Source of the DNA: Blasia pusilla
Taxonomy: Eukaryota
Assembly (NCBI GenBank): GCA_050084515.1
Contig: CM114271.1
Span: forward strand, 45,694,001 to 45,758,000
Direction of reading: 5' to 3'
DNA length: 64,000 nt
Shown here piece after piece: positions 1-64,000 of the stretch. Below the pieces are notes generated by a model. The model was not told where the DNA came from, searched no databases, and saw only the letters and a list, made by a program, of their open reading frames with translations. The translations under genes were made by a program, and so were the position numbers. Positions within the stretch are counted from its first letter, which is position 1. Every line of letters starts with the position of its first letter.

Positions 1-850
1 GATTGCTCCAAACTAAACTAGCCATGTGTCTGACTTATCACCCTCAAAGTGATGGACAAGTGAAAAGGGCCAACTGTACCATTGAGGATATGCTACGCGC
101 CTTAACATTGGAGGATCAACAAGGATGGGACTCATTTTTACCCTTAGTAGAGTTCTCATACAATATCTCCATGAACTCTTCTACTAAGGCCACACCGTTC
201 TTTTAAATGCATGGCAAGTATTCCTCAATTCCTTCTAGTCTCACTTGAATAGGGAGAAGTCTGAGGGAACCTACAAAAGTAGCTGCAATTAATGAGTTTG
301 TGGACCAAATTCTTAAAAGGGGTTCAACTTGCTAAGAGAGAGGTTGGCTATTTCCCAAAATTCACAAAACAAACATGCAGATGCTTATCGTAGAGATGTT
401 GAGTTTTTGAAGGGACAAGGTTTGTTAGCAACAACCAATTTATCATTAGTAGGAGTTAGTAAAAGCTTAATCCTCGCTATATTGGGCCTTTCACTATCCT
501 ACAAAAGTAGGGGCGCCATGGCGTATAAGCTAGACCTACCGATGTATATGAAAATCCATCATGTGTTTCATGTCTCTCTCTTCTTTGACCGTTTATTCCA
601 CGCCCTAGAGATTTAAGGATAATATTGTCACTCCACCACTATCTCAAATAGTTGGAGATCATGAAGAATTTGAAGTGGAACGTATCTTGGAAACGCACTC
701 GAGAAGCTCATCACCTGTGAGTTGAATATTTGGTCCAATGGAAAGGATATCCACTATTTGAGGCCACATGGGAACCCTCACCAACTTGGCCAACGCACCA
801 TTAATAGTACAACAATTTGAAAGTTCTCACAACAAGGACATTGTGTCTTA
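1..850 (+). mobile_element. 3' end of a degenerate chromovirus-type Ty3/Gypsy pol: integrase C-terminus plus chromodomain
   Basis: YHPQSDGQVKRANCTIEDMLR (integrase core end) and YKLDLP..MKIHHVFHVS. Chromodomain pieces EEFEVERILE / VEYLVQWKGYPLFEATWEP at ~660-830. Broken by stops and frameshifts. Confidence 0.9.
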
Positions 851-862
851 AATGGGGAGGTT

Positions 863-1412
863 TGTAGCCACCCTTTGTTAGTAATAGTTAAGTTAGAATC
901 TATGACATAGCGCATAAGTGGAAAAGAATCAACCAAAAGAGAAAAAGATAAGATACATGATATAAAGATGAGAGGGGCCATAGGTTGGTGAAAAGGAAGA
1001 CAAGGATGAGGTTGAGGAAAATGAGGTTGAGACATTAGACTCTAAAGGAGATCCTCTCATGCTATGAGAGTAGGACACGTGGCATAAAGATAGGTAGAGC
1101 TAATTTGTCTTCATTGTACCTATCTCTAAGTATATAAAGGAAGAGGAGAGGCCTTGAGGGATATTCTACCTTTGAGCAACTCTAGAGTGGTTCAGTTAGA
1201 GGATGTTTGTCAAGTATGGATAGGGGTGGACCACGATTTTTGCGGATTTTTTCTTTTCTTAACCCGTAGCACATCAAGATTCTCTTTGTAGATAGGTACT
1301 GGTTCACTTGCTATCTAGTTTATCACTTTGGGGACTAGTCATGAACCAAGTCATGCAATCTCGAACTCTGATGATCCTTCCTATAGTCACGTACGGAAGG
1401 ACATGGGATTAC
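863..1412 (+). repeat. 3' LTR of the chromovirus
   Basis: Follows the purine tract aatggggagg (851-860), starts TGTAG and ends TTACA. Contains a TATA-like tatataaagg. The partner LTR lies outside the window. Confidence 0.65.
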
Positions 1413-2918
1413 ACTTTGTATGTCCTTATATAGCTATCCATGGACATCAATAGGCCTGCTCAAGTAGGGTTTAACACTAGTTGTGTGATTTTCTTTGTGT
1501 ACAAACGTAAAGTAGTTTACAAGGACTTCATAGTTAGGAATTTCGGGATTCCATGTTATGAAGAAGTGATCGCCTCGGCACTATCTTTCGTGATTCCTAT
1601 CGTGAGAGAATGGATGGTTTACATAATAATTCTGTATTGAAAAAGGAGAAAGTCTTATAGAGTTCGACTTGCATCAACCACGTACGCTGCAACTAGAAGG
1701 TCCGTCCTTACTCGAAGAAAGACTCTTGACACGACAAATGGCACTTCCACTGAGAGATCTTTGAGGCGGTAGATTGTGTTTGCAAGTTGGAGCCTTGTCA
1801 ATATGACTACTTTTTGGAGAACTTCATCAATGGGAACTCAAGGAGCTGAGGAACTTCTCCGAACTTTGACAACATTGTTGAGCCAGCAAGGAGGAGTCCA
1901 CATAGGAGAGCAAAAATCAACAAGGCCTCTCCAAGCGATTGTAAAGAAGTTGGGGTGATTTGATGGGAGGAACATCACCAAGTATGTTCTAGAGTATGTG
2001 TGTGAGAAGGAGGTAAACCACATGACCGAAGGCGATATGGTGTCAAGTTTTGAGTTAGATGTAATACCAGAGATCCGTAGTCAAGTAAAGAAGTTGAGAG
2101 CATAAAATCCAACCTCGTGGGAGGAGTATGAGCAGTTGCTGAAAGGAGAATTCTTTGATGATGATGTGGATCAGGAGACTAAGAGGAGTTTTCTAGAATG
2201 GATAGAGCAACGTCCAGGGAAGGGAATGACTCCAAATGAATTGTTGCGTGAGTTTGAGAAGCGGTTTTTTAACTTTCTTCTTCCAAAGGGCAACTCTAGA
2301 CTTGAGGAAAATAGAGTTATTCCTTGAGGCGGTGATGAGAATTTGGAGGATAAGCTTTTCATAATGTTGGCGGACAAGAACAAAGAAGGAGGTGTTAGCA
2401 CTAATTGGAAGAAAGTGGAAGAAGTTTGTTGCTATTCTCACAAAAGCAAAGTCAGTAGAGGTAGAACCACACTATTCAAGTTGGAGGTATCAATTTCAAA
2501 TCCATTGCCTAAGCCCATGTCTGCAAAGCTTGAAGATTGTGCCATTGATGAGTTGGTGAAAGGTTTGAGAGAGTTGAGAGTAGAAATGGGTGAGCTTAAA
2601 CTTGATAGGAATCCTAGTGTTGGTGCTCCTTCGACAAATAGGAACTTTGTGAGAAGATGTATATGGTGTGATAGTGTTGAGCATCAACGTCGAGAATGTG
2701 AAGAGTTTTAGAAGCTCTTAGGAATGGAATAGTAAACTTCAAAGATGGGGAAGATTCATTCAACGCATGATGAGACTCGTATGCCGTTGAATACCAACTT
2801 TGGTAGAGGAGGAATGAAAGGCTTAGTGAGAAGTCAAGTAGGAGTTTCCCTCGACATTAGATTCTGATAACTTTGTAGTAAAAATAAAGCACCTATTGTA
2901 TTTGTAGCTAAAAGTGAA
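1413..2918 (+). mobile_element. 5' part (leader and gag) of Ty3/Gypsy element 'G', cut by a CACTA insertion
   Basis: Retrotransposon gag fragments FDGRNITKY, LKGEFFDDD, zinc knuckle RRCIWCDSVEHQRREC and PLNTNFGRGGMK. Ends at GAA directly before the CACTA TIR. Confidence 0.85.
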
Positions 2919-3070
2919 CACTAGTAGAAAAGGGGCTAGTTTAAACCGAGGTGTTAGTGACTCATGTTACTAAGAGTCATTTGAACTACTCCTAGTTACT
3001 CTAAAACACGTCAATTGACTCATGAATGACTCACATCCTCGAGTCACATTTAATGACTAGGTTAAACTCA
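2919..3070 (+). mobile_element. CACTA (En/Spm) 5' terminus with TIR and subterminal repeats
   Basis: CACTAGTAGAAAA at 2919-2931, preceded by GAA. Clustered (A)TGACT/AGTCA motifs resemble those at 53190-53670. Confidence 0.85.
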
Positions 3071-4229
3071 TAGAGGAGGAAGAGTTTTTTTCTTAGAGAT
3101 GTTGGGCAATATTTTGTGAATTTCTTTATTATTATGAACGATGATAAGCCCTCTTTGAGACTATTAGGAAGCCATTATAAGGTTGGTTGATATGGAATAT
3201 ATAAAAGGGGTGCTAGTAGGTCTTGCCAAAGAAGACTAAAATGAACTAAGGTTTAGAAAGTTGAGATCATTTGATAACAGGAAAATACAAGGAAAACAAG
3301 TTAACCCTAAGTAGCTAAAGACCTACTTTAGCTACTCCGGCGCTTTGTTGAATCACGTTGTCGTCAAGGAAATACAAGGAACGCCTTTTCTCTTTTTGCG
3401 CGGTCTCTCATGCTCTTTCAATTCCTTTTGTTTTGTCATGGTAGACATTGTTCGGTCCGAGTTTGCTATTACACTTTTGACACTCTCGGGACTTCTCACT
3501 GAGAAAGAAGGAAGAAGGCTTGAAGGCTTGAATAGCTCGAGTGTGGAAGTCGTGATTTCGCCTTACAATGGTGGAAAATCGCTTTTTCCAGCTCCACCTT
3601 CATGAAAGGTTCAGATAAGGCCTTGGATTGCACACACTGGCAGAGAGAGTGCACAAACCCGATCACGTACAGATTTCACGAAGCCGGGTTGCGTATTTCT
3701 TGTCTCTCTTTCTCGTTTCGGCCAAATCCACTTGGTTCTTGGAATCACTTGTTCCAAAATCTGGCCCAAGTAGTTTGATGTCCTACATTACAACTCAAGA
3801 GACATATCCTGTCAATTTCTTGGCCTACTTGAACAACTGCACTTGTTTGATGACGAGCATCTAGTGCGCCTAAATCTTATCACCCAACTTGAAATGTTGC
3901 ACTTCTTTGATGTCCAACATCTAATGCGCCTAAATCTTTCCACCCAACTTGATTTCCAACATCAGATGACTCAACCATGGGAGTTATTTCTTGTTGCCCC
4001 AACTCTAAGGTTTGACAATCTCTCTGGAGAATGGGACCAAGGTCCTTGAAAGTAGTCGCATGATAATTGTCATAAAACCCTCGATATGCTATGGTTTTCC
4101 CTACTTTAAAATTGGTAGATTTGCAAAAACATTTATTAGTAGCAGGGTACTATTTACTCCCGTGCATCTCTCTGCGTTCCAATCCTACTTAATGGCTGAT
4201 AGTATTACCCCAAAACTCATCCCAGCTCA

Positions 4230-6304
4230 CATGCTTCCCAAAGTTGTATAAGAGTCTCTGAGAGTCTCACTTAAAAATTTTCGTAACCAAGTTGCCTCTC
4301 TGAGAGCTCTAGTTAGAGCCATGTACTCTACTTCAGTAGTGGATAGAGCAACAAATTTTTACTTCTTGCTTCCCCAGCATACAGTTGCGTGTCCTAACAA
4401 GAAACAAAAACCAGAGGTTGATGTTCGATCATCCTGATTACCTCCCCAATCAGCATCAGAGTAACCATACAATGGTTCTAGGTTGTTTTTCCTAGTGCAC
4501 ACAAGTCCTAAGTTTGTTGTCCCTTTTAGATATCTAAAAATCCTTTTTAGAGCACCCCAATGGGCTCAACGTGGTTCAACCATATATCTAGAAATCATAC
4601 TCACAGCAAAAGAAATGCTAGGCTAGTACAAACCATTGCCCATATGAGACTACCTCTTGACGTTTATAAGGTATCTTTCTCATGAAGCTTCTTTCTTCTT
4701 CATTCTCTAGAATCCTTTCTTAATAGCTTCTTCCCAGATTCTACTAGTGTTTCTCTGAGTTTTGGGTGACATTTTAAACTTTTCAAGTACATTGTTGACA
4801 TACCTACTTTGAGATAGTCTAATCCATCCTTCCTTTTGTTCCTAGTTACTTCCATTTGAAGGAAATGATGGATTTCTCCTAGATCTGTCATTCTAAACTC
4901 CTTTTCATTGAGTCTTTGACAAATATTAGCAATGGTGTACAATTACTAATCGATCAGCGTCATCTACGTATATAGGGCAAATTCAACAAAATATTCCTGA
5001 TCATTCGGGATGTAAAATTTGTGTCATTATCACATCTCGAAATCCTATTTTGATCAGAAATCTATCCATCATTTGATACCACAATCTTGATGACTATTTA
5101 AGTCCATAAATGGACTTGTGCGACCTACAAACTTGATCTTGGCAAGTAGGATTTGATAGCCCCTCCTGGCATCTCCATGTATACTTCCTCCTCAAGTATA
5201 CCATTCAAAAATGTTGTCTTTACATCCATCTTATGTACTTCAAGATCAAACTATGTTGCGGAGCAAGCATAACTTCGGATTGAAGTTTTTTACTCTGAGA
5301 TGAGAATGGCTCAGTGTAGTCCACACCATAAACTTGTGAGTAGCCTTTTGCTACCAATCTTGCTTTGTACCTTTCAATGCTCCCATGTGCCTTGTACTTT
5401 ATTTTGAAAACCCATTTTACATCCCACGGCCTTTCTACTGGTGGGAGTGAAGTGAATGACCAAGTGTTATTCAACCTCATGGATTCAAGCTCTTATTCCA
5501 TTGCATCCTTCAAAGAAGCGCTTGCTGCCCAGAGAGCTTCTTCATAGGTCTCGGGTTCTTCAATATTGTTATGCTTCTCTTGTTGACTCATTAACGCTTG
5601 AGTCAACTTCTCCATATCTGGAGTCCTTGCGTGTGATTCTTGATGTCTTTGCATCATATTTCTGCACTTGCCTTGAAACCCTTTCAGATCTTCTTGGTCT
5701 AGCACTCGCTTGTGTTGGAGTTTTGTTGTTGGACTCTATTTGAACAATCTGTGGCTCCTTTTGAACTTGTTCTCATGCAACATCAAGAAAACCACTCTCT
5801 GTTGGAATCTCACTAGCACTCTTACTAGTACTTGGAGTGCTCATACGTGATGTTAGTACATCTTTTCCTTCAGTGGTAGTCAATGCTGGAGTTGGTAAGG
5901 CTCCCACTAAACTCGTTCCCCAAGACTCCAGGAACTCAAACAAGGAATGGTCCTCCTCTTTACGCAAACCAACAAATGCCACTTTTCCCTCTTGGAATTT
6001 TACATCCCTAGAAGTGGTGATGGTTTTGTCAAATTTCTTTTGCAACATGTATCCTTTTCTTTGCTCTTCATAACCAAGAAGAATACATTTAGTTTTATGA
6101 TTTATGATTTTACATCTAGTTTTCTCCTCTGAGAAGAAGGAATTAGTGCAAAAGCTGTACACCAAAAAATTCTATTGTGACTAAGATCTGGAGGCTCTCT
6201 GTACCAAACCTCATATGGTGTCTTAACACCCTCCAGAGCCTTTTTTGGTGATCTGTTCTACAAATAGTTTGCTGTCACTATTGCTTCACCCCAAAAAGTT
6301 TTCG
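4230..6304 (-). mobile_element. Degenerate Ty1/Copia internal fragment (integrase end, RT, RNase H start)
   Basis: KTFWGEAIVTANYL, KCILLGYEEQRKGY, KWVFKIKYKAHGSIERYKARLVAKGYSQVYGVDY, MTDLGEIHHFL and GYSDADWGG. No LTRs recognised. Confidence 0.9.
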
Positions 6305-8345
6305 AGTGACAAGCCAATCTTCCGACGACCCTACAAGTACAATGACATGGAGAGGGTTTTGATTCTGAGTAGCAGCCAAGACTTGGTCGGAGCAGACTAG
6401 TGGAGATGTTGCATGGAGAGTATGCATCTGTCATTGTCATGCCCATCAAGAAGGATGTGCATGGAAACTGGACGGATAGGTGGATGTGTGGAGATTACCA
6501 ACCTATCAATCGATAGACAAAGTTCGATAGGTATGCCAAGCCTACCCCTAAGGAGATCTTTGATATGATTGGGCATACAAAGATCTTCAATTCATTGGAT
6601 TTGAGAGCCGGATACCATCGGCTACCTATCAGATTGGAGGGGCGAGGCGAAGACGGCATTTTGGGGCATTGATCCTCACAAGAAGGATTGATTGTGCCAC
6701 TGGTAGCTCTTACCATTCGGGTTAAAGAACGCCCCGGCTGAGTTTCAGAGGATCGTGGATAGGATCTTGGCATGTCTTGATTTTGCTAGATGTTACATTG
6801 ATGATGTCGTGAGGTTTTAGTGCCACGGTTGAGGAGCATGACGACATCTAAAGGAGGTGTTTTCGACGATTGCATTTACATGGGATGAAGCTACATCCAA
6901 ATAAGTGCAAGTTCTTCTACGACTAGATTGAGCACTTGGGTCATCGATATACCTGGGGGCCTTGGTATGCAGCAGATGAAGATAGAGGCTATTTCATATT
7001 TTCCACGCCCTACAGATGTGAGTCGAGTTTGTGCATTCATGGGATTGGAAAACTTCTATTGACGGTACGTCAAGGGTTTCTGTTTGATTGCACCGCTAAC
7101 CTTGCTAACCAAGGTGGATTAGGAGTGCACTTTGAGGGGGATGAGCAAGAGAGAGCATTTAATTTGCTCAAAAGATATATTGGCGTCTGTGCCCATATTT
7201 AGGGAGATTGATCGGTGGGCGTCATTTCGGTTGCATGCCAATTGGATCATGTTGGGGCTTGGAGTGTGCTCACCTAGCATGACGATGATGGTAGAGAGTT
7301 TGTGGTGGCTTACGCTAGTCAATCAAACAATGTTGGAGAGGCAAAGTATAGCTTGTATGAGGATGAGTGCTTGGCGGTGGTGTGGCGATCATAAATTTCA
7401 GTCTTATTTATTGAAGCCCCTTACCATCATTACCAATCATCAGCCACTTAAGTTGTTGATGGAGTCCGACATGCTTACAGGGAAGCTTGCAAGGTGGGCT
7501 CTTTTGTGCAGGAGTATAACTTCCAAGTGATGCATAGACCTAGGATGCTCAACTAGGATGCACAAAGTTTGAGCCGTAGCCCATGCTCGAGTCAGCGAGA
7601 TGCGATTGGAGCTTGTTGGCATGGTGAGAGTGATGAGGAGTTGATGCTAGGATGGCGGCGTCGCGCCCCTATTTGGGCATGTTGGCTATGAAGAGCCAAG
7701 TTGTTGAGACTTTGGTTGCGAGGTCTGATGGAGAGTCCTTAGATCCAGAGGCTGGTGAGGAGACGATAGGTGGCCGAGATATTCACGACGAGGGAGTAGT
7801 CTTTGAGTACTTACGTACTGGCATCTTCGCGAGCAGAGTGGGTGCTAGAGAGCAGGATCGGATCCTACAGCGGGCAGGCGGTTCGGTGGGAGGAACACAT
7901 GTGTTGCAAGTTTGGGAGGATGGTAGAGTGTGTGTAGTGCCTCATCCGCTGCGAGAGCACATTTGGTACATCATGCCCACGAGAGTTGGGTCATTTTGGA
8001 GTAAAAAGGACGTCTGACTTGCTCCACATATAATATTGGTGGCAAGGCATGGAGACGACATTCAACAGTTGGTTGTCGGATGCATGGTGTGTGATCGAGT
8101 CGGGCATCGTTCAATGCTCCGACTCACACTGCATCCACTTCCGATCATGGGTTTAGGTTATAGATGGAATTTGGATTTTGCAAGACCTTTACCTTTTACA
8201 TAGCGTCAAAGTTCTTATGTATTGGTGATGGTGAGCACTTCTCGAAAGTGGATAGAGTTGGTTGTGAGGATAGCATATGGCATGTGTGAGGCCACCTCTC
8301 ACTAGGGTTCTTAAGGGATGATGGATGTGTTCTAGATGTACATAG
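6300..8345 (+). mobile_element. Ty3/Gypsy pol fragment: RT, RNase H, integrase N-part, then after a deletion the PHD-finger C-terminus
   Basis: DKPIFRRPYKY, GEYASVIVMPIKKD..GNWTD..MCGDY, LDLRAGYH, YIDDV, TNHQPLK..LTGKLARWAL and HPLPIMGLGYRWNLDFA. 8270-8345 matches the PHD tail at 49770-49850. Confidence 0.9.
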
Positions 8346-8528
8346 AGTTGGTAATTCTAGATTTTGACTTGTATCTATTATACGGATGAAAAAAAAAAGG
8401 CGACTAACGATGGGGCCACTTGAGCTCCGAGGCCATATACTCTTAGCATCAGAGAGATGTATGTTATGGTAGGTATGGATAGATAGCTATCCTGGAGTTA
8501 GAGGGACCTAACCACCAACTAGGGAGGA

Positions 8529-9820
8529 TTGGAGATATTTTGGTACTTCTTTTCTTGTTGTTTTGATGCCATGAGTTAGCATGGGATCATGCGTGTTTGT
8601 GTGTATGTTTGTCGAAAATGATGTATGTTGTATAGCGATGTGTATGCATACCACAATTGTCACGACTTTTAGGATAGATCAAAGAGATCTGGTAGAGCGC
8701 CTTTGTGAGTAGAGGAGGACGGACTCATGAGATTGAGGATGATCTGCGAGGTTTCGGAAAACCTAAAAGAGCATGTTTTCCCTTCGTTTCGGCTCATTTG
8801 GACCCATATAGAGAAAGTTTATATTTTGGGTAAGTTTCTATGTTTGGTAGAGTTGACTTTCCACTTTGGGAAGTGGCCCTGACCCCTTCAACAGGTCAAG
8901 AGCCAAGGAGGTCACGACTTTTAGGATAGATCGGAGAGATGTGGTAGAGCGCCTTTGCAAGTAGAGGAGGATAGGCTCATGAGGTCGAGGATGACCTTTG
9001 AGGTCTGGAAAACCTAAGAGAGCATGTTTCCCCTTCGTTTCGGCTCATTGGGAGCCAGAGAAACCTACTATTTTGGGTAAGTTTCCATGTTTGGTAGAGT
9101 TGACTTTCTACTTTGGAAGTGGCTCTTGACCCGCTTCTAGTAGATCAAGAGCCAAGGACATGACTTTTGTGAGCATAGGTTACCGAAAGAGAGCTTGGGA
9201 GAGAGGGAAGGGTGTACCTCAAGGAGAGAGAGCTAGAGGATCATTCTCTTTTGTTGAACCTCTTGGCATGAGGCGGCGGAGCTATGGTTCCTGCCTTGTG
9301 AGTGTAACCAAGGTTGCTTATGGACAAAGTCCGTGGCGTGGATATGTCCATGTCCATGGACTTATGTCCGTCTTATGGAAGAACTTGTCTTTATGGGCCC
9401 CATCTTTCCTTTCTTTGTGCTTTCCCCTTGCCTTCAGTATTCCATACTCCCCATTTCTTCCTCCCTCCACCTCCACTCCCTCCTCCCTCATTGCTCCACT
9501 CATCCTTGACTTGCCTTCCATCATGCGATAAGTGTGGATCCCACTCTTAGAACCCATGTCCGTGGACATGTCGGGACTTACGCCTCCATGTTGCGTCCTA
9601 AGGAAGGACTTGTTCGCCGTTTTAGTGTAATCCAAGCCTTTCCTTAGGAGAGTGGATTTGGTTTGATATTAAGAGAGATTGGATCTACTTGATTTGATTG
9701 GAGATATTTTGGTTCTTATTGTCTCGTTGTTTGGATGTCATGAGTTGGCATGGGATCGTGTGTGTTTGTGTGTATGTTTGTAAACAACTATGTATGTTGT
9801 GTAGCAATGTATATGCATCG
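8529..9820 (+). repeat. Terminal repeat complex of the PHD-Gypsy: extra U5-like block (8529-8655) followed by the LTR (8658-~9820)
   Basis: The LTR starts TGTCACGAC. Its first ~250 bp is tandemly duplicated at ~8911-9160. The last ~125 bp (9698-9820) repeats 8529-8655. Homologous to 48807-49582 on the other strand. Confidence 0.8.
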
Positions 9821-10089
9821 AAAATTAACTCAAATTATGACTAAATTGGTTTAGTCACAAAATTTAGGTTTGTACAACTCACCTAATCATTTGCATATGA
9901 CTAAAGTGGTTATCAATACCCCTTAGAAAAGACGAGTAGTAATACCTATTTCACTTGCATAGTTATATTGAGTCATAAACATCGATTGATATGTTTAAAT
10001 GATTTCATACTCAAATGTTGTCGTGTTTTTTTATTGCTGTTGGGATATAATTCCTTACCCTAAGTTTAAATACCATTATTTTATTTGTG

Positions 10090-13000
10090 TTCTTTGGGTT
10101 GGGATGCCCCTTTGGGGGCATTTTTGGTATGAGTATGTTTCTGATTTTTTTGGCGCCTAAAGTTGAAAAACCTAGTTCGGGAGGTAGAAAAAGAGGTATG
10201 GAGAAAACCTTCTTCCAACCATTGGATGGTGATGAAAATTTGTAAAAACCTTTGCATTAAATATCTTCAAAACTTCAACGGTTTAGATCTGCCATTTAGC
10301 CCCCCATACTCATACCAAAAATAGAAAACCTTGTTTAGGGTTTACAATTTTAATTTGGTCTATGAGTGGTCATTTGAAGTCTTTATTTTCCCTTGTTTTT
10401 GTTTATGGAAAAGCTTTATGATTTTTGGACCCCTAGTTGAGGGGTGGAGGAGAAAAAGGGGATCAAGAGGACTTTCAATAGCATTCTTCAAAGTCGTTGT
10501 GTCATTTTGATGTTAACATGGAGTTATCCTTTCTTTCCACCATCTTATGGTGATGAAAAGTGGCCGGATCCTTTCCAAAAAATCTCTCCAAAACGTCAAT
10601 GATTCAAATCTGCTATTTAGCCCCCATACTCATACAAAAATGAAAGACCTTGTTTAGGAGTTACGATTATTAATTCCATGTATGTAGTCATTTGAAGTTT
10701 TTCCTTTTCCTACATTTCTGTCATTGGATTTTCCCTTTGGGAAATGTTTCTTGATTTTTGACCGGTTTCGAGGGTGGAGGAGAAAATGGGAGGTCAAGAT
10801 GGACGAAGAGGACTTACAAAGGATTGTTCCAAGTCATTGTGTCATTTTCATGTTAACATGAAGGTATCTTTTCTTCCCACCATTGGATGGTGATGAAAAT
10901 TGCACAAGCCTTTTCAATAAATCTCTACATAAATTAAACAATCAGATTCCATACATACTCATACAAAAAATGAAGAGCCTTGTTAAGGCTTTATCATTTT
11001 AATTCCATTTGTGAATGGTTATTTGAAGTTTTTCTTTTCCCTTGCATTCTTGTCATTGGAGTGCCACTCTTGGAAAATTTTCTTGATTCGAGGACCCCTT
11101 GTTTAGGTGGAGGGAGAAAATGGGGTCAAAATGGTTGAGGAGGGCTATCAACATAATTGTTCCTAGTCCTTGTCTCATTTTGATGTTAACATGGACATCT
11201 TTTTCTTCCAACCATTGGATAGTAATGCAAATTGGCGAGAGCCTTTCCATTAAATCTCTTGACCTTCAACGCTCAGATCGCCATTTAGCCCCCATGCTCA
11301 TACCAAAATTGGAAGACCTTATTTAGTGGTTATTTTTCTAATTCCATCCGTGAGCGGTCATTTGTAGTTTTTCTTTTCCCTTGTGTTTGTGTCATCAAAG
11401 TGCACCTATGGGAAAAAAATTTGGTTTTAGTTCCCTGGTTGAGGGTGGAGGGAGAAAAAGGGGGCTCAAGAAGGATGAGAAGGACTTTCAATTGCATTCT
11501 TCCCAATCGTTGTGTCATTCTCAAGTTTACATGGAATATTTTTTTCTATTGGGAGCATGACGAGAAGTGCATGCTCCGACAAGGTTTCATGATTTATGGG
11601 CCACCAGAAGAAGAGGTCAAGAAAGAAGAAGAGGAGTGTTATAGGTGTAAAGTTCTAAGTCTCCATTGAATTTTCTGGTCTTATCCACGCACCCAAACCT
11701 CCCACCGTTGGATGGACATGGAACACAGAGGGATTTTTAATTCCTTCTAAGGGTGGTCATTTGGAGATTTTCTATGATGCGGAAGTGCATGTTCCAACAA
11801 GGTTTCATGATTTATGGGCTAGCGGAAGAAGAGTGGAGCAAAAATGTCGAAGAAAGAGGAAGATGAATGATGTAGGAGTAAGGTTCCATATCTCCATTGA
11901 ATTTTACTTGTCTTATTCATGCACACCTCCCACCGTTGGATGGTCATGAAACATGATGGATGTGGGGTTGGCAATGCCCTCTTGCACATGGACGGTGTAG
12001 ATCTTGAATATGATTCTCCATACTCGTTAAAATTCCAAAATCTCATGTAGGGTTTTTGATTTTAATTCCTTCTATGGGTGGTCATTTGGAGATTTTCTAT
12101 CACACGGAAGTGCATTTTCCAACAAGGTTTCATGATTTATGGGCCAGGGGAAGAAGAGGGGGGCAAGAAATGTCGAAGAAGAGGAACATGAGTGATGTAA
12201 GAGTAAAGGTTCAAGTCTCCTTTGAATTTTACTCATCTTACCCATGTACATGGAGCTCCACCGTTGGATGGACGTGAAACACAAGGGATGTGGCTTTGGC
12301 AATGCCCTCTTGCCCTTGACGGTGTGGATCTTGGATATCATTCTCCATACTCACTTAAAAATTTGGGAACCTCACTTAGGTTTTTCATTTTTAATTCCTT
12401 GTATGGGTGGTTATTGAGATTTTGTATGACGTGATGCATATTCCAACAAAGTTTCATGATTTATCCCGAGAGAGAAGAAGATTGGGGCCAAATGTCGAAG
12501 AAAGAGGAAAATGAATGATGTAGGAATGAGGTTCCAAGTCTTCCTTGAATTTTACTCCTCTTATTCACGCACCTAGAGTTCCCACCTTTGGATGGACATG
12601 AAACACAAGGGATGTGGGGTTGGCAATGCCCTCTTGCCTTTGGACGGTGTGGACCTTGAATATGATTCTCCATACTCGATTAAAAATTTTGAAGCCTCAT
12701 TTTGGGTTTTATTTTTAATTCCTTCTATGGGAATTTTAAAAAAACCCGAAATGTCATTTGAGATTTTCTTTTTATGTTGGGAGCACGACATGAAGTGCAT
12801 ATTCAAAAAATTTCATGATTTATGGCCTGCAAAGAAGAGGTGGCCATAAAATGTCGAAGAAAGAGGAAGATGAAAAATGTAGGAGTAAAGGTCCAAGTCT
12901 CCTTTCAAATTTTACTGTCTTACCCCGTGCATCTGAGCTCCACCCTTGGATGCACGTGAAATAAGAGGGATGTGGGTTTGCCAATGCCCTCTTGCCCTTG

Positions 13001-13409
13001 GAGGGTGTGGAGCTTGAATATCATTCTTCAGTACTCAATTAAAAATTTTGAAACCTCACTTAGGGTTTTATTTTTAATTCCTTCTATGGGTGGTCATTTG
13101 GAGATTTTGTATGATGCGGAAGTGTATGTTCCATCAAGGTTTCAAGATTTATGGGCTAGCGTAAGAAGAGGGAGTCAAAATGTCGAAGAAAGAGGAAGAT
13201 GAATGATGTAGGAGTAAAGGTCCAAGTCTCCTTTGAATTTCCTTTGGTCTTATCCATGTATCCGGAGCTCCCATCTTGGATGGACGTGAAACAAGAGGAT
13301 ATGGGTTTGCCAATGCCCTATTGCCCTTGGAGGGTATGGAGCTTGAACATCATTCTCCATACTTAGTTTGGAAACCTCACTTAGGGTTTTTTTATTTTTA
13401 ATTCCTTCT
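10090..13409. repeat. Tandem satellite with ~325-345 bp units, left arm
   Basis: Landmark gggtggtcatttggagatttt recurs near 11751, 12077 and 13088, with variants near 12404 and 12753. Diverged units lie further left, with ttagccccca.ctcata at ~10296, 10617 and 11286. Confidence 0.9.
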
Positions 13410-16400
13410 TATTGAAGATTGAGTTAAAGTCAACGCTCATGAGGCACCTGAACTGCAACATTTGCTACTCACACAAAGTAGGGAAGCTTAATCGTGGTTA
13501 GTCCGGGTTAAGCGCGCGATTATCTTCACTAGGTTAGTTAATCACAATTAGTTTAACTTTCGAGACTATGGTTAAGATTAGGATTAGGGTTGCTTGTACA
13601 TACCCTATATAATTGAGAAGGGGCCAGCCTCCATTCATTCTCTCATTGCAAATGTGGTTCTCCATGATGGTGTGTGAGTGCGAGAACCGTTTACCATCAG
13701 ATATGCTTCTTTAGTAGTTTTCCACATGGTACTAGAGCGATAGAAGAACATCACTTGAAATTCTTGGTGTTTGAGGAGATAAGAGATGCAAGAGAAGGCA
13801 CAATTTCAGTTTGGGAGAAGAAATTTTGTTCACAACCGATGGTGCAAATTTCAAACGGAGCTTTGACGGTGATAAAACTCTAGAGACATTTTTAAGGCTT
13901 TCTGGTCGATTTAGCCATCTCGGTCCCAACGGCTGCAATGATGCCAATATCTAGTTATAATAATCTTGTAGATCTCGTCGAGAGCTACCAACGCATCCAA
14001 AATTGCTCAATTCGACATTCGAGCTCTGCGCAGTAGCAATTTCAGTGTAGGAAAGTGCAAGTAGTTAAGAAAAGTTGTGCAATTTGCTCTCTACAGGCCA
14101 ATTTCGACTAGTTCTTTCATACAGTTGATCAATTTTGGAAAATTTCAGGTCGATTTCTTGTAGGAATGATCTATGCTTCAATTGGAGCAATAAAGAGCTT
14201 GAAATTATATTTTTTTTGAGTGAAATCGTTCGTCATGGAATATTCCTAAGTAGCAATCACATGTGAGAAGCTAGATAAGCAAAATTATAATGTCTGGAAG
14301 TTTCGCATAAAACAATCTCTCATGGGTCAAGAACTATGGGAGCTTGTCACAGGTGATGAGGCCAAGCCAGAAGGTGACTCAACAGACTTGAATGTTTGCG
14401 CTTGGAACAAACGCACAAGGCAAGTAATCCACTACATTTCAATAACGATCAATTCGCCAATGATAGGTCGCATTCAAGATGTTGATATTCCGAAGGAGGC
14501 CTGGGATGTATTGGAAAAGCTGTTCCAGACATCTACAAAGGCCAGAACGCTTCAATTGAAATAGCAATTGAACAAAGTGAGGAAAGAATCGCAGAGCATC
14601 AATGATTATATTTTGAGTATCAAACATATTGTTTATCAATTGAATAGCATTGGAATTACAGTAGAAGATGATGATCTGATCTTGTTCACTCTTCAAGGTC
14701 TTCCCAAGGATTACAAATCCTTCGAGACCTCTATCTCTGTGAGAGAGAAGTATCCAACCTTTAAAGAGTTAGTCCCACTATTAATCAATGAAGAGATGCG
14801 CCTAGTAGGCGGCGGTTGCTAAATCTAATCTACAAGAGAGTGCGTTATTTGCAGGTTATGGATCAAACAGAGGCAAGGGTTGTGGTAGAAACTTCCGTGG
14901 TCATGCTGGATATCAAGCATATGGAAGAAGAGGCACTCAATATAACGTCACTCAATCAACTACTAACCACTACTAGACACAATCACAAGGTAGTGATAGT
15001 GGAAATCGTTGGAATCCAGGTTAGCAATAGAGGGTTCCTAGATCTTGCAATTATTGTCGGATAAAGGATCACTATGCAAAGTTTTGCTTCAAAAGAAGGA
15101 GATATGAGAATAGGAGCCTTACAAAGAACAAAACTATGTGAAACAACAATACCAAGAGCAGTTCCAAGAACAACAACATTCACAAACGGAGCATCTCTTG
15201 GTCATGACTCATCATATGGAAGCAATGGTCAAGAAAGACTTGACAGCAGATTGGTACATTGACTCTAGTGCATCAAATCATATGACCTCACAAGCTAAAT
15301 AGTTCAGTAGTTTAGGGCCGGTGAAAGATCCTGCAATTGTGCTCATAGGAGATGACACTCAACATCATATCACGCACACTGGTAAAGTTCCAATAACATC
15401 ATATGGTCTTTGTGCTCTTGGAAATATTCTCTATATTCCTACCATTGCAAGAAATCTAATCTCTGTAAGACAAATAGTAGAATAGGGTTATCGAGTGAAG
15501 TTTAACGCAGATGGTTGTTTCATTGAAACAATGGATGATCAGACTACGATAGCCAAAGGAACTAGATCTGGCAGAATGTTCAAATTAGATGTTTCTATGT
15601 TAGAGATTCAAACAGCAATGTATGGTGAAACTGGCCAACAAGTCACAAATCTAAATGTGTGGCATAAAAGAATTGGACATATGAATCTTCAAAGATTACA
15701 GAGTCTTTCATCATCCAATATAGTAATAGGACTCCCTAAATTAGCAAGTCCTACTGCGTTAGAGGTGTGTCTTACTTGCCAATTTGGAAAAAAAAACTAG
15801 ATTTTCTTTTCCAAAGCAAGGTAGAAGAGCATCTAGGATATTGGAGTTGATCCACATTGATGTGTGGACAGCATCATAACATAGCCTTAGTAGTTGCCAA
15901 TACTTTGTTTCATTTATTGATGACTTTTCTAGGTATATATGGATATACATTCTGAAAGCTAAGTCAGATGTTTTCTGAATATGCCAAACATTCAGAGTTC
16001 TAGTAGAGAAGCAGACTAGAGAACATATTCTGAAATTGCGTTATGATAGAGGAGGAGAGTATCTTTCAATAGAGTTTGATGACTATTTATGTCAGAATAA
16101 CATCCAATGTCAAGTGACTTGCCGTTACACTCCATAACAAAATGGAGTGGCTGAGAGGAAGAATCGACATATTGTTGAAGCGGCACGAGCTATGTTGAAT
16201 TAGAAGAACATGCCTAAGGTGTATTGGGTAGAGGCTGTAGCATATGTAGTCTTCTTGATCAACCGAACTCCAACAGCAAGAGTTCATGATAAAACTCCAT
16301 TCAAAGTCTTCACAAGAAGTAAACCTGATTTTTCATTCTTGAAAGTATTTGGTTGTATTTGTTATGCTCATGTTTCTTCTGAGAGACGTCAGAAATTAGA

Positions 16401-18712
16401 CCCCAAGTCTAAAAGATGTTTCTTCATTGGCTATGCTGATGGAACTAAAGGATATAAGTGCTATATTCCATCCTCTAGGCAACTTATTATTAGTCGCAAT
16501 GTTATTTTTTATGAGCTAAAGTCATGGTATGCTCCATCTGAGCCTATTCCACCTCTAAACTTGTCTGTTGAGGGGAAGAACATGACTGTAATCCAATAGA
16601 TATTGTCTTCAACTTCCCCAAGTACTAGTGCAGGATTAGGAGAGGCCTTAGATTCATTAGTTAAATTTGTGAGTCCATGGACGGGAAGAGTACGTATTCA
16701 GTCTATTGACACTATTCAGAGCTCGAGTCAGGTGTCCGAGGCATCTACCTCTGAACAACAACTTCGTAGATCAAGTAGAGTTACACATCCAGTTCATAAA
16801 TTCATAAATAAAGGTTTCCTTGCGACACATCATGCATATATGATGACTACCCTTCAAGAACAAGAGTTGAATTGTTTTGAAAAAGCTGTAAGTAAAGTCG
16901 AATGGATTGAAGCTATGGAGGAAGAGCTTGCTGCATTAAGATATCAACAAACATGGGAGCTGGTTGATATACCTTCCGATAAGGAAGTTATTGGTTACAA
17001 ATGGGTTTACAAAATCAAGTGCAATCAAGATGGTACAATTAACAGATACAAAGCGAGATTGGTGGCTAAGGGCTATGCACAATAATATGGCATCGATTAT
17101 GAGGAAACATTTAGCCATGTTGCAAAGATGGCGACTACGAGAACAGTGGTTGCAGTTGTAGTAAGTAAGAAGTGGAGATTACATCACATGGACGTCAAGA
17201 ATGCCTTCTTGAATGGAGATCTATACAAGGAGGTATATATGACTCAACCACATGGATGCGAGCATCCCAAGTTTCCATTTCGCGTATGCAGGTTGAAGAA
17301 AGCTCTATATGGGCTCAAACAAGCTCTAAGAGCTTGGTATGGCAAGATTACATACGTCCTACAAGATTTGGATTTTAGGATATGTGATTCTGACTGCTTG
17401 TTATATATCTTGAGAGGACAAGATCAAATGGTTCTCATTGTGTTGTGTGTTGACAATCTCCTGATTATAGGGAGTACTGAAGAAATGGTACAACAAGTCA
17501 AGCTTAAGTTACAAGCAGAATTTGATATGAAGAACTTGCGAGAACTCGAGTACTTCCTTGGTATTGAGTTTATCAAGGTTGGAGAGAGCATGTGGTTACT
17601 ACAACGACAATATGCTCTTCATATGCTTTCAAAATATGGTATGACGGCCTGTAAGCCAATCTCTACACCGTTACATCAGAGTGTGAAGCTAAGAGTGGAT
17701 GAAAGAGAGTTGCTTGTAGATTCTAATATGTACAAGCGCATGGTTGGAAGTTTGATCTATCTAACTTTAACTAGATCAGATTTGATTTATATTGTTGGCC
17801 TAGTGAGCCAACTTATGCAAGCACCTCAAAACCTCACCTTGACTGTGAGGAGGATTATACGATTTGTGAAATTCTCTATTCAATTCGGGCTTCAATTTGA
17901 ACTTTCTCCAGTTTTTCAATTAGAGGGATTCACAGATCTTTGATTGATTAGGAAGCGTGTCGATCGACACTCTACATCTGGTTATACATTTACTTTGGGG
18001 GAAGCGCAACTATCGTTGGGCTTCAAAGAAGCAACCTATAGTTGCTTTATCTTCAACAGAGGCTGAGTACAGAAGAGCAACCAATGCAATATGTGAGGCG
18101 GTGTGGCTTCATGGATTACTTGTTAAGATTGGTGTTTGTAACTTAGGACCTAGTGTAACATATGCATACAATATTAGTAGCATCAAGCTTGCTAATAACC
18201 CAGTGTTTCATGCTCGTACAAAATATGTTGAGGTGCACTATCATTTTATTAGAGAGAAAGTGCTTGCGGGAGAAATTGATCTAGTGTATATAAATCTGAT
18301 CGGCAAATTGCACGACATCTTTACAAAGGCATTGTCTAGAGATAAGTTTGAGATGTTTAGAAATAATTTAGGCGTTAGAGATATCGATGTGAGTTTGAGG
18401 GGAAGTATTGAAGATTGAGTTACAATCAAGCTCATGAGACACCAATTGCTATATTTGGTACTCACACAAGTAGGGTAGCTTAATCTTGGTTAGTCATTAA
18501 GCAAGATTATTTTAACTAGGATTAGTTAATCATAGTTAGTCTAGCTCGAGACTATGGTTAAGGTTAGGGTTAGGGTTGCTTGTATATACCCTATATAATT
18601 GAGAAGGGATCAGCCTCCATTCATTCTCTCATTGCAAATTTAGTTCTCCATGGTGGTGTGTGAGTGTGAGAACCGTTTTCCACCACTTATGCTTCTTTAT
18701 CAGTGTTCCATA
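13410..18712 (+). mobile_element. Full-length degenerate Ty1/Copia retrotransposon inserted in the satellite
   Basis: 5' LTR 13410-13726, PBS tggtactagagc (tRNA-iMet-like) 13727-13738, gag, protease (WYIDSSASNHMT), GAG-pre/integrase, RT (MDVKNAFLNG) and RNase H. PPT gaggggaag, 3' LTR 18406-18712. TSD CTTCT at 13405-13409 and 18713-18717. Confidence 0.95.
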
Positions 18713-20135
18713 CTTCTATGATTGGTCATTTGGAGATTTTGTATGACGCAAAAGTGCATGTTCCAACAAGGTTTCATGATTTATAGGCCAGTGGAAGAAG
18801 AGGGGAGCCAAAAAATATCGAAGAAAGAGGAAGATGAATGATGTAGGAGTAAAGGTCCAAGTCTCCTTTCAATTTTACTTGTATTACCCACGCACCCGAA
18901 GCTCTCACCGTTGGATGGACGTGAAACACAAGGGATGTAGGTTTGGCAATGTCCTCTTGCTCTTGGACGGTGTGGATCTTGGATATCATTCTCTATACTC
19001 AGTTAAAAATTTGGAAACCTCACTTAGGGTTTTTGATTCTTAATTCCTTCTATGGGTAGTCATTTGGATATTTTGTATGATGCGGAAGTGCATGTTCCAA
19101 CAAGGTTTCATAATTTATGGATCAGCGGAAGAAGAGGGGGGCCAAAAAATGTCGAAGAAAGAGGAAAATGAATGATGTAGGAATGAGGTTCCAATTCTCC
19201 ATTGAATTTTACTCATCTTATTCACGCACCTAGAGCTCCCACCGTTGGATGGAAGTGAAACACAAGGGATGTGGGGTTGGCAATGCCCTCTTGCCCTTGG
19301 ATGGTGTGGATCTGGGATATCATTCTCCATATTAAGTTAAAAATTCTGAAGCCTCATTTTGGGTTTTTATTTTTAATTCCTTCTATGGGTTGTCATTTGG
19401 AGATTTTCTTTTCTGTTGGGAGCATGAGATGGAAGCGCATGTTCCAAAACGTTTTCATGATTTTATGGGCTAGCAAAAGAAGAGGATGGCCAAAAAATGT
19501 CAAAGAAAGAGGATGATGAATGATGTAGGAATAAGGTTCCAAGTTTCTATTGAATTTTACTCGTCTTATCCACACACTCAGAGCTCCCACAGTTGGATGG
19601 ACGTGAAACACATGAGATGTGGGGTTGGCAATTCCCTCTTGCCCTTGGACAGTGTGGACCTTGGATATCATTCTCCATCCTTCGTTTAAAATTCTGAAAC
19701 CTCACTTACAGTTTTTGAGTTTTAATTCCTTCCATGTGTGGTGATTTGGAGATTTTCTATCACCAAGTCCATGTTCCAACAAGGTTTCATGATTTATGGG
19801 CCAGCGGAAGAAGGGGGCCAAAAAATGTCATAGAAAGAGGAATATGAATGATATAGGAGTAAGATTCCAAGTCTTCTTTGAATTTTAATCATCTTACCCA
19901 CGCATCCAAAGCTCCCACCATTGGATGGACGTGAAATAGGCGGGATGTGGGTTTGGCAATGCCTCTTACCATTGGACAGTGTGGATCTTGGATATCATTC
20001 TCCATACTCAGTTAAAATTCTGAAACCTCATTTAGGTTTTTGATTTTGAATTCCTTCTATGGGTGGTCATTTGGAGATTTTATTTTTCTGTTGGGAGCGT
20101 GATGCGAAGTGCATGTGCCGACAAGGTTTCATGGG
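18713..20135. repeat. Tandem satellite, right arm (about 4 units)
   Basis: The same ~335-bp unit resumes in register after the Copia TSD. Landmarks near 18720, 19053, 19387, 19738 and 20061. Confidence 0.9.
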
Positions 20136-21599
20136 CACGGGAAGAAAGAATAAAGTTCGGATGTGAGATCAATATGGTGTTGGGCGTTTACAAGAGTTTA
20201 GACACGGATGCATCGATGTTGATACATCGTCTACTAATGTGAGGATGACAAGGATATTTTTTGAATGACGTGGAATGTTAGGATTTTGAAGGCTTGATAT
20301 GGCATGAAAGAGGAGGATGACATGGGAACTTGATGATGTGGCCGACAAAGGGGTTCGTGTTTGGCACAATTGACTAGGGGTTTGTGTTTGCACGGGATAA
20401 GAACAACGAGCACGCAAATTGGAGTGGGCCGTTTGAGCTTGTTGTGAACCGAGAGGTCGATGTGCACGATTGAGATTCCCAAACCCTCGAATTCAATGAC
20501 CCTTCATTGAATGGCTTTTTGGCTTAGTGTCACCCGACTTGGCATCTCCCGAGTTCACACCTTCCCATTCTCGAGGTTTTCAGACCTCTACTTTTTTTTT
20601 CTCAGTCTTAACTCCTAACGCTGCGCCCTAGCTACTTTGTCTCTGCGTACATAAGAGCACTGAGTGACAAGAGTGTGTGCCTACTTTTAATTTCCAATTT
20701 CTGTAATGTGAACCAGATTCTTGATATACATCCTACAATGCAAGCGGAAATATTTGCAGATTTCAGAAGTTGGGCAATGAAAACCAAGTGCTATATCAAA
20801 ATTGGAGCTTGGATGTTTCTTTGGTGACGCTGAATTTGATTTCAAGTACTTCCTTGCAAAGTATGAACAGCACCATGTATGTACTAGTGAGTTGTATGCT
20901 CACTAGTACATACTGCGGCTCCGCAAGGAACAAATGTAGTCTACTACTATGTAGACTCTTGTTGATTACATGGACAAGATGGCTCTGGTCCCAATACGAT
21001 AGAACGCAATCTACTACAATGTAACATTAGCGACTGAATCAGGATCTACATTTTGACTGAATGTGTCGACGTCACGAAGAATCTCAAGCATGTAAATATC
21101 GAATCCAAATTTATATTTGGTAGCTTTTGTATTCCTCTTGTGTATTACACTATGTAGTAATTGTCTGCCCACCTCATGAACTTGTTTGAGATATAGACAA
21201 CCAAAATTGGCTAAGGTCTTTGAAGGATGTTAATCAATTAGTCCATAAATATTTTCTTATCAATTAGGCTAGCTGGAAATCGGGCTAGTGAATCATTTAG
21301 GTAGAAATAGTTCCACTTTTGGCAGCTCAATGAGTGAAGAAGGAAAAACTTGCTTGGAAGATCTTGAATCTTACAACATTCCCTTTTTATTTCATCAAAA
21401 TAAGAAGATAATGAATCTAGCAGGCACTAGCTCACCTACCATTGTCGTTTGATGTTGCAAAACCATATGGGTCTTTTGCCATCTGGGCTATGGGCAGTAC
21501 TAACACTACCAATAGCAATAGATCCAAGAGTCCTTGAGGCCCAATGTACTGCACCTCCTATTGAATAGATCTACATTGGTAGTATATGTGGATAACTTG

Positions 21600-21720
21600 C
21601 GCTTTTTAGGATTTGGTACTAGAGTCCAGGTTTTATTTTCGTGGAAAGACGCAATTTTAACCTCCGTAGCAGTTTGCCATTCATGAACATCTAGTCTAGA
21701 GAGGGAATTTGTTGTAGTGA
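21600..21720 (-). mobile_element. Small Copia pol remnant (pre-RT region)
   Basis: EWQTATEVKIASFHENKTWTLVP within ORF 21506..21907 resembles Copia W..AM..E..SL..N.TW.LV. Confidence 0.5.
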
Positions 21721-21859
21721 TAGGATCAGATTGGATACAAAAAGAAATAAGAATGTTTGAGCCAGCAACATCATAACTATGTTTAGATGTTTGTAATGAC
21801 TTCTTGTGATGAAAAGAAGTGGGTAGATGTCTCATGGGTTTTTCTTTAGCAATTGCACT

Positions 21860-22466
21860 TCCAAGATCCAACAGAGCGCCTTTGGAGATACTAAAGGATA
21901 GCCTCAAGAGGCCGAATATGACCTGCTGAGGCCATGGATAACTTATGAGAGTTGTTTTTCCCTTTGTTTTGGCTCATTTGGAGCCATATTGAGGAAATTA
22001 ATATTTCGGGTAAGTTACCATTTTGGTTTAGTTGACTTTCCACTTTGGAAAGTGGCCCTTGACCAACTATAGTAGGTCAAGAGCCAAGGAGATGACCTGC
22101 AAGCATAGCTTAATGTGGAGAGGGCTTGGGAGAGGGAAGGGGGTATGCCTCCAAGAGAGAAGGCTTGAGATCTCATTCTCTCTTTTTAACCTCTTGGCAT
22201 GAGGCGGTGAGCTATGGTCCTTGCCTGTGTGTGCAACCCGCCTCTCATTAGGAGAATGGGTTTGGTTTGACATGAGAGAGAGAGAGTGCATACCATGGAG
22301 AGCATGGTGTGAGACCTTGTTGTTGAGATGGAGAGATTTGATCGATTTATTGGAGATATTTCGGTACTTCTCGTCTCGTTGTGTGAATTCCATGAGTAAA
22401 CATAGGATTGTGTATGTTTGATGATAGAGATGTATGCTGTGTTGCGATGTGTATCGCGCCACGACA
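21860..22466 (+). repeat. Solo, 5'-truncated LTR of the PHD-Gypsy family
   Basis: Shares ttggctcatttggagccat, ggtcaagagccaaggag and aacctcttggcatgaggcgg with 8658-9820 and 48807-49452. Ends CACGACA. Confidence 0.85.
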
Positions 22467-23616
22467 ACCTTCATCTTTCATTCCTTTCCTATGATCCTAT
22501 CTCTATTACCGCTTTTGCTTGCCCTTACCCTTCTCGAGTGCTTTGATCGTACATCGCTGCCTATTGCATCTTTCTTGTCACAAGCTCCAACAATCTTGGC
22601 CTGTGATTTCGCTGCCTTATGGGTTGCTCTGCCAGGTGTTGAGTTTTCACCACATCATCCCATCGTACTCTTTTCAGGATTTCAAGAGAAGGCAATGAAT
22701 TGCAATTTGAGCTCATTATCCTGTAACCCTATTGTAGGCATCCCCCCCATCAATAAGGTGCATATGCCCTGATTCGGGCTTTTGGTTGATTACTCTATAC
22801 GTTACTTTGATCCATAGCCAAGTTCCCTTTGTATAGAGTTGCTATCATCTACAATGTTCATGATCACAAGAAATTTCCATTATTTGCACTTCTTTCAATC
22901 GTGTAATGTAGAACTCAGGAAAAAGGTACTCCTTTAATCAAAAGTATTAAGTTCGTTCTCAAGAGACCACTATTTCTTGATTAAAGAGAGGTTTTATAAG
23001 AAATATTAAGAATAACTCCTCCTTCACTAATTTTACTGACTAACTACAAGTACAACTACACTATCTTTATGAGTATAAAAGAATAAACAGATTTTCTTCC
23101 CCTCTTTGAAAAGACTCTTCTCAAGTGCAAACGAAGACTCTTTCAAATCTTCAATAAAAAAAGCTCCACGAAGACCTCAAAGAGACCTCATGAATGGCGG
23201 CTCACCCTTCTTTCAAAACCGAATCTGTCACGACATGTTACTCACTGTCTAATAGCTTTCCTACGCTCTTCTTGATTATCTTCTGGAATTTTGAAATCAC
23301 AAGTCTCAACTCTCATTCCTACTAAAGCCCAATAAGATTTTACACCCAACTCCCCACCTCAGAAAGTATGAGAGAAGACACTTCTACTACATCAAAGAGT
23401 GGAACGAACCAAAAAGTATTGCTTCAGAAAGTAAAAGACTCTTTAGCTTGGATCATCCCCCAACAACCTATCCACACAATCCTCACAAATGATGGGAAGT
23501 TCAGACGCAAGGGAATGATCCCTCTTCATCCAATCGATCCACAGTATTTGGAAGATTCAGGGCACTAGACAATCTTCACCATTATTCTTATTGCGGTCTT
23601 CCTTATGAAAGTACCC

Positions 23617-23869
23617 CGCCTCTTTCTTTTCCAATCTTTTCCTATTCTTACACAAATTTTGACAAAAAGAGCAATTTTGTGGAGAAGTCTTCTTTGAGTG
23701 AAGACTAAAGACTCAATACTAGAAGTAAAGATTAGTACTTTTCTTGAAATTGTGTGAAAATATTGTGATGAAATCTAATGAGAGGACAAAAGATACTAAG
23801 AGACTAAGGATTGTCTTGGAAAAGTGAGAATTGTGTAAGAATAGGAAAAGATTGGAAAAGAAAGAGGCG
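23617..23869. repeat. Perfect 39-bp inverted repeat around a 175-bp spacer
   Basis: cgcctctttcttttccaatcttttcctattcttacacaa (23617-23655) is the reverse complement of 23831-23869. Confidence 0.9.
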
Positions 23870-24899
23870 CCCGAACCTTATAACTTTCCCCTATTGTGTG
23901 TGATATAGCCCTCTTGCGATTGCACCCATGCACTTGTGCTTGCTGCCAAAGCTTTGCATCTATGTCGTGCGTTGGTGTTAGAGTAACGATATTCGCTTAA
24001 GCTATGTTTCATAGTAACATGTTTATTTATATGCAGCAATATTATAGATAAGCATAGTTCGTTTCCTTTATTTGCAATAGTGTTGTAGGTGAGCTCTGTG
24101 TGTGTGCCCCATGGATAAATTTTTTTGTAAACAACTTGATTTCCTGTTCCATTGAAGTCCATATTCACAAATATATCCAAGAATTTTCAACCATATTTTT
24201 GTGGTTCCTCTACTAATTCCGATAGAAGGTACTATTATTTTTTTGTACTCTATATAAGGGAGAATTACTACAACTATACAAACCATATATTATTTTTTCA
24301 TTGCAACCTATTATTTTCAAGATGTGTGATGCAACACCAATCTACACAAGGAGCCCGCATAGTGTTATCAATAGACAATGAGCAGTCAATAAAAACCAGT
24401 AGGAGAGTATTCTCTTGGCACTCGATAGCAAGACATACTAATAACACGCAATGCTTCTTACATCCACCCTTGTCAATTATCTAGTTTGTGATCTATGTGC
24501 AAACATATTCATCAGTAGCTAGTGATTCACCTGAGGTTACATGTTCCTCATTAAAACTGAATATAAATCAAAGTGCATATTGTTTACTAGTGCAATAAAT
24601 TTAGTTGTCTCTTACATTGGGCTGTAGTTTGTAGCCTTCTTGCGTGAAAACCTGGCAGTGTTCCACAACTCAATACATGTAAGACACATAAAGTGCAAAT
24701 CTTCTTCGCTAAACCTCGACAAAACTCGGTGGGTTGCTTGCTTTACACTTACTATAAAACACATGTGTAAAAAGTACACTTCTTCGCCTATGGTTTCACT
24801 CATGCAGCATTGAGCTAGGTTCTAATCATACTATGCAAGTGTGATCTAAGCTCGCCTGAGTTCTTTCCATTGGCTCCGATTCATTCTTTGCAACTTAGT

Positions 24900-26890
24900 T
24901 TGCACAAGCATATATCAAAGTCCTCATCATGGCTAGATCCCGGAGGGTAATGAGACTCAGATGTCGTCTTCTCCTCAACAATGTGAGGCTGAATCTATGT
25001 AGAGACTATGCGAGAACAAGAATCTACACATTAAATAGGGTACACACATTGCCTTTTTTATGTCGCTTGGCTTGAAATGGAGCTATTGCTCAAGGGTTGG
25101 CAACCCTAGTGTTCTTCATTTATTAGGGATATGAAGTGTTGTGGATCTTTGTTGGGAGGGGGGGAGATGTATTCTACAACACGAGTCAATTGAGAATGGC
25201 CATTGAGACATCACAAACATATCCAAAATGTGCCTTATGTAATGGTTACATGAGCGACTATATTATACCCTATGTTGGTAGATTTTATGTGTGCAAACAG
25301 TGTACAGGAATCAACCTGAATACTGCACACAATGTGTACATGACGCCAACGTATATTCGGGATGTGCTCAATGTTAACCCTTTGTACCTAAAATTTTTAT
25401 CTCTTGTCGACTCAAGACTTGCCATTGAAACCTAGTATAATGGCTTTCATGATGGTTTTTTCTAGGTTGAGTCCCTACTAGATTGCCCACTTGTTGCTTG
25501 GGGGCTTTGAGATTCAAAAGTGACAAACTTAAATGTCTTTGATCGCAAGCTCAGGGATATTCTATTGGTAAAATTACGAATCAATGAGCTATATTTGCAG
25601 TATGTGTCGCTTATTGAGCTACCTAATCCATCCTACGGACTTTTAATCCTACCATCTTCATCTATTGAAACTATGTTGAGAGCATCTCCAGACAAGGGCT
25701 AGATGTCACATAGTATGACTTTCAACCGTTATAGCGCAGAGCTCAATGTGTTGCAAGATATACACTACTCACTGCCCATTAAGAGAAGACATGCATATGA
25801 CATATTTCATATTGGGAGCGTGTTTCTTAGAGACAATACACATGTTCGTGAACATCTCCTTAGTGACAGACACGGTATATCAGAAGACATGAAGTTAACT
25901 ATTGAGACTGGGATTTCCCCATATGTTCTTGTTCTCCTACATTAGGCATTTAACTGGTCAATACATCTTTGTTGATTAACTTTGAAGCCGAGTGAGACAA
26001 CTATTTAGTGTGTTTACACTTTACAAACCATACTTGCTTATTATGCATCAGTTGCGACAATCTATCACACTAGCTTCTCGAACTCGCTCATGCATCTGAA
26101 GCAGAGAACTTGATTAACTAAAACTGAAACATCTGGACCTTATGAACCACGATTGTATTCCTATTTATCCAGATATAGTGTGATTGCACAGATCCCAAGA
26201 ACCCCAAGCGGCATCGCGACAGCTGACAGAGACCTTAAGACCATGATGCAAGCCTAGGGCATGTCCGATTTCTTTTTGACCCTTATCTCCAATAAGGTGT
26301 CTGATAGAAGGTGGTTTGGGATATTTGATATTGAGGCGGAAGTGAAGAAAATTAACCCACCTTTTACATGGCAGGATGCATGTGTTGAGTGTGATGTACT
26401 TCTTCATACTAGATTGAAGGCTTTCCTTTATAACTATTTCCTAGACCATGTATACTAGGAAGTGTGCAGAATTACCTTTTCAAATATGAGCTCCAAGTTA
26501 GGGTAGCTTGCACTCACACACTATATTATATGTAACCAAGGAAGACTTTCAACCGAGTCACAAGTGATATATGTTGCTACATTCCGTTAGTTGAATGGTG
26601 CAAGCTTGCGTAGACCTCCTATTCTAGTATGACTTCTATGTTGCAACATTACATGACTACAAAGCAACTACATACATATAAGCCAAGTAGCTGTATCACC
26701 AAGGCAAACAAGGATCATCTGCCATATTGCCGTACGGATTTCTTGGCTCCTAATAACATGCAAGTAGAACCTGCCATAGATCCAAAGACTACGAAATGGA
26801 ACTATTAGAGACACAGTGAACAACATAGGAACATTAGACCATATCATCCTACTATCTTGCTCTTGTGGGGTGCCCATATGAATTTACAAC
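24900..26890 (+). mobile_element. Decayed Helitron-type Rep (HUH endonuclease) coding remnant
   Basis: GMSDFFLTL..W...FTWQDACVEC..LHTR (motif 1 region), YELQ.RGSLHSH across a frameshift at ~26483-26525 (HUH motif), and RNIRPYHPTILLLWGAHMNLQ at ~26826-26890. Upstream CxxC..CxxC. Truncated before the catalytic tyrosines and the helicase. Confidence 0.75.
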
Positions 26891-29443
26891 TTTGTTATGT
26901 GCAATGGTCTTTTAATCTATTACTATGGAACCAATGTCCAGGAGAAGCGGGGTTACGTGTTGTTGAGCGAAAAGAATTTGAGAATTTCGATTGATTTGTC
27001 ACTTACGGCCAAAACCGAGGGTTCTAGGAGGGTGTTCTCTATATTCGTATTTGTTTAGCCGGCTCAATTGTGAAATCTTCAAAATTGCCTTTCGGTTTTG
27101 TAGAGACCGGAAATGTACCGGTTGTCACTTAAAAAAACTCCCGGACCCTATATGGAACTTCTAAATTTGGGTGTAAGCAATAAATACTCTTGCAATCCCT
27201 CCATAACTTCGAAGCCCTAAAGGCCGATTTGTACCCGGACAACTCTTGGCTTAGTGAGGGGCCAATGCAATGATCGGGGAGATTCGGCGATTCTGAGTAA
27301 AGTTAGCGATAAAATTCGAGAATTACCGACTGCTTTTAAGGCCCTCGAAAAACCGGCTGGATTCGAACATGTCCTTTGTATTTTGTATCTGAAAACCAGT
27401 TCAAAAACCGGGATTACTGTTTCGGACTGGAAATTCCCGGAAATGTACCGGGTCCCACGAAAAAACTCCCCGAACCCTGGGCCAATGTGATCAACAGATC
27501 TCCCTCCTCGAGAAGATCTTTAATGTCAAATAATAAGGAAAAATTTCAAAATCGTTCCAAAAGCCGTTAGGAGCGAAGTCGGCGGATGTCAAGAAACCCT
27601 TTCGCGACGGATCTCATCATCCAACGGCTGTCAAAAGCGTGCGACAGACGGCTAGTAACACATGTCCACACTTGCTCGAAAGTCCACGTGTCATAACATG
27701 CGCTGTTTGCACCGGGAGACAACACTCTCGCATAATAATATAGATTTGCTATCGCAGCCATGGTATCTACTATGTACAGCAGCATGTCTCCTACCCTTAA
27801 AAACATCGGTCGCTGCTCCCCATTATGCCGGGGCTGCATTCTTGTCCCCCATTATGGCATGGATAGGAAAGTAGACCTATCTCATGGGACACATGGGTCG
27901 TCCTGACAAAGCCATAAAGATTCAGATCGATCTTGATCGACGGACGGCCCGATTCCATCCGCTGAGATGAGTCGCCATTTTTTCACGGCATCGCAAATTT
28001 TCTTGCGCTGGTGTTTTTGTGTTGGTCAGGGCAGCGTCCTAGGGTTTAGGGCCTGGGGCACGGACAGAAGCAGAAACGAAGCAGGCAGTTTTATAGAAGA
28101 ACACCGGGAGGTATTTGACCTTTTAAAATTTCCCGGCCGGCTGCCTCTCCGTTCACGTCGAGGATCAGGTGACAGGTGGAGCCATTGGGAGGTGGACTCT
28201 GCAGTAGACACCAACTGGACAGTAGTCATCAAGACCTCAATAAATATGCACAAAGTATCATCGGTTGCGCGGGTGAAAAAAAGGTTAATTAATCGTACTT
28301 TGGGCTTGCACACGGGAAGGCTTAAAAAAACCTACGTGTCGAGGAGGGGTTCCCCATATCTGTCCTCCCATGAAAACCCATCCGAAAAACAAAAAGGGGA
28401 AGTAAAGTTACTTGTGATCCCAGCGAGATACGAAATCGCGCTCACGATCGGAGCTGTTATTTTCCAGTAACATCTGAGCATTTGACTAGTAGCTCACTTT
28501 TGGAAGATAGGAGTCGATTAGATTTTGCGCGTGTGAGGAGAAGTTAGAAACAGGTTGCCATGTGGTCTGGGTACAACAACAGCTTGTCAATTCCAGATTC
28601 ATAGGAGAGCACAGCGGTATGTTGAGCTCAATCCACTCCGAGTTGTATGCTCAACGCATTTCAAGAATTTTCTCTTGGACCATCCCTGTCGCTCCCTAAG
28701 CCTGTGTATTCCAATTGGTATTTCTATTCACGTCAATGTCACACATACTTAAGGGTGACTCATGGCAGTAAGGAAATGTCCTAGCAAATCCGGCGTTACG
28801 ATTTCAGGCGTGGAATCTTGTTAAGTCAAAGGCAGTTTTGTTTCCCCTTGGGACCAGGCGAACCAGTGATTTTGTTTGGCACCTCTCTCGTATCTCTGGC
28901 AATCGTAGAAGAAGTGTTTTCTCACTTTTATAGGACTTCTTGTTGGGAGTTCCATTCCGATGTTCACTGCCGAATCAGTGCAGCGCTAACTTGTGCACAA
29001 CTGGAAAGATGAGCAGCTTCATTTCTGAGCTTTGTGCAACGCTCACGGGCCGACGACATGAAGAATTGATCGTGAATGTACTCAACCGAGTGAAGCTTGC
29101 AAGGGAGTTGAGACAAGTTTCGGCATTGAGAGTAAATTCGGAGCTGAGATTTCTCAATGACGCGGGCGTGACGGAGAAATATTGCGCATTAAGTAGTATG
29201 TGTCGTAGGCTCCTTGCTCCGGTTGGACGGCGCTGCAAACTGGGATGAGTGAAGAGGGAAGCCAATATCAGATGAGAGGAGGTTGTAGTGGAGGGAGAGG
29301 AATATTGATTCGATTTGATTTCCTCATGTGCAGAAATTGTTCGATAGACGCTCATGGGAGATACAATTTGATATAGAAGCAGAAAATCCGGAGAACACAA
29401 GGTGATCATTAACGACGCCGCCTTATTTGCACGGCTGCACACA

Positions 29444-32400
29444 ATGAGCCGAGGACGTGCGGGGGAAGTCCTGTTCGGTGTGGTCGTGTGGTGTTTTAGT
29501 TTTCTGCAGACAACGAACGCTCAAATAGGTACTTCCATCTTCAAGTTCGTGGCTGAATTGCCTAGCAGTTCTGGCAACACTCGAGGATATTCGAATCAGG
29601 TCAAGCAAATTCTTCTTTAGCTAATGGTGAAGGGAACCTAGGACCTAAATAGGATTGTGCGTGCAGCTTCTTTCGGGTTGGTTTCAAGCATAATTGTGGT
29701 AACTACGGAGGCCCATTCGATCTTTGAGCGCAGGTTTCATCAGTATCGATTGCGGCACGGGTTCCAACTACACTGACAATCGCAAGATTTTTTGGGTAAA
29801 CGATGAAAGATATACGGTGACGGGGCAGAATGGCATAGTAGATATCTCGGGAGCAAATCTCAACACAAATCAAGTGAATGATATTGGCCCGCAGTTGCAG
29901 ACGATCAGATACTTCCCTGGGACCCAGAGCAAGTCGTGTTACATGATTCCTGAAGTCGAAGCGAACCAGTTGTACCTTGTTCGCTTGATGTTCCTCGCTG
30001 GTGACTTGACTTCCAAGCTGGGGAAATCGATCACCTTCGGCGTGACACTTGGAAATTACCGGTGGGAGGATGTTGTAATCGATGATCCTCTCACTCCTGT
30101 GATCATGGAAGCTGTACTTACAACGATGATGAGTCCGTGGCCTATCTGCTTCCTGCGCGACGTAGGGACTCCGTTCATCTCGTCGATCGAAATCCGAATT
30201 CTCCCCAGGTTTTATTACCAAACAAGTCTTCTGCAGTTGCACGTCCTCACGGGCGTTTATAGGATTGACTGTGGCTTGAAATCGGGCAGCGCAAACCTGA
30301 GGTCGGTACACCTCACCTATCCTTGCTCCACTGGCGGCTATGCATTGACAGTCAGACCTCCTTCCTATAATGTCGTGAAATATGCGCAATGTGCAATGCT
30401 TCCCAATAACTTTTTGTGGTCTTGAACTACTCTTGAAGCTCAAATGAGGTCTGTACGTCGAACGCTTCTTGGCACTCGAGAGATTGTTAGCTCTATTTCA
30501 TCACGTCATGGTCATGGACTAAATTTCAAGAGTATTCAAAGTGGACGCCTACAGACGCGGTGACCTAATTCTTCATTATTTCGGTCTCGATGGGAAGAAA
30601 TTACTCTAATCGCATTCATAGTCGCACGAGTCATTCCCTTTCCTTTCTCACTCCCATGAAATTTTCCATGAACTTCAGTAATTAAAACTGCCTCGTCCTC
30701 CCTTTTTAAGTCTACGAATCCGACCAAATCCAGGCAACCCTGATCCTATCCTACAATGCGTGCATCAAAAGTTGTTACCTTCGAAAAACAGAGCGAGACT
30801 TGCAATGTTGGAGGACTTGTAAGGAAGAGCGAATGTTTCACTTGTCCTTCAACTTCAGGTCTTGCATTGATTGCCATGTACTAAACACAGTGAAGGGGGG
30901 GCCATACAACTCCAACTTGTCCGGTCTGACAATCCAGGCTACTGACGATCGTACGCATGTTTTTAATGCCTCCAGATACCCCTCAGACACCTTCGATCGC
31001 TTCTGGACGCCCGATCCCGCCAACTTCAGCTTCCCTAAACGCAGAGCTTCTATCTTCGGGATTACTATTCGGTGAGTCTCCCCAACGAGGCGTTACGATC
31101 TGCTTGGGTCGCTCCGTCGCTTAATTCGAGCATCTCCTTCTCTTGGCCCATCCCTCCGTTGCAGAAGGCGCACTACGTCAGCTTCTTCTTCGTGGAGCCT
31201 CAACAAGTGAAGCCCACTGACATTCGGGAGGTGGACATATATTTGAGCGGCGTATACCAAGAAACGGCGACCATTAACTCGTCGGTGTTTTCCACGTTTG
31301 ACATAACCAGACCCGTTTACACGTCGTTGAACGTCACCCTTTTCGGAATCCGAGATCCACTTTGCCGGTGATGCTGAACGCGGTCGAGTCGTATATGTTT
31401 GATTCATACAATTACTCCTTCGTTACACATCCGGACGATGGTACGTGCTTCTTAATTTCCTGACGGTCTTTTAACTTATATTTGCCCTTCCATTTCGCAA
31501 TTTCCTTTTCTCTTGCATTTTCAGCTAGTAAAACCGCTTTTCTAGTGAGCCAATTGCTCGAAAATGATTAAAAATGATACGCAAAAATTTCAAATATGGG
31601 AGGTAATTTAATTAGCACAAGTGTAGGCTTATATAATCTATATACATAGACTAATGGTTGGTTTTCGGAAGTGTCGTATGGAGCTCACACTATCGCTGAA
31701 AAAATACTTTGACCCGTTTCATTGTGAAAAGAATACTATTTTATTTTTCGTTATTCCCCAAAGATTTACTCTGATTCTCCTCGACTTACACAATGATAAT
31801 ACACGTTTAAAAAAGCAATTAAACTTGTAATCCCAAGACGGCTAAACCTTAGCCTTTGCTGCATGGACAAGCAGCAGCCGCCATTGCTTCATTCATAACG
31901 AGCGCCAACTTAACAACTTGGAGCGGTGATCCTTGCTTGCCTGTTCCATACTCTTGGTTAAAGTGCAGTTCTCCACAAGTTTCAAACATTTCTAGGGTTT
32001 TGCAAATGTAAGTTCTACTTCCAATGTTTTTCCTTTCTTAATCGGATTTGACTTGTTTGATTTATATGTGCAATAGAAGTGAGAAGCTTTGATCAACATA
32101 TTACTTATTATGTGGTTATGAATACTTGCAGAAACTTACTGAATCAGAATATCAGTGGCTTTATTACAAAAGATATTGCAAAATTAATCGAGTTGCGGAT
32201 CTGTAAGAGCTAGAATCCTTCGAACTTCATTTGGTTGTGGATATCTTAAACCAATTTACTTTGAATGTTCTACTTCTGGAGTTTTTGGGAAGGAAGATCT
32301 CCTTAGAAACATTGTGACGGATGTCAAGGTTGCGTCCGCACTAAAGTCAAGTTGGAGATGCATGAGCAGGGCATTGGACAACAATAATATAACTGGTACC

Positions 32401-35400
32401 ATCCCCGACTTGAGTGCTCTCATCAATCTTCAAACAATGTAAGGGAGTGAATTGGATCCCATGCAGACTGTTGTGGTTTACAATGCACTCAATTATTTTT
32501 GGAAGTGGCTTTTCCCATCCTAAAGTAGCCCTTATTTTGTTCACACGATATATTTATGTTTACATTTTTTACTACTTTTGGCGCATTGAGATGTGCAGAC
32601 GATTTCAAAACAACCAATTACAAGGATCTATTCCGGATTCATTGGCTCTGCTCCCAAATCTCACATTGTTGTACGTAGAAACTTCTCATGGTATTAACAA
32701 AGTTATGACGCATATTAGAGCATTCAATTGAAGAGATATTTTGTTTTGAATGGCTTTCAATGAGAAGGATTGCAAAGTGTTCACATAATTGGGGATGGGT
32801 AAGTTTCTTATAAGAAGTTGCCTATAATCACAAGGCACCAATTATGATATAGAGAATATATTCAAGAATCATAGAAAGTAGTTTGAACTGCAATTTCAAG
32901 TTGTAGTTGTCATGATCATCTTGAGAAGTTGTTATTATCCCAATTAGAAGATGGGTACTAATGTGACCAAAGTTATTGTAAATAGATTTGGTCTTGACTA
33001 TACAATGGATGAGTAGTATGTAACTATGGTGTTTTGTGCATATTGTCCAGAACTTTGGACCATAATCTCTTGGAGGGAGGGCTACCACCAGGTCTAGCGA
33101 AGAAAATTGATATGGGCTCATTGACTTTTTCGTAGGCATTCCTCTCCTTCTTGGTTCTAAGGTGTAACTCAATGATATATGTTGTATATAAGTGAGCGCA
33201 TGATCAAGTTTCAAACAATTGATTGATCAAGAACATTATTGATCTACAAATTTAAAATAGCATTGCTTATTTTGGAATTCCTACAGGGCGAGTGATAATC
33301 CCCACCTATGTTTTGGAGGAAATCCATGCTTACGATCAACAAATAGTTCATCAACCTCTTTCCCAAGAACTCCTTCCAAGAGCTCAAGCTCTAACATTGG
33401 GCCCAAAGTGGGTGCGGCAATAGGTGCCGTACTTGGGCTACTACTTCTAGTGATGATTTTGGTTTGTGTATATAGAAAGAGAACGAACTCCAAGCTGCCA
33501 GGTATGAAAATACATTCTCAATCCAATAATGGTTGTCTACCTATCTTAGTTGCTTTCACGTACTTGGTTCTTTGAGTCCCCTCTTTTTTGTATTCTTGAT
33601 AGATTTCCCTCCTGCTTTTTGTTGAGGTTTTATTCCTACATATACTTATATAAATTGCTGTAATATGTGCTATAATCGTGAATTCGTTGAATATCTTTAT
33701 ATTTTTCTTCTTTCTCTTCTATTTGTGACTACTGAATGGATTCTTTTTGTTAGTCCAGGTGAATCGAATGTGAATGTTGTCGCCCATGGGGTTTCTTCTT
33801 TTTCAAACCAACCTAGAGATCCAAACCAACCAATCCCTTTCTCACGAATCGAGGTACTTCAAGCCACAAACAACTTTTCGAGAAAAATTGGCAAAGGTGG
33901 CTATGGAGATGTTTACTACGGACAATTGCCTGATGGTCAAGAGGTGGCCGTGAAAGTGAACAAAGGAAATTCTCACCAAGGAGCAAAGGAGTTTTTGAAT
34001 GAGGTAAATCACATCATCATCAATTGATGCCCATGTCCAAGTAGGATCAAGCATCACAAAGATTTTAACTCATTTCCATGTTTAATTGCAAGTACTTTCA
34101 ATCATCGAGCTTTAAATCTCATTTAGTATTTGGTGGTGGATGTGGTTAGGTAACGCTCTTGTCAAGATTACACCACAAAAATTTGGTGTCTTTTGTGGGT
34201 TATTGCAAGGAAGAAAATGAGCGTGTTTTGATATATGGATTTATGTCTCAAGGGACATTGCAAGAGCACCTCTATGGTAAGCATCCCCTTCATTTCACTC
34301 CAATAATCCCTTCATCCCATCCAATTGATCTCATACCAACTCAAATCATCCTTCAACTCATGAGTAGATATAGACTTTTTCCTTTGACCAATTGTTCAAA
34401 GGTTTTGTTATTTCCTAACCATCTAGTAATATGCTTGATTGAAAGGAAATCTTTTCTATTGAGGCATTTAGAAATAAAACTCTTGGAATAGTGGGAAGAA
34501 CTTGAGTGTGTTTAAAAGACTCCTATGTTTCCACTAAGTTGTTTCTCCCTTTGAAATAGGTGAAGGAGGGGCTCCTGTACAACAACCACTAGATTGGCGA
34601 ACAAGACTAGATATTGTCCTCAATGCTGCTCGAGGTGATGATGATACTCGGATTTAGCTTGCATTTAAACTCAAGCATATGCAGGCCAATGTTATGAAGA
34701 TATGCATGTAGAGCATTTATTCCTTTCAAATGAAAGATGTGTGATTCTCTTCACCCCAAAATAATCCTTCATGCAATTGATTTTTTGTTCTACTCTAACT
34801 GTAAGTTTTTCATGTTTGTGGCTTCTATACTTTCCCAGGAATTGAGTACCTACATCATTCTTGCTCTCCCCCTGTCATTCATCGTGACATAAAACCAAGC
34901 AATATTTTATTGACCGATAGGCTCACGGCCAAAATATCAGATTTTGGCATTTCAAAAAGCATAATTCAAAATAATCAATTTGGGATCATGACGGGAGTGA
35001 AGGGTTCCTTCGGCTATCTTGACCCAGAGTAAGTCTCTTCTCCACTTAGACCACCCATACTTTCATGAATTCAAAAAAATTTCACAAACTCAATAAATAT
35101 CTTTGTATTTAAGATAGGATTTGTTGTGGTCATTGGTCAGGTACTCCAAGGAGAATCGATTGAACTTAAAGAGCGATATCTATAGCTTTGGCGTTGTTTT
35201 GCTTGAAGTTATCACAGGGAGAAAATACAACACAACTCAATTTCCAAATGGCGTGACATCCACTCTCATAGATTGGGTAAGTGCAATTGTATGAATATAA
35301 TATATGCTTTAATCATGGGATATTCTTTTCCTCTTTCCTCCCTCTGTTTGGCCTCATTACATAAATCATTAGAATAAGGAAAAAGGCGGTATGAAATCTA

Positions 35401-36084
35401 CATCACCTACAATGAAAGAAAGTATGCACCATACATAACAACTACAACTTATGATTCCTTAATTTTTACTTGTGTTTAACATCCATGTACATGAAAAAGA
35501 TTCTTCATTCCAATCTTAGGAGTGTTGTAGTTTTTTTTTTTTAAAGCTCTTGCACATGAACTTTCACCTCATTAGTGGATCTTAGCTTTAACTTTGGGTT
35601 ATTTGCAACTAGTTCTAATGAGATCTTCAAAATGTCATTTTTCTTGGTAATCTAGAGAAACAAGTGTACCCTTATCCCTTTGGATAATGGTATTGAGAAG
35701 TTGTAACAATAAAAGAGGTTGTTTCGACAGGTGGGAGATGGTCTACGGGGAAATTCTATCCAAGAGATAGTCGATCCTATGTTAACTACAAATTACAATT
35801 TAGACTCTGCTTGGAGACTTGTAGAGTTAGCGATGGCATGTTTAGAGCCTCATGCAGTGAATAGACCGGATATACAAGAAGTTGTTATTGCATTGAGCGA
35901 GGCTTTGGATCTAGAGGAGCATCAACAAGGGATCATAACACCTTCAAATCATTCTCCATCTGACCTTGTTGCTTCTTCTTTTGACCAATACCAACGAGTT
36001 TACCCAGGATCCCGATCTTCTGCTAGGTCCTCCAATGAGAGCTTTCCTACAATGACTTTGAGTACCAATGTTGCAGCTAGGTAA
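29444..36084 (+). CDS. Malectin-like domain LRR receptor-like Ser/Thr kinase (LRR-I / MLD-LRR-RLK), 15 exons
   Basis: GT-AG exons about 29444-29528, 29734-30301, 30976-31440, 31875-32007, 32132-32202, 32370-32438, 32599-32670, 33051-33131, 33287-33502, 33759-34003, 34150-34276, 34560-34634, 34839-35028, 35141-35276 and 35731-36084. Signal peptide, GFISIDCG, RYPSDTFDRFW, WSGDPC, 4 LRR exons, TM, GKGGYG, VAVK, HRDIKPSN, DFG and GYLDPEY. Three apparent small indels. Confidence 0.92.
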
Positions 36085-37457
36085 TATTAGTCGAGTATCC
36101 TAGATTGAAAGGATTTAAGATTTGCCTTTTATATTCTTCCTATTTCTCTTACCACATGTGGAAAGAAAAAGATGGAAGAAAACTTGGATTGTAAACAGGC
36201 CGCATGTGATGTTTCAACATAAAATTAAGTCCTTGTAAATGAGCAAAACCCAGTGTTGTTGTTTTACAATGATAAGGACGATTGGTTTTTTAGTTGTGTC
36301 ATTGTATCCTAGATTGGAAATTGGAAGCCTTATTTTGTAAAGCAAAAAAATTAGTTTTTTGCTAATTTTTTTGCTGGTAACTAACCATATAGAATTGTCC
36401 ATGTCATTTGGGCCAGGGTAAAGAGATATCTACGATGTTGGATGATTTCACCCGAAAATTTTGTGACACCCAAAGCCTAAAGAACTCACGGACATTGTAA
36501 TTTGTGCGGGGTTTGCACTAGGCAGCCAAGTAGTGCTTGGCTTTGATTCACTAGAATTCACTCTATAAGAAGTGAAGTTCAAAAACCTGCAGATCAAAGA
36601 AAAAGGCAAGGACATAACTTCAATATACTATCCCATCTCTCTAAAATCTTACCTTATGGATATTGGACTCTTTTTCATCTTTTCATTTTTTGATCTTATT
36701 TAGTGATGCATGTCGTGCTTTCATTGGCGGCTTGAAAGGACTCTACACGGACCCCTTTAATCCATACTATGAATTATTGCGGCCATATCCACACATGTGT
36801 GTTATAGTCACATAATCAGCTTTGGAATAAATGAGATGCTTGTGATAGTTGATTTGAGGTCAAAGTTGGAGTCACGAAGTTGGAACTGCGAGCGGAGGTG
36901 AACTAAGAGTCGTAAGAAGTTGGAGGTGTGGTCTAAAGGGATGTTGGAGCCGCGGCGACAACGATGCCTGAGATTTTTTTTACCTGGTAGAACTGAAATT
37001 TTCTTTTTTGGATCACATGGTGTTGTTGGATCTCTTTGATTGCAACGCCTTCAAGCTGAGTCGCAATAAGAGGAGAGGAAGAGAGAAGAGAGGAAACTAC
37101 CTTCAACCCAAAGAGATATATTTTTCTAAAGAGAGTTTCTGTTGGGTTGAAGAGAGGAATTTTTTTTTATGAACAATTTTGCAATTTTTTTCTCTGTTTA
37201 GTCACTCCCATACATTGGTTTTTTCTCTTCCATAGTTTGGCAACCCGTCTAAATCTGACTATTAGCGACTTGCACAAAATAAAAATAATTGGAATCACAA
37301 ATGTGGAACAAATCACTTTTTCCATCCAAGGTCTGAAAAAAAAATCATCATTTTTCCATAGCTGATTAGAGTTCAAGCTCATAGTGAACATTTTGGCACT
37401 TCAAAGTACAATCTAAGACCTCATTTTGCATCCTCACAGTGGTTTGTTTAGGATACT

Positions 37458-38075
37458 TCACACTTCTTTGAGGGACAAAATTGGTTGGTAGATTCCTACT
37501 CCTACCTTCGACTCTCCTAAAACTACAAGCAACACATAGTACATGTGCTTACAAGGGAAATACCTTTTCCCACTTGTCTCTCTTTGGACAAAGTCATTAC
37601 AGGAACATGTGGGAAACCAATAGATATGTACCACGTATACCCCTGTCACACTTGAATCAACAATTTTGTTCCTGACCCAATACATCCTTCCTATTCCAAT
37701 GCCACTATGAACCTCTTTTGTGGCGATGATTTCCATGTTTGCCTCTTGAGCTGATGCGATTCTCTTTGCTCTCTCCATTGTTCCTCTACACATTTTGTTT
37801 CTCTTCACCTCATTTCTAGACTCGAACAGAAATAGTGGATTAAGATCATCCACTTTCTACGGGTACATGTTAACATCAATCTTGGGAAATACGAAGGTCC
37901 CTCTAATACAAACATGCTCTGAAATCCCTCCCTCTACGAGTCTGAAATCGGCACTTGTAAGATTGTCCACTTCATCTTGAATGCAAGTGGTATCTCCAGC
38001 AATGGGCCAAATTTTTGGGGTATTCCTGCGGCTCAATGGCAGCCGATTAAGACTTTCAAAAAGCGCATGATTCAT
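37458..38075 (-). pseudogene. SWIM zinc-finger protein fragment, probably transposon-associated
   Basis: YVVHIYWFPTCSCNDFVQRETSGKRYFPCKHMYYV fits CxC-x(n)-CxH SWIM. Two same-frame ORFs are separated by a TAG at 37857-37859. Confidence 0.65.
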
Positions 38076-38989
38076 TTGGGAAGAAGAAGTACTTCAATTG
38101 ATCCTCGATTCTAGTAAAACAATCAAAGGTTTTTAGCCCCCAGAAGCCTGGCAGTGGTTGTCTTGTCCTTGTACAATTCTTATTCAAGAAAGTGCCATAT
38201 GCTCTCCTATTGCCATCCGATCCTGCCCTGCAAGTTAGGCCACGTCCAAGGTTTCTTCAAGAAATATGCAATTGCTTGAGGCTGCAATCAATCTCAACGA
38301 CCGGAATCCCGTACTTTTGAACTATCCCCGAGATTATATGTTGGGAAGTTCTAGCAATAGAGGGATTTTAAAATAAAACATTCATTGATTGTGCGAGAAG
38401 GTATTTCAACTCGGGTCGGGAGCATTCGGTGTCTCTGAATACAGGCGGGTAATTTCATCATCCAAATCAATCACCCGATTCGTTCCTCGATTTTGACGCT
38501 TGACTTGCTTGAAATCAATATACTTATAAGGTCTCTAAGAGTCTCGTTCAAACTGCTCTACCATCATCTATATGAGACATCTTGGAACACGCCCACGAAT
38601 GTCCCCACCAATGTGGACGTCTTTTCGAGAGGAGTTATAGCTATGCACCAATTGAAAGCTTCCACATATAATTTCTCATCCCCACATCTTACAACGGCTC
38701 TAACATAGAGCTCCTAAATCAAAGGGCCCTTTTACTTAATACTAATAAAACTCTCTCTAACATTTAATGAGAGAGGAGTTTACATAGTGAGTGATTTTAC
38801 TATACAACAACGCTTCCGCACGCACCTCTTCCACACGAAAAATTGGCAAAGAAACAACAAAATCAAGCAGATCTTGCTTCGGTCAGCACTCCCATGAGCT
38901 GTTGAATGGGGAACACGGTCCCCAACCTGCAACAACAAGTGACCAGGGAACTCCTTATTGAAACTCTCTCACTCACTCATTCTCTCTTT

Positions 38990-39625
<636 letters not shown>

Positions 39626-40220
39626 CCGCACTTCATATATATATATATAGACAGGATTCAAACCTCGACCTCAAGGTTATGAGCCTTGAGCTACTAGACT
39701 ACTCTACTCCGCATCTAGATTTCTTTGAATTATCCCCTTTACGTTGAGACATCATTTGTTACCCTTTGTTAGATTCAACTGAAACTTGGTGGGATTGATA
39801 GCTTGTAGGATTTAACTAAGAATGCAAGACCCCCATTATGGTTTAGGCCTTAGCTATGGATGTCTCAGATAAGACAATCTTCTAAATGAAGGAAGATCGA
39901 ACGGTCCCTTTATGACATGGATGGGGAGGGTTTTGCTAGTGAGAGAGCATGGAGTGGTGACCTGTCTTACAAACCTACATGTTTGGGACTTTGTATTTTT
40001 GTATTTTATCTCTGATCATTTTTTTTCCAAAGGATGGGTGCAGAAATAGGGCTACTCAATGGTGACCTCGTGAGCATTGCAATAGTTTTCGGGAAAACTT
40101 CGTTAGAAACTCTCGTCCCTTTTTTACAAGAGAAAGGTAGTCAACTTTATAAAGCGTCATTAGGGGTTGTAATGAAATGAAAAAAATTAATCAAAATGAG
40201 TCATACATCAATGAATGTAT

Positions 40221-43200
40221 GAATGTTCTACTTAATATGAAGTTTTTGTGAAGAAATATCTCCATAGAAACTTTGTGTCAAATGCCACACTAAAATCAAG
40301 TTGGGGATGCATGAGGAGGCATTGGACAACAGTAATATAACTGGTACCATCCCTGACTTGAGCGCTCTCATCAATCTTCAAACAATGTAAGGGAGTGAAT
40401 TGGATTCCATGCAAGTTATTGTGGGTTTGTGTTGGTTTAGGGTTTAGGGTTTATCTTTGGAAGTGTCTTTGCACATCCTAAAAGTAGATCATTATTTGTT
40501 CGTATAATAGATATGTTTAGATTTTTAACCACTTTTGGCGGATTGAGATAACATTGTGTAGGCAATTGCAAAACAACCAATTACAAGGTTTTATTCGGTT
40601 CATTGGCTTTGCTCCCAAATCTCACGTTATTGTCGTAGAACCTTCTCATTGTATTATCAAAGTTATTGTGCATTTTAGAGCATTTAATTGAAGAAATATT
40701 TGGTTTGAATGGCTTATAGTGTGAAAGATTACAAATTGTTAAAATTTTGAGATAATCATTGATAGTTAAGTTTTTCTTTGTAAAGTTTCCTTCAATCACA
40801 AGAGACAAATTATGATATAGATGATCTATTCAAGAAAAATAGAAAAGAATTTGGATCATAATTTGAAGTTGTAGTTGTTAAGATCATCTTAAGAATTTTT
40901 TTATTATCTAGATTAGAAGATAGGTAGTGTTATGAAAATAAATATTGTAAATGATTTGTCTTATCAATATCTACAAAATGTATGAGTAGCAAGTAACTAT
41001 GGTATTTTGTGCATTTTCTCAAAAAATTTAGACCATAACCTCTTGGAGGGAGATCTACCACCAGGTCTATCGAAGAAAATTGATACGGGCTCATTGACTT
41101 TTCATAGGCATTCCTTCCTCTCCTTCTTAGTTCTAAGTTTCAATTCAATGATATGTGTTATATATAAGCGAGGGGATGATCAAGTTCCAAATGATTGATT
41201 GATCAAGAACTTTGTTAATCTATAAAAATAAAACTGCGTATTTTGGAATTTTTTCAGGGCAACTGATAATCCATATGTATGTTTTGGAGGAAATCCCTGC
41301 TTACGACCATCCTCCTCACCAAGATCTCCTTCCAAGGGCTTAAGATCCAATATTGGGCCCATAGTGGATGCGGCAATAGGTGGCGTACTTGGGCTATTGC
41401 TTCTAGCAATGATTTTAATTTGCGTGTGTAGAAAGAGGAAGAATTCCAAACTTCCAATTGTGAAGATACATACTCAAACCAATAATGATTGTCTACTTAT
41501 GTGAATTTTTATAATATGTAATCTAATCTTGAATTTAATGAATATCTTTATATTTTCCTTCTTTATCTTATGTTTGTGAGTATTGAATGCCATTGGGTTC
41601 TTTTTGTTAGTCTAGGTAAATTAGATGTGAAAGTTGTTGCCAATGGGGTTTCTTCCTTTTCAAACCAACCTAGAGATCCAAACCAACCTATCTCTTTCAC
41701 ACGAATTGAGATACTTCATGCCACAAACAAATTTTCAAAAAAAATTGGTTAAGGTGGCTACGAAGATGTTTACTACGGATAATTGCACGATGGTCAAGAG
41801 GTGGTTGTGAAAGTGAACAAAGGAAATTCACACCAAAGAGAAAAGGAATTTTTGAACAAGATAAATCACGTCGTCATCAAAAAATTCGTGTGTCAAAGTA
41901 GTATCAAGAATCACTAAGATGTTGACTAATTGGAAATAAGTGTAAATGAACATACAAACTTATGATCTACAAGAAATCAATAGCATGAGTATGGTTGGCA
42001 TTCAAAGTCTTTCTAGGCTTAATTATTAATACTTTCAATCATTTAGCTTTGAATCTCATTCAACATTTGGTGGTGGATGTGGCTAGGTAATGCTCCTATC
42101 AAGATTATACCACAAAATTTTTTATTTTTTATAGATTATTGCAAGGAAGAAAATGAGCGAGTTTTAATATTTGCATTCATGTCTCAAGGGACTTTGCAAG
42201 AGCATCTCTATGGTAAGCATTCCCTTCTTCTCATTCTAATAACCCCTTCATCCCATCCAGATTATGTCATACCCAAAATCATCCCACGACTCATGAAAAG
42301 ATATAGACTTTTTCCTTCGACCAATGGTTCAAAGGTTCTATTCTTTTCTTACTTGAAAGGAAATTTTTTGCCTGAGGGAGAAAGAAATAAAACTCTTGGA
42401 ATAGTGAGAAAAAACGTGAGTGTGTTAATAAGATCCCCCAATTTCCACTAACTTGTTCTTGGCTTTGAAATAGGTGAAGGAGGAACTCATGTACCACAAC
42501 CACTAGATTGGCAAACAATACTAGATATTGTCCTCAACGCTACGCGAGGTGATGATGATACTTGGATTTAGCGTGCATCTAAATTCATGCATATGCATTG
42601 TAGTATAAGGAAGATGTGTGCATTTAGAGCACTTATCCCTTTCAAATGAAGGATACATGATTCTATTTACTCAAGAACAGTCCTTCATGCGATCGATTTG
42701 TTGTTCTACTCTAACTACTACAAGTTTTTCTTGTTTGTGGCTTCTATACTTCTCCAAGAATGGAATACCTGCATCATTCTTGCTCTCCCTCTCTTATCCC
42801 TCGAGACATAAAACCAAGAAATATTTTATTGACCGACAAGCTCATGGCCAAAATATCAGATTTTGGTATTTCAAATTTTGGAATCATTTGAGTGGCAACT
42901 ACCACTCAAATGATTCCTTATTATTTACTTGTGTGGTAACATCCATGTGCATGTAAGAGTTCTTAATTCCAATATTAGGAATGTAGAAGTTTTTTTTGGG
43001 CGAAGCTCTTGCGTATGAACTTTCACCTCATTAGTGGGTTTTAGCCTTAACTTTGCAATGGTTATTTGCAAGTAGTTCTAATGAGATCTTCAAATTTTCA
43101 TTTTTCTTGGTTATGTAGAGAAATAAGTGCACCCTCATCCCTTTAGATCTTGTTATTAAGAAATTCTAATAATGAAAGAGTTTATTTCAAAAGGTGGGAG

Positions 43201-43544
43201 ATTGTCAACAAAAAAATTCTATCCAAGATGTAGTCGATACTACGCTAGCCACAAATTATAATTTACACTCTCCATGAAGAGTTGTTGAGATAGCAATGGC
43301 ATGTTTGGAGCCTTCTGCAATAAATAGACCGGATATACAAGTTGTTATTGCATTGAGTGAGGCTTTGGATATAGAGGAGCATCAACAAGGGATAATAACA
43401 TCTTCAAATCATTCTCCATATGACCTTATTGCTTCTACTTTTGACCAATACCAACGTGTTCATCCAGGCTCTTGATCTTCTGCTAAGTCCTCCAACGAGA
43501 GCTTTCCTACAATGACTTGGAGTTCCAATGTTACAGCTAGGTAA
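40221..43544 (+). pseudogene. Partial tandem duplicate pseudogene of the LRR-RLK (exons 6-15 with introns)
   Basis: Colinear with 32263-36084. In-frame stops (TAA 41750-41752 in the Gly-rich loop and others), mutated splice sites, and a deletion after DFG at ~42875 removing the GYLDPE region and exon 14. No 5' exons. Confidence 0.93.
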
Positions 43545-44153
43545 TACTAGTAAAGTATCATAGATTGCAAGGATTTACGCTTTTCCTGTCATCTTCTTTA
43601 TATTTTATCCGTGTTCATAACTCTTAACACAAACTAATTGGATTCAAATGGAGAAAATATCTAAGCATTGAACTATAGCGTTCTTGGACTGGATTAAGAG
43701 TAGTAGACTATTACTCACATTCCAAAATTTCCAAGATGCCCTATCCTAGGGGAAAAAATTGTGACTATAGTTGAATTGGTTCAACACATAAAGTAGCTCT
43801 ACCATATTTTAGGAATTATTACTCTTTAAGCCCAATAGATCAATATCTTACGGATGTCATCTTGAATCTCCATGGCATACTTAGTTTTCACCATGAGGAA
43901 ATTGATGTATCTAATCATTGACCTGCTAGTTTTAATGACCATATCTTTTAGTTGTGCACCATTATTTTCTTTGCTCTATGATTTATCCAAGTTTTTTTAA
44001 GAGCATCGAAGCAAGAGTATTAAGACACCTTAATAATGAAAAATTAGAGAAAATTAATAGGGGAAGTGGTGATGGGATTCTAGATTTATAGTGCAAAGTT
44101 TATCCTTAGAAAGATGTCATGATTTTAAGTTGGTGCATTACCATATAAAGAAA

Positions 44154-45244
44154 CTAGTAAGGTGCCTGTGCAATGCACGGGAATAATAAGTGTTTGAAAT
44201 TTTTTGTTAGTTTATAACTTGTGATTAATGAAGGGAAGGGATTAATGATGCAACATACAAATTCAAATCTTTTTTTATCGCTTCTTACATAAGGAGACAC
44301 ATTTTCTTGTCGCCTAGTTGCCATATGTCAAACAGAGAGGTGAGGTGTTGGCAAATCAAGAAGGCACTCTCCCATAATAATGTAGGCATTTCCCGTTCCA
44401 TACACAGTTTCCTCAATAGACATGTGCCGATGATATTTTTTAGAAATTAAATTAAAAATTTTAAAATCTATTAAATTTCAAAATTTAGGTGTAATTTCCA
44501 CTCTTATAAATCTTAAAAGAGTAAGAAATCACCTTTAGATAATATCCATCTCCCTAAATAATTACATTACTCCCTAAAAGTTCCAACAAAAATTATTCTT
44601 CCCTTCCACTCTTCCTACCAAAATCACATTTACTAAAAACTTTTCATTAATTTTATTTAATTAAATGATTTTCCTTTTCCATTAAATTGATTTTATTTTC
44701 CCAAAATATCACATGTGAATTCATATGATTAATTTAAGAATAATAAAATCATTCATTTAAATTTTTAAATATAAGAACTATTTTCTAAAATCTTAGAAGA
44801 ATAAGAAAATTTCACTCTTTTAAGTAATTAAAATACTTCATTTAAATGATATCCCAATCCTCTAAATAATTTTAACCTTCCATAAAATTTGATCTTCTCC
44901 TTCTCCATTAAAATTTTTGTGAATTAAGACACAACTTCTAAAATTTTTTAATCCAAATTATTCCATTTTACTGATATTTATAATATGAAATAAATTATTA
45001 ATACTTAATAAAATATTTTTCTATTTTATTCAAATCCTTTTGATTTTTTCTACTTTGAAGATTTCTACCCATCTAATGTGATTTAAATAATAAAATAAAC
45101 AGGTTCAATACTTGAATGCCCCTCCCTAACCCTAAAGCCTCCCTACCCTCCTCCCTCAATGTCGTAAGGCTAAGACCTCAAAACGCCTACGTGTTATTAT
45201 GTGAGGACGGGTTTTCAAACCCCATCCTCTTTTAATAATATAGA
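44154..45244 (-). mobile_element. Non-autonomous Helitron (~1.09 kb)
   Basis: Minus strand starts A|TCTATATTATTAAAA at 45244 and ends CTAG|T at 44154. Hairpin cctgtgcaatgcacggg at 44165-44181. AT-rich non-coding interior. Confidence 0.88.
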
Positions 45245-45747
45245 TAAGAGTACTCCAAATCAATTCAAAATAAATTTGGGTGCGAAATAGGAATAAGTAT
45301 ATTGGAGACTAATGCATTCTAGGAAGATCTACTCCATGGAAGAGTGGCCATTCCGAATCACTTTTGGAACGAATGGTAACTTGCTCTATTACATTAATGA
45401 AGTTTTCTTGAAGTAATTCAATTTATAGGAGAGAGAGTAGAAAGAAGGCAACCAAATCTTGGCTTGATATTGTTGTTTGTTGGTGAAGTTTATGATTTTA
45501 GGGCTTCTGTTTTTTTTCCATCCTCCAATTGGATTAGGCCATAGAGCACTTTGGGTCCTTCAGACTCTTTTTGTACTTAATGAAGTCACCTATCCTATTT
45601 TATTAAAGTTGCGTATTTTTTTGGATCTAGGGTCCATTCCTAGCATAAGGTTCAAATTTAGAATGTGAGTTTTATTCATTCCAATATTTTTAAAACTCAT
45701 TCTATTCGATGATATATATGTATTTTGTATGTTTTTCCCTTTGATTT

Positions 45748-48700
45748 TATTGAAGATTGAGTTACAATCAAGCTCATGAGACACCTGAACTGCTACATTT
45801 TGGTACTCACAAAAAATAGGGAAGCTTAATCTTGGTTAGTCAGTTAAGCACGATCATCTTAACTAGGGTTAGTTAATCACAATTAGTCTAACTCAAGACT
45901 ATGGTTAAGGATAGTGTTAGGGTTGATTGCACAAACCCTATATAATTGAGAAGAGGACCAGCCTATACTCATTCTCTCATTGCAAATTTCGTTCTCCATG
46001 GTGGTGTGTGTGTGAGAGCCATTTTCCACCAGTTATGCTTGTTTAGCAATTTTCCATATGATATCAGAGCGAGAGGGGAACATCACTTGAAATTCTTAGT
46101 GTTTGAAGAGAGAAGAGAGGCAAGAGAAGGAAAAATTCCAAGAGGAGGAAATTTTATTCAGAGCTCAGTTGGTGCAGATTTCAGGTGGAGCTTTGACGGT
46201 GATAAAACTTTGGAGACATTTTTTAGGGCTTTCCCGGTCGATTCAACCATCTGGGGCCGCTTCGGCTAGAACGACAACAAAGGCTAGTTCTAACCATCCT
46301 ATACAACTTGTTGAGAGCTTTCCAACGTACCCAAAATTTCTCAATTTTGATACTTTGAGCTCTTATGTAGCAATTTCAGTGTAGGAAAGTGCAATTAGTG
46401 AAGAAAAGTTGTGCAATTTGCTCTCTACAGGCCAATTTTGACTAGTTATTTCATTCAGTTGATCAATTTTGGCAAATTTCAGATCGATTTCTATGTAGGA
46501 GTGGTCTATGCTTCAATTGGAGCAATAGAAAGCCTAAAATTACATTTTTATGAGTAAAATCATTTTTGATGGAATATTCCTCAGCAACAATCACAAGCGA
46601 GAAGCTAGACAAGCAAAATTACAATGTTTGGAAGTTTCGCATGAAACAATTTCTCATGGGTCAAGAACTATGGGAGCTTGTCACAGGTGATGAGGCCAAG
46701 CCAAAAGATGACTCAACAGACTTAAATGTTCGCGCTTGGAACAAACGCGCAAGGCAAGTAATCCACTACATTTCAATAACGATCAGTTCGCCAATAATAG
46801 GTCACATCCAAGATGTTGATATTCCGAAGGAGGCTTGGGATGCATTGGAAAAGATGTTCCAAACATCTACAAAAGCCAGAAAGCTTCAATTGAAACAAAA
46901 ATTGAATGAAGTGAGGAAAGGATCGGAGAGCATGAATGATTATATTTTGAGTATCAAACATATTGTTGATTAGTTGAATAGCATTGGAGTGACAATAGAA
47001 GATGATGATCTGATTTTATTCACTCTTCAAGGCCTTCCAAAAGATTACAAGTCCATTGAGATCTCTATCTCTGTGAGAGAGAAGTATCCAACCTTTCAAG
47101 AGTTAGTTCCTCTGTTAATCAATGAAGAGATGCGCCTAGTAGGAGCGGTAGCTCGTCTAGTCAAACAAGAGAGTGCGCTATTTGGGTTATGGATCAGCAG
47201 AGGGGGGGTCGTGGAGAAACTTCCGTGGTCGTGGTGGATATCAAGCATATGGAGGAAGAGGCACTCAATATAACGTCACTCAATCAACTACGAACCGATG
47301 CAGACACAATCACAAGGTGTTGATGGTGGAAACCGTTGGGGTCGAGGTCAACAACAGATGGTCCCTGGATCTTGCAATTACTATGGGAGAAGGGGTCACT
47401 ATGCAAGGTTTTGCTTCAAGAAGAAGGCAAATATGAGAACATGAGCCTTACAACAACAAAACTATGTGGAGCAACAACATCAAGAGCAATACCAAGAACA
47501 ACAACATTCACAAACGGAGCATCTCTTGGTCATGACTCATCATATGGGAGCAATGGTCAAGAAAGACTCGATAATAGATTGGTACATGGACTCTGGTGCA
47601 TCAAATCATATGACCTCACAAGCTAAATGGTTAAATAGTTTGGAGTCGATGAAAGATCCTGCAATTGTGCTCACAAGAGATGACACTCAACATCATATCA
47701 CGTATATCGATAAAGTTCCAATAGCATCGATGATCTTTGTGCTCTTGGAAATGTTCTCTATGTTCCTACCATTGCAAGAAATCTCATCTCTATAGGACAG
47801 ATATTAGAACAGGGTTATCAAGTGAAGTTTAACGTAGATGGTTATTTCATTGAAATAATGGATGACCAAACTACGATAGCCAAAGGAACTAGATCTGGCA
47901 GAATGTTCAAATTAGATGTTTCTATGCTAGAGATTCAAACAACAATGTATGGTCAAACCGGCCAACAAGTCACAGATCTAAATGTGTGGCATAAAAGAAT
48001 TATACATATGAAACTTCAAAGATTATAGAGTCTTTCATCATCTAATATAGTTATAGGACTCCCTAAATTAGCGAGTCCTGTTACGTTAGAGCTATGTCCT
48101 CCTTGCTAATTTGGAAAACAAGCTAGATTTCCTTTTCCAAAGCAAGGTAGAAGAGCATCCAAGATATTCGAGTTGATCCACAATGATGTGTGGACAACAT
48201 CACAACATAGCCTTAGTGGTTCCCAGTACTTTGTTTCATTTATTGATGACTTCTCTAGGTATATATGGGTATATTTTCTGAAGGCCAAGTTAGAGATATT
48301 CTCAATGTTCTAGTAGAGAAGCAGACTGGACAACACATTCTGAAATTGCGTTGTGATGGAGGAGGATAGTATCTTTCAACAGTGTTTGATGACTATTGAA
48401 AGATAAGTCACTTGACGTTCGGATGGCATCCAACGTCAAGTGACTTGCCGTTACACTCCACAACAAAATGGAGTGGCTGAGAGGAAGAATCGACATATTG
48501 ATGAAGCGGCACAAGCTATGCTGAATGAGAAGAACATGCCTAAGGTATATTGGACAGAGGTTGTAGCATGTGCAGTCTTCTTAATCAACCGAACTCCAAG
48601 AGTAGGAGTTCATGATAAAACTCCATTTGAAGTCTTCACACGAAGTAAACCTGATTTTTCCTTCTTGAAAGTATTTGGTTGTATTTGTTATGCTTATGTT

Positions 48701-48806
48701 CCTTTTGAGAGACGTAAAAAATTAGACCCCGAGTCTGAAAGATGTATCTTCATTGGCTATGCTGATGGAACTAAGGGAAATAAGTGCTACATTCCATCCT
48801 CTAGGC
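45748..48806 (+). mobile_element. Second copy of the same Copia family, 3'-truncated within integrase
   Basis: LTR 45748-46058, PBS tgatatcagagc, gag, WYMDSGASNHMT and integrase. Colinear with 13410-16480. Stops at attccatcctctaggc, where a Gypsy LTR begins. Confidence 0.93.
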
Positions 48807-50280
48807 TGTCGTGCGCATACACATCGTTACACAACATACATCGCTATCATCGAGCACACACACAAACACGCACAATCCCATACTAACTCATGGCATCCAA
48901 ACAACGAGACAAGAAGTACCAAAATATCTCCAATTAAAGTAAGATCCAATCTCTCTCTACACAATCTCACACCATAGCTCTCAAAGGTGTGCACTCTCTC
49001 TCATGTCAAACCAAACCTACTCTCCTAATGAGAGGCTTGGATAACACTCACAAGGCAAGGGACCATAGCTCCGTGGCCTCATGCCAAGAGGTTCAACAAA
49101 GAGAGAATGAGCTCTCAAGCTCTCTCTCCTTGGGATATATAACCCCCTCCCCTTTCCCAAGCTCTCTCCATGGTAACCTATTCTCCCAAGTCACCTCCTT
49201 GGCTCTTGACCTGATGTAGGAGGTCAAGGGCCACATACCAAAAATAGAAAGTTGATCATATACTCCAAATGGTACTTACCTAAAATAGTAAGTTTCTCAA
49301 TATGGCTCCAAATGAGCCAAAAACGAAGGGGAAACTGCTCTCTCAGGTTTCCCACGGCCTCAGCATGTCATCATCAACCTGCTAGGCCTGTCCTCCACTA
49401 CTCTTGAAGACGCTTTACTAGATCTTACCGATCTATCCTAAAGGACGTGACAGCTGTCGTGCACATACACATCGCTACACAACATACATCGTTGTCACCG
49501 AACACACACACAAATACGCACGATCCCATGCTAACTCATGGCATCCAAAACAACGAGACAAGAAGTACCAAAATATCTCCAATCGCCCCCTTAGCTGGTG
49601 GTTAGGTCCCTCTAACTCCAGATAGCCATCTATCCCTACCTACCATGACGTACATCTCTTGGACGCTAAGAGCAAGAAGGTCCGGTGCTCATGTGGCCCC
49701 ATCGTTAGTTGCCTTCCTGTCATCCATGTCAGAGAAAAAGTCGGGATCGAAACCTACCTAATATCTCCTCTATGTACATCTTGGACACATCCATTGTCCC
49801 CGAGGAACCCTAGTGAGAGGTGGCGTTAGACATGCCATATGCCAACCTCTCGAATAACCATCACAGACTAGCATCGTGGTCGTACCACGGGCAGAACCAC
49901 ACAACATACAACGCAAGCCTAAGCTCGGATCCACTGTAACATCAATGTTAGGAAGGTGACATGGTGCACAATTATGCACATGGTCCTTCCATACCATACC
50001 ATCGCGTTCCTCCAGCAAGAGAACACCAGATGGCAAAACGTAACACACTCTCAAGATAGTGCGCCCTACAGTCACATCCAACGTCGTCGGTGGCGTCTGC
50101 TGCAAGTAGACATAATCTCCTTGATAAAACCTCCGGATAGTTGGTCGATAACCACCATCCCAAATAGTTGCATACCTCAACGTATCTCGATGCTGCGCAA
50201 TCGCCAAGTTCTCAAACGCCATGGGCATCACTCTTTGAAACAACTCAGCCCTCTGAGAACATGCTCGCATCCATACATTT
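48807..50280 (-). mobile_element. 3' end of a PHD-Gypsy: integrase tail with PHD finger, 3' UTR, extra U5-like block and LTR
   Basis: ORF 49770..50309 has AFENLAIAQHRDTLRY and ends CMLC..MLVCDGYSRGWHMACLTPPL..VPRGQWMCPRC. U5-like block 49455-49582. LTR 48807-49452 (TGTCAC...GCACGACA). Confidence 0.92.
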
Positions 50281-53189
50281 GAGCACTTGCATTTTTGTCC
50301 CATTGTCATCCACCACCCTCAAGGGCATTCCATCTCTCCTCTTTGGCCTTTCCCAAAGATATTTATCTTGTAGTAGATAGCCATACGTCTTATGTCGAAT
50401 CTCCTTGAAGAACTTATCTGTCCATCCACCTTCTCTCTGCAGAGTGCTTAAATAGCGCCTAATTTCTTTCAACTTGCCCTCATACAAATTCTCTTTGGAG
50501 GCTAGAGCATTCTTTATGCCACCCTGTTCTTGCGATGACACTTGCCATACATATGCATCATCCTCATCTATCTCAACTGCCTCCATATTTTCTTCTTGAC
50601 TAAATCTAGCTCTAGGCAACATGTCAGCTACTGAGTTCTCTTTTCCAGCTATATGCCTCAATTGTGGATTTAAGGACCTAATGTAGGCTATCCAACGTAA
50701 CATGGCTATATCTGGAGTTGCACAATTTGCAATCATTCCTAACAGAGGTAGACAATCAACTTCATGCAACATATAGGCTCCCATAAGATACTCCTTCTCA
50801 ACTTTCATCGCAGTCACAACTTCCCAAAGCTCCCTCTTTACCTGAGGGTACCTCCTTTTTTGTTCCGTGAGTGTACGAACTCCAAACCTTGTCGCAAATC
50901 TTCTTCCTTCTACATTATCGTGCCCAACTGCCCACCCGATAGCAATGGGGCTAGTGTCTACTGTGATGATAATAGGTCTTCCACATTCGTAGCTCATTTG
51001 TCATAGAACCGGTGGCAACTTCAATGCCTCCTTTGACTACATCATTGCTGCTCTTTGCCTCTTCTCCCAAGTGAACTTCTTCTTCTTTCTCAACAACTCA
51101 TACAAAGGATCAGATATGTGGCCAAAATGAGGAATCAACACCTCATAAAATACATAAGCTCCTAAAAACCTTCTCACTTCGGTGACATTTTTGTATCCTC
51201 GTATCCTCCCAATGACATCAACTTTTGCTCGATTTGGTTTTCGGCCAAACTCTCCACAAAGATGACCCACTACCACAATCTGAGGAATCCCAAAGCTACA
51301 CTTTTCTCTAAAAAGAGTAAGATTGACCTCTTCTAGTCTTGTTAGGATCATATCCACATCACAAATATGATCAGACACAAACTTTCTACATCCATCTTTC
51401 ACAACCCTCTCAATCCTATCTTCTATTGCACATCCCTTTATAAGAATATCATCTACAAAAGGAATAGTTTTCTCAGGAATGAACTCTCTCAAGATCTTAT
51501 TCATTGCACCCTTCATGTGAGCGATAGAATTTGTTGCTCCTTGAGATAATGTGCACATTCTTACAAGCCCAAGTGGATTACGCATACTCAACTATGTGCA
51601 ATTGTGAAATTTACCATCGCTGCCACCACACTTGTGTCTACACAACCAATTTCTTGTGTAGTAAAAGAGAAGGCCTTACCATATCTCCTTAACATCTCCC
51701 GAAAGCTTTTTCTTTCAATTTATGTGAGAAACTCACCCCCTCCAATTTGCAGACAATCTAGCATACATCCCACTAATGAACTCTTCATCTAATAGAACAC
51801 CCTCATATTTTAACAAACCTTTCTTCTTTTTTTCTTCATAAAACGTCTTTTCTTTTCATTCATTTCTTTCATCATTTGGAATCTACTAGACCACAAAGGA
51901 AAACATTGAGAAAACCCACACCTAAACATGTATGATTCTTCCCCCTCTACTAGCGGAATGCTCTTTCTTTTCTCTGCACCTCCATATTCCCGCTCTACAA
52001 GAGTACTAACTAAAAATCCGAAAACTTTTTCTCTACCTTCATAGGACCATCTCTCAACTTCTCTCTATTCCTTTCATAACCTACTTGTACAGTAAGGAAT
52101 TGAACTGAACTCATTCCATCGACTTCACGATATTTAATATAATGAGACCCATCATCCATGACTTTGGTCTCCATTCTAGATGCTGTGATATAAGGTTGCC
52201 CAATAATCATAGGATAAGCAGCTCCATTCTGAACAAAATAATTTTGCTCAATCAACACATCTCCCATACGAGTTTTGACAGTTGGACAAACACCGTAGAG
52301 TTCACTTTTTGGGTTGTTAGCTGCATGTAGTACCCATCCATGCCTTGTATCAATTGGCCACATCCCTTTGTCGTATACACTTTGTGACATAATGTTGATC
52401 TCCGAACCATGATCAACGAGAGCCAAAACTGACTCTTGGAGAGAGCCAAGTCGAGTTGTAGCCTTCGTCGTTGCACACGCCCAATATGACCGAGAATAGT
52501 GTCCACCATTGTGCCTTTCTTCACCTTGTTCTGTCAAGGCTTCTCCTACTCTTGCCTCTTCTCCTTGTAAGTCAAGCTTTTGTCCAAAAACTTAGCAAAG
52601 CTCTTCATCTTCTTCTTCTGTAATGTCAGTATCCAATGCCCTCACCATCACCATATCTACAGTCATCTACCTTTTCCTTTTGATCACATTTATGATCAAC
52701 TCATGAAAGTCACGTTTGGCTATGCCCAAGACTTCCCTTAGAGAAAACTCTATTTTTGCATCCAAAACCTCTCCTCAAGAATCTCCTTCAAATTTGTGCT
52801 TGTCTATATATCAGACTGCAGCTTGTATGTAGGAGTCTTACCCTGGTCTTCTAAAAACACCTCAATTCATTTTCCTTCATCCATGCTTTTTTGACATTAG
52901 AATCCCTCATAGATTTAGGTGTGAAAGGTCCTTCTTCTCTTGATGGCTGCGCCTCGGGTTTCCCTTTCTTTCTTGCGGTCCTCGCTCTTCTTGCAACTTC
53001 CTCAGGATCAACACCATCATTGTCGCGTCTCCTCTTCTCCTCCACACTAGCATCTTGCCAGCTCACATGTTTCTCTTGTGCTAGGTATGCTTTAAAACAC
53101 CCAACTTCCATTAGATCATCCCATCCAGTCAGATGATGGATAGTCTATGCCCCTCGTATAATTAATTCTAGAGGAAATTGTAATGATTC
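50280..53189 (-). mobile_element. 3' part of Gypsy element 'G': gag end, protease, RT (partly deleted), RNase H
   Basis: TGWDDLMEVGCFKAYL, protease LALVDHGSEINIMS, RT FVDDILIKG and RNase H TVDTSPIAIGW...KRELW...VDCLPL. Confidence 0.9.
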
Positions 53190-56100
53190 CACTAGTACAA
53201 AAACTCCCTCTAAATGACTTAGAAAAATGACTAGATGTTACTTAAACCGGGCATGTGTGACTAAGTAATTACTTAACCAGACTCTAGTAATAAAAATTAC
53301 TCCTATTCGTATAAGTTGTTACTAAAACCGAAGGTAGTCAAATCTAAGTCTCTTTTTTGTTACTCAACATAGTCACTAAATATGACTTGACCTAGTCAAT
53401 TTTTTATGACTAGACAAGTCATAAAGAATGACTTTTCTAGTCATAAAGAATGATTGGACGAGTAATAAAGAATGTCTAGAAGAGTCATTAGGACTGACAA
53501 GACGATTCATTAAGAATAACTAGATTCATTAAGAATTGACTAGACGAGTCATTAATAATGACTAGGCGAGTCATAAAGAGTGACTTCTCACAATAATAAA
53601 TAATGACTTCATGCGTCATAAAAGAATAACTAAGAGTCATTAAAATGACTTGTCCATGTCATTTACAATCCTATTCACTAAAAATATCCAAATAACAACT
53701 ATACCAATCATTATGTATGACATATCGCATTATTGCTGACAAAAATATGTACATGAAATTGGCATTTTTGTCCATTTTGTATCCATGAATATGAATTACT
53801 CCTTCATACCTATCCTCCCTACATCTATCACTACTTCTCTTACATCCATGCAATGGAGATGCCATTATGTATCTATTGTACAGTCCTAATGCTACCAGCA
53901 TTGTGTTAAAACATACGAGCACATTACTCATATACCAACCCATCCATGTTGTAGCATCTGATCATATCACTTTTTCACAGTAAAAAAATCCTTATCTGTT
54001 GAAAGATACATCTAGCAAATGTTTCTTACATCCAATTTTGGCCATAAGTCCAAAGCTACAAAGTGTATCCATACATCCTGAAATGGAATATTTTCTTACG
54101 TCAAAAGAATGCCTAGTGAATTATAGTGAAAGATGGTCATCAATGGAAGAACACAAAATCTACTTCTCAGTGCAAACTCCCCCTCTAATATTCTCAAAAT
54201 TGAGACATCGAAATCCAAGTACATCTCAATTGTCACACTCAAAACTGAAACACAAACATCAAGTTCCTCTACTTATGAGCACAAAAGTTACAAGTATATG
54301 GAGATCGCCACACTCAAGAGGGATGTCAAAGGGAAGGTTTACTCAAAAATTATACACACAAAGCGAAGGTGCCCCTATTTCTGAGAAGGCATAACAAGAT
54401 GAGATGGCCATAACACTACACTATCAATGGCATCTCCAACATAAATCTATGGTGGATCGTCAGCTATATTTGGAAATGGCAATACATTTTTCTTCTTGCA
54501 GACCTCTCTCAAATGGAGAATACAATGCCCATCTGGAATGTCACGTTCTTGGAAAGTAGAACAACCATCATGCAAGTTGCCATAACCTACAACCACAGAG
54601 GGGTTCTCACGTGATATTAATTGCTGCAACGGAGGCACAACAGATTTCAACACCGGCTTGGTAGCTTCTCGGGTCCTCTTCCTAAGTGTCGCTCTTCTCA
54701 CCACCATTGGCTTTTGCAGAAGATCCAAATGATCCTATTCCATGGGTCCACCACTCCCCAACATCCTTGCACTATCTTCATTCTCCTCTGAAAATACCGT
54801 GGCCTCCAAATTGCATCTCCGCGATGTCCTCACTTAGCGTTTGCATACAATGGCCGGGGCCTCATCTGTGGTCTCTACAATCACAATCAACAAGAAACTT
54901 TAACTACCCTTTCAAACAGATCATGATTTTCAGCAACTTCAATGTAAAATGCACAAAATCACTCTAAACTCACATACCTAAACTCAAAGGGTCACCCACA
55001 AACACAGTAGCATTAACCTCTCTTGTGCCTCACTTTTTCTTTGGACCAGTTGGTGCAATCCCAAAAATTGTATCTAGTCCTCTTACTGTATGAACACCCT
55101 TGGCAACTTGTGGAAGGACTAGAGGCGAAGGCACAATAGTGATAAGCTCCGGAGAGGGTGCACTCTCCCTTGAAGGTGGTCCGGTGATTGGGTGAGGAGA
55201 GGATGCACTCAACGGCATAGAGGCAAGTGCTCCACTAGGAGCAGGGTCTCGATCATGAACTCCACGAGGAGAGGATACAACTCTTGGATTTTCCGATCTC
55301 TCCTTGGAACCCCTCATGTCCTCATGGTCCCTTCTCAAGCTCATGGAAATTAATTCCATCAACTTTGTGAAGTTCTCTTGTTGATTAGCAACAACAGTCT
55401 TTATGCTTGCCTCTAGCACGTCCAAGCTGCTGGAGAATGCATCCATGCGATCAATTATGTAAGTCATAGACTCGGGAAACAACTCCTCCATAGACTTTAA
55501 TCGGGCAGAGATCTCTGTTAGCTCAGATGTTCCTGGCACCTGAAATACAAGACTTGGATCTTAGTCTATATCAGTAGGCTTGTACTAGAAATACACTAGA
55601 TTCACTTCTACTCTAAAGCAACCAGATGCAAATACCTGCTTTGACACTCTACTTATACCATAACTCCTTTGGTTCTTTGCCTCCTCATGCACCTATGCCT
55701 TAGTAGGGGTTTTCCCCTTCTCTTTTCTCTACAACACATGTTACACCAACCAAGTTCAGTCTTCCAGACACCAATTGCCAAACTATATGCATGGTGGTAA
55801 TAGAAATTAAAGATGGGTCCTTCAATATTATTCATACCAAGTGCTTTGCAATTGGTGCATTCCCTTTTCTTCCTCGTTAGGTTTGATTGGTCACACTGCC
55901 GTGCTTTGGACATCTTCTCCCTCTTTGTCTTTGCACTCTCGCTCATGGAGTGCGTAAGTAATCTTCCCCATTGGTTGGGGTCTACATAAGGTGGTGGGGC
56001 CACTTTCTTGCCTCCTCCAGCTTCTTTCCATGTCTGACGCAATCTAAATCTCTCCGTCTTGAATATTCATTGTGCATATTCCTCCAAACATGGAACAGCC

Positions 56101-59100
56101 ACTCCATTGTTTCCAACATACTCCCATCTAGCAAAAATATCACTCAACACCGAATATTCCAATACCTTGAGTGTTGGTCTGAGAAATTCACAATGGAGAT
56201 GTCAAGCCATCGCAACACCTCGACTCTAAAATCTGCATGCCACCTATTCTTTCCTTCTGAAGTTGTGGTGATCCAACCAGAGTTGTTCACACCCACTTTT
56301 CCGACCTTCACCCCCTCGCCTTGCACACTTCTCTCAGTCAGTGAGTTTGGTGTGTATGTTGTTCCTACGCTTGCCCGTCGCAAGCCTAGAGTCGTAGAGT
56401 TTGCTGCACACATGAATATCTTCAGTCAAGACTACTGCCCACTTTGCAAATCTTTATGCCTACAAACAGACTCTATGCATCGATGTCAGGTCACTTAGTA
56501 ATTAGTAAAGACACGAGGAAGAAATTCTCCAAATAGGGATGATACTTCTCTATATATATGTGACTTGCTATTACCTGTAGCCTTTGTCATTTGCACTCCT
56601 TGAGTGGGTCCTAGCCCCAACCATTGAGGTTGTCCATACATTTTTTGAGTGCTATTATTGAGTCCATAAAGGTATTGGCTACTTCCAAACCAATCTTGAC
56701 TATTTGGCACCGCATGATAGGGTCCCTCGGTGTAGTTGGAGAATCCATCTTGCATAGAGTCTACACATGACATATATGTCGGTGTAGTATAGACACATCA
56801 CACAACCATCATCTAACGATGTATAATCAAAGAGAAATTTGAGATTGCAAATCGATACATTCGTACTATTCCACCCTTGCCTCGTTGGATAATATCCATT
56901 GTATAACGAACTTGGCTTGGAGTTCTATGCATAGGGTCCATCTCTACCGCCTTGAGACATGCTTGCCTGTCCCTCCCCACTATATTGTACACCCACTTGC
57001 TCTTTGAGAGGAATACAAATTTCAGGTACACGTCCGGGTGCAGCATCCCTTGCCCAAGTAGCTTGCCCCCCAACTGTCCCTTTCTGCCAATGCAATGCAA
57101 CCCACTAATTAGAGACAATTTCTTTCAAATGCCACTAACCTTGAAACACAATTGTAGACACACGTCCTGTCTAATTGAAATGGAGAAATTACCTGCTTCT
57201 TCTTTCCCCCAATAGTTGATGGACAAGGCTCCTTAGGAGCCGGAAGCTCATCTGAGCCTGATTGATCCTCTTCACCTAAGTCTCCAACAAACTCAGGATC
57301 ACAAGTGGAAGATTCTTCACCTCCAATGTAGCATCAATGTCACCAAAAGATTCTTCCATCGCTGCCAATACCTTTTCAAGCAATTGAGAGCTCCTCCGCT
57401 TCGGTCCAAGATGGAGAGGCTCCCTCTTTGCAGGTCGTGGGGCACGTACTTGCTTAGAACAAGCCTCCGCGCTGCACATGAGGACAAGTTTTTCAAGAAT
57501 ATGAATTATGCACAATGCTTCTGATTTATTCATAAAGGCCCAGACCTAAGTGCTCAATATGTCAAAGCTTACAATTCAACGCCTCTTTGTTTGAGTTCTT
57601 CCGCCAATTCCTTAAGGTATCTGTTCACATAAGCCGCGCGGGCCTCCACATTAAGTTCATCTACAATATGGATGTTGCCTTCCCATCTTTCTACCCTCAT
57701 CAATGGTACATACTGACTACCGACAACTGTGACCGGTTGAATCGTTCTATTGGGAGCTTCAAAAGCCCTATGTCCATCTAAACTGAACTCCAAAGTATTA
57801 CATGATACCCTATGATTCCTCGCCTACTTGTAGCACACTACTCGCCATTCGGGCGATTCTTCCATGTCTAGGAAGAAAGCTTGTTCAACCTGACTAGGGA
57901 ATACAAAAGGTTCAGACCATTCAGGTTGCATTTGCCTGAAGTTTGCTAGTAAGAATCCATCACTATCACGCTTCATTGTAGCCCTAGCCCCACGCCAATC
58001 TGGTCGCACCTAAGTCCCTTTCATGAGAATGATAGGATTGGATGTGTTCCCGTAGTCCAATTTCCAAAGGTCAGTTAGCTCTCCTATGTATCCCATTTGC
58101 ATCCATCCTCTATCTTGGTGATTGCTCATTTGCTCGAATAAAAATATCAACCCTGAATCATATGTGACAAAATGATCATCACTTTGATCTACCACACGGA
58201 AGTGGTTTCCATAGGCTTGCATTCTCTTGTAAGCTAAGATGGCCATTCGAGGTGGAGCAGACAGAAGGTAGACATCCCACTCCATATTTGGGTGTAGTGC
58301 TGAATGCTCTTGGATTGCCAATCGAATCCATTCAGTGAATGGTGGTAAGCCCCCCGCACCACCCCCAATATGTGCATTTTTCTCCATATTATATTTCATG
58401 TAGAGGTCATGCCATTATTAGTCGACTGGTATCTGGTGAGCTACGACATAAAAAAAATAAGGAAGCCAAATAAATGCAACAACACATAGGCTTGAGTCAT
58501 TCAACCCCTTACTTACCTCACCATGGTTGCATTACTCTAGTGTTTTGCAACACATATTCATGAGCCATCTACCAAATATTTTTCGGCAATTACAATGGGG
58601 AACCTCTGCCTTGAAGAACTTCACCTAACGTTCCCTCATCTTCCTCCGCTTGCCATATCCTGGCCTTCACATGTTCAAACCCCGCTATATACTCTATCAA
58701 ATATCCCAAGGTCTCGTGCGAAATGTAACCCATTGCCATGCTGGCCTCAGGCCTTTATCTTGTCAAGACGTGGTCTTTCAAGACTTTCATAAAATGCTCC
58801 AGTGGGAACATCCACCTCGTATAAATAGGCCCGTACTATCCAAGCTCTTCCACAACATGGATAACGAGATGACTCATGACATCAAAGAAGGCGGGAGGAA
58901 AATGGATCTCCAAATCGCAAAACAATTCTGCCACATCATCTTTGAGCTTGAGAAAGCTTGCTGGATCAAAGACCTTCACACATATATGACCAAACACCTT
59001 GCACAATTGCATGATTGCATTACGAATCGGCTTCTGCATCAATCCCCTTAAGCATACAGGCAGAATCTATTGCATAAGCACATGATAATCGTGTGTCTTC

Positions 59101-60467
59101 ATACTACCGAGTTTCTTGTTTTTTACATGCTTTTTAAAGGCAACTGCATAGCCGGTCGGAGCTCTCTAAGATTGAAGCCTCGAAAGAATTTTTTCCCACT
59201 CTATGTCTGTGCAAACATAAGGTGCCTGGTATTTCAATACCACATTGGGTATGGTCTCATCATCCTTCAACCACAACTGAGAACGTATTCTCCTCTCTTG
59301 GAGATCCAATCGCACCGTTGTTGTGTCCTTCTCCCCAGAAAGGAACCTCAATAGGCTCTCGCATACATTTTTCTCAATATGCATTACGTCTAGATTGTGT
59401 TTGCTAGGGTCGAACCCCTGTTAAACCACATATGACAACCATGAGTACAACTGGATGATACACGAGCCTCAATTCTTGAAAGCATCTAGTGTGGCAAATA
59501 ATAAACGTTGCGTAAGAGCAGATGGGTGACATAGATTACCCTCCAGTAGTCCAACTCCACATCAAGTATGCTCTTCCGTTTCACACCATATCTCTGTCTC
59601 GGATCCCGTTGAGCATTTGGAGCTTCTGTATCTTGGCATTCTAGTCCCCCCTCTAAACCCCCACCTGTGCCTCTTTCCATGTCGTACATGGTCTTTTGGT
59701 GTCCCCAATCGAGAATCTGCTCTTTAGTGACTCGTGGAGGTGGACCACGAAGCTCTCGGGCATTGTTGAATTGAACTATCTATGACGTCCTATATCTGTA
59801 AGGATGATCTAATGGGAGGAAACGTCGATGTCGAGTGTATTTCATGCTCCTCAAAGGTTTGGAATGCTCACGAGTGAAATTGGGGCCACATGCAGTACAA
59901 GCCAAATACCCCTTTGTTGCTTGACTAGAAATCATGTCGTGGGCTGGATAATCTCCCAAAGTCAATACCAATTGGGCTTGTAGCCTAAATGGGTTTGGTC
60001 TCCCAATCTGTTGTACCACATCATGGATCCAAATGCCTTTGTACCACAAGCGCTTCAACTCATCCACAAGAGGAGCTATCCAAACGTCTATATTCCTAGA
60101 AAGAGCAGATTGTGGGCCCGGGATTAGCAAAACCAATAAGACAAAAAACTTCTTAGTATTCAACCACGGAGGGAGGTTGTAATTTAGCATGGTTACAAGC
60201 CAGCAAGAATATACATTGTTCTTGTCTCCGAATGGATTGACTCCATCGGTCGAGAGGCCAAGTCTCACGTTCCTTGTCTCTCTTGCAAACTCTGGCCATC
60301 TCCGGTTGATGAATCTCCAATGTTCTGAATCTCCGATGTGCCGCTGCAGGCCATCGATACTCTTATTCTCGGATGTCCAAGTCATCAACTTTGAAATTTT
60401 TGGGCTCCTGTACATCCATTTCAATCTAGGAATGATTTCAAAATGTCGAAGTACCTTGGTAGGCTGC
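53190..60467 (-). mobile_element. CACTA (En/Spm) transposon, 3' portion
   Basis: TIR CACTAGTACAAAA at 53190-53202. Dense ~20-bp ATGACT/AGTCAT subterminal repeats to ~53670. Transposase genes read toward this end. Confidence 0.92.
54420..57533 (-). pseudogene. Second CACTA gene (TnpA/Ptta-like), spliced and decayed
   Basis: Downstream of the transposase inside the TIR. PPPYVDPNQWGRLLTHSMSESAKTKREKMSKAR resembles the plant En/Spm Transposase_24 region. Exon structure not resolved. Confidence 0.55.
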
Positions 60468-60469
60468 AT
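57560..60469 (-). pseudogene. CACTA transposase (Transposase_21/TnpD-like with DUF4218/DUF4216-like regions), N-terminus missing
   Basis: KVLRHFEIIPRL, RNVRLGLSTDGVNPF, NYNLPPW, LLIPGP, GDYPA, MHIEKNVCES, FPPAFFDVMSHLVIH and PFVFPSQVEQAFF. Introns and premature stops. Confidence 0.92.
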
Positions 60470-63400
60470 GGATACGGATCCCTAGACACTTCATTGTACC
60501 CAAATCTTGCATGCTAAATGCAAAACAACTCCTTTAACTCCCAAGGAACTGGTGTATCTGGCGTCGCTCTCCTCCTGTCAACTTAGGGCCCATATCTGGC
60601 TCCCAAGTTTCCATCGTGACTACGGTAGGACTCTCATGCGTGCGTGTTGGTTGTTGCTATGGTGCAACCCCATCTCGCACAACAGAACTCTCAACTCCAC
60701 GTGCAATTCCTGCAACCATGCTCGATGCTGTGACTACCATCTCCTGGCGTACTTGCAAAACATCCCAAGAAGTCCGAGGGTGTCTCTCCTGATCATCCCT
60801 AGTGTGTCAATCTCCTTGAATCTCGCCCCCAGTCACTGACTCAACCGTCTTGGTAGGCATTGGACTCACCAACGCAATAGCTATGATCCGTCGCATCCTC
60901 AAACGATGCTACTCACCTACGCTTAAGCTAAAAATCCAGGTCAAGAGTTCATGTCCATTGCGTGACCCAAGACATGACGTCGCAATGCCTCTGATAGTGA
61001 TGGTACTACCGTCACTCTTATGGGACTACCTCGTCCAACACTCGATTGGCCCTGACACGGCCAACCAACAATGACCAAATCTATGGCCCCTCCCTGCTCC
61101 AAGTCCTACGCTCCCAACAATGAAATATCCCTTGGTAGGGAACTATATTATCCCTCGACAAGGGATGCAGACAACAAGTAAGGAAAACGGAGACGTAACT
61201 ATGCCAAATGGTGAAGTGAAGCACGCATTGCAACATCATCAATCTCCATGTATATATACTGATGCACGCGCACTCCTACCTACAAAACAACAGCTAAACG
61301 AGTGCTGATCCCTCCAAAGAGATCCAACACCCGAATATCCTCCTTTGGAATGCGCCACACAATGGGTGTGGTATCCAAGGGCGTCATCATAGCACTCTCG
61401 GTTATCTCGGGTTTTTCTGACCCATTACGCTTTGGTGCAAACATCTCGCTCCACGCGGTCTGCACATGCTCACTGGCTAAGCATCAAAGCTCCTTCGTCG
61501 AGCCCCAAAGCGGCACCTCTCCTCCACGGACTGACCATCGCACCCCTCTCCATAACAATGTCAAGAATGAGAGTATCCTGTGCATGGACATGTCCCTCAA
61601 TCAAATCACTAGGCCAAATGATGGCGCTGCTAAATGCTGTTGAGGTTGCCATCTCTTATGGTTGGCGCTTCATCACTGCACTTGTGAATTGAACGGGTAA
61701 TGAGATAAGGCGCCCATCACCTGACTGCCATCTTGGTTTGTAGGATGCTGAATCCTCCTAGTAATCTAGGGGAAACCCCATCGGGTACAACACTGCTCCA
61801 CCAACCAAGACGTCGTAGGATTCTAGATCGGTCACTACCGCCTTGGCTCGCACCATGGACTCATCTATAGGGTGTCCGGGGAGAATCCTCACCACGACCT
61901 CACGTCGGGTGATATACTGTGTGGTACTCGCTATAACCAAGGATGTTGGTATCTGAAATGGACAACACTCCACATCGACCCTCATGAGGCCAAAACCTCT
62001 GAATGCCGCTTTCCCCAACATTAGGGGTTGCGCTCTTGAATCCAACAAGAAGCGTTGCAAACCAAAAGCTCTATCTCGTGGACTCACGAACTAGAAGACC
62101 TCTCCCCAACTTTACAGCAAAAAAAAACCAAGAGAAGCCATGGCACTCTCTATCATGGGTCTAGCGGGCATCTCTGCCATCCTTGCAGCCGCAGCCTACC
62201 ATGAATCTGACATGGATGGCCCAAGCATCAGCTCCAAGGGCAGGTCCAAGACCTCCTCTATAATCACCTCTAAACGTGATGCAGAACTCCAACTCCATGC
62301 TCACATCGCGTAGCAGCCAGCCGGAAAACCTTGACAGGCATACCTCCCAACGTCTTTACACTGGAAGCAAAAAGCAAAGGAGCGCGGTCCACAATACTGG
62401 CCACTCCTAACAACATGCTCGACACATGCTCCTCCTGAGCATCACCAATAGGAGTCGTTGCACTCCCTTCTCCCATTGCCCTACATGCCTGCACACCAAC
62501 AACATCACCAACTCTCCGAGAACTCTGATCAGGACCCATCGATGGGGTCCTCATCGCCTCGGACAACGTGAAGGACTGAGGAAGCCTCGTCTATTTCCTG
62601 GCTTCCCTTCGCTATGGTCCAACTCTGCGCTGCTCCACAAGTAATAATTGCATCGGCCTCCATGTGGGCAACCTCGCACATCCAACCAGGATCCTCCACA
62701 TCTCTCGCGGCTCCACAAGACGTCGATGCCATAGATTTGGCATCGGGTAACCTCAATGCCATAGCATCAATATCTTTCTTGAGATTTGTTTTATCGAGCA
62801 ACCATCCCGACCACATGCCTGGAATCCTCGACGCATCTAGGTGGTTGGACTCTACCTCCTCCATGGGCAACTCCACCATCCCCTTGGATGAATCCAACAC
62901 CTCGTCCCCCAATGGGACCACCTAGTGCACGACCTCTGGGCCCACCCTGACCGGGAACTCACTATGGTGCCCTTTCAGGCCCTCGATCTAGACGTAACTC
63001 AAGGTGCAAGCTGAAACACCTAGAGCATGTGTGATCGTACCTCGATAATAGTCACATTGATAACCTTATTATGCAAAGACCATCTCCTCCTCTATCCGAG
63101 GCACGCAACCATGACCCTCACGAGTGCACTCATGATGATGATGGGCTCCACCACATGACCAACAAATAATTGTAAGCGGCTGCTGTTAAGCCGCATATGA
63201 AGGTGCAGGTCTCTGTGGCATGGCCTCCCGATATCCTCCCCGATCTCCCTCGCACACGTGTCCACAGGGTTTGGTCCAACTTTGCGTACCATGACTGGAT
63301 AGCTTGAGCCTCTATCACCCCTTAGTGAAGTTAATCAACCAATGCAAGTGGGTGTAGGCCTCACGCAAACTCTCAGCCGGGCGCCTCTAGAAGTTGTGAA

Positions 63401-64000
63401 TGCTCCACAACTTCTTCGTCCGTACCCCGTGGTAGCTCGCCCTCAACTCAACGAAGAACTCAACCACGAGGTTGAACCAGGGACGAACTCGACCAGACGA
63501 TGCAAGTGCTCTAGTGCTAGTCAGCCATTGTACAACATCATTGGTGGAGGAACTCTCTCCTGACTCCTGCTCCTCACCTCGAAATGGCTCAATCCATGAC
63601 ACATAGTGTGGATCATAGTAGAGTCTCCATGCCTCAAGCTCATGGGCATATCTCTGCGAGAGCTTATGGTAGTCGTCCATGGGTGCCCCCTCTAAATGTT
63701 GGAACATTCGGTTCCATGCTGTAAATGGGTTGAACTCTCAGGAGTTCCTGGCCCATTGTGAGTCACACCAACTTCTAAACTCCTCAATGAAGTCGTGTAA
63801 CTCTATAGTGCCTATAGCACCCAAAAATCCACGCGGTCCTCTACCCCTCACTCAAGGAGTTATCCAAGAAAATTGGAAATTTCACTCACACCTTGGAACG
63901 GTGGCTATGGCAGCCCAACAAAAATGATCATAACTCCATGCTTCAATCTCCAAATCATGTATTTCTTCCATAACGTACACCACTTCCTGATCTACAACCT
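60468..64000 (-). mobile_element. 5' half of a Ty3/Gypsy element: gag, protease, C5-methyltransferase and pre-RT linker
   Basis: gag-like FQHLEGAPMDDYH. Protease FLLDSRAQPLMLGK...YDVLVGGAVLYPMGF (61758-62087). MTase motifs follow. Then CFAFSMQDLGTMKCLGIRIH (~60530-60468), typical of the segment just before Gypsy RT. Confidence 0.85.
60930..61345 (-). pseudogene. DNA (cytosine-5)-methyltransferase domain within Gypsy pol, internally deleted
   Basis: A single frame reads IRVLDLFGGIST (motif I), YIYMEIDD (II), PRDISLL (III), IDLVIVGWPCQG (IV, catalytic PC at 61055-61060), then P.RVTVVPSLSEALRRHVLGHAMDMN (IX/X-like). Four in-frame stops. Motifs VI-VIII are absent. Confidence 0.85.

What the first reader, a model, noticed from the sequence alone, without database searches (positions are those of the whole stretch)
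6300..60468. One ~54-kb inversion explains three broken transposons
Seen: (a) The MTase-Gypsy stops on the minus strand at ggg atc cgt atc cat (GIRIH, 60468). A Gypsy RT starts abruptly on the plus strand at ttt tcg agt gac aag cca atc ttc cga cga ccc tac (~6299, xSSDKPIFRRPY). Joined, these read as a continuous pre-RT peptide. (b) Both CACTA TIRs (2919 and 53190) point the same way. (c) Gypsy G has gag on plus ending at 2918 and the rest on minus starting at 53189. Inference: reversing ~6300-60467 fixes all three together. The other restored junction (Copia integrase to CACTA transposase) still needs a deletion. The RLK gene and its pseudogene lie inside the inverted block.
Basis: partly seen in the sequence, partly recalled or inferred. 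Interest (0 to 1): 0.82.

Follow-up and report, generated by a model that had tools for sequence, protein, structure and literature searches.

The report
54-kb inversion splitting nested transposons
A 54-kb stretch of this plant chromosome has been flipped end to end, cutting one jumping gene exactly between two codons and turning round one end of another, which is an ordinary kind of chromosome rearrangement that happens to be unusually easy to read here.

Summary
A Gypsy element carrying a DNMT3-like methyltransferase ends on the minus strand at 60468 (…GIRIH). It resumes on the plus strand at 6299 (FSSDKPIF…). The one relative that spans this point, Marchantia protein P0135, has these two ends at residues 741 and 742, with no gap. 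The only two good CACTA terminal repeats (2919, 53190) both lie on the plus strand. Their 3-bp target duplications (GAA and TTC) match only if one side is flipped. The host element, Gypsy G, continues from 2918 (+) to 53189 (−) within about 2 residues and in frame. The other restored junction lacks the 5' half of a Copia and the first 212-385 residues (by relative) of the CACTA transposase, and neither is elsewhere in the window. The breakpoints have no N runs and no inverted homology. A 147-base contig from a public short-read run bridges the 6300 junction. The 60468 junction was not tested with reads. Best reading: a real inversion made by end joining, with several kb lost at one breakpoint. 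This is a new instance of a known kind and of modest interest.

The parts
1902..2918 (+). Gypsy G, gag part of the polyprotein, ending at the CACTA insertion site
   Evidence: tblastn of Riccia polyproteins: P0018 residues 1-272 align to 2037-2828, and P0052/P0056/P0060 align to 1902/1905-2828/2858. A zinc knuckle is seen in the translation.
2916..2918 (.). Left copy of the 3-bp target-site duplication (GAA). It is a complete in-frame codon of Gypsy G.
   Evidence: Sequence. The frame was worked out from the HSP start at 2037.
2919..3300 (+). CACTA 5' end: terminal repeat CACTAGTAGAAAA (2919-2931) and the subterminal region with AATGACT-type repeats. The inner limit against the Copia 3' end is not resolved.
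   Evidence: Against 53190-53789 it shares 32 8-mers, versus 12.1 +/- 4.6 in controls; 0 of 500 controls reach 32.
4263..6305 (-). Copia nested in the CACTA, 5'-truncated. Integrase C-terminus starts at 6305/6302, RVT_2 spans 5471-4760, and pol runs to about 4263. Its 3' LTR lies somewhere in about 3300-4260.
   Evidence: Pfam RVT_2 E=2.1e-23 and SH3_retrovirus. In tblastn of 7 Copia relatives, homology starts at their residues about 595-632.
6299..6305 (.). Junction J1 (Copia | Gypsy-DNMT3 3' half). Bases TTTT(CGA) fit both partners.
   Evidence: Contig record 8 of run X1 covers 6196-6342.
6299..8266 (+). Gypsy-DNMT3 element, 3' half: RT, RNase H, integrase zinc domain and the start of the integrase core. 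It has many stops and frameshifts and is cut off at about 8266 by another repeat.
   Evidence: Pfam RVT_1, RT_RNaseH and Integrase_H2C2. P0135 residues 741-1190 align to 6296-7909.
6300..60467 (.). The inverted block (54,168 bp, give or take a few bases)
   Evidence: Follows from the two junctions. There is no N in the window.
29703..36145 (+). Receptor-like kinase gene inside the block (malectin-like domain, kinase exons). A partial duplicate lies at 40220-43605.
   Evidence: Malectin_like E=1.5e-27, Pkinase E=3.4e-18, duplicate at 78-84% identity.
49775..53189 (-). Gypsy G, rest of the polyprotein (protease, RT, RNase H, PHD finger), starting at the CACTA insertion site
   Evidence: P0018 residues 303-396 align to 53180-52887, 430-639 to 52774-52115, and 982-1418 to 51588-50278. 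Pfam RVT_1, RT_RNaseH and PHD.
53187..53189 (.). Right copy of the target-site duplication (TTC, the reverse complement of GAA). It is a complete in-frame codon of Gypsy G on the minus strand.
   Evidence: Sequence. The frame was worked out from the HSP start at 53180.
53190..60472 (-). CACTA 3' part: terminal repeat CACTAGTACAAAA (53190-53202, written on +) and a transposase on the minus strand from 60472/60466 down to about 57836, lacking its N-terminal part
   Evidence: Transposase_21 E=1.3e-58 and DUF4218 E=1.5e-23. All 10 of 10 transposase relatives start aligning at their residues 212-385.
60468..60472 (.). Junction J2 (CACTA transposase | Gypsy-DNMT3 5' half). Bases ATGGA fit both partners.
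60468..63842 (-). Gypsy-DNMT3 element, 5' half: gag 63842-63099, protease region 62261-61548, DNMT3-like domain 61519-60947 (with an internal deletion), and the pre-RT motif 60605-60468. Its 5' LTR would lie at or beyond the window's end.
   Evidence: 19 relatives from liverworts and Sphagnum carry PF00145. tblastn. DNMT3A/3B are the best solved relatives of P0121.

Best explanation
The block from about 6300 to 60467 is a real chromosomal inversion made by breakage and end joining.

Before the event, Gypsy G carried a CACTA transposon inserted at a GAA site, and that CACTA carried a Copia. About 45 kb to the right sat a Gypsy-DNMT3 element on the minus strand.

The DNA broke inside the Copia integrase, inside the CACTA transposase gene, and between two codons of the Gypsy-DNMT3 pol. 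The piece between the first two breaks (Copia 5' half plus CACTA 5' interior, at least about 3 kb) was lost. A single break there with long resection would give the same result. The 54-kb piece between the second and third breaks was rejoined in reverse.

What is shown: the two junctions, the continuity of three elements after a mental flip, and the absence of the lost pieces from the window.

What is inferred: that the loss and the flip were one event. A pre-existing deletion junction would otherwise have had to be hit exactly by a later break. It is also inferred that joining used 2-7 bases of microhomology at each junction.
For: The Gypsy-DNMT3 halves abut. P0135 residues 696-743 align to 60605-60462 (-) and residues 741-773 align to 6296-6394 (+). 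In blastp-short of the two window fragments against 139 proteins, only P0135 was hit by both, and the projected gap was 0. Both fragments end or start on a codon boundary.

CACTA: only the 2 terminal-repeat matches with at most 1 mismatch exist, and both are on the plus strand. The flanks are GAA at 2916-18 and TTC at 53187-89. Subterminal 8-mers are shared beyond all 500 controls.

Gypsy G: in P0018, residue about 302 projects to 2918 and residue about 300 projects to 53189. Both target-duplication codons are in frame.

Lost pieces: the N-termini of 10 of 10 transposase relatives and of 7 of 7 Copia relatives find no matching partner in the window.

There are no N runs. No inverted homology links the breakpoints: the best match is 13 nt, E=0.049, and lies away from the junctions.

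Reads: an X1 contig of 147 letters covers 6196-6342 with 2 other letters. Depth jumps at the junction from 19.4/84.8/9.5 to 938/8559/620 in X1/X2/X3.
Against: Only 1 of the 19 DNMT-Gypsy relatives reaches across the split point, and it is a partial gene model.

Junction J2 was not checked with reads. At J1, only one bridging contig appears among the 24 pieces listed out of 6028, and X1 could be related to the sample that was assembled.

One restored junction is not clean, so more than one event cannot be excluded.

No relative or second accession with the un-inverted order was available. Polarity therefore rests on the argument that transposons insert as intact units.

The microhomology claim rests on relatives at 35-70% identity, not on copies of the same families.
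Confidence: 0.85

Rival explanations
1. Assembly error: a 54-kb contig piece was placed in the wrong orientation, so both junctions are artefacts.
For: The finding comes from a single assembly. The region is dense in repeats, and the Gypsy-DNMT3 family is high-copy.
Against: There is no N in the window. A 147-letter short-read contig from run X1 crosses J1, with 104 letters on the left and 43 on the right. A simple orientation error would restore both junctions cleanly, yet one of them lacks several kb that are nowhere in the window. The junction also falls exactly between two codons of one element.
Confidence: 0.05
2. Coincidence: there are two separate truncated Gypsy-DNMT3 copies, two separate one-ended CACTA copies and two separate Gypsy G fragments, with no inversion.
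For: The Gypsy-DNMT3 family has many copies at 95% identity or more (depth), so fragments are common in this genome.
Against: Three independent coincidences are required. First, the fragment ends fall at adjacent residues 741/742 of a 1190-residue relative. Second, a 3-bp duplication matches, with a 1 in 64 chance. Third, Gypsy G is continuous within about 2 residues of an 1805-residue relative and stays in frame. All three must also fit the same two breakpoints.
Confidence: 0.02
3. Several events: an inversion plus an independent deletion, or a more complex rearrangement whose other products lie outside the window.
For: The Copia/CACTA junction is not restored by the flip alone. The window shows other truncated elements: Gypsy-DNMT3 is cut at about 8266, and a Copia 5' half ends at 48806.
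Against: Copia abuts the Gypsy 3' half directly, and the transposase abuts the Gypsy 5' half directly, while the Gypsy itself lost no codon. A later deletion at either junction would probably also have removed Gypsy sequence. An earlier deletion would have had to be hit exactly at its junction.
Confidence: 0.07
4. Inversion by recombination between inverted repeats, or by aberrant (reversed-ends) transposition of the CACTA element.
For: Both are known routes to inversions in plants. The Ac/Ds rearrangement system appeared in the listing (abstract only seen).
Against: No inverted homology links the 2-kb stretches around the two breakpoints or the outer flanks. Both CACTA termini still sit next to their original target-duplication flanks, and the breakpoints lie about 3.4 kb and 7.3 kb inside the element ends.
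Confidence: 0.01

Closest known systems
Polymorphic or fixed chromosomal inversions with end-joined breakpoints in plant genomes (for example those mapped in the barley pan-genome, PMC7759462, passages read; and the synteny-defined inversions in maize and sorghum, PMC2773423, passages read)
   Same: A segment is reversed in place. The breakpoints lie in repeat-rich DNA and lack long inverted repeats. Junction-spanning PCR is the natural assay.
   Different: This one is small (54 kb). It is inferred from one sequence alone, by re-pairing three split transposons rather than by comparing genomes. One breakpoint carries a loss of several kb, while the other break lost no codon.
CACTA (En/Spm) transposons
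   Same: CACTA... terminal repeats of 13 bases, a 3-bp target duplication, subterminal repeats, and a Transposase_21 plus DUF4218 protein.
   Different: Here the element is a passive marker. Its two ends now point the same way, and its transposase gene has lost the part corresponding to the first 212-385 residues of relatives.
Gypsy-DNMT3 retrotransposons (KnitGypsy-Dnmt3 of Klebsormidium nitens, PMC5890265, passages read)
   Same: A Gypsy pol that includes a DNMT3-like cytosine methyltransferase domain. The best solved relatives of P0121 are DNMT3A/3B, E about 1e-10.
   Different: The relatives found here come from liverworts and Sphagnum. That paper does not mention Marchantia (0 occurrences). 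The window's copy is decayed, with an internal deletion in the DNMT domain. Whether the family descends from the Klebsormidium one was not tested.

Membership tests
Chromosomal inversion (breakage and end joining) | Two junctions, each joining sequences that are in opposite relative orientation | tested here: met
   J1 joins Copia (-) to Gypsy RT (+) at 6299-6305. J2 joins CACTA transposase (-) to the Gypsy pre-RT part (-) at 60468-72, with the Gypsy halves on opposite strands.
Chromosomal inversion (breakage and end joining) | The outer flank of one junction continues into the inner flank of the other | tested here: met
   Residues 741/742 of P0135, gap 0. The reciprocal pair (Copia and CACTA) belongs to one nested element but lacks several kb.
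Chromosomal inversion (breakage and end joining) | Independent markers spanning a breakpoint become collinear after the flip | tested here: met
   CACTA target duplication GAA/TTC and same-strand terminal repeats. Gypsy G is continuous in P0018.
Chromosomal inversion (breakage and end joining) | Both junctions present in raw sequencing data | tested here: inconclusive
   J1 is bridged by one X1 contig.
Chromosomal inversion (breakage and end joining) | The un-inverted order exists in a relative or another accession | not testable with these tools
   No genome is held for this window.
Inversion by recombination between inverted repeats | Homologous inverted repeats at both breakpoints | tested here: not met
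   The best inverted match between 5300-7300 and 59468-61468 is 13 nt, E=0.049, and is not at the junctions.
Transposase-made inversion (alternative transposition) | A breakpoint at a transposon terminus, with a new target duplication | tested here: not met
   Both terminal repeats keep their original flanks, and the breakpoints are internal.
CACTA / En-Spm superfamily | CACTA terminal repeats, 3-bp target duplication, Transposase_21 | tested here: met
Gypsy-DNMT3 retrotransposons | A DNMT3-type C5 methyltransferase domain inside a Gypsy pol | tested here: met
   PF00145 is on record for 18 of 19 relatives. P0135 carries PF00145 together with RVT_1 and RNase H. DNMT3A/3B are the best solved matches. 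Order in the window: protease, DNMT, RT. Catalytic competence of the window's copy was not assessed. It is decayed.

The most novel reading that the evidence does not exclude
The flip and the loss of several kb were one three-break event joined through 2-7 bases of microhomology at both junctions, a small one-step complex rearrangement. The inversion still segregates in the species. It would then hold a malectin-type receptor kinase gene and its partial duplicate in a 54-kb block that cannot recombine with the standard arrangement.
Probability: 0.15. Interest if true: 0.45.

Novelty: new member of a known kind. Interest (0 to 1): 0.3.

Why it matters
The case shows that nested transposons can act as built-in markers. 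A single sequence, with no second genome, was enough to recover an inversion, place its breakpoints to within a few bases, set its polarity and reveal an accompanying deletion.

For this genome it gives two ready PCR targets (6300 and 60468) to ask whether the arrangement is fixed or polymorphic. It also flags a receptor-kinase locus that may sit in a block of suppressed recombination.

The event itself, an end-joined inversion in repeat-rich DNA, is ordinary biology.

Tried and rejected
- **Own genome:** asked for it so that other family copies and the un-inverted order could be examined, but none is held.
- **Gypsy G as a stand-in:** tested whether it could replace the Gypsy-DNMT3 family. 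Its ORFs match the other element only in a shared dispersed repeat (8266-9815), not in RT, so it cannot serve.
- **Missing Copia half:** checked whether the Copia 5' half at 45748-48806 is the missing piece. It is not. It overlaps the broken Copia by about 87 residues of P0273 (its residues up to 709, against a start at 622) and belongs to the family of the full-length Copia at 13410-18712.
- **Properly oriented CACTA end:** the three 2-mismatch hits on the minus strand are at chance level. Two lie inside the Copia RT, and the one at 24580 is followed by CAA, not GAA.
- **Copia alignments past 6305:** two relatives (P0283, P0285) align as far as 6386, but those extra 28 columns show almost no identities.
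- **LTRs:** looked for LTRs of Gypsy G and of the broken Copia by sensitive self-comparison and found none.
- **Literature on the method:** two searches for the split-transposon way of inferring inversions gave nothing specific.
- **Earlier notes of this scan:** none for this genome. One note on a diatom Gypsy with a dead methyltransferase fold did not bear on this finding.
Full report
**What is in the sequence**

The window has no N. Its left end reads, on the plus strand:
- the tail of a chromodomain Gypsy integrase (1 to about 800);
- a gag with a zinc knuckle (about 1902-2918);
- a CACTA terminal repeat, CACTAGTAGAAAA, at 2919.

On the minus strand a Copia follows. Its RVT_2 spans 5471-4760 (E=2.1e-23), and its integrase C-terminus starts abruptly at (S)KTFWGEA, 6305/6302.

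From 6299 the plus strand carries a decayed Gypsy pol that starts abruptly at FSSDKPIFRRPY. RT, RNase H and the integrase zinc domain follow, up to about 8266.

At the right end the minus strand carries three things:
- a CACTA transposase (Transposase_21 E=1.3e-58 at 60355-59707; DUF4218 at 58982-58655) that starts abruptly at (SM)QPTKVLRHF, 60472/60466;
- upstream of it, a Gypsy gag, protease and methyltransferase that ends with ...FAFSMQDLGTMKCLGIRIH at 60468;
- further left, a second CACTA repeat, CACTAGTACAAAA, on the plus strand at 53190. It is preceded by the protease, RT, RNase H and PHD finger of a Gypsy on the minus strand, from 53189 down to about 49775.

**Test 1: the split Gypsy**

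A search with the methyltransferase region found 19 relatives, named ones from Marchantia, Calypogeia and Sphagnum. PF00145 is on record for 18 of the 19. Only one, P0135 (Marchantia, 1190 residues, with PF00145, RVT_1 and RNase H), reaches across the split point.

In tblastn its residues 696-743 align to 60605-60462 on the minus strand, and residues 741-773 align to 6296-6394 on the plus strand. Further pieces continue to 7909.

P0135 reads GPGIRIELASDTPIFHRPYRYSEMERDLI. One end of the window reads CLGIRIH, and the other reads FSSDKPIFRRPYKYNDMERVLI.

I searched the two window fragments separately against 139 Gypsy proteins. The left fragment hit 3, the right fragment hit 1, and only P0135 was hit by both. 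The projected last and first residues are 741 and 742, a gap of 0. Both fragments end or start on a codon boundary of the frame in use.

**Test 2: the CACTA ends**

The terminal-repeat pattern has 5 matches at up to 2 mismatches, against 2.05 expected by chance. Only the two at 2919 and 53190 have at most 1 mismatch, and both are on the plus strand.

The three bases outside them are GAA (2916-18) and TTC (53187-89). These are the same target duplication only if one side is reversed.

The two subterminal regions share 32 8-mers built around AATGACT. Controls give 12.1 +/- 4.6, and 0 of 500 controls reach 32.

**Test 3: the host Gypsy G**

One search listed 120 relatives. I laid the 14 that are 1500 residues or longer on the window and printed the best four. 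In all four, gag lies on the plus strand and the rest on the minus strand.

For the closest relative, P0018 (Riccia, 1805 residues):
- residues 1-272 align to 2037-2828;
- residues 303-396 align to 53180-52887.

By projection, residue about 302 falls at 2918 and residue about 300 at 53189. The two copies of the duplicated GAA are complete in-frame codons on both sides.

**The other junction**

After a mental flip, the Copia (5'-truncated) faces the CACTA transposase (5'-truncated).
- All 10 of 10 transposase relatives laid (of the 120 listed) start aligning at their residues 212-385. None finds its N-terminus anywhere in the window.
- All 7 of 7 Copia relatives laid (of the 150 listed) start true homology at residues about 595-632 of about 1310-1380.
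- Their N-terminal parts hit only two other Copia copies, at 13410-18712 and 45748-48806. Those belong to a different family, and the second overlaps the broken Copia rather than completing it.

So at least about 3 kb is absent: the Copia 5' LTR, gag, protease and most of the integrase, plus the CACTA 5' interior. This size is my estimate from residue counts.

**Mechanism**

The 2-kb stretches around the two breakpoints share no inverted homology. The best match is 13 nt, E=0.049, away from the junctions. Recombination between inverted repeats is therefore rejected.

Both CACTA termini keep their original flanks, so transposase-made inversion is rejected as well.

The Gypsy lost no codon, and each of its ends is joined directly to Copia or to the transposase. 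A deletion that came later would probably have eaten into the Gypsy. A deletion that came earlier would have had to be hit exactly at its junction. I therefore infer one event, either with three breaks or with two breaks and long resection at one of them.

Bases 6299-6302 (perhaps up to 6305) and 60468-60472 fit both partners when judged by relatives. That would mean 2-7 bases of microhomology. This rests on relatives at only 35-70% identity and is an inference.

**Is it an assembly error?**

I laid four public runs of the same species label on 4800-7800. In run X1 a 147-letter contig (depth 5.3) covers 6196-6342 with 2 other letters, so it has more than 31 letters on each side of the junction. 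It is the only bridging piece among the 24 pieces listed of 6028. X3's nearest listed piece ends at 6290.

Summed depth jumps at the junction from 19.4/84.8/9.5 to 938/8559/620 in X1/X2/X3. The junction therefore separates a low-copy repeat from a high-copy repeat.

X1 may be related to the assembled sample, though it differs from the window at several fully supported positions.

**Comparison and verdict**

This is a standard end-joined inversion. Polymorphic inversions are mapped routinely in plants (PMC7759462 and PMC2773423, passages read). What stands out is that it can be read from a single sequence.

Novelty is a new member of a known kind, and interest is 0.3.

Two literature searches for the split-transposon approach gave nothing specific. 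I make no claim that the approach is new.

Noticed in passing
window 60468-63842 (-) and 6299-8266 (+): The split Gypsy carries a DNMT3-like cytosine methyltransferase domain between protease and RT. Named relatives come from Marchantia, Calypogeia and Sphagnum, and the best solved matches are DNMT3A/3B. The family is high-copy in the species' reads. The 2018 paper on Gypsy-Dnmt3 in Klebsormidium does not mention Marchantia (passages read).
   Followed up: partly
window about 61020 (-): The window's methyltransferase domain lacks about 146-182 residues that relatives have between the two aligned pieces (for example P0125 residues 859 to 1005). This is an internal deletion in this copy.
   Followed up: no
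window 49775-49910 (-): Gypsy G has a PHD finger (E=4.5e-8) near the C-terminus of its pol, and no integrase core was detected between RNase H and the PHD finger.
   Followed up: no
window 8266-9312, 21873-22470, 39004-39625, 48803-49849: A dispersed repeat occurs in four copies (76-88% identity). In Gypsy G it begins inside the PHD-finger codons. It truncates the integrase of the Gypsy-DNMT3 element at about 8266.
   Followed up: partly
window 10625-13409 and 18713-20081: A satellite with a unit of about 325-334 bp is interrupted by a full-length Copia at 13410-18712. The Copia has roughly 305-bp LTRs at 85% identity and a 5-bp target duplication, CTTCT. A second copy, 5' half only, lies at 45748-48806.
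   Followed up: partly
window 29703-36145 (+) and 40220-43605 (+): A receptor-like kinase with a malectin-like ectodomain, and a partial duplicate of its 3' part at 78-84% identity.
   Followed up: partly
window 39148-39289: A perfect 6-bp tandem repeat inside one copy of the dispersed repeat. It gives a spurious weak hit to a low-complexity Pfam family.
   Followed up: no

What the first reader, a model, noticed from the sequence alone, without database searches (positions are those of the whole stretch)
49770..49925. PHD finger in place of a chromodomain at the Gypsy integrase C-terminus, apparently in the MTase-carrying family
Seen: CMLC-x8-LVCDGYSRGWHMAC-x11-WMCPRC ends the integrase ORF (C4HC3 pattern with one Cys changed to Tyr). 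The same tail survives at ~8270-8345, on the RT-RH-INT fragment that the inversion model joins to the MTase. Known: PHD fingers read histone H3 tails, chromovirus chromodomains occupy this position and guide targeting, and animal DNMT3 pairs a PHD-like ADD domain with its MTase. Inference: the family layout is gag-PR-MTase-RT-RH-INT-PHD, a retroelement carrying both a chromatin reader and a writer.
Basis: partly seen in the sequence, partly recalled or inferred. Interest (0 to 1): 0.82.

Follow-up and report, generated by a model that had tools for sequence, protein, structure and literature searches.

The report
PHD-tailed integrase of methyltransferase-carrying Gypsy retrotransposons
The motif is a real histone-reading PHD finger at the end of the integrase of a plant retrotransposon family that also carries a DNMT3-like DNA methyltransferase, but the copies in this window are broken, rearranged relics.

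Summary
The PHD finger is real. It lies at 49776-49910 on the minus strand (Pfam PF00628, E 2.3e-9). Seven of its eight zinc ligands are kept; the Cys-to-Tyr change is private to this copy.

This copy is not an intact integrase. Only the integrase C-terminal region plus PHD survives. At 50278 it is fused, out of frame, to the PR-RT-RH of a different Gypsy lineage that has neither PHD nor methyltransferase.

- The gag-PR-MTase fragment (63842-60471, minus) ends at the exact codon where the RT-RH-INT-PHD fragment (6296-8342, plus) begins.
- An intact relative, L024, has gag-PR-MTase, one in-frame TAG, then RT-RH-integrase-PHD.
- 18 of 20 distinct related loci carry the MTase upstream.
- 21 of 22 long PHD-tailed polyproteins contain it.

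The MTase is DNMT3-like. The PHD most resembles KDM5, CHD4 and BHC80 fingers. The elements have the split repeats described for KnitGypsy-Dnmt3, published in 2018. This is therefore a new member of a known kind, with an under-described reader domain.

The parts
49776..49910 (-). PHD finger (C4HC3 with the 4th ligand Cys changed to Tyr), followed by the stop codon at 49770-49772
   Evidence: Pfam PF00628 E 2.3e-9, residues 137-181 of ORF 49770..50318. PDB sequence matches to KDM5/CHD4/PHF12 PHD fingers. At 49855 every read restores a Cys codon.
49911..50278 (-). Integrase C-terminal (post-core) region of the PHD family (called G1 here). It is 60-65% identical to the C-terminal part of full-length RT-RH-INT-PHD proteins.
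   Evidence: tblastn of P0008-P0014 and L024 ORF2 863-1035 onto 50279-49773. Alignment A1. Upper limit 50278 from loose read ends on both sides.
48805..49769 (-). 3' non-coding end of the G1 copy, with two copies of the short 'B' repeat (49583-49453 and 48934-48805). It is 78.6% identical to the 3' end of fragment A. It abuts a truncated Copia element.
   Evidence: blastn of A against B; inverted repeats I1, I3, I5, I7-I10; self-hits. Read depth is about 150 per direction, against 2-5 in single-copy bins.
50279..52591 (-). NOT part of the family. This is PR-RT-RH plus linker of another Gypsy lineage (called G2 here), joined out of frame to the G1 tail at 50278.
   Evidence: Pfam RVT_1 and RT_RNaseH. 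RT is only 24-32% identical to PHD-family RTs. No blastn or tblastx match to fragment A's RT/RH. 120 listed relatives at 47-73% identity, none with PF00628 or PF00145.
60471..63842 (-). Fragment C of a G1 element: gag (63842-63250), PR region (about 62261-61548), C5-MTase remnant, in-frame TAG, and the first ~60 codons of ORF2. It is cut off at 60471 against an N-truncated CACTA transposase.
   Evidence: tblastn of Marchantia P0135, P0133, P0144 and Calypogeia P0124 and of L024 ORF1. Transposase_21 at 59780-60481.
60759..61519 (-). DNMT3-like C5-MTase remnant. Motif I (LDLFGGI) and motif IV (GWPCQGQS) are present. There are 4 in-frame stops. About 180 residues are deleted internally (P0135 985-1165: motifs VI and VIII and the target-recognition part).
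   Evidence: Translations. tblastn P0135 818-984 -> 61519-61025 and 1166-1243 -> 61015-60759. 44% identity to the L024 MTase. Pfam finds nothing directly in this fragment.
60657..60659 (-). In-frame TAG between the gag-PR-MTase ORF and the RT-RH-INT-PHD ORF (context TAG CAA CAA). It is conserved in relatives.
   Evidence: The same TAG CAA context occurs in L006, L018, L021, L028, L060 and L071. L022 has TAA and L024 has TAG CAG TTA.
6296..8266 (+). Fragment A of the same G1 element: RT, RNase H, linker, H2C2 and the first part of the integrase core, with many stops and frameshifts. It begins at the codon that follows the end of fragment C.
   Evidence: tblastn. Pfam RT_RNaseH hit below the cut-off at 7123-7530.
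8268..8345 (+). C-terminal half of the PHD finger plus stop. It is joined to the integrase core by a deletion of about 290 codons (L024 ORF2 723-1010).
   Evidence: tblastn 72% identity with two in-frame stops; P0010 1014-1037; inverted repeat I8.
8346..9818 (+). 3' non-coding end of fragment A, with B repeats at 8527-8649 and 9696-9818.
   Evidence: Direct repeat D14; self-hits; 78.6% identity to 49849-49036.

Best explanation
The feature is the C-terminal PHD finger of the integrase of a green-lineage Ty3/Gypsy-type family. The same family also encodes a DNMT3-like cytosine methyltransferase and has DIRS-like split terminal repeats, so it is of the published KnitGypsy-Dnmt3 kind.

In the window's sub-family the intact layout is gag-PR-MTase, one in-frame UAG, then RT-RNaseH-integrase(H2C2, DDE)-PHD.

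The window holds three dead pieces.
- A gag-PR-MTase head (63842-60471, minus).
- Its own RT-RH-INT...PHD body (6296-8345, plus), separated from the head by a rearrangement.
- A separate INT-C-terminus-PHD-3'-end stub (50278-48805, minus), fused to an unrelated Gypsy.

How it most likely works (inferred). The PHD sits where chromoviruses carry a chromodomain. It tethers the integrase-cDNA complex to nucleosomes through the histone H3 tail, most probably unmethylated H3K4. This would steer insertions away from active promoters. The element-encoded DNMT3-like enzyme methylates element or nearby DNA.

My odds: identity and layout about 0.9, integration targeting by the PHD about 0.5, H3K4me0 as the ligand about 0.45.
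For: SHOWN.
- PHD by Pfam and by solved relatives.
- 114 of 120 listed relatives of the tail carry PF00628, almost always together with rve, and none carries a chromodomain. Named sources are Marchantia, Calypogeia, Sphagnum, Klebsormidium, Pleodorina and Coleochaete.
- 500 of 600 pattern-matching metagenome stretches encode the tail.
- L024 has two intact ORFs with all domains.
- The MTase lies upstream in 22 of 24 testable loci, or 18 of 20 distinct ones.
- A family-specific search finds the MTase in 37 of 120 tail proteins and in 21 of 22 that are at least 1400 aa long.
- The MTase tree and the tail tree share the same supported clades. MTase-tail pairwise identities correlate as well as RT-tail ones do: rho 0.61 against 0.62.
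- The MTase's best solved matches are DNMT3A/3B/3C, E 1.7e-7, with motifs IV, VI, VIII, IX and X visible in L024.
- All 8 zinc ligands are kept in 46 of the 69 loci that cover them, and in 100 of 120 proteins.
- Tail dN/dS is about 0.3-0.4, from a small sample.
- The A-coding-B-A-B repeat structure is present, as the KnitGypsy-Dnmt3 figure legend describes (PMC5890265, passages).
- The exact C/A joint.
- Stranded RNA reads of Cys-bearing copies lie over the PHD.

INFERRED.
- Targeting role, by position and by analogy with chromodomains (Gao 2008, as cited in passages seen).
- H3K4me0 ligand. The nearest solved fingers (KDM5 PHD1, CHD4 PHD2, BHC80, AIRE, UHRF1, DPF3, ATXR5) are, from my recall, readers of the unmodified H3 tail. 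The family has Gly at His-2 in 71 of 74 loci, where K4me3 readers carry the cage Trp (the rule is recalled).
Against: - No binding, targeting or methylation was tested, and ligand class cannot be read safely from sequence.
- Nothing in the window is functional. The PHD copy lacks a zinc ligand and has no integrase core. The MTase is deleted internally and carries stops. Pfam finds nothing in the window's own MTase, PR, gag, RT or INT pieces.
- MTase and PHD are separated by a stop codon and about 1000 residues in this sub-family, so they are probably not one mature protein.
- The flanks of the two breakpoints (Copia at 6295, CACTA at 60470) do not fit a simple two-break inversion. The reads did not resolve the 60471 joint, so an assembly error is not excluded.
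- The dN/dS sample is small: 11 sequences and 12 pairs.
- One long PHD-tailed protein (P0111) shows no MTase.
Confidence: 0.72

Rival explanations
1. Reader-writer coupling rather than integration targeting. The PHD's main job would be to bring or license the element's own DNMT3-like enzyme at chromatin lacking H3K4 methylation, as the ADD domain does for animal DNMT3. The element would then methylate itself or its surroundings.
For: MTase and PHD are co-inherited across the whole clade. In the other arrangement the MTase sits directly before the integrase-PHD unit: RT-RH-MT-INT-PHD in 15 proteins, plus 20 N-truncated ones. Deletion derivatives keep MTase fused to INT-C-terminus-PHD while losing RT, RH and the integrase core: L002, L004/L005, Marchantia P0006 and Sphagnum P0119. 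The MTase is DNMT3-like, and the PHD is of the class that includes H3K4me0 readers (the class is recalled).
Against: In the window's sub-family a stop codon plus RT, RH and the integrase core lie between the two domains. The PHD is always at the integrase C-terminus, where known retroelement readers act in targeting. It is an ordinary PHD, not an ADD: no ADD family was hit. No interaction was tested.
Confidence: 0.2
2. The PHD reads something other than unmodified H3K4, for example H3K4me3, another histone mark or a host protein. It would then target a different chromatin state, or serve nuclear import or stability.
For: PHD fingers are versatile and sequence class is an imperfect guide. Other TE-borne PHDs related to PYGO are reported as H3K4me readers (bioRxiv 10.1101/2021.11.30.470311, passages).
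Against: All top solved matches belong to the KDM5-PHD1 / CHD4 / BHC80 / AIRE / UHRF1 / DPF group. The position that carries the cage Trp in K4me3 readers is Gly in 71 of 74 loci (the rule is recalled).
Confidence: 0.15
3. The PHD at 49770 is a piece of a host gene, or a chance juxtaposition, and is not part of a retroelement.
For: In this copy it is not in frame with any integrase core, and it sits next to a foreign Gypsy.
Against: The 125 residues before it, and about 1 kb after it, are family sequence shared with fragment A and with hundreds of loci where the PHD is in frame with rve.
Confidence: 0.01

Closest known systems
KnitGypsy-Dnmt3 / 'streptophyte Gypsy-DNMT3' (de Mendoza et al. 2018, Nat Commun, PMC5890265; passages read, figures and supplements not seen)
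   Same: Gypsy domain set with a DNMT3-type MTase inside the coding region. DIRS-like A-coding-B-A-B repeats (against the figure legend seen). A Klebsormidium nitens protein (P0028, rve+PHD) is 52% identical to the window's tail.
   Different: That paper places the acquisition 'in the K. nitens lineage', and its main text never mentions a PHD (0 occurrences). Here the clade reaches liverworts, mosses, Coleochaete and a chlorophyte. It always carries the PHD tail. It exists in two domain orders. The window's type has an in-frame UAG between MTase and RT. I could not tell which order KnitGypsy-Dnmt3 has.
Chromoviruses (Ty3/Gypsy with a C-terminal integrase chromodomain)
   Same: A histone-tail reader domain at the very C-terminus of the integrase. 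The presumed role is chromatin-guided integration (Gao 2008, as cited in passages seen).
   Different: Whether the RT falls inside the chromovirus branch was not tested.
Animal DNMT3A/3B with the ADD domain
   Same: A DNMT3-type catalytic domain (best solved matches) is encoded together with a zinc-finger reader of the class that senses unmethylated H3K4 (the class is recalled).
   Different: The two are separated by RT, RH and the integrase, and here by a stop codon. The resemblance is one of logic, not of family membership.
EpiLTRs and DAM-LTRs (bioRxiv 10.64898/2026.05.21.726589; abstract and passages read)
   Same: LTR retrotransposons that combine DNA methyltransferases with a chromatin reader in one element.
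   Different: Those combine a chromodomain with an adenine MTase and a DNMT4-related enzyme. The preprint names streptophyte Gypsy-DNMT3 as a distinct acquisition.
PHD fingers in other retrotransposons (CR1 non-LTR elements, Chlamydomonas REM1 and Chlamys; cited in PMC6673714 and PMC8557442, passages)
   Same: PHD is a recurrent accessory domain of retroelements.
   Different: Those elements belong to other classes or carry the PHD at other positions. None is described in these passages together with a DNMT.

Membership tests
PHD finger (Pfam PF00628) | Profile match above the curated cut-off | tested here: met
   37.6 bits against 24, E 2.3e-9. L024 tail: 40.6 bits.
PHD finger (Pfam PF00628) | Eight zinc ligands C4-H-C3 with canonical spacing | tested here: inconclusive
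   The window copy has 7 of 8 (the 4th is Tyr). The family has all 8 in 46 of 69 loci and 100 of 120 proteins. Other copies in the same species have Cys at this position.
Ty3/Gypsy integrase with a C-terminal accessory domain | PHD in the same ORF as the H2C2 and DDE (rve) integrase domains | tested here: met
   Met in the family: L024 ORF2 has H2C2 614-668, rve 687-780 and PHD 990-1034, and rve+PHD occurs in most of the 120 relatives. NOT met in the window copy, which lacks the core and is fused out of frame to another lineage.
Gypsy-DNMT3 (KnitGypsy-Dnmt3 kind) | DNMT3-type C5-MTase encoded inside the element's gag-pol region | tested here: met
   L024 ORF1 has PF00145 at E 1.8e-13, and its best solved matches are DNMT3A/B/C. 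The window's fragment C keeps motifs I and IV only, and Pfam finds nothing in it directly.
Gypsy-DNMT3 (KnitGypsy-Dnmt3 kind) | DIRS-like split direct repeats (A-coding-B-A-B) with Gypsy-type protein domains | tested here: met
   L021, L065 and L072. The window copies keep the two B repeats. The 5' A repeat of fragment C would lie beyond the window's end.
Gypsy-DNMT3 (KnitGypsy-Dnmt3 kind) | Direct sequence relationship to the published K. nitens elements | tested here: inconclusive
   Only one named K. nitens protein (P0028, rve+PHD, 52% identity to the tail) was recovered.
Chromovirus | Chromodomain at the integrase C-terminus | tested here: not met
   No PF00385 in the window ORF, in L024 or in the 120 relatives.
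H3K4me0-reading PHD class (KDM5 PHD1, CHD4 PHD2, BHC80, AIRE PHD1) | Closest sequence relatives among solved fingers belong to this class, and the K4me3 cage Trp at His-2 is absent | tested here: met
   top hits; Gly at His-2 in 71 of 74 loci. Which ligands those solved fingers bind is recalled, not shown by a call.
H3K4me0-reading PHD class (KDM5 PHD1, CHD4 PHD2, BHC80, AIRE PHD1) | Binding of the H3 N-terminus that is abolished by K4 methylation | not testable with these tools
   Needs peptide binding assays.
DNMT3 ADD-MTase module | ADD (GATA-like plus PHD) domain adjacent to the catalytic domain in one polypeptide | tested here: not met
   No ADD family was hit. The PHD is about 1000 residues and one stop codon away from the MTase.

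The most novel reading that the evidence does not exclude
A PHD reader of the KDM5/CHD4/BHC80 type on the integrase and a DNMT3-type writer form an ancient, co-inherited pair that defines a whole clade of Gypsy-like elements. The clade spans chlorophytes, charophytes, liverworts and mosses. The MTase has moved within the polyprotein (RT-RH-MT-INT-PHD versus PR-MT-UAG-RT-RH-INT-PHD) without ever being uncoupled from the PHD. Together the two domains would let the element choose H3K4-unmethylated chromatin and write 5mC on itself, a retroelement-borne counterpart of the animal ADD-DNMT3 logic. Non-autonomous derivatives that keep just MTase plus PHD would point to selection on the pair itself.
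Probability: 0.25. Interest if true: 0.75.

Novelty: new member of a known kind. Interest (0 to 1): 0.5.

Why it matters
DNMT-carrying retrotransposons are a known curiosity whose purpose is unsettled. This work shows that in the green-lineage Gypsy-DNMT3 clade the MTase always travels with a histone-reading PHD finger on the integrase. It also shows that the clade lives in Marchantia. From recall, Marchantia has histone and methylation maps and is open to genetics.

That turns a vague idea ('TEs manipulate host epigenetics') into concrete tests:
- which H3 state the PHD binds;
- where young copies land;
- whether the MTase methylates the element.

It also warns annotators of three things. Precomputed Pfam labels flagged the MTase in only 5 of the 37 proteins that hold it. 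The window's own PHD copy is a chimeric relic. At least one member of the family is filed under a cyanobacterial bin.

Tried and rejected
1. Whole-genome search was not possible because no genome is held.

2. My first regex scan for DNMT motifs found nothing because the patterns were too strict. The MTase was found later by tblastn.

3. Pfam run directly on the window's MTase, PR, gag, RT and INT fragments gave 0 families. These assignments rest on homology to relatives.

4. I first read the N-terminus of the 182-aa ORF as an H2C2 remnant of one internally deleted element. I rejected this. Alignment A1 shows it is family sequence just before the integrase C-terminal region. The upstream RT/RH is a different lineage. 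Read ends split at 50278.

5. I considered fragment C plus the 49770 tail as one element riddled with insertions. I rejected this in favour of C plus A because of the exact codon joint.

6. A simple two-break inversion does not fit. The reciprocal flanks are a truncated Copia and an N-truncated CACTA transposase, which do not continue each other. The history is more complex, or the assembly is wrong.

7. Reads: no RNA holder was listed in the index.

8. No terminal repeats were found in L024. The contig probably ends inside them.

9. dN/dS could be computed on only 11 stop-free tails and 12 pairs, so it is weak.

10. The RT tree did not finish, and the tail tree is the quick version.

11. Structure prediction, fold search and complex prediction were not run, because the sequence matches to solved PHD and DNMT3 chains were already clear.

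12. Literature searches found no text describing a PHD in Gypsy-DNMT3 elements, or such elements in bryophytes. Figures and supplements could not be seen, and subscription journals are not covered.
Full report
OBSERVATION

The feature is on the minus strand. ORF 49770..50318(-) is 182 aa and ends with CMLC-x11-CDGY-x4-H-x2-C-x14-C-x2-C and a stop. Pfam PF00628 (PHD) matches residues 137-181, which is window 49776-49910, at E 2.3e-9 and 37.6 bits against a cut-off of 24.

Against the sequences of solved structures, the window's own 56 residues match 71 chains at E<=0.001. The best are Drosophila Lid/KDM5 PHD1 (2.8e-14), CHD4 (3e-14), KDM5B and KDM5A PHD1, PHF12, KAT6A, KMT2D, PHF21A/BHC80, ATXR5 and DPF3.

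The second copy of the tail is at 8268-8342(+). It is 72% identical in protein, has two in-frame stops, and is 82% complementary in DNA to 49768-49858.

WHAT SURROUNDS IT

The window is land-plant DNA. It holds a malectin-like receptor-kinase piece, a SWIM/MULE ORF, a CACTA transposase and two Copia copies, at 40.8% GC. The best protein matches to the tail come from liverworts: Calypogeia fissa at 77% and Marchantia polymorpha at 76%.

Upstream of the PHD ORF on the minus strand lie RNase H (50245-51000), part of RT (51037-51591) and a protease-like ORF (52010-52591). These do not belong with the PHD tail, for four reasons.

- The tail is 60-65% identical to full-length RT-RH-INT-PHD proteins, while this RT/RH is only 24-32% identical to the same proteins.
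- It has no blastn or tblastx match to the RT/RH of the other PHD-family fragment in the window, although the two tails and about 1 kb of 3' sequence are 78.6% identical in DNA.
- Its 120 listed relatives (47-73% identity; Riccia, Adiantum, metagenomes) include none with PF00628 or PF00145.
- Reads of the same species label end their match at 50278 from both sides. Reads matching the tail continue with sequence that translates to GEVLDLDDP, a motif in 23 of 120 PHD-family proteins and 0 of 120 of the other lineage. Reads matching the RH side continue with EFHNSLWAGH, found in 24 of 120 of the other lineage and 0 of 120 of the PHD family.

So 50278 is a joint between two lineages, which I call G2 (PR-RT-RH) and G1 (INT C-terminus-PHD-3' end). 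The two ORFs overlap in different frames. This copy has no H2C2 or DDE core and cannot make an integrase.

The Tyr is private to this copy. At 49855 all reads carry the base that restores Cys: 24 of 24 in DNA run X12 and 12 of 12 in RNA run X15.

THE METHYLTRANSFERASE AND THE 'INVERSION MODEL'

On the minus strand from 63842 down to 60471 lie four things: gag, a protease region, a C5-MTase remnant, and the first ~60 codons of the RT-bearing ORF. They were mapped with Marchantia proteins P0135 and P0133, Calypogeia P0124 and the intact relative L024.

The MTase keeps motif I (LDLFGGI) and motif IV (GWPCQGQS). It has four in-frame stops and lacks about 180 residues (P0135 985-1165). Pfam finds nothing in it directly. 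It is 44% identical to the L024 MTase.

This fragment (C) stops at 60471 against an N-truncated CACTA transposase. Fragment A (6296-8345, plus strand) starts at the very next codon. P0013 residues 18-64 map to 60611-60471(-) and residues 65-256 to 6296-6871(+). The same joint appears with P0009, P0010, P0144 and L024 ORF2.

C and A were therefore once one element: gag-PR-MTase-RT-RH-INT...PHD-3' end. Turning 6296-60470 around would rejoin them. The reciprocal flanks are a truncated Copia and the truncated CACTA, which do not continue each other. The history is therefore more complex, or the assembly is wrong. The reads did not settle this.

Fragment A itself has lost about 290 codons between the integrase core and the second half of the PHD.

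THE FAMILY OUTSIDE THE WINDOW

A search for longer proteins with the 182-aa ORF gave 135 hits, of which 120 are listed. 114 list PF00628, nearly always with rve, and none lists a chromodomain. Named sources are Marchantia, Calypogeia, Sphagnum, Klebsormidium nitens, Pleodorina starrii and a Coleochaete scutata transcript.

A scan of metagenome contigs, using only tail patterns, confirmed 500 of 600 candidate stretches. 80 loci were kept.

In L024 the element is intact.
- ORF1 (1369 aa) has an aspartyl protease and DNA_methylase (E 1.8e-13).
- ORF2 (1047 aa) has RVT_1, RNase H, H2C2, rve and PHD (E 2.6e-10).
- The two are in the same frame and are separated by one TAG.

24 loci hold the RT start and at least 1.5 kb upstream. 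22 of them have the MTase directly upstream on the same strand. After collapsing loci that are at least 97% identical, the count is 18 of 20. The two exceptions are a copy truncated at the ORF2 start (L017) and a copy with an internal deletion from PR to the end of ORF1 (L020).

Precomputed Pfam labels showed PF00145 in only 5 of the 120 proteins. A local phmmer search with the family's own MTase finds it in 37 of 120, and in 21 of the 22 that are at least 1400 aa long.

Two domain orders exist.
- Type 1: RT-RH-MT-INT-PHD. 15 proteins show it in full, and 20 more are N-truncated forms. Pleodorina is among them.
- Type 2, the window's order: PR-MT-RT-RH-INT-PHD.

The MTase tree and the tail tree share the same supported clades. 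These include the type-1/type-2 split, at 100/98 in the MTase tree and 99 in the quick tail tree. Pairwise identities of MTase and tail correlate as well as those of RT and tail: rho 0.61 against 0.62. The pairs are not independent. This fits co-inheritance of the two domains. It does not prove a single capture.

WHAT KIND OF DOMAINS

The L024 MTase matches DNMT3A, 3B and 3C catalytic domains best (E 1.7e-7). Motifs IV, VI (IFENV), VIII, IX and X are visible.

The PHD tails match the KDM5 PHD1, CHD4, PHF12, BHC80, KAT6A, DPF3, ATXR5, UHRF1, AIRE and BAZ2 fingers. From my recall, most of these read the unmodified H3 tail. In the family the residue two before the His is Gly in 71 of 74 loci. From recall, H3K4me3 readers carry their cage Trp at that position.

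All eight ligands are kept in 46 of the 69 loci that cover them and in 100 of 120 proteins. The others show single changes typical of decay. Pairwise dN/dS is about 0.29 for the PHD and 0.44 for the integrase C-terminal region, from only 12 pairs.

Stranded RNA reads of related, Cys-bearing copies lie over the tail and the 3' end in the sense direction.

MECHANISM

Shown: the domain identities, their order, their co-occurrence, and their conservation.

Inferred: the PHD occupies the place of the chromovirus chromodomain. It most likely tethers the integration complex to nucleosomes. My best guess for the mark is H3 tails lacking K4 methylation, which would keep insertions out of active promoters. 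The DNMT3-like enzyme would methylate element DNA.

The main rival is that the PHD chiefly serves the MTase, in an ADD-like way. Two observations speak for this: the MT-INT-PHD adjacency in type 1, and deletion derivatives that keep MTase and PHD but lose RT, RH and the integrase core (L002, L004/L005, Marchantia P0006, Sphagnum P0119). One speaks against it: in the window's type a stop codon and about 1000 residues lie between the two domains.

COMPARISON WITH WHAT IS KNOWN

De Mendoza et al. 2018 (PMC5890265; passages read) described KnitGypsy-Dnmt3 in Klebsormidium nitens. It has Dnmt3 inside the Pol ORF of a Gypsy element, with DIRS-like repeats. L021, L065 and L072 have exactly that A-coding-B-A-B structure, and the window's copies keep the two B repeats. 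That paper's main text has no occurrence of 'PHD', and it speaks of an acquisition in the K. nitens lineage.

Later papers refer to 'streptophyte Gypsy-DNMT3'. A 2026 preprint presents chromodomain plus DAM plus DNMT 'EpiLTRs' as a new reader-plus-writer combination. PHD fingers are known accessory domains of other retroelements.

My seven searches found no text on a PHD in Gypsy-DNMT3 elements, or on such elements in bryophytes. Figures, supplements and subscription journals were out of reach.

VERDICT

The element kind has been published since 2018. What seems under-described is:
- the clade-wide pairing of the DNMT3-like MTase with a KDM5/CHD4-type PHD on the integrase;
- its spread from chlorophytes to bryophytes;
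- the two domain orders;
- the conserved in-frame UAG.

I rate the novelty as 'new member of a known kind' and the interest at 0.5.

Noticed in passing
window 60657-60659 (-); L024 5083-5085; L006, L018, L021, L022, L028, L060, L071: A single in-frame stop separates the gag-PR-MTase ORF from the RT-RH-INT-PHD ORF, which is in the same frame. The context is conserved: TAG CAA in six loci and in the window, TAG CAG TTA in L024, TAA in L022. From recall, this resembles the plant-virus leaky-stop context UAG CAR YYA. More distant sub-families (L056, L065, L067/L068, L072) have no stop there.
   Followed up: partly
L021 1676-2017 / 10238-10805; L065 and L072 likewise; window 8527-8649 ~ 9696-9818 and 49583-49453 ~ 48934-48805: These DDE-integrase elements have DIRS-like split direct repeats (A-coding-B-A-B) instead of plain LTRs.
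   Followed up: partly
window 6295|6296 and 60470|60471: One Gypsy element is split at a single codon into two pieces 54 kb apart on opposite strands. The outer flanks are a truncated Copia and an N-truncated CACTA transposase, so this is a complex rearrangement or a mis-assembly. The reads did not resolve it.
   Followed up: partly
window 50278: An out-of-frame joint between two unrelated Gypsy lineages. It is marked by hundreds of reads from other copies that diverge at exactly this base, from both sides.
   Followed up: yes
L002, L004/L005, L047/L052; proteins P0006 (Marchantia Mp_7g09570) and P0119 (Sphagnum magellanicum): Deletion derivatives join gag-PR-MTase, or gag-PR alone, straight to the integrase C-terminus-PHD and lose RT, RH and the integrase core. 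Some of them are annotated as host genes.
   Followed up: partly
window 48700-52300 against reads: Differences between the window and reads of related copies are mostly window A or T against read G or C: A>G at 88 places and T>C at 116 places in X12. This is GC-to-AT decay of the window's copies, as expected for methylated, silenced repeats.
   Followed up: no
proteins P0001-P0120: Precomputed Pfam labels flag the MTase in only 5 proteins, while a family-specific search finds it in 37. DNMT-carrying elements are therefore easy to miss in domain censuses.
   Followed up: yes
cluster of P0013 (member P0429): One member of this eukaryotic retrotransposon protein cluster is deposited under an 'uncultured Synechococcales cyanobacterium'. 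It is probably a mis-binned plant or algal contig.
   Followed up: no
window 11600-13400 and 18700-20000: Arrays of a repeat of about 330 bp flank a Copia element at about 14200-18400. A second Copia copy at 46545-48711 is about 90% identical to it.
   Followed up: no
window 33352-36145 and 41308-43605: A segmental duplication, 81-88% identical and about 7.5-8 kb apart, next to malectin-like and kinase ORFs (29703-30425, 33626-34027). It looks like a duplicated receptor-kinase gene region.
   Followed up: no
window 39-242 (+): A short integrase-core-like piece, 27-37% identical to PHD-family integrases. Its lineage was not determined.
   Followed up: no

Follow-up and report, generated by a model that had tools for sequence, protein, structure and literature searches.

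A dead Ty3/Gypsy-type retrotransposon of Blasia pusilla and its bryophyte family with a putative DNMT3-class methyltransferase in pol

Background

Cytosine methylation is the main means by which plants silence their transposons, and a transposon equipped with a de novo methyltransferase of its own reverses this logic. In what is available of PMC5890265, such elements are known so far from dinoflagellates and from one charophyte alga. On the minus strand of the DNA analysed here (the window, 64,000 nucleotides of Blasia pusilla contig CM114271.1), an earlier note had placed a C5 DNA methyltransferase inside the pol gene of a Ty3/Gypsy LTR retrotransposon. The locus raises the question whether the block is a methyltransferase at all, whether it belongs to pol throughout a family or only to this copy, and what such an enzyme could do for the element that carries it. 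Comparison with related proteins indicates that 63842-60462 (minus) is very probably the decayed 5' half of a Ty3/Gypsy-type LTR retrotransposon, with a DNMT3-class methyltransferase in the pol of its family, and that the copy itself is dead. With the genome of the window, Marchantia, Calypogeia and Sphagnum, land plants now join the known hosts.

Layout of the element in the window

From 63842 to 60462 on the minus strand, 3.4 kb are collinear with the gag-CCHC-protease-DNMT-RT polyproteins of Marchantia, Calypogeia and Sphagnum (tblastn). Gag, protease (PR), methyltransferase domain (DNMT) and pre-RT linker were found in this order and on one strand with ten family proteins, the search being repeated with five more, and the collinearity runs through both the PR-DNMT and the DNMT-linker boundaries. 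The 5' end of the element lies beyond the window, residue 9 of gag being already reached at 63842 of 64000.

The gag remnant (63250-63842, minus strand like all parts of the element described in this and the next section) contains two in-frame stops and one frame change, and it matches residues 9-210 of the Marchantia protein P0011 at 45-62% identity as well as residues 69-268 of P0091 (tblastn). It is followed at 63126-63164 by the remnant of a CCHC-like zinc knuckle, CWSCGGAHHHHEC; the gag parts of P0031 and P0132 carry the Pfam domain zf-CCHC. The retropepsin region (61548-62261, core 62057-61686) is interrupted by five stops and aligns with residues 565-805 of P0011 at 44% identity (tblastn) and, with an E-value of 1e-16, with residues 774-896 of P0031, a stretch that includes the Pfam Asp_protease_2 domain of that protein. 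D-S/T-G is the motif expected at a retropepsin active site, and DSR stands in its place in the window (LLDSRAQ, 62048-62028). Pfam searches with pieces of the window returned no gag, CCHC or protease domain up to an E-value of 1, and on the three minus frames of 55001-64000 they returned CACTA domains only; these three parts are identified in the window because they are collinear with the relatives.

The methyltransferase remnant

The N-terminal half of a DNMT3-type domain occupies 61025-61519 and, across five stops, matches residues 818-984 of P0011 at 48% identity (tblastn). It comprises a conserved lead-in, motif I (VLDLFGGIS, 61330-61304), a motif II-like stretch (YMEIDD, 61252-61235) and motif IV (GWPCQG, 61066-61043). 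A deletion junction, SVGRG-SPIR-VT, follows at 61010-61042, where the copy lacks 182 residues present in the family domain (motifs VI and VIII, the target-recognition part and motif IX). Behind it, in the frame of the N-terminal half, the remnant of motif X, VTVVPSLSEALRRHVLGHAMDMN (60947-61015), matches residues 1166-1188 of P0011 at 65% identity and P0002 at 74%, its stretch LSEALRRHVLGHAMD at 60997-60953 being aligned to the family text ...RRQVLGQAMD. Motifs I, II and IV are thus retained, with X after the deletion, in unpermuted order. A post-DNMT linker in a different frame and with two stops (60759-60971; P0011 residues 1181-1243, 39% identity) leads to the pre-RT linker (...SCFAFSMQDLG...GIRIHAA, 60462-60605), which corresponds to residues 696-743 of P0021 at 52% identity and to residues 885-1012 of P0041; here the element ends.

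When minus-strand positions 61483-60938 are translated in a single frame and every stop is written as X, they read DIRVLDLFGGISTRLAVVLxVGVRVHQYIYMEIDD...LVIVGWPCQGQSSVGRGSPIRVTVVPSLSEALRRHVLGHAMDMNS, with four internal stops and one terminal one. Compared with PDB by phmmer, this read-through (P0001) found DNMT3A, DNMT3B or DNMT3C in 29 of the 31 sequences listed, the best E-value being 6.8e-5 (DNMT3B). Against 5.8 billion proteins it gave 21 matches, the best with an E-value of 1.3e-44 and 47% identity across 99% of its 182 residues. An organism name is attached to 14 of these matches and all 14 are bryophyte (10 Marchantia, 3 Calypogeia, 1 Sphagnum). Among named organisms, the liverwort Calypogeia fissa supplies the closest relative of both the element and the CACTA transposase found beside it, with 47% identity. 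The Pfam profile PF00145, proposed in the earlier note as a check, stays below threshold on the read-through (E 0.4, 10.5 bits against a gathering cutoff of 22), so that this check would fail for the window copy alone; intact relatives score 24.7-46.1 bits, above the cutoff.

As read from its DNA, the copy is unable to make the enzyme, given its stops, its frameshifts, the 182-residue deletion (motifs VI-IX) and the lack of a reverse transcriptase behind. The 903 aligned codons contain 17 stops, and the frames along the matches (2,1,2,0,2,0,0,2,2) imply at least five frame changes. Residues 984-1165 of P0011 (182 residues, with ENV, HRxRxxW and ERExxxGF) have no counterpart in the window, where four residues stand instead. 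Motifs VI (ENV), VIII (R-x-R) and IX are absent, and the copy is therefore a remnant and not a functional member; the locus is a relic without present function. In a word search of sequencing runs, five DNA runs contained only 6-11% of the words, and no RNA run was among those listed.

Much of what had been read from the letters agrees with these results: the peptides quoted in the earlier note are present on the minus strand when stops are read through, and the copy is dead with motifs VI-VIII deleted, to which most of motif IX has to be added. Other claims need trimming. The block given as 60930-61345 does locate the methyltransferase, whose homology begins upstream of that start, at about 61519; motifs I, II, IV and X were correctly ordered, while a usable motif IX is not there; and the flanks are a protease remnant (62261-61548) and a pre-RT linker (60605-60462) as described, with a CACTA transposase where the reverse transcriptase had been assumed.

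Downstream boundary and an inverted fragment

The element is cut off at 60462, where it abuts a 5'-truncated CACTA transposase, and no reverse transcriptase follows the pre-RT linker. This neighbour, outside the element, is a TNP2 transposase of the En/Spm type (59516-60481, minus strand; Pfam Transposase_21 with an E-value of 1.1e-58 and DUF4218 with 1.3e-23). Six TNP2 homologues begin to match only at their residues 212-328, and their matches are restricted to 60481-58521.

On the plus strand, at 6296-8266, lies a degenerate fragment of the same family with reverse transcriptase, RNase H and H2C2 integrase parts (Pfam RVT_1, RT_RNaseH and Integrase_H2C2). It matches residues 741-1190 of P0021, the RT core being 72-73% identical, and residues 1010-1156 of P0041, and it begins exactly at the point of the family protein where the minus-strand half ends. 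Possibly the fragment and the minus-strand half were once a single element. A simple inversion, which may or may not link the two halves, would leave the N-terminal part that the CACTA transposase lacks immediately to the left of 6296. Pfam found no TNP2 domain on the plus strand of 1-10001, and no DNA repeat connecting the flanks of the two halves was found.

Architecture and hosts of the family

The complete layout is seen in P0132, a single ORF of 2188 residues in which Pfam places zf-CCHC at 530, the protease at 796-888, DNMT at 978-1226, RVT_1 at 1421-1575, RNase H at 1638-1766 and the integrase at 1895-2061. Partial layouts agree with it, with DNMT at 460-529, RVT_1 at 833-919 and RNase H at 997-1098 in P0021, and zf-CCHC at 387, Asp_protease_2 at 774-859 and DNMT at 1071-1159 in P0031 (Pfam). 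Sixteen protein clusters of Marchantia have the order gag-PR-DNMT-(RT), and so do proteins of Calypogeia, Sphagnum and Closterium; environmental contigs add uninterrupted ORFs of 2138-2327 residues with that order (clusters P0132 and P0159). Judged by these proteins, the layout of the family of the window copy, which we call type A, is gag-CCHC-PR-DNMT-RT-RNaseH-INT, with the methyltransferase between protease and reverse transcriptase, and it is hosted by liverworts and mosses and by Closterium, a zygnematophyte alga. No Klebsormidium-named sequence is among the matches of the family searches.

In Marchantia one cluster holds 18 sequences at 90% identity or more. Many Marchantia models end soon after the DNMT domain or miss pieces, P0023 having a gap at motif IV and P0021 one before motif I, and some of them could be gene-model artefacts or dead copies. 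Taken together, the collinearity of the window with the polyproteins and the complete single ORFs lead us to regard the DNMT domain as part of pol and therefore not as a one-off capture. The proposal that a C5 methyltransferase of the DNMT3 class sits between protease and reverse transcriptase in an element of the Ty3/Gypsy type is thus borne out, and so is that of a pol domain common to the family, the same layout being present in polyproteins of three bryophyte genera and Closterium and in complete environmental ORFs.

Conservation, fold and phylogeny of the domain

We counted the catalytic residues in 152 family domains. The Cys of motif IV is kept in 150 and the Gln in 135, the Glu of motif VI in 151 and its Asn in 147, and the two Arg of motif VIII in 147 and 150; the Gly of motif IX is found in 151, and the Gly and Asp of motif X in 150 and 147. 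The columns of motif I (F-x-G-x-G) are more variable, with F in 123, G in 119 and G in 145. The residue preceding the catalytic Cys is Pro in 73 of the 152 and Glu in 68, the bryophyte clade having Pro; Glu at this place is unusual in an active C5 methyltransferase. In pairwise comparison, P0011 has 50-52% identity with P0031, P0036 and P0033 in the DNMT core and 17-41% elsewhere, and 72% with P0091 in the core, the same as in gag. Within these sequences conservation of the gag-PR-DNMT polyprotein is highest in the DNMT core, though the core only equals gag in P0011 versus P0091.

Concerning the fold, profile and structure comparisons were made with intact relatives and not with the window remnant. 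The family profile A1 found DNMT3A as its best match in PDB (E 8e-10), and the first 29 of 33 rows are DNMT3A, DNMT3B or DNMT3C, with DNMT2 at 6.7e-4 and HaeIII at 9.5e-4. An AlphaFold model of P0003 based on 41 sequences reached a pLDDT of 91.0 and a pTM of 0.89; it replaced an earlier model from 6 sequences with a pLDDT of 38.6. In a Foldseek search with the newer model, the chains listed from ranks 1 to 49 were all DNMT3A, 3B or 3C entries (best E 2.4e-19, TM 0.83 on target). According to the model and the alignment, intact members keep the DNMT3 fold and the catalytic residues.

Intact members have their motifs in the order I, II, IV, VI, VIII, IX, X (alignment). Plant DRM enzymes are distant DNMT3 relatives, and PDB chain 4onj, which we take to be a DRM, is matched by the family profile with an E-value of 1.2e-5. 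In DRM the order is circularly permuted, with motifs VI-X before I-V. A permutation of this type is ruled out, the order running from I to X in the window and in the family, and the description of the domain as DRM-like is replaced by an unpermuted, DNMT3 order.

In the trees, which are FastTree or quick IQ-TREE trees without an outgroup and give the type-A side a support of only 84-85, the row of the window copy shares a clade with Marchantia, Calypogeia and Sphagnum (FastTree with 17 rows, support 100; quick IQ-TREE with 12 rows, SH-aLRT 99).

Comparison with known systems

The nearest published counterpart is KnitGypsy-Dnmt3 of Klebsormidium nitens (de Mendoza et al. 2018), described as an LTR Gypsy element whose Pol ORF contains an unrearranged domain of the Dnmt3 type, with key residues conserved and under purifying selection (PMC5890265). 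Both are Gypsy elements of streptophytes with a Dnmt3 domain in the Pol ORF; they differ in their hosts, which are liverworts, mosses and Closterium here and Klebsormidium there, a comparison made by description only (PMC5890265). The text of PMC5890265, as far as available, makes no mention of Marchantia or of liverworts, and two later sources, in the parts available, name streptophytes in general as hosts, citing the 2018 paper (PMC12344493; bioRxiv 10.64898/2026.05.21.726589). In openly readable full text, a scope that leaves aside subscription papers and supplements, we found no description of a Gypsy element with a DNMT from bryophytes or any other land plants. The kind of element is already published (KnitGypsy-Dnmt3, 2018); within the literature covered, the earlier note was right that retrotransposon-borne C5 methyltransferases are described from dinoflagellates and a charophyte and not from land plants.

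A second Gypsy arrangement, type B, was also found (RT-RNaseH-DNMT-INT-PHD), for example in the 'pol' of the chlorophyte Scenedesmus sp. PABB004, P0183, and in many environmental contigs. It shares the Gypsy backbone, a homologous DNMT3-type domain (35-42% identity to Marchantia, E-values from 1e-42 to 1e-65) and the same catalytic motifs, but its domain is placed after RNase H and before the integrase, which is followed by a PHD finger, whereas that of type A lies between protease and reverse transcriptase. The type-B domains form a separate clade: a single clade of 105 rows (support 98) takes in 87 of 87 rows, and 22 of 22 sampled rows are on one side of a branch (SH-aLRT 95).

SymbioDIRS-Dnmt3 and SymbioLINE-Dnmt of Symbiodinium are likewise retrotransposons with a C5 methyltransferase, and they differ in their DIRS (tyrosine recombinase) and LINE backbones, in the dinoflagellate host and in an acquisition described as independent (PMC5890265). 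The SymbioDIRS enzyme, of the Dnmt3 class, methylated CG de novo (PMC5890265). Host DNMT3 enzymes (DNMT3A/B/C of animals and those of plants, such as MpDNMT3b) have in common with the element domain the catalytic fold and the motif order, the motif VIII text AHRxR..W.N being shared with DNMT3A; unlike them, the type-A domain stands alone in a polyprotein with no reader domain recognised by Pfam, at 20-23% identity to DNMT3A/B. In Marchantia the host enzyme MpDNMT3b is Mp5g09290 (10.1101/2021.02.12.428880), a gene distinct from the element-borne copies.

Alternative explanations and proposed function

Two readings would separate the methyltransferase from the retrotransposon family. That short motifs such as FGG and PCQ arose by chance in transposon junk is hardly credible; the PF00145 result (E 0.4) is what could be said for it, against an E-value of 1.3e-44 with 47% identity over 99% of 182 residues, the DNMT3B match in PDB (6.8e-5) and the place of the window row inside the bryophyte clade with support of 99-100. 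At the level of protein similarity the match is far beyond chance. It is also highly improbable that a single copy captured a host DNMT3 fragment once, or that a host DNMT3 pseudogene lies beside transposon debris. Such an event would agree with the single DNMT-like stretch that tblastn found in the 64 kb; nevertheless the gag-PR-DNMT-(RT) order recurs across Marchantia, Calypogeia, Sphagnum, Closterium and long environmental ORFs, the window is collinear with the polyproteins over both boundaries of the domain, and the host gene MpDNMT3b is described as a different one (10.1101/2021.02.12.428880).

In live copies the methyltransferase would be translated within Gag-Pol and is likely to be an active de novo DNA methyltransferase. 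The enzyme might act on the fresh cDNA of the element or on its new insertion, and the new copy would then enter the genome with host-like methylation already in place. We put forward this self-methylation, which the earlier note had also suggested for cDNA or integration site, only tentatively and after a proposal on DNMT-carrying DIRS elements (PMC5890265).

A role other than DNA methylation in vivo, such as methylation of RNA or a SAM-binding, DNA-binding or structural module of Pol, appears improbable. It would be in line with the Symbiodinium LINE enzyme, which failed to methylate DNA in yeast and for which RNA methylation was suggested (PMC5890265), and with the Glu before the catalytic Cys in 68 of 152 domains; but 147-151 of the 152 domains retain the catalytic Cys, ENV, both Arg of motif VIII, motif IX and motif X, the nearest solved folds are DNA-bound DNMT3A/B/C and not DNMT2, and SymbioDIRS-Dnmt3 has the de novo CG activity reported in PMC5890265. 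It is rather unlikely that an active enzyme works in trans on host chromatin (in the neighbourhood of the insertion or in the wider genome) or as a self-limiting damper of the element, and not as a disguise of its cDNA. PMC5890265 considers both possibilities in its Discussion, and the PHD finger after the type-B integrase suggests a link with chromatin state, while type A has no chromatin-reader domain recognisable by Pfam.

For the family as a whole, we suggest as a rather doubtful scenario that PR-DNMT-RT Gypsy elements form an old streptophyte lineage (Zygnematophyceae, liverworts and mosses) still alive in bryophytes, with a working de novo enzyme directed at their own new DNA or in trans at the host genome, and that type B goes back to the same single capture, the domain having then moved within Pol.

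Implications

The occurrence in land plants includes Marchantia, and the question can therefore be moved to Marchantia polymorpha, where knock-downs and CRISPR deletions have already been carried out and bisulfite methylomes obtained (10.1101/2021.02.12.428880). If the enzyme of the element does work, part of bryophyte de novo methylation would be transposon-encoded. Annotation also calls for some care, as bryophyte entries named 'DNA (cytosine-5-)-methyltransferase' may be fragments of a transposon Pol. It should be noted that bryophyte copies are already present in public proteomes, where they are labelled as hypothetical proteins.

The DNMT remnant and the decayed element

The motif text that the earlier note had quoted for a C5 DNA methyltransferase inside a Gypsy pol is truly present in the minus strand at 61483-60938, and its structural reading was right. 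Translated in a single frame through the stops, this region gives DIRVLDLFGGISTRLAVVLxVGVRVHQYIYMEIDD, which carries motifs I and II (motif I at 61330-61304), and further on LVIVGWPCQGQSSVGRG, which is motif IV (61066-61043), followed by four odd residues, SPIR, and by the last block, motif X, VTVVPSLSEALRRHVLGHAMDMNS (60997-60953), all on the minus strand. The profile proposed for checking the domain, PF00145, remained below its Pfam cutoff on the read-through (E 0.4, 10.5 bits against 22), so that Pfam alone is not sufficient to confirm the domain, but other searches do so. In a phmmer search of PDB, DNMT3A, DNMT3B and DNMT3C accounted for 29 of the 31 listed sequences (best E 6.8e-5), and among 5.8 billion proteins the read-through found 21 matches, the best with E 1.3e-44 and 47% identity over 99% of its 182 residues. 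These matches show a resemblance far beyond chance, and the observation of a DNMT remnant is confirmed.

Comparing 10 of the 21 matching proteins with the window by tblastn, and repeating the search with 5 more, gave one collinear minus-strand series: gag (63842-63250), a CCHC-like knuckle recognized through relatives (63164-63126), a middle part between knuckle and protease, the protease region (62261-61548; its LLDSRAQ text spans 62048-62028), the N-terminal half of the DNMT domain (61519-61025), the block with motif X (61015-60947), the linker after the DNMT (60971-60759) and the pre-RT linker (60605-60462). Since Pfam recognizes none of the gag, knuckle and protease pieces in the window, their names are taken from the relatives; one homologous protein, P0031, has zf-CCHC and Asp_protease_2 domains, and its protease stretch matches positions 62057-61686 at E 1e-16.

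The RT expected behind the pre-RT linker is absent, because the element stops at 60462 and, from 60481-60463 downward, a CACTA (En/Spm) TNP2 transposase takes its place (Pfam: Transposase_21, E 1.1e-58; DUF4218, E 1.3e-23), which is without its own first 210-330 residues. This transposase (58521-60481, minus strand) keeps an intact 233-aa ORF and directly adjoins the retrotransposon break. Its best unnamed relatives are 61-70% identical and the best named one, from Calypogeia fissa, 47%; for the element as well as the transposase, the closest relative with an organism name comes from a liverwort, at 47% identity.

Across the matches, the 903 aligned codons of the window copy include 17 in-frame stops, and the frame changes at least five times. 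Residues 984-1165 of the Marchantia protein P0011 (182 aa), including ENV at 1017, HRARLWW at 1056 and ERERAMGF at 1155, have no counterpart in it; motifs VI-VIII had correctly been described as deleted, and most of motif IX is gone as well. Three of the four internal stops of the read-through, all TAG, stand at positions where relatives carry Gln, which fits C-to-T decay. The element has an observed/expected CpG ratio of 0.64, the window one of 0.53. The locus is a relic, and this copy does nothing now.

On the plus strand, 6296-8266 holds another piece of the same family, a degenerate RT-RNaseH-integrase stretch with 72-73% identity to the Marchantia RT core. It starts at residue 741 of the Marchantia protein P0021 and residue 1010 of the homologue P0041, whereas the minus-strand half runs up to residues 743 and 1012 of these proteins; the halves are inverted and 54 kb apart, and their break points agree within about three codons in both reference proteins. 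Such a near-exact fit suggests either that an inversion, together with further loss, divided one element, or that the assembly was misjoined. After a plain two-break inversion, the N-terminus that the CACTA transposase lacks should lie left of 6296; it was not found there, and no DNA repeat linking the flanks of both halves was found.

The domain in the Pol of the family

On comparison of the homologous proteins, the DNMT domain is a regular part of the family's Pol and not a one-off capture, in line with the earlier note, the same order being present in P0021 and in P0132. By Pfam, P0021 has DNMT at residues 460-529, RVT_1 at 833-919 and RNase H at 997-1098, while P0132, a single ORF of 2188 aa from an environmental contig, has zf-CCHC (530-547), protease (796-888), DNMT (978-1226), RVT_1 (1421-1575), RNase H (1638-1766) and integrase (1895-2061). 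The environmental clusters P0132 and P0159 include members as long as P0254 (2327 aa) and P0259 (2138 aa).

A search with the Marchantia domain region returned 61 proteins, 18 of them with an organism name (15 Marchantia, one Calypogeia, one Sphagnum fallax and one labelled Spirochaetia MAG). When both protein searches are combined, two annotations of Marchantia contribute 16 clusters at 90% identity, of which the P0011 cluster comprises 18 sequences. Looking up the cluster members extended the range to Sphagnum jensenii and S. troendelagicum and to the zygnematophyte alga Closterium, four strains of which supplied six clusters. P0072 (838 aa), which bears the Spirochaetia MAG label, combines integrase, H2C2 and PHD domains with the tail of the family's DNMT domain; it probably stems from eukaryotic transposon DNA that was binned with a bacterial MAG. 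The DNMT domains of P0011 and of the Sphagnum cluster P0008 are 68% identical, with short branches in the IQ-TREE tree; for so old a split this liverwort-moss identity is high, and either strong constraint or a horizontal spread of the element could account for it.

A profile built from six short domain-only ORFs was searched against 1.84 billion representatives and matched 3345 proteins at E <=1e-3, 872 at 1e-10 and 233 at 1e-30. Using custom HMMs for DNMT, RT-RNaseH and integrase, we classified 242 fetched proteins with a DNMT match: 9 have the DNMT before the RT, as in the window (type A), in 100 it follows RT-RNaseH or precedes the integrase (type B) and 133 have the DNMT alone. In five type-B proteins Pfam gives the order RT, RNase H, DNMT, integrase and PHD finger, whereas in the window's type the DNMT precedes the RT. 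Examples of this second, more diverse architecture outside the window are P0043, P0052, P0062, P0116, P0137 and P0183; type B occurs in many environmental contigs, and one cluster is a 'pol' of the chlorophyte Scenedesmus sp. PABB004.

The two layouts also separate in trees. With FastTree (153 domains including the window row, eight redundant rows, six from Marchantia and two duplicates, having been dropped), all 87 type-B rows fell in one 105-row clade (support 98) that holds no type-A row. Of the eight type-A rows, seven belonged to a group of 41 rows (support 85), and the remaining one, P0071, was a long-branch outlier. A quick IQ-TREE run under a mixture model used 53 rows, with 22 of the 60 RDI rows taken at random and the long rows P0071, P0233 and P0057 omitted; here type B formed one side of a branch (SH-aLRT 95) and all 7 type-A rows lay on the other (84). 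In both trees the window row groups with Marchantia, Calypogeia and Sphagnum (support 100 in FastTree, 99 in IQ-TREE). Both trees are without an outgroup and therefore do not tell which layout came first.

Class, conservation and putative function of the enzyme

Against PDB, the family profile matched DNMT3A best (E 8e-10), then DNMT3B, DNMT3C, chain 4onj (E 1.2e-5), which we take to be DRM, DNMT2 and HaeIII. A structure model from 6 sequences had a pLDDT of 38.6, and one from 41 sequences a pLDDT of 91.0 and a pTM of 0.89. The latter, a model of an intact relative, retrieved by Foldseek DNMT3A/B/C entries only, among the matches listed between ranks 1 and 49 (best E 2.4e-19, TM 0.83 on the target). 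The motif spacing had been called DNMT3/DRM-like; PDB and Foldseek uphold the DNMT3 part, but the motif order is unpermuted and the domain is therefore not of the DRM type.

Of 152 family domains, 150 retain the catalytic Cys and 151 the ENV Glu. In motif VIII the two Arg are present in 147 and 150 domains, motif IX has its Gly in 151, and motif X has its Gly in 150 and its Asp in 147. At the position preceding this Cys, where Pro is usual, 73 of the 152 carry Pro and 68 carry Glu, both being found in both architectures (type B: Glu 47, Pro 31); the bryophyte clade has Pro. When P0011 is compared with three distant type-A relatives, identity is 50-52% in the DNMT core and 17-41% in gag, middle part and protease; between P0011 and the homologue P0091 the core is 72% identical, the same as gag. 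This pattern argues, if indirectly, for selection on the enzyme.

The analysis shows the architecture, the conservation and the predicted fold. In live copies the enzyme would probably be made as part of Gag-Pol and be an active de novo C5 methyltransferase. Its target might be the element's own cDNA or a fresh insertion, a proposal that we consider tentative and somewhat doubtful. It might instead act in trans on host chromatin, serve for self-limitation or do something other than methylate DNA; PMC5890265 discusses these options for other DNMT-carrying retrotransposons.

Comparison with published elements

The same paper describes KnitGypsy-Dnmt3 of Klebsormidium nitens, with an unrearranged Dnmt3 in the Gypsy Pol ORF under purifying selection, and the bryophyte family is alike in having an unrearranged Dnmt3 within a Gypsy Pol. 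The words Marchantia and liverwort are absent from its text, and two later papers citing it (PMC12344493; bioRxiv 10.64898/2026.05.21.726589) place such elements in 'streptophytes'. No named Klebsormidium sequence was among our protein matches, and full-text searches of openly available papers, supplements aside, turned up no account of a Gypsy element with a DNMT in land plants. The kind of element is already published and is here found in land plants. A Marchantia methylome paper lists five host methyltransferases, with no DNMT3 among them (PMC5784723), and a further report gives MpDNMT3b as Mp5g09290 (bioRxiv 10.1101/2021.02.12.428880); this host gene is different from the element-borne Mp_4g09160, Mp_6g11220, Mp_8g17980, Mp_8g15430 and Mp_2g26090. 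The family merits attention because live-looking copies exist in a tractable model liverwort.

Other features of the window

The 3' end of another Gypsy element occupies 1-800 (plus strand), with Tf2-1-like SH3 and chromodomain matches below the Pfam cutoffs (E 9e-5 and 1.3e-4), and an unrelated Gypsy RT-RNaseH-integrase lies at 50172-51588 (minus strand; 25% identity to the P0132 RT). Just downstream of the latter, about 48807-49858 shares 78-88% DNA identity with 8266-9816 and with pieces near 21.9-22.2 and 39.0-39.6 kb. Tandem arrays of a repeat of about 330 bp, with units 60-89% identical, form two blocks (10198-13400 and 18690-20090). Direct repeats of about 2.2 kb (14211-16385 and 46545-48711), 87-92% identical and 32.3 kb apart, may represent either a single element present twice or LTRs that belong to a very large nested structure.
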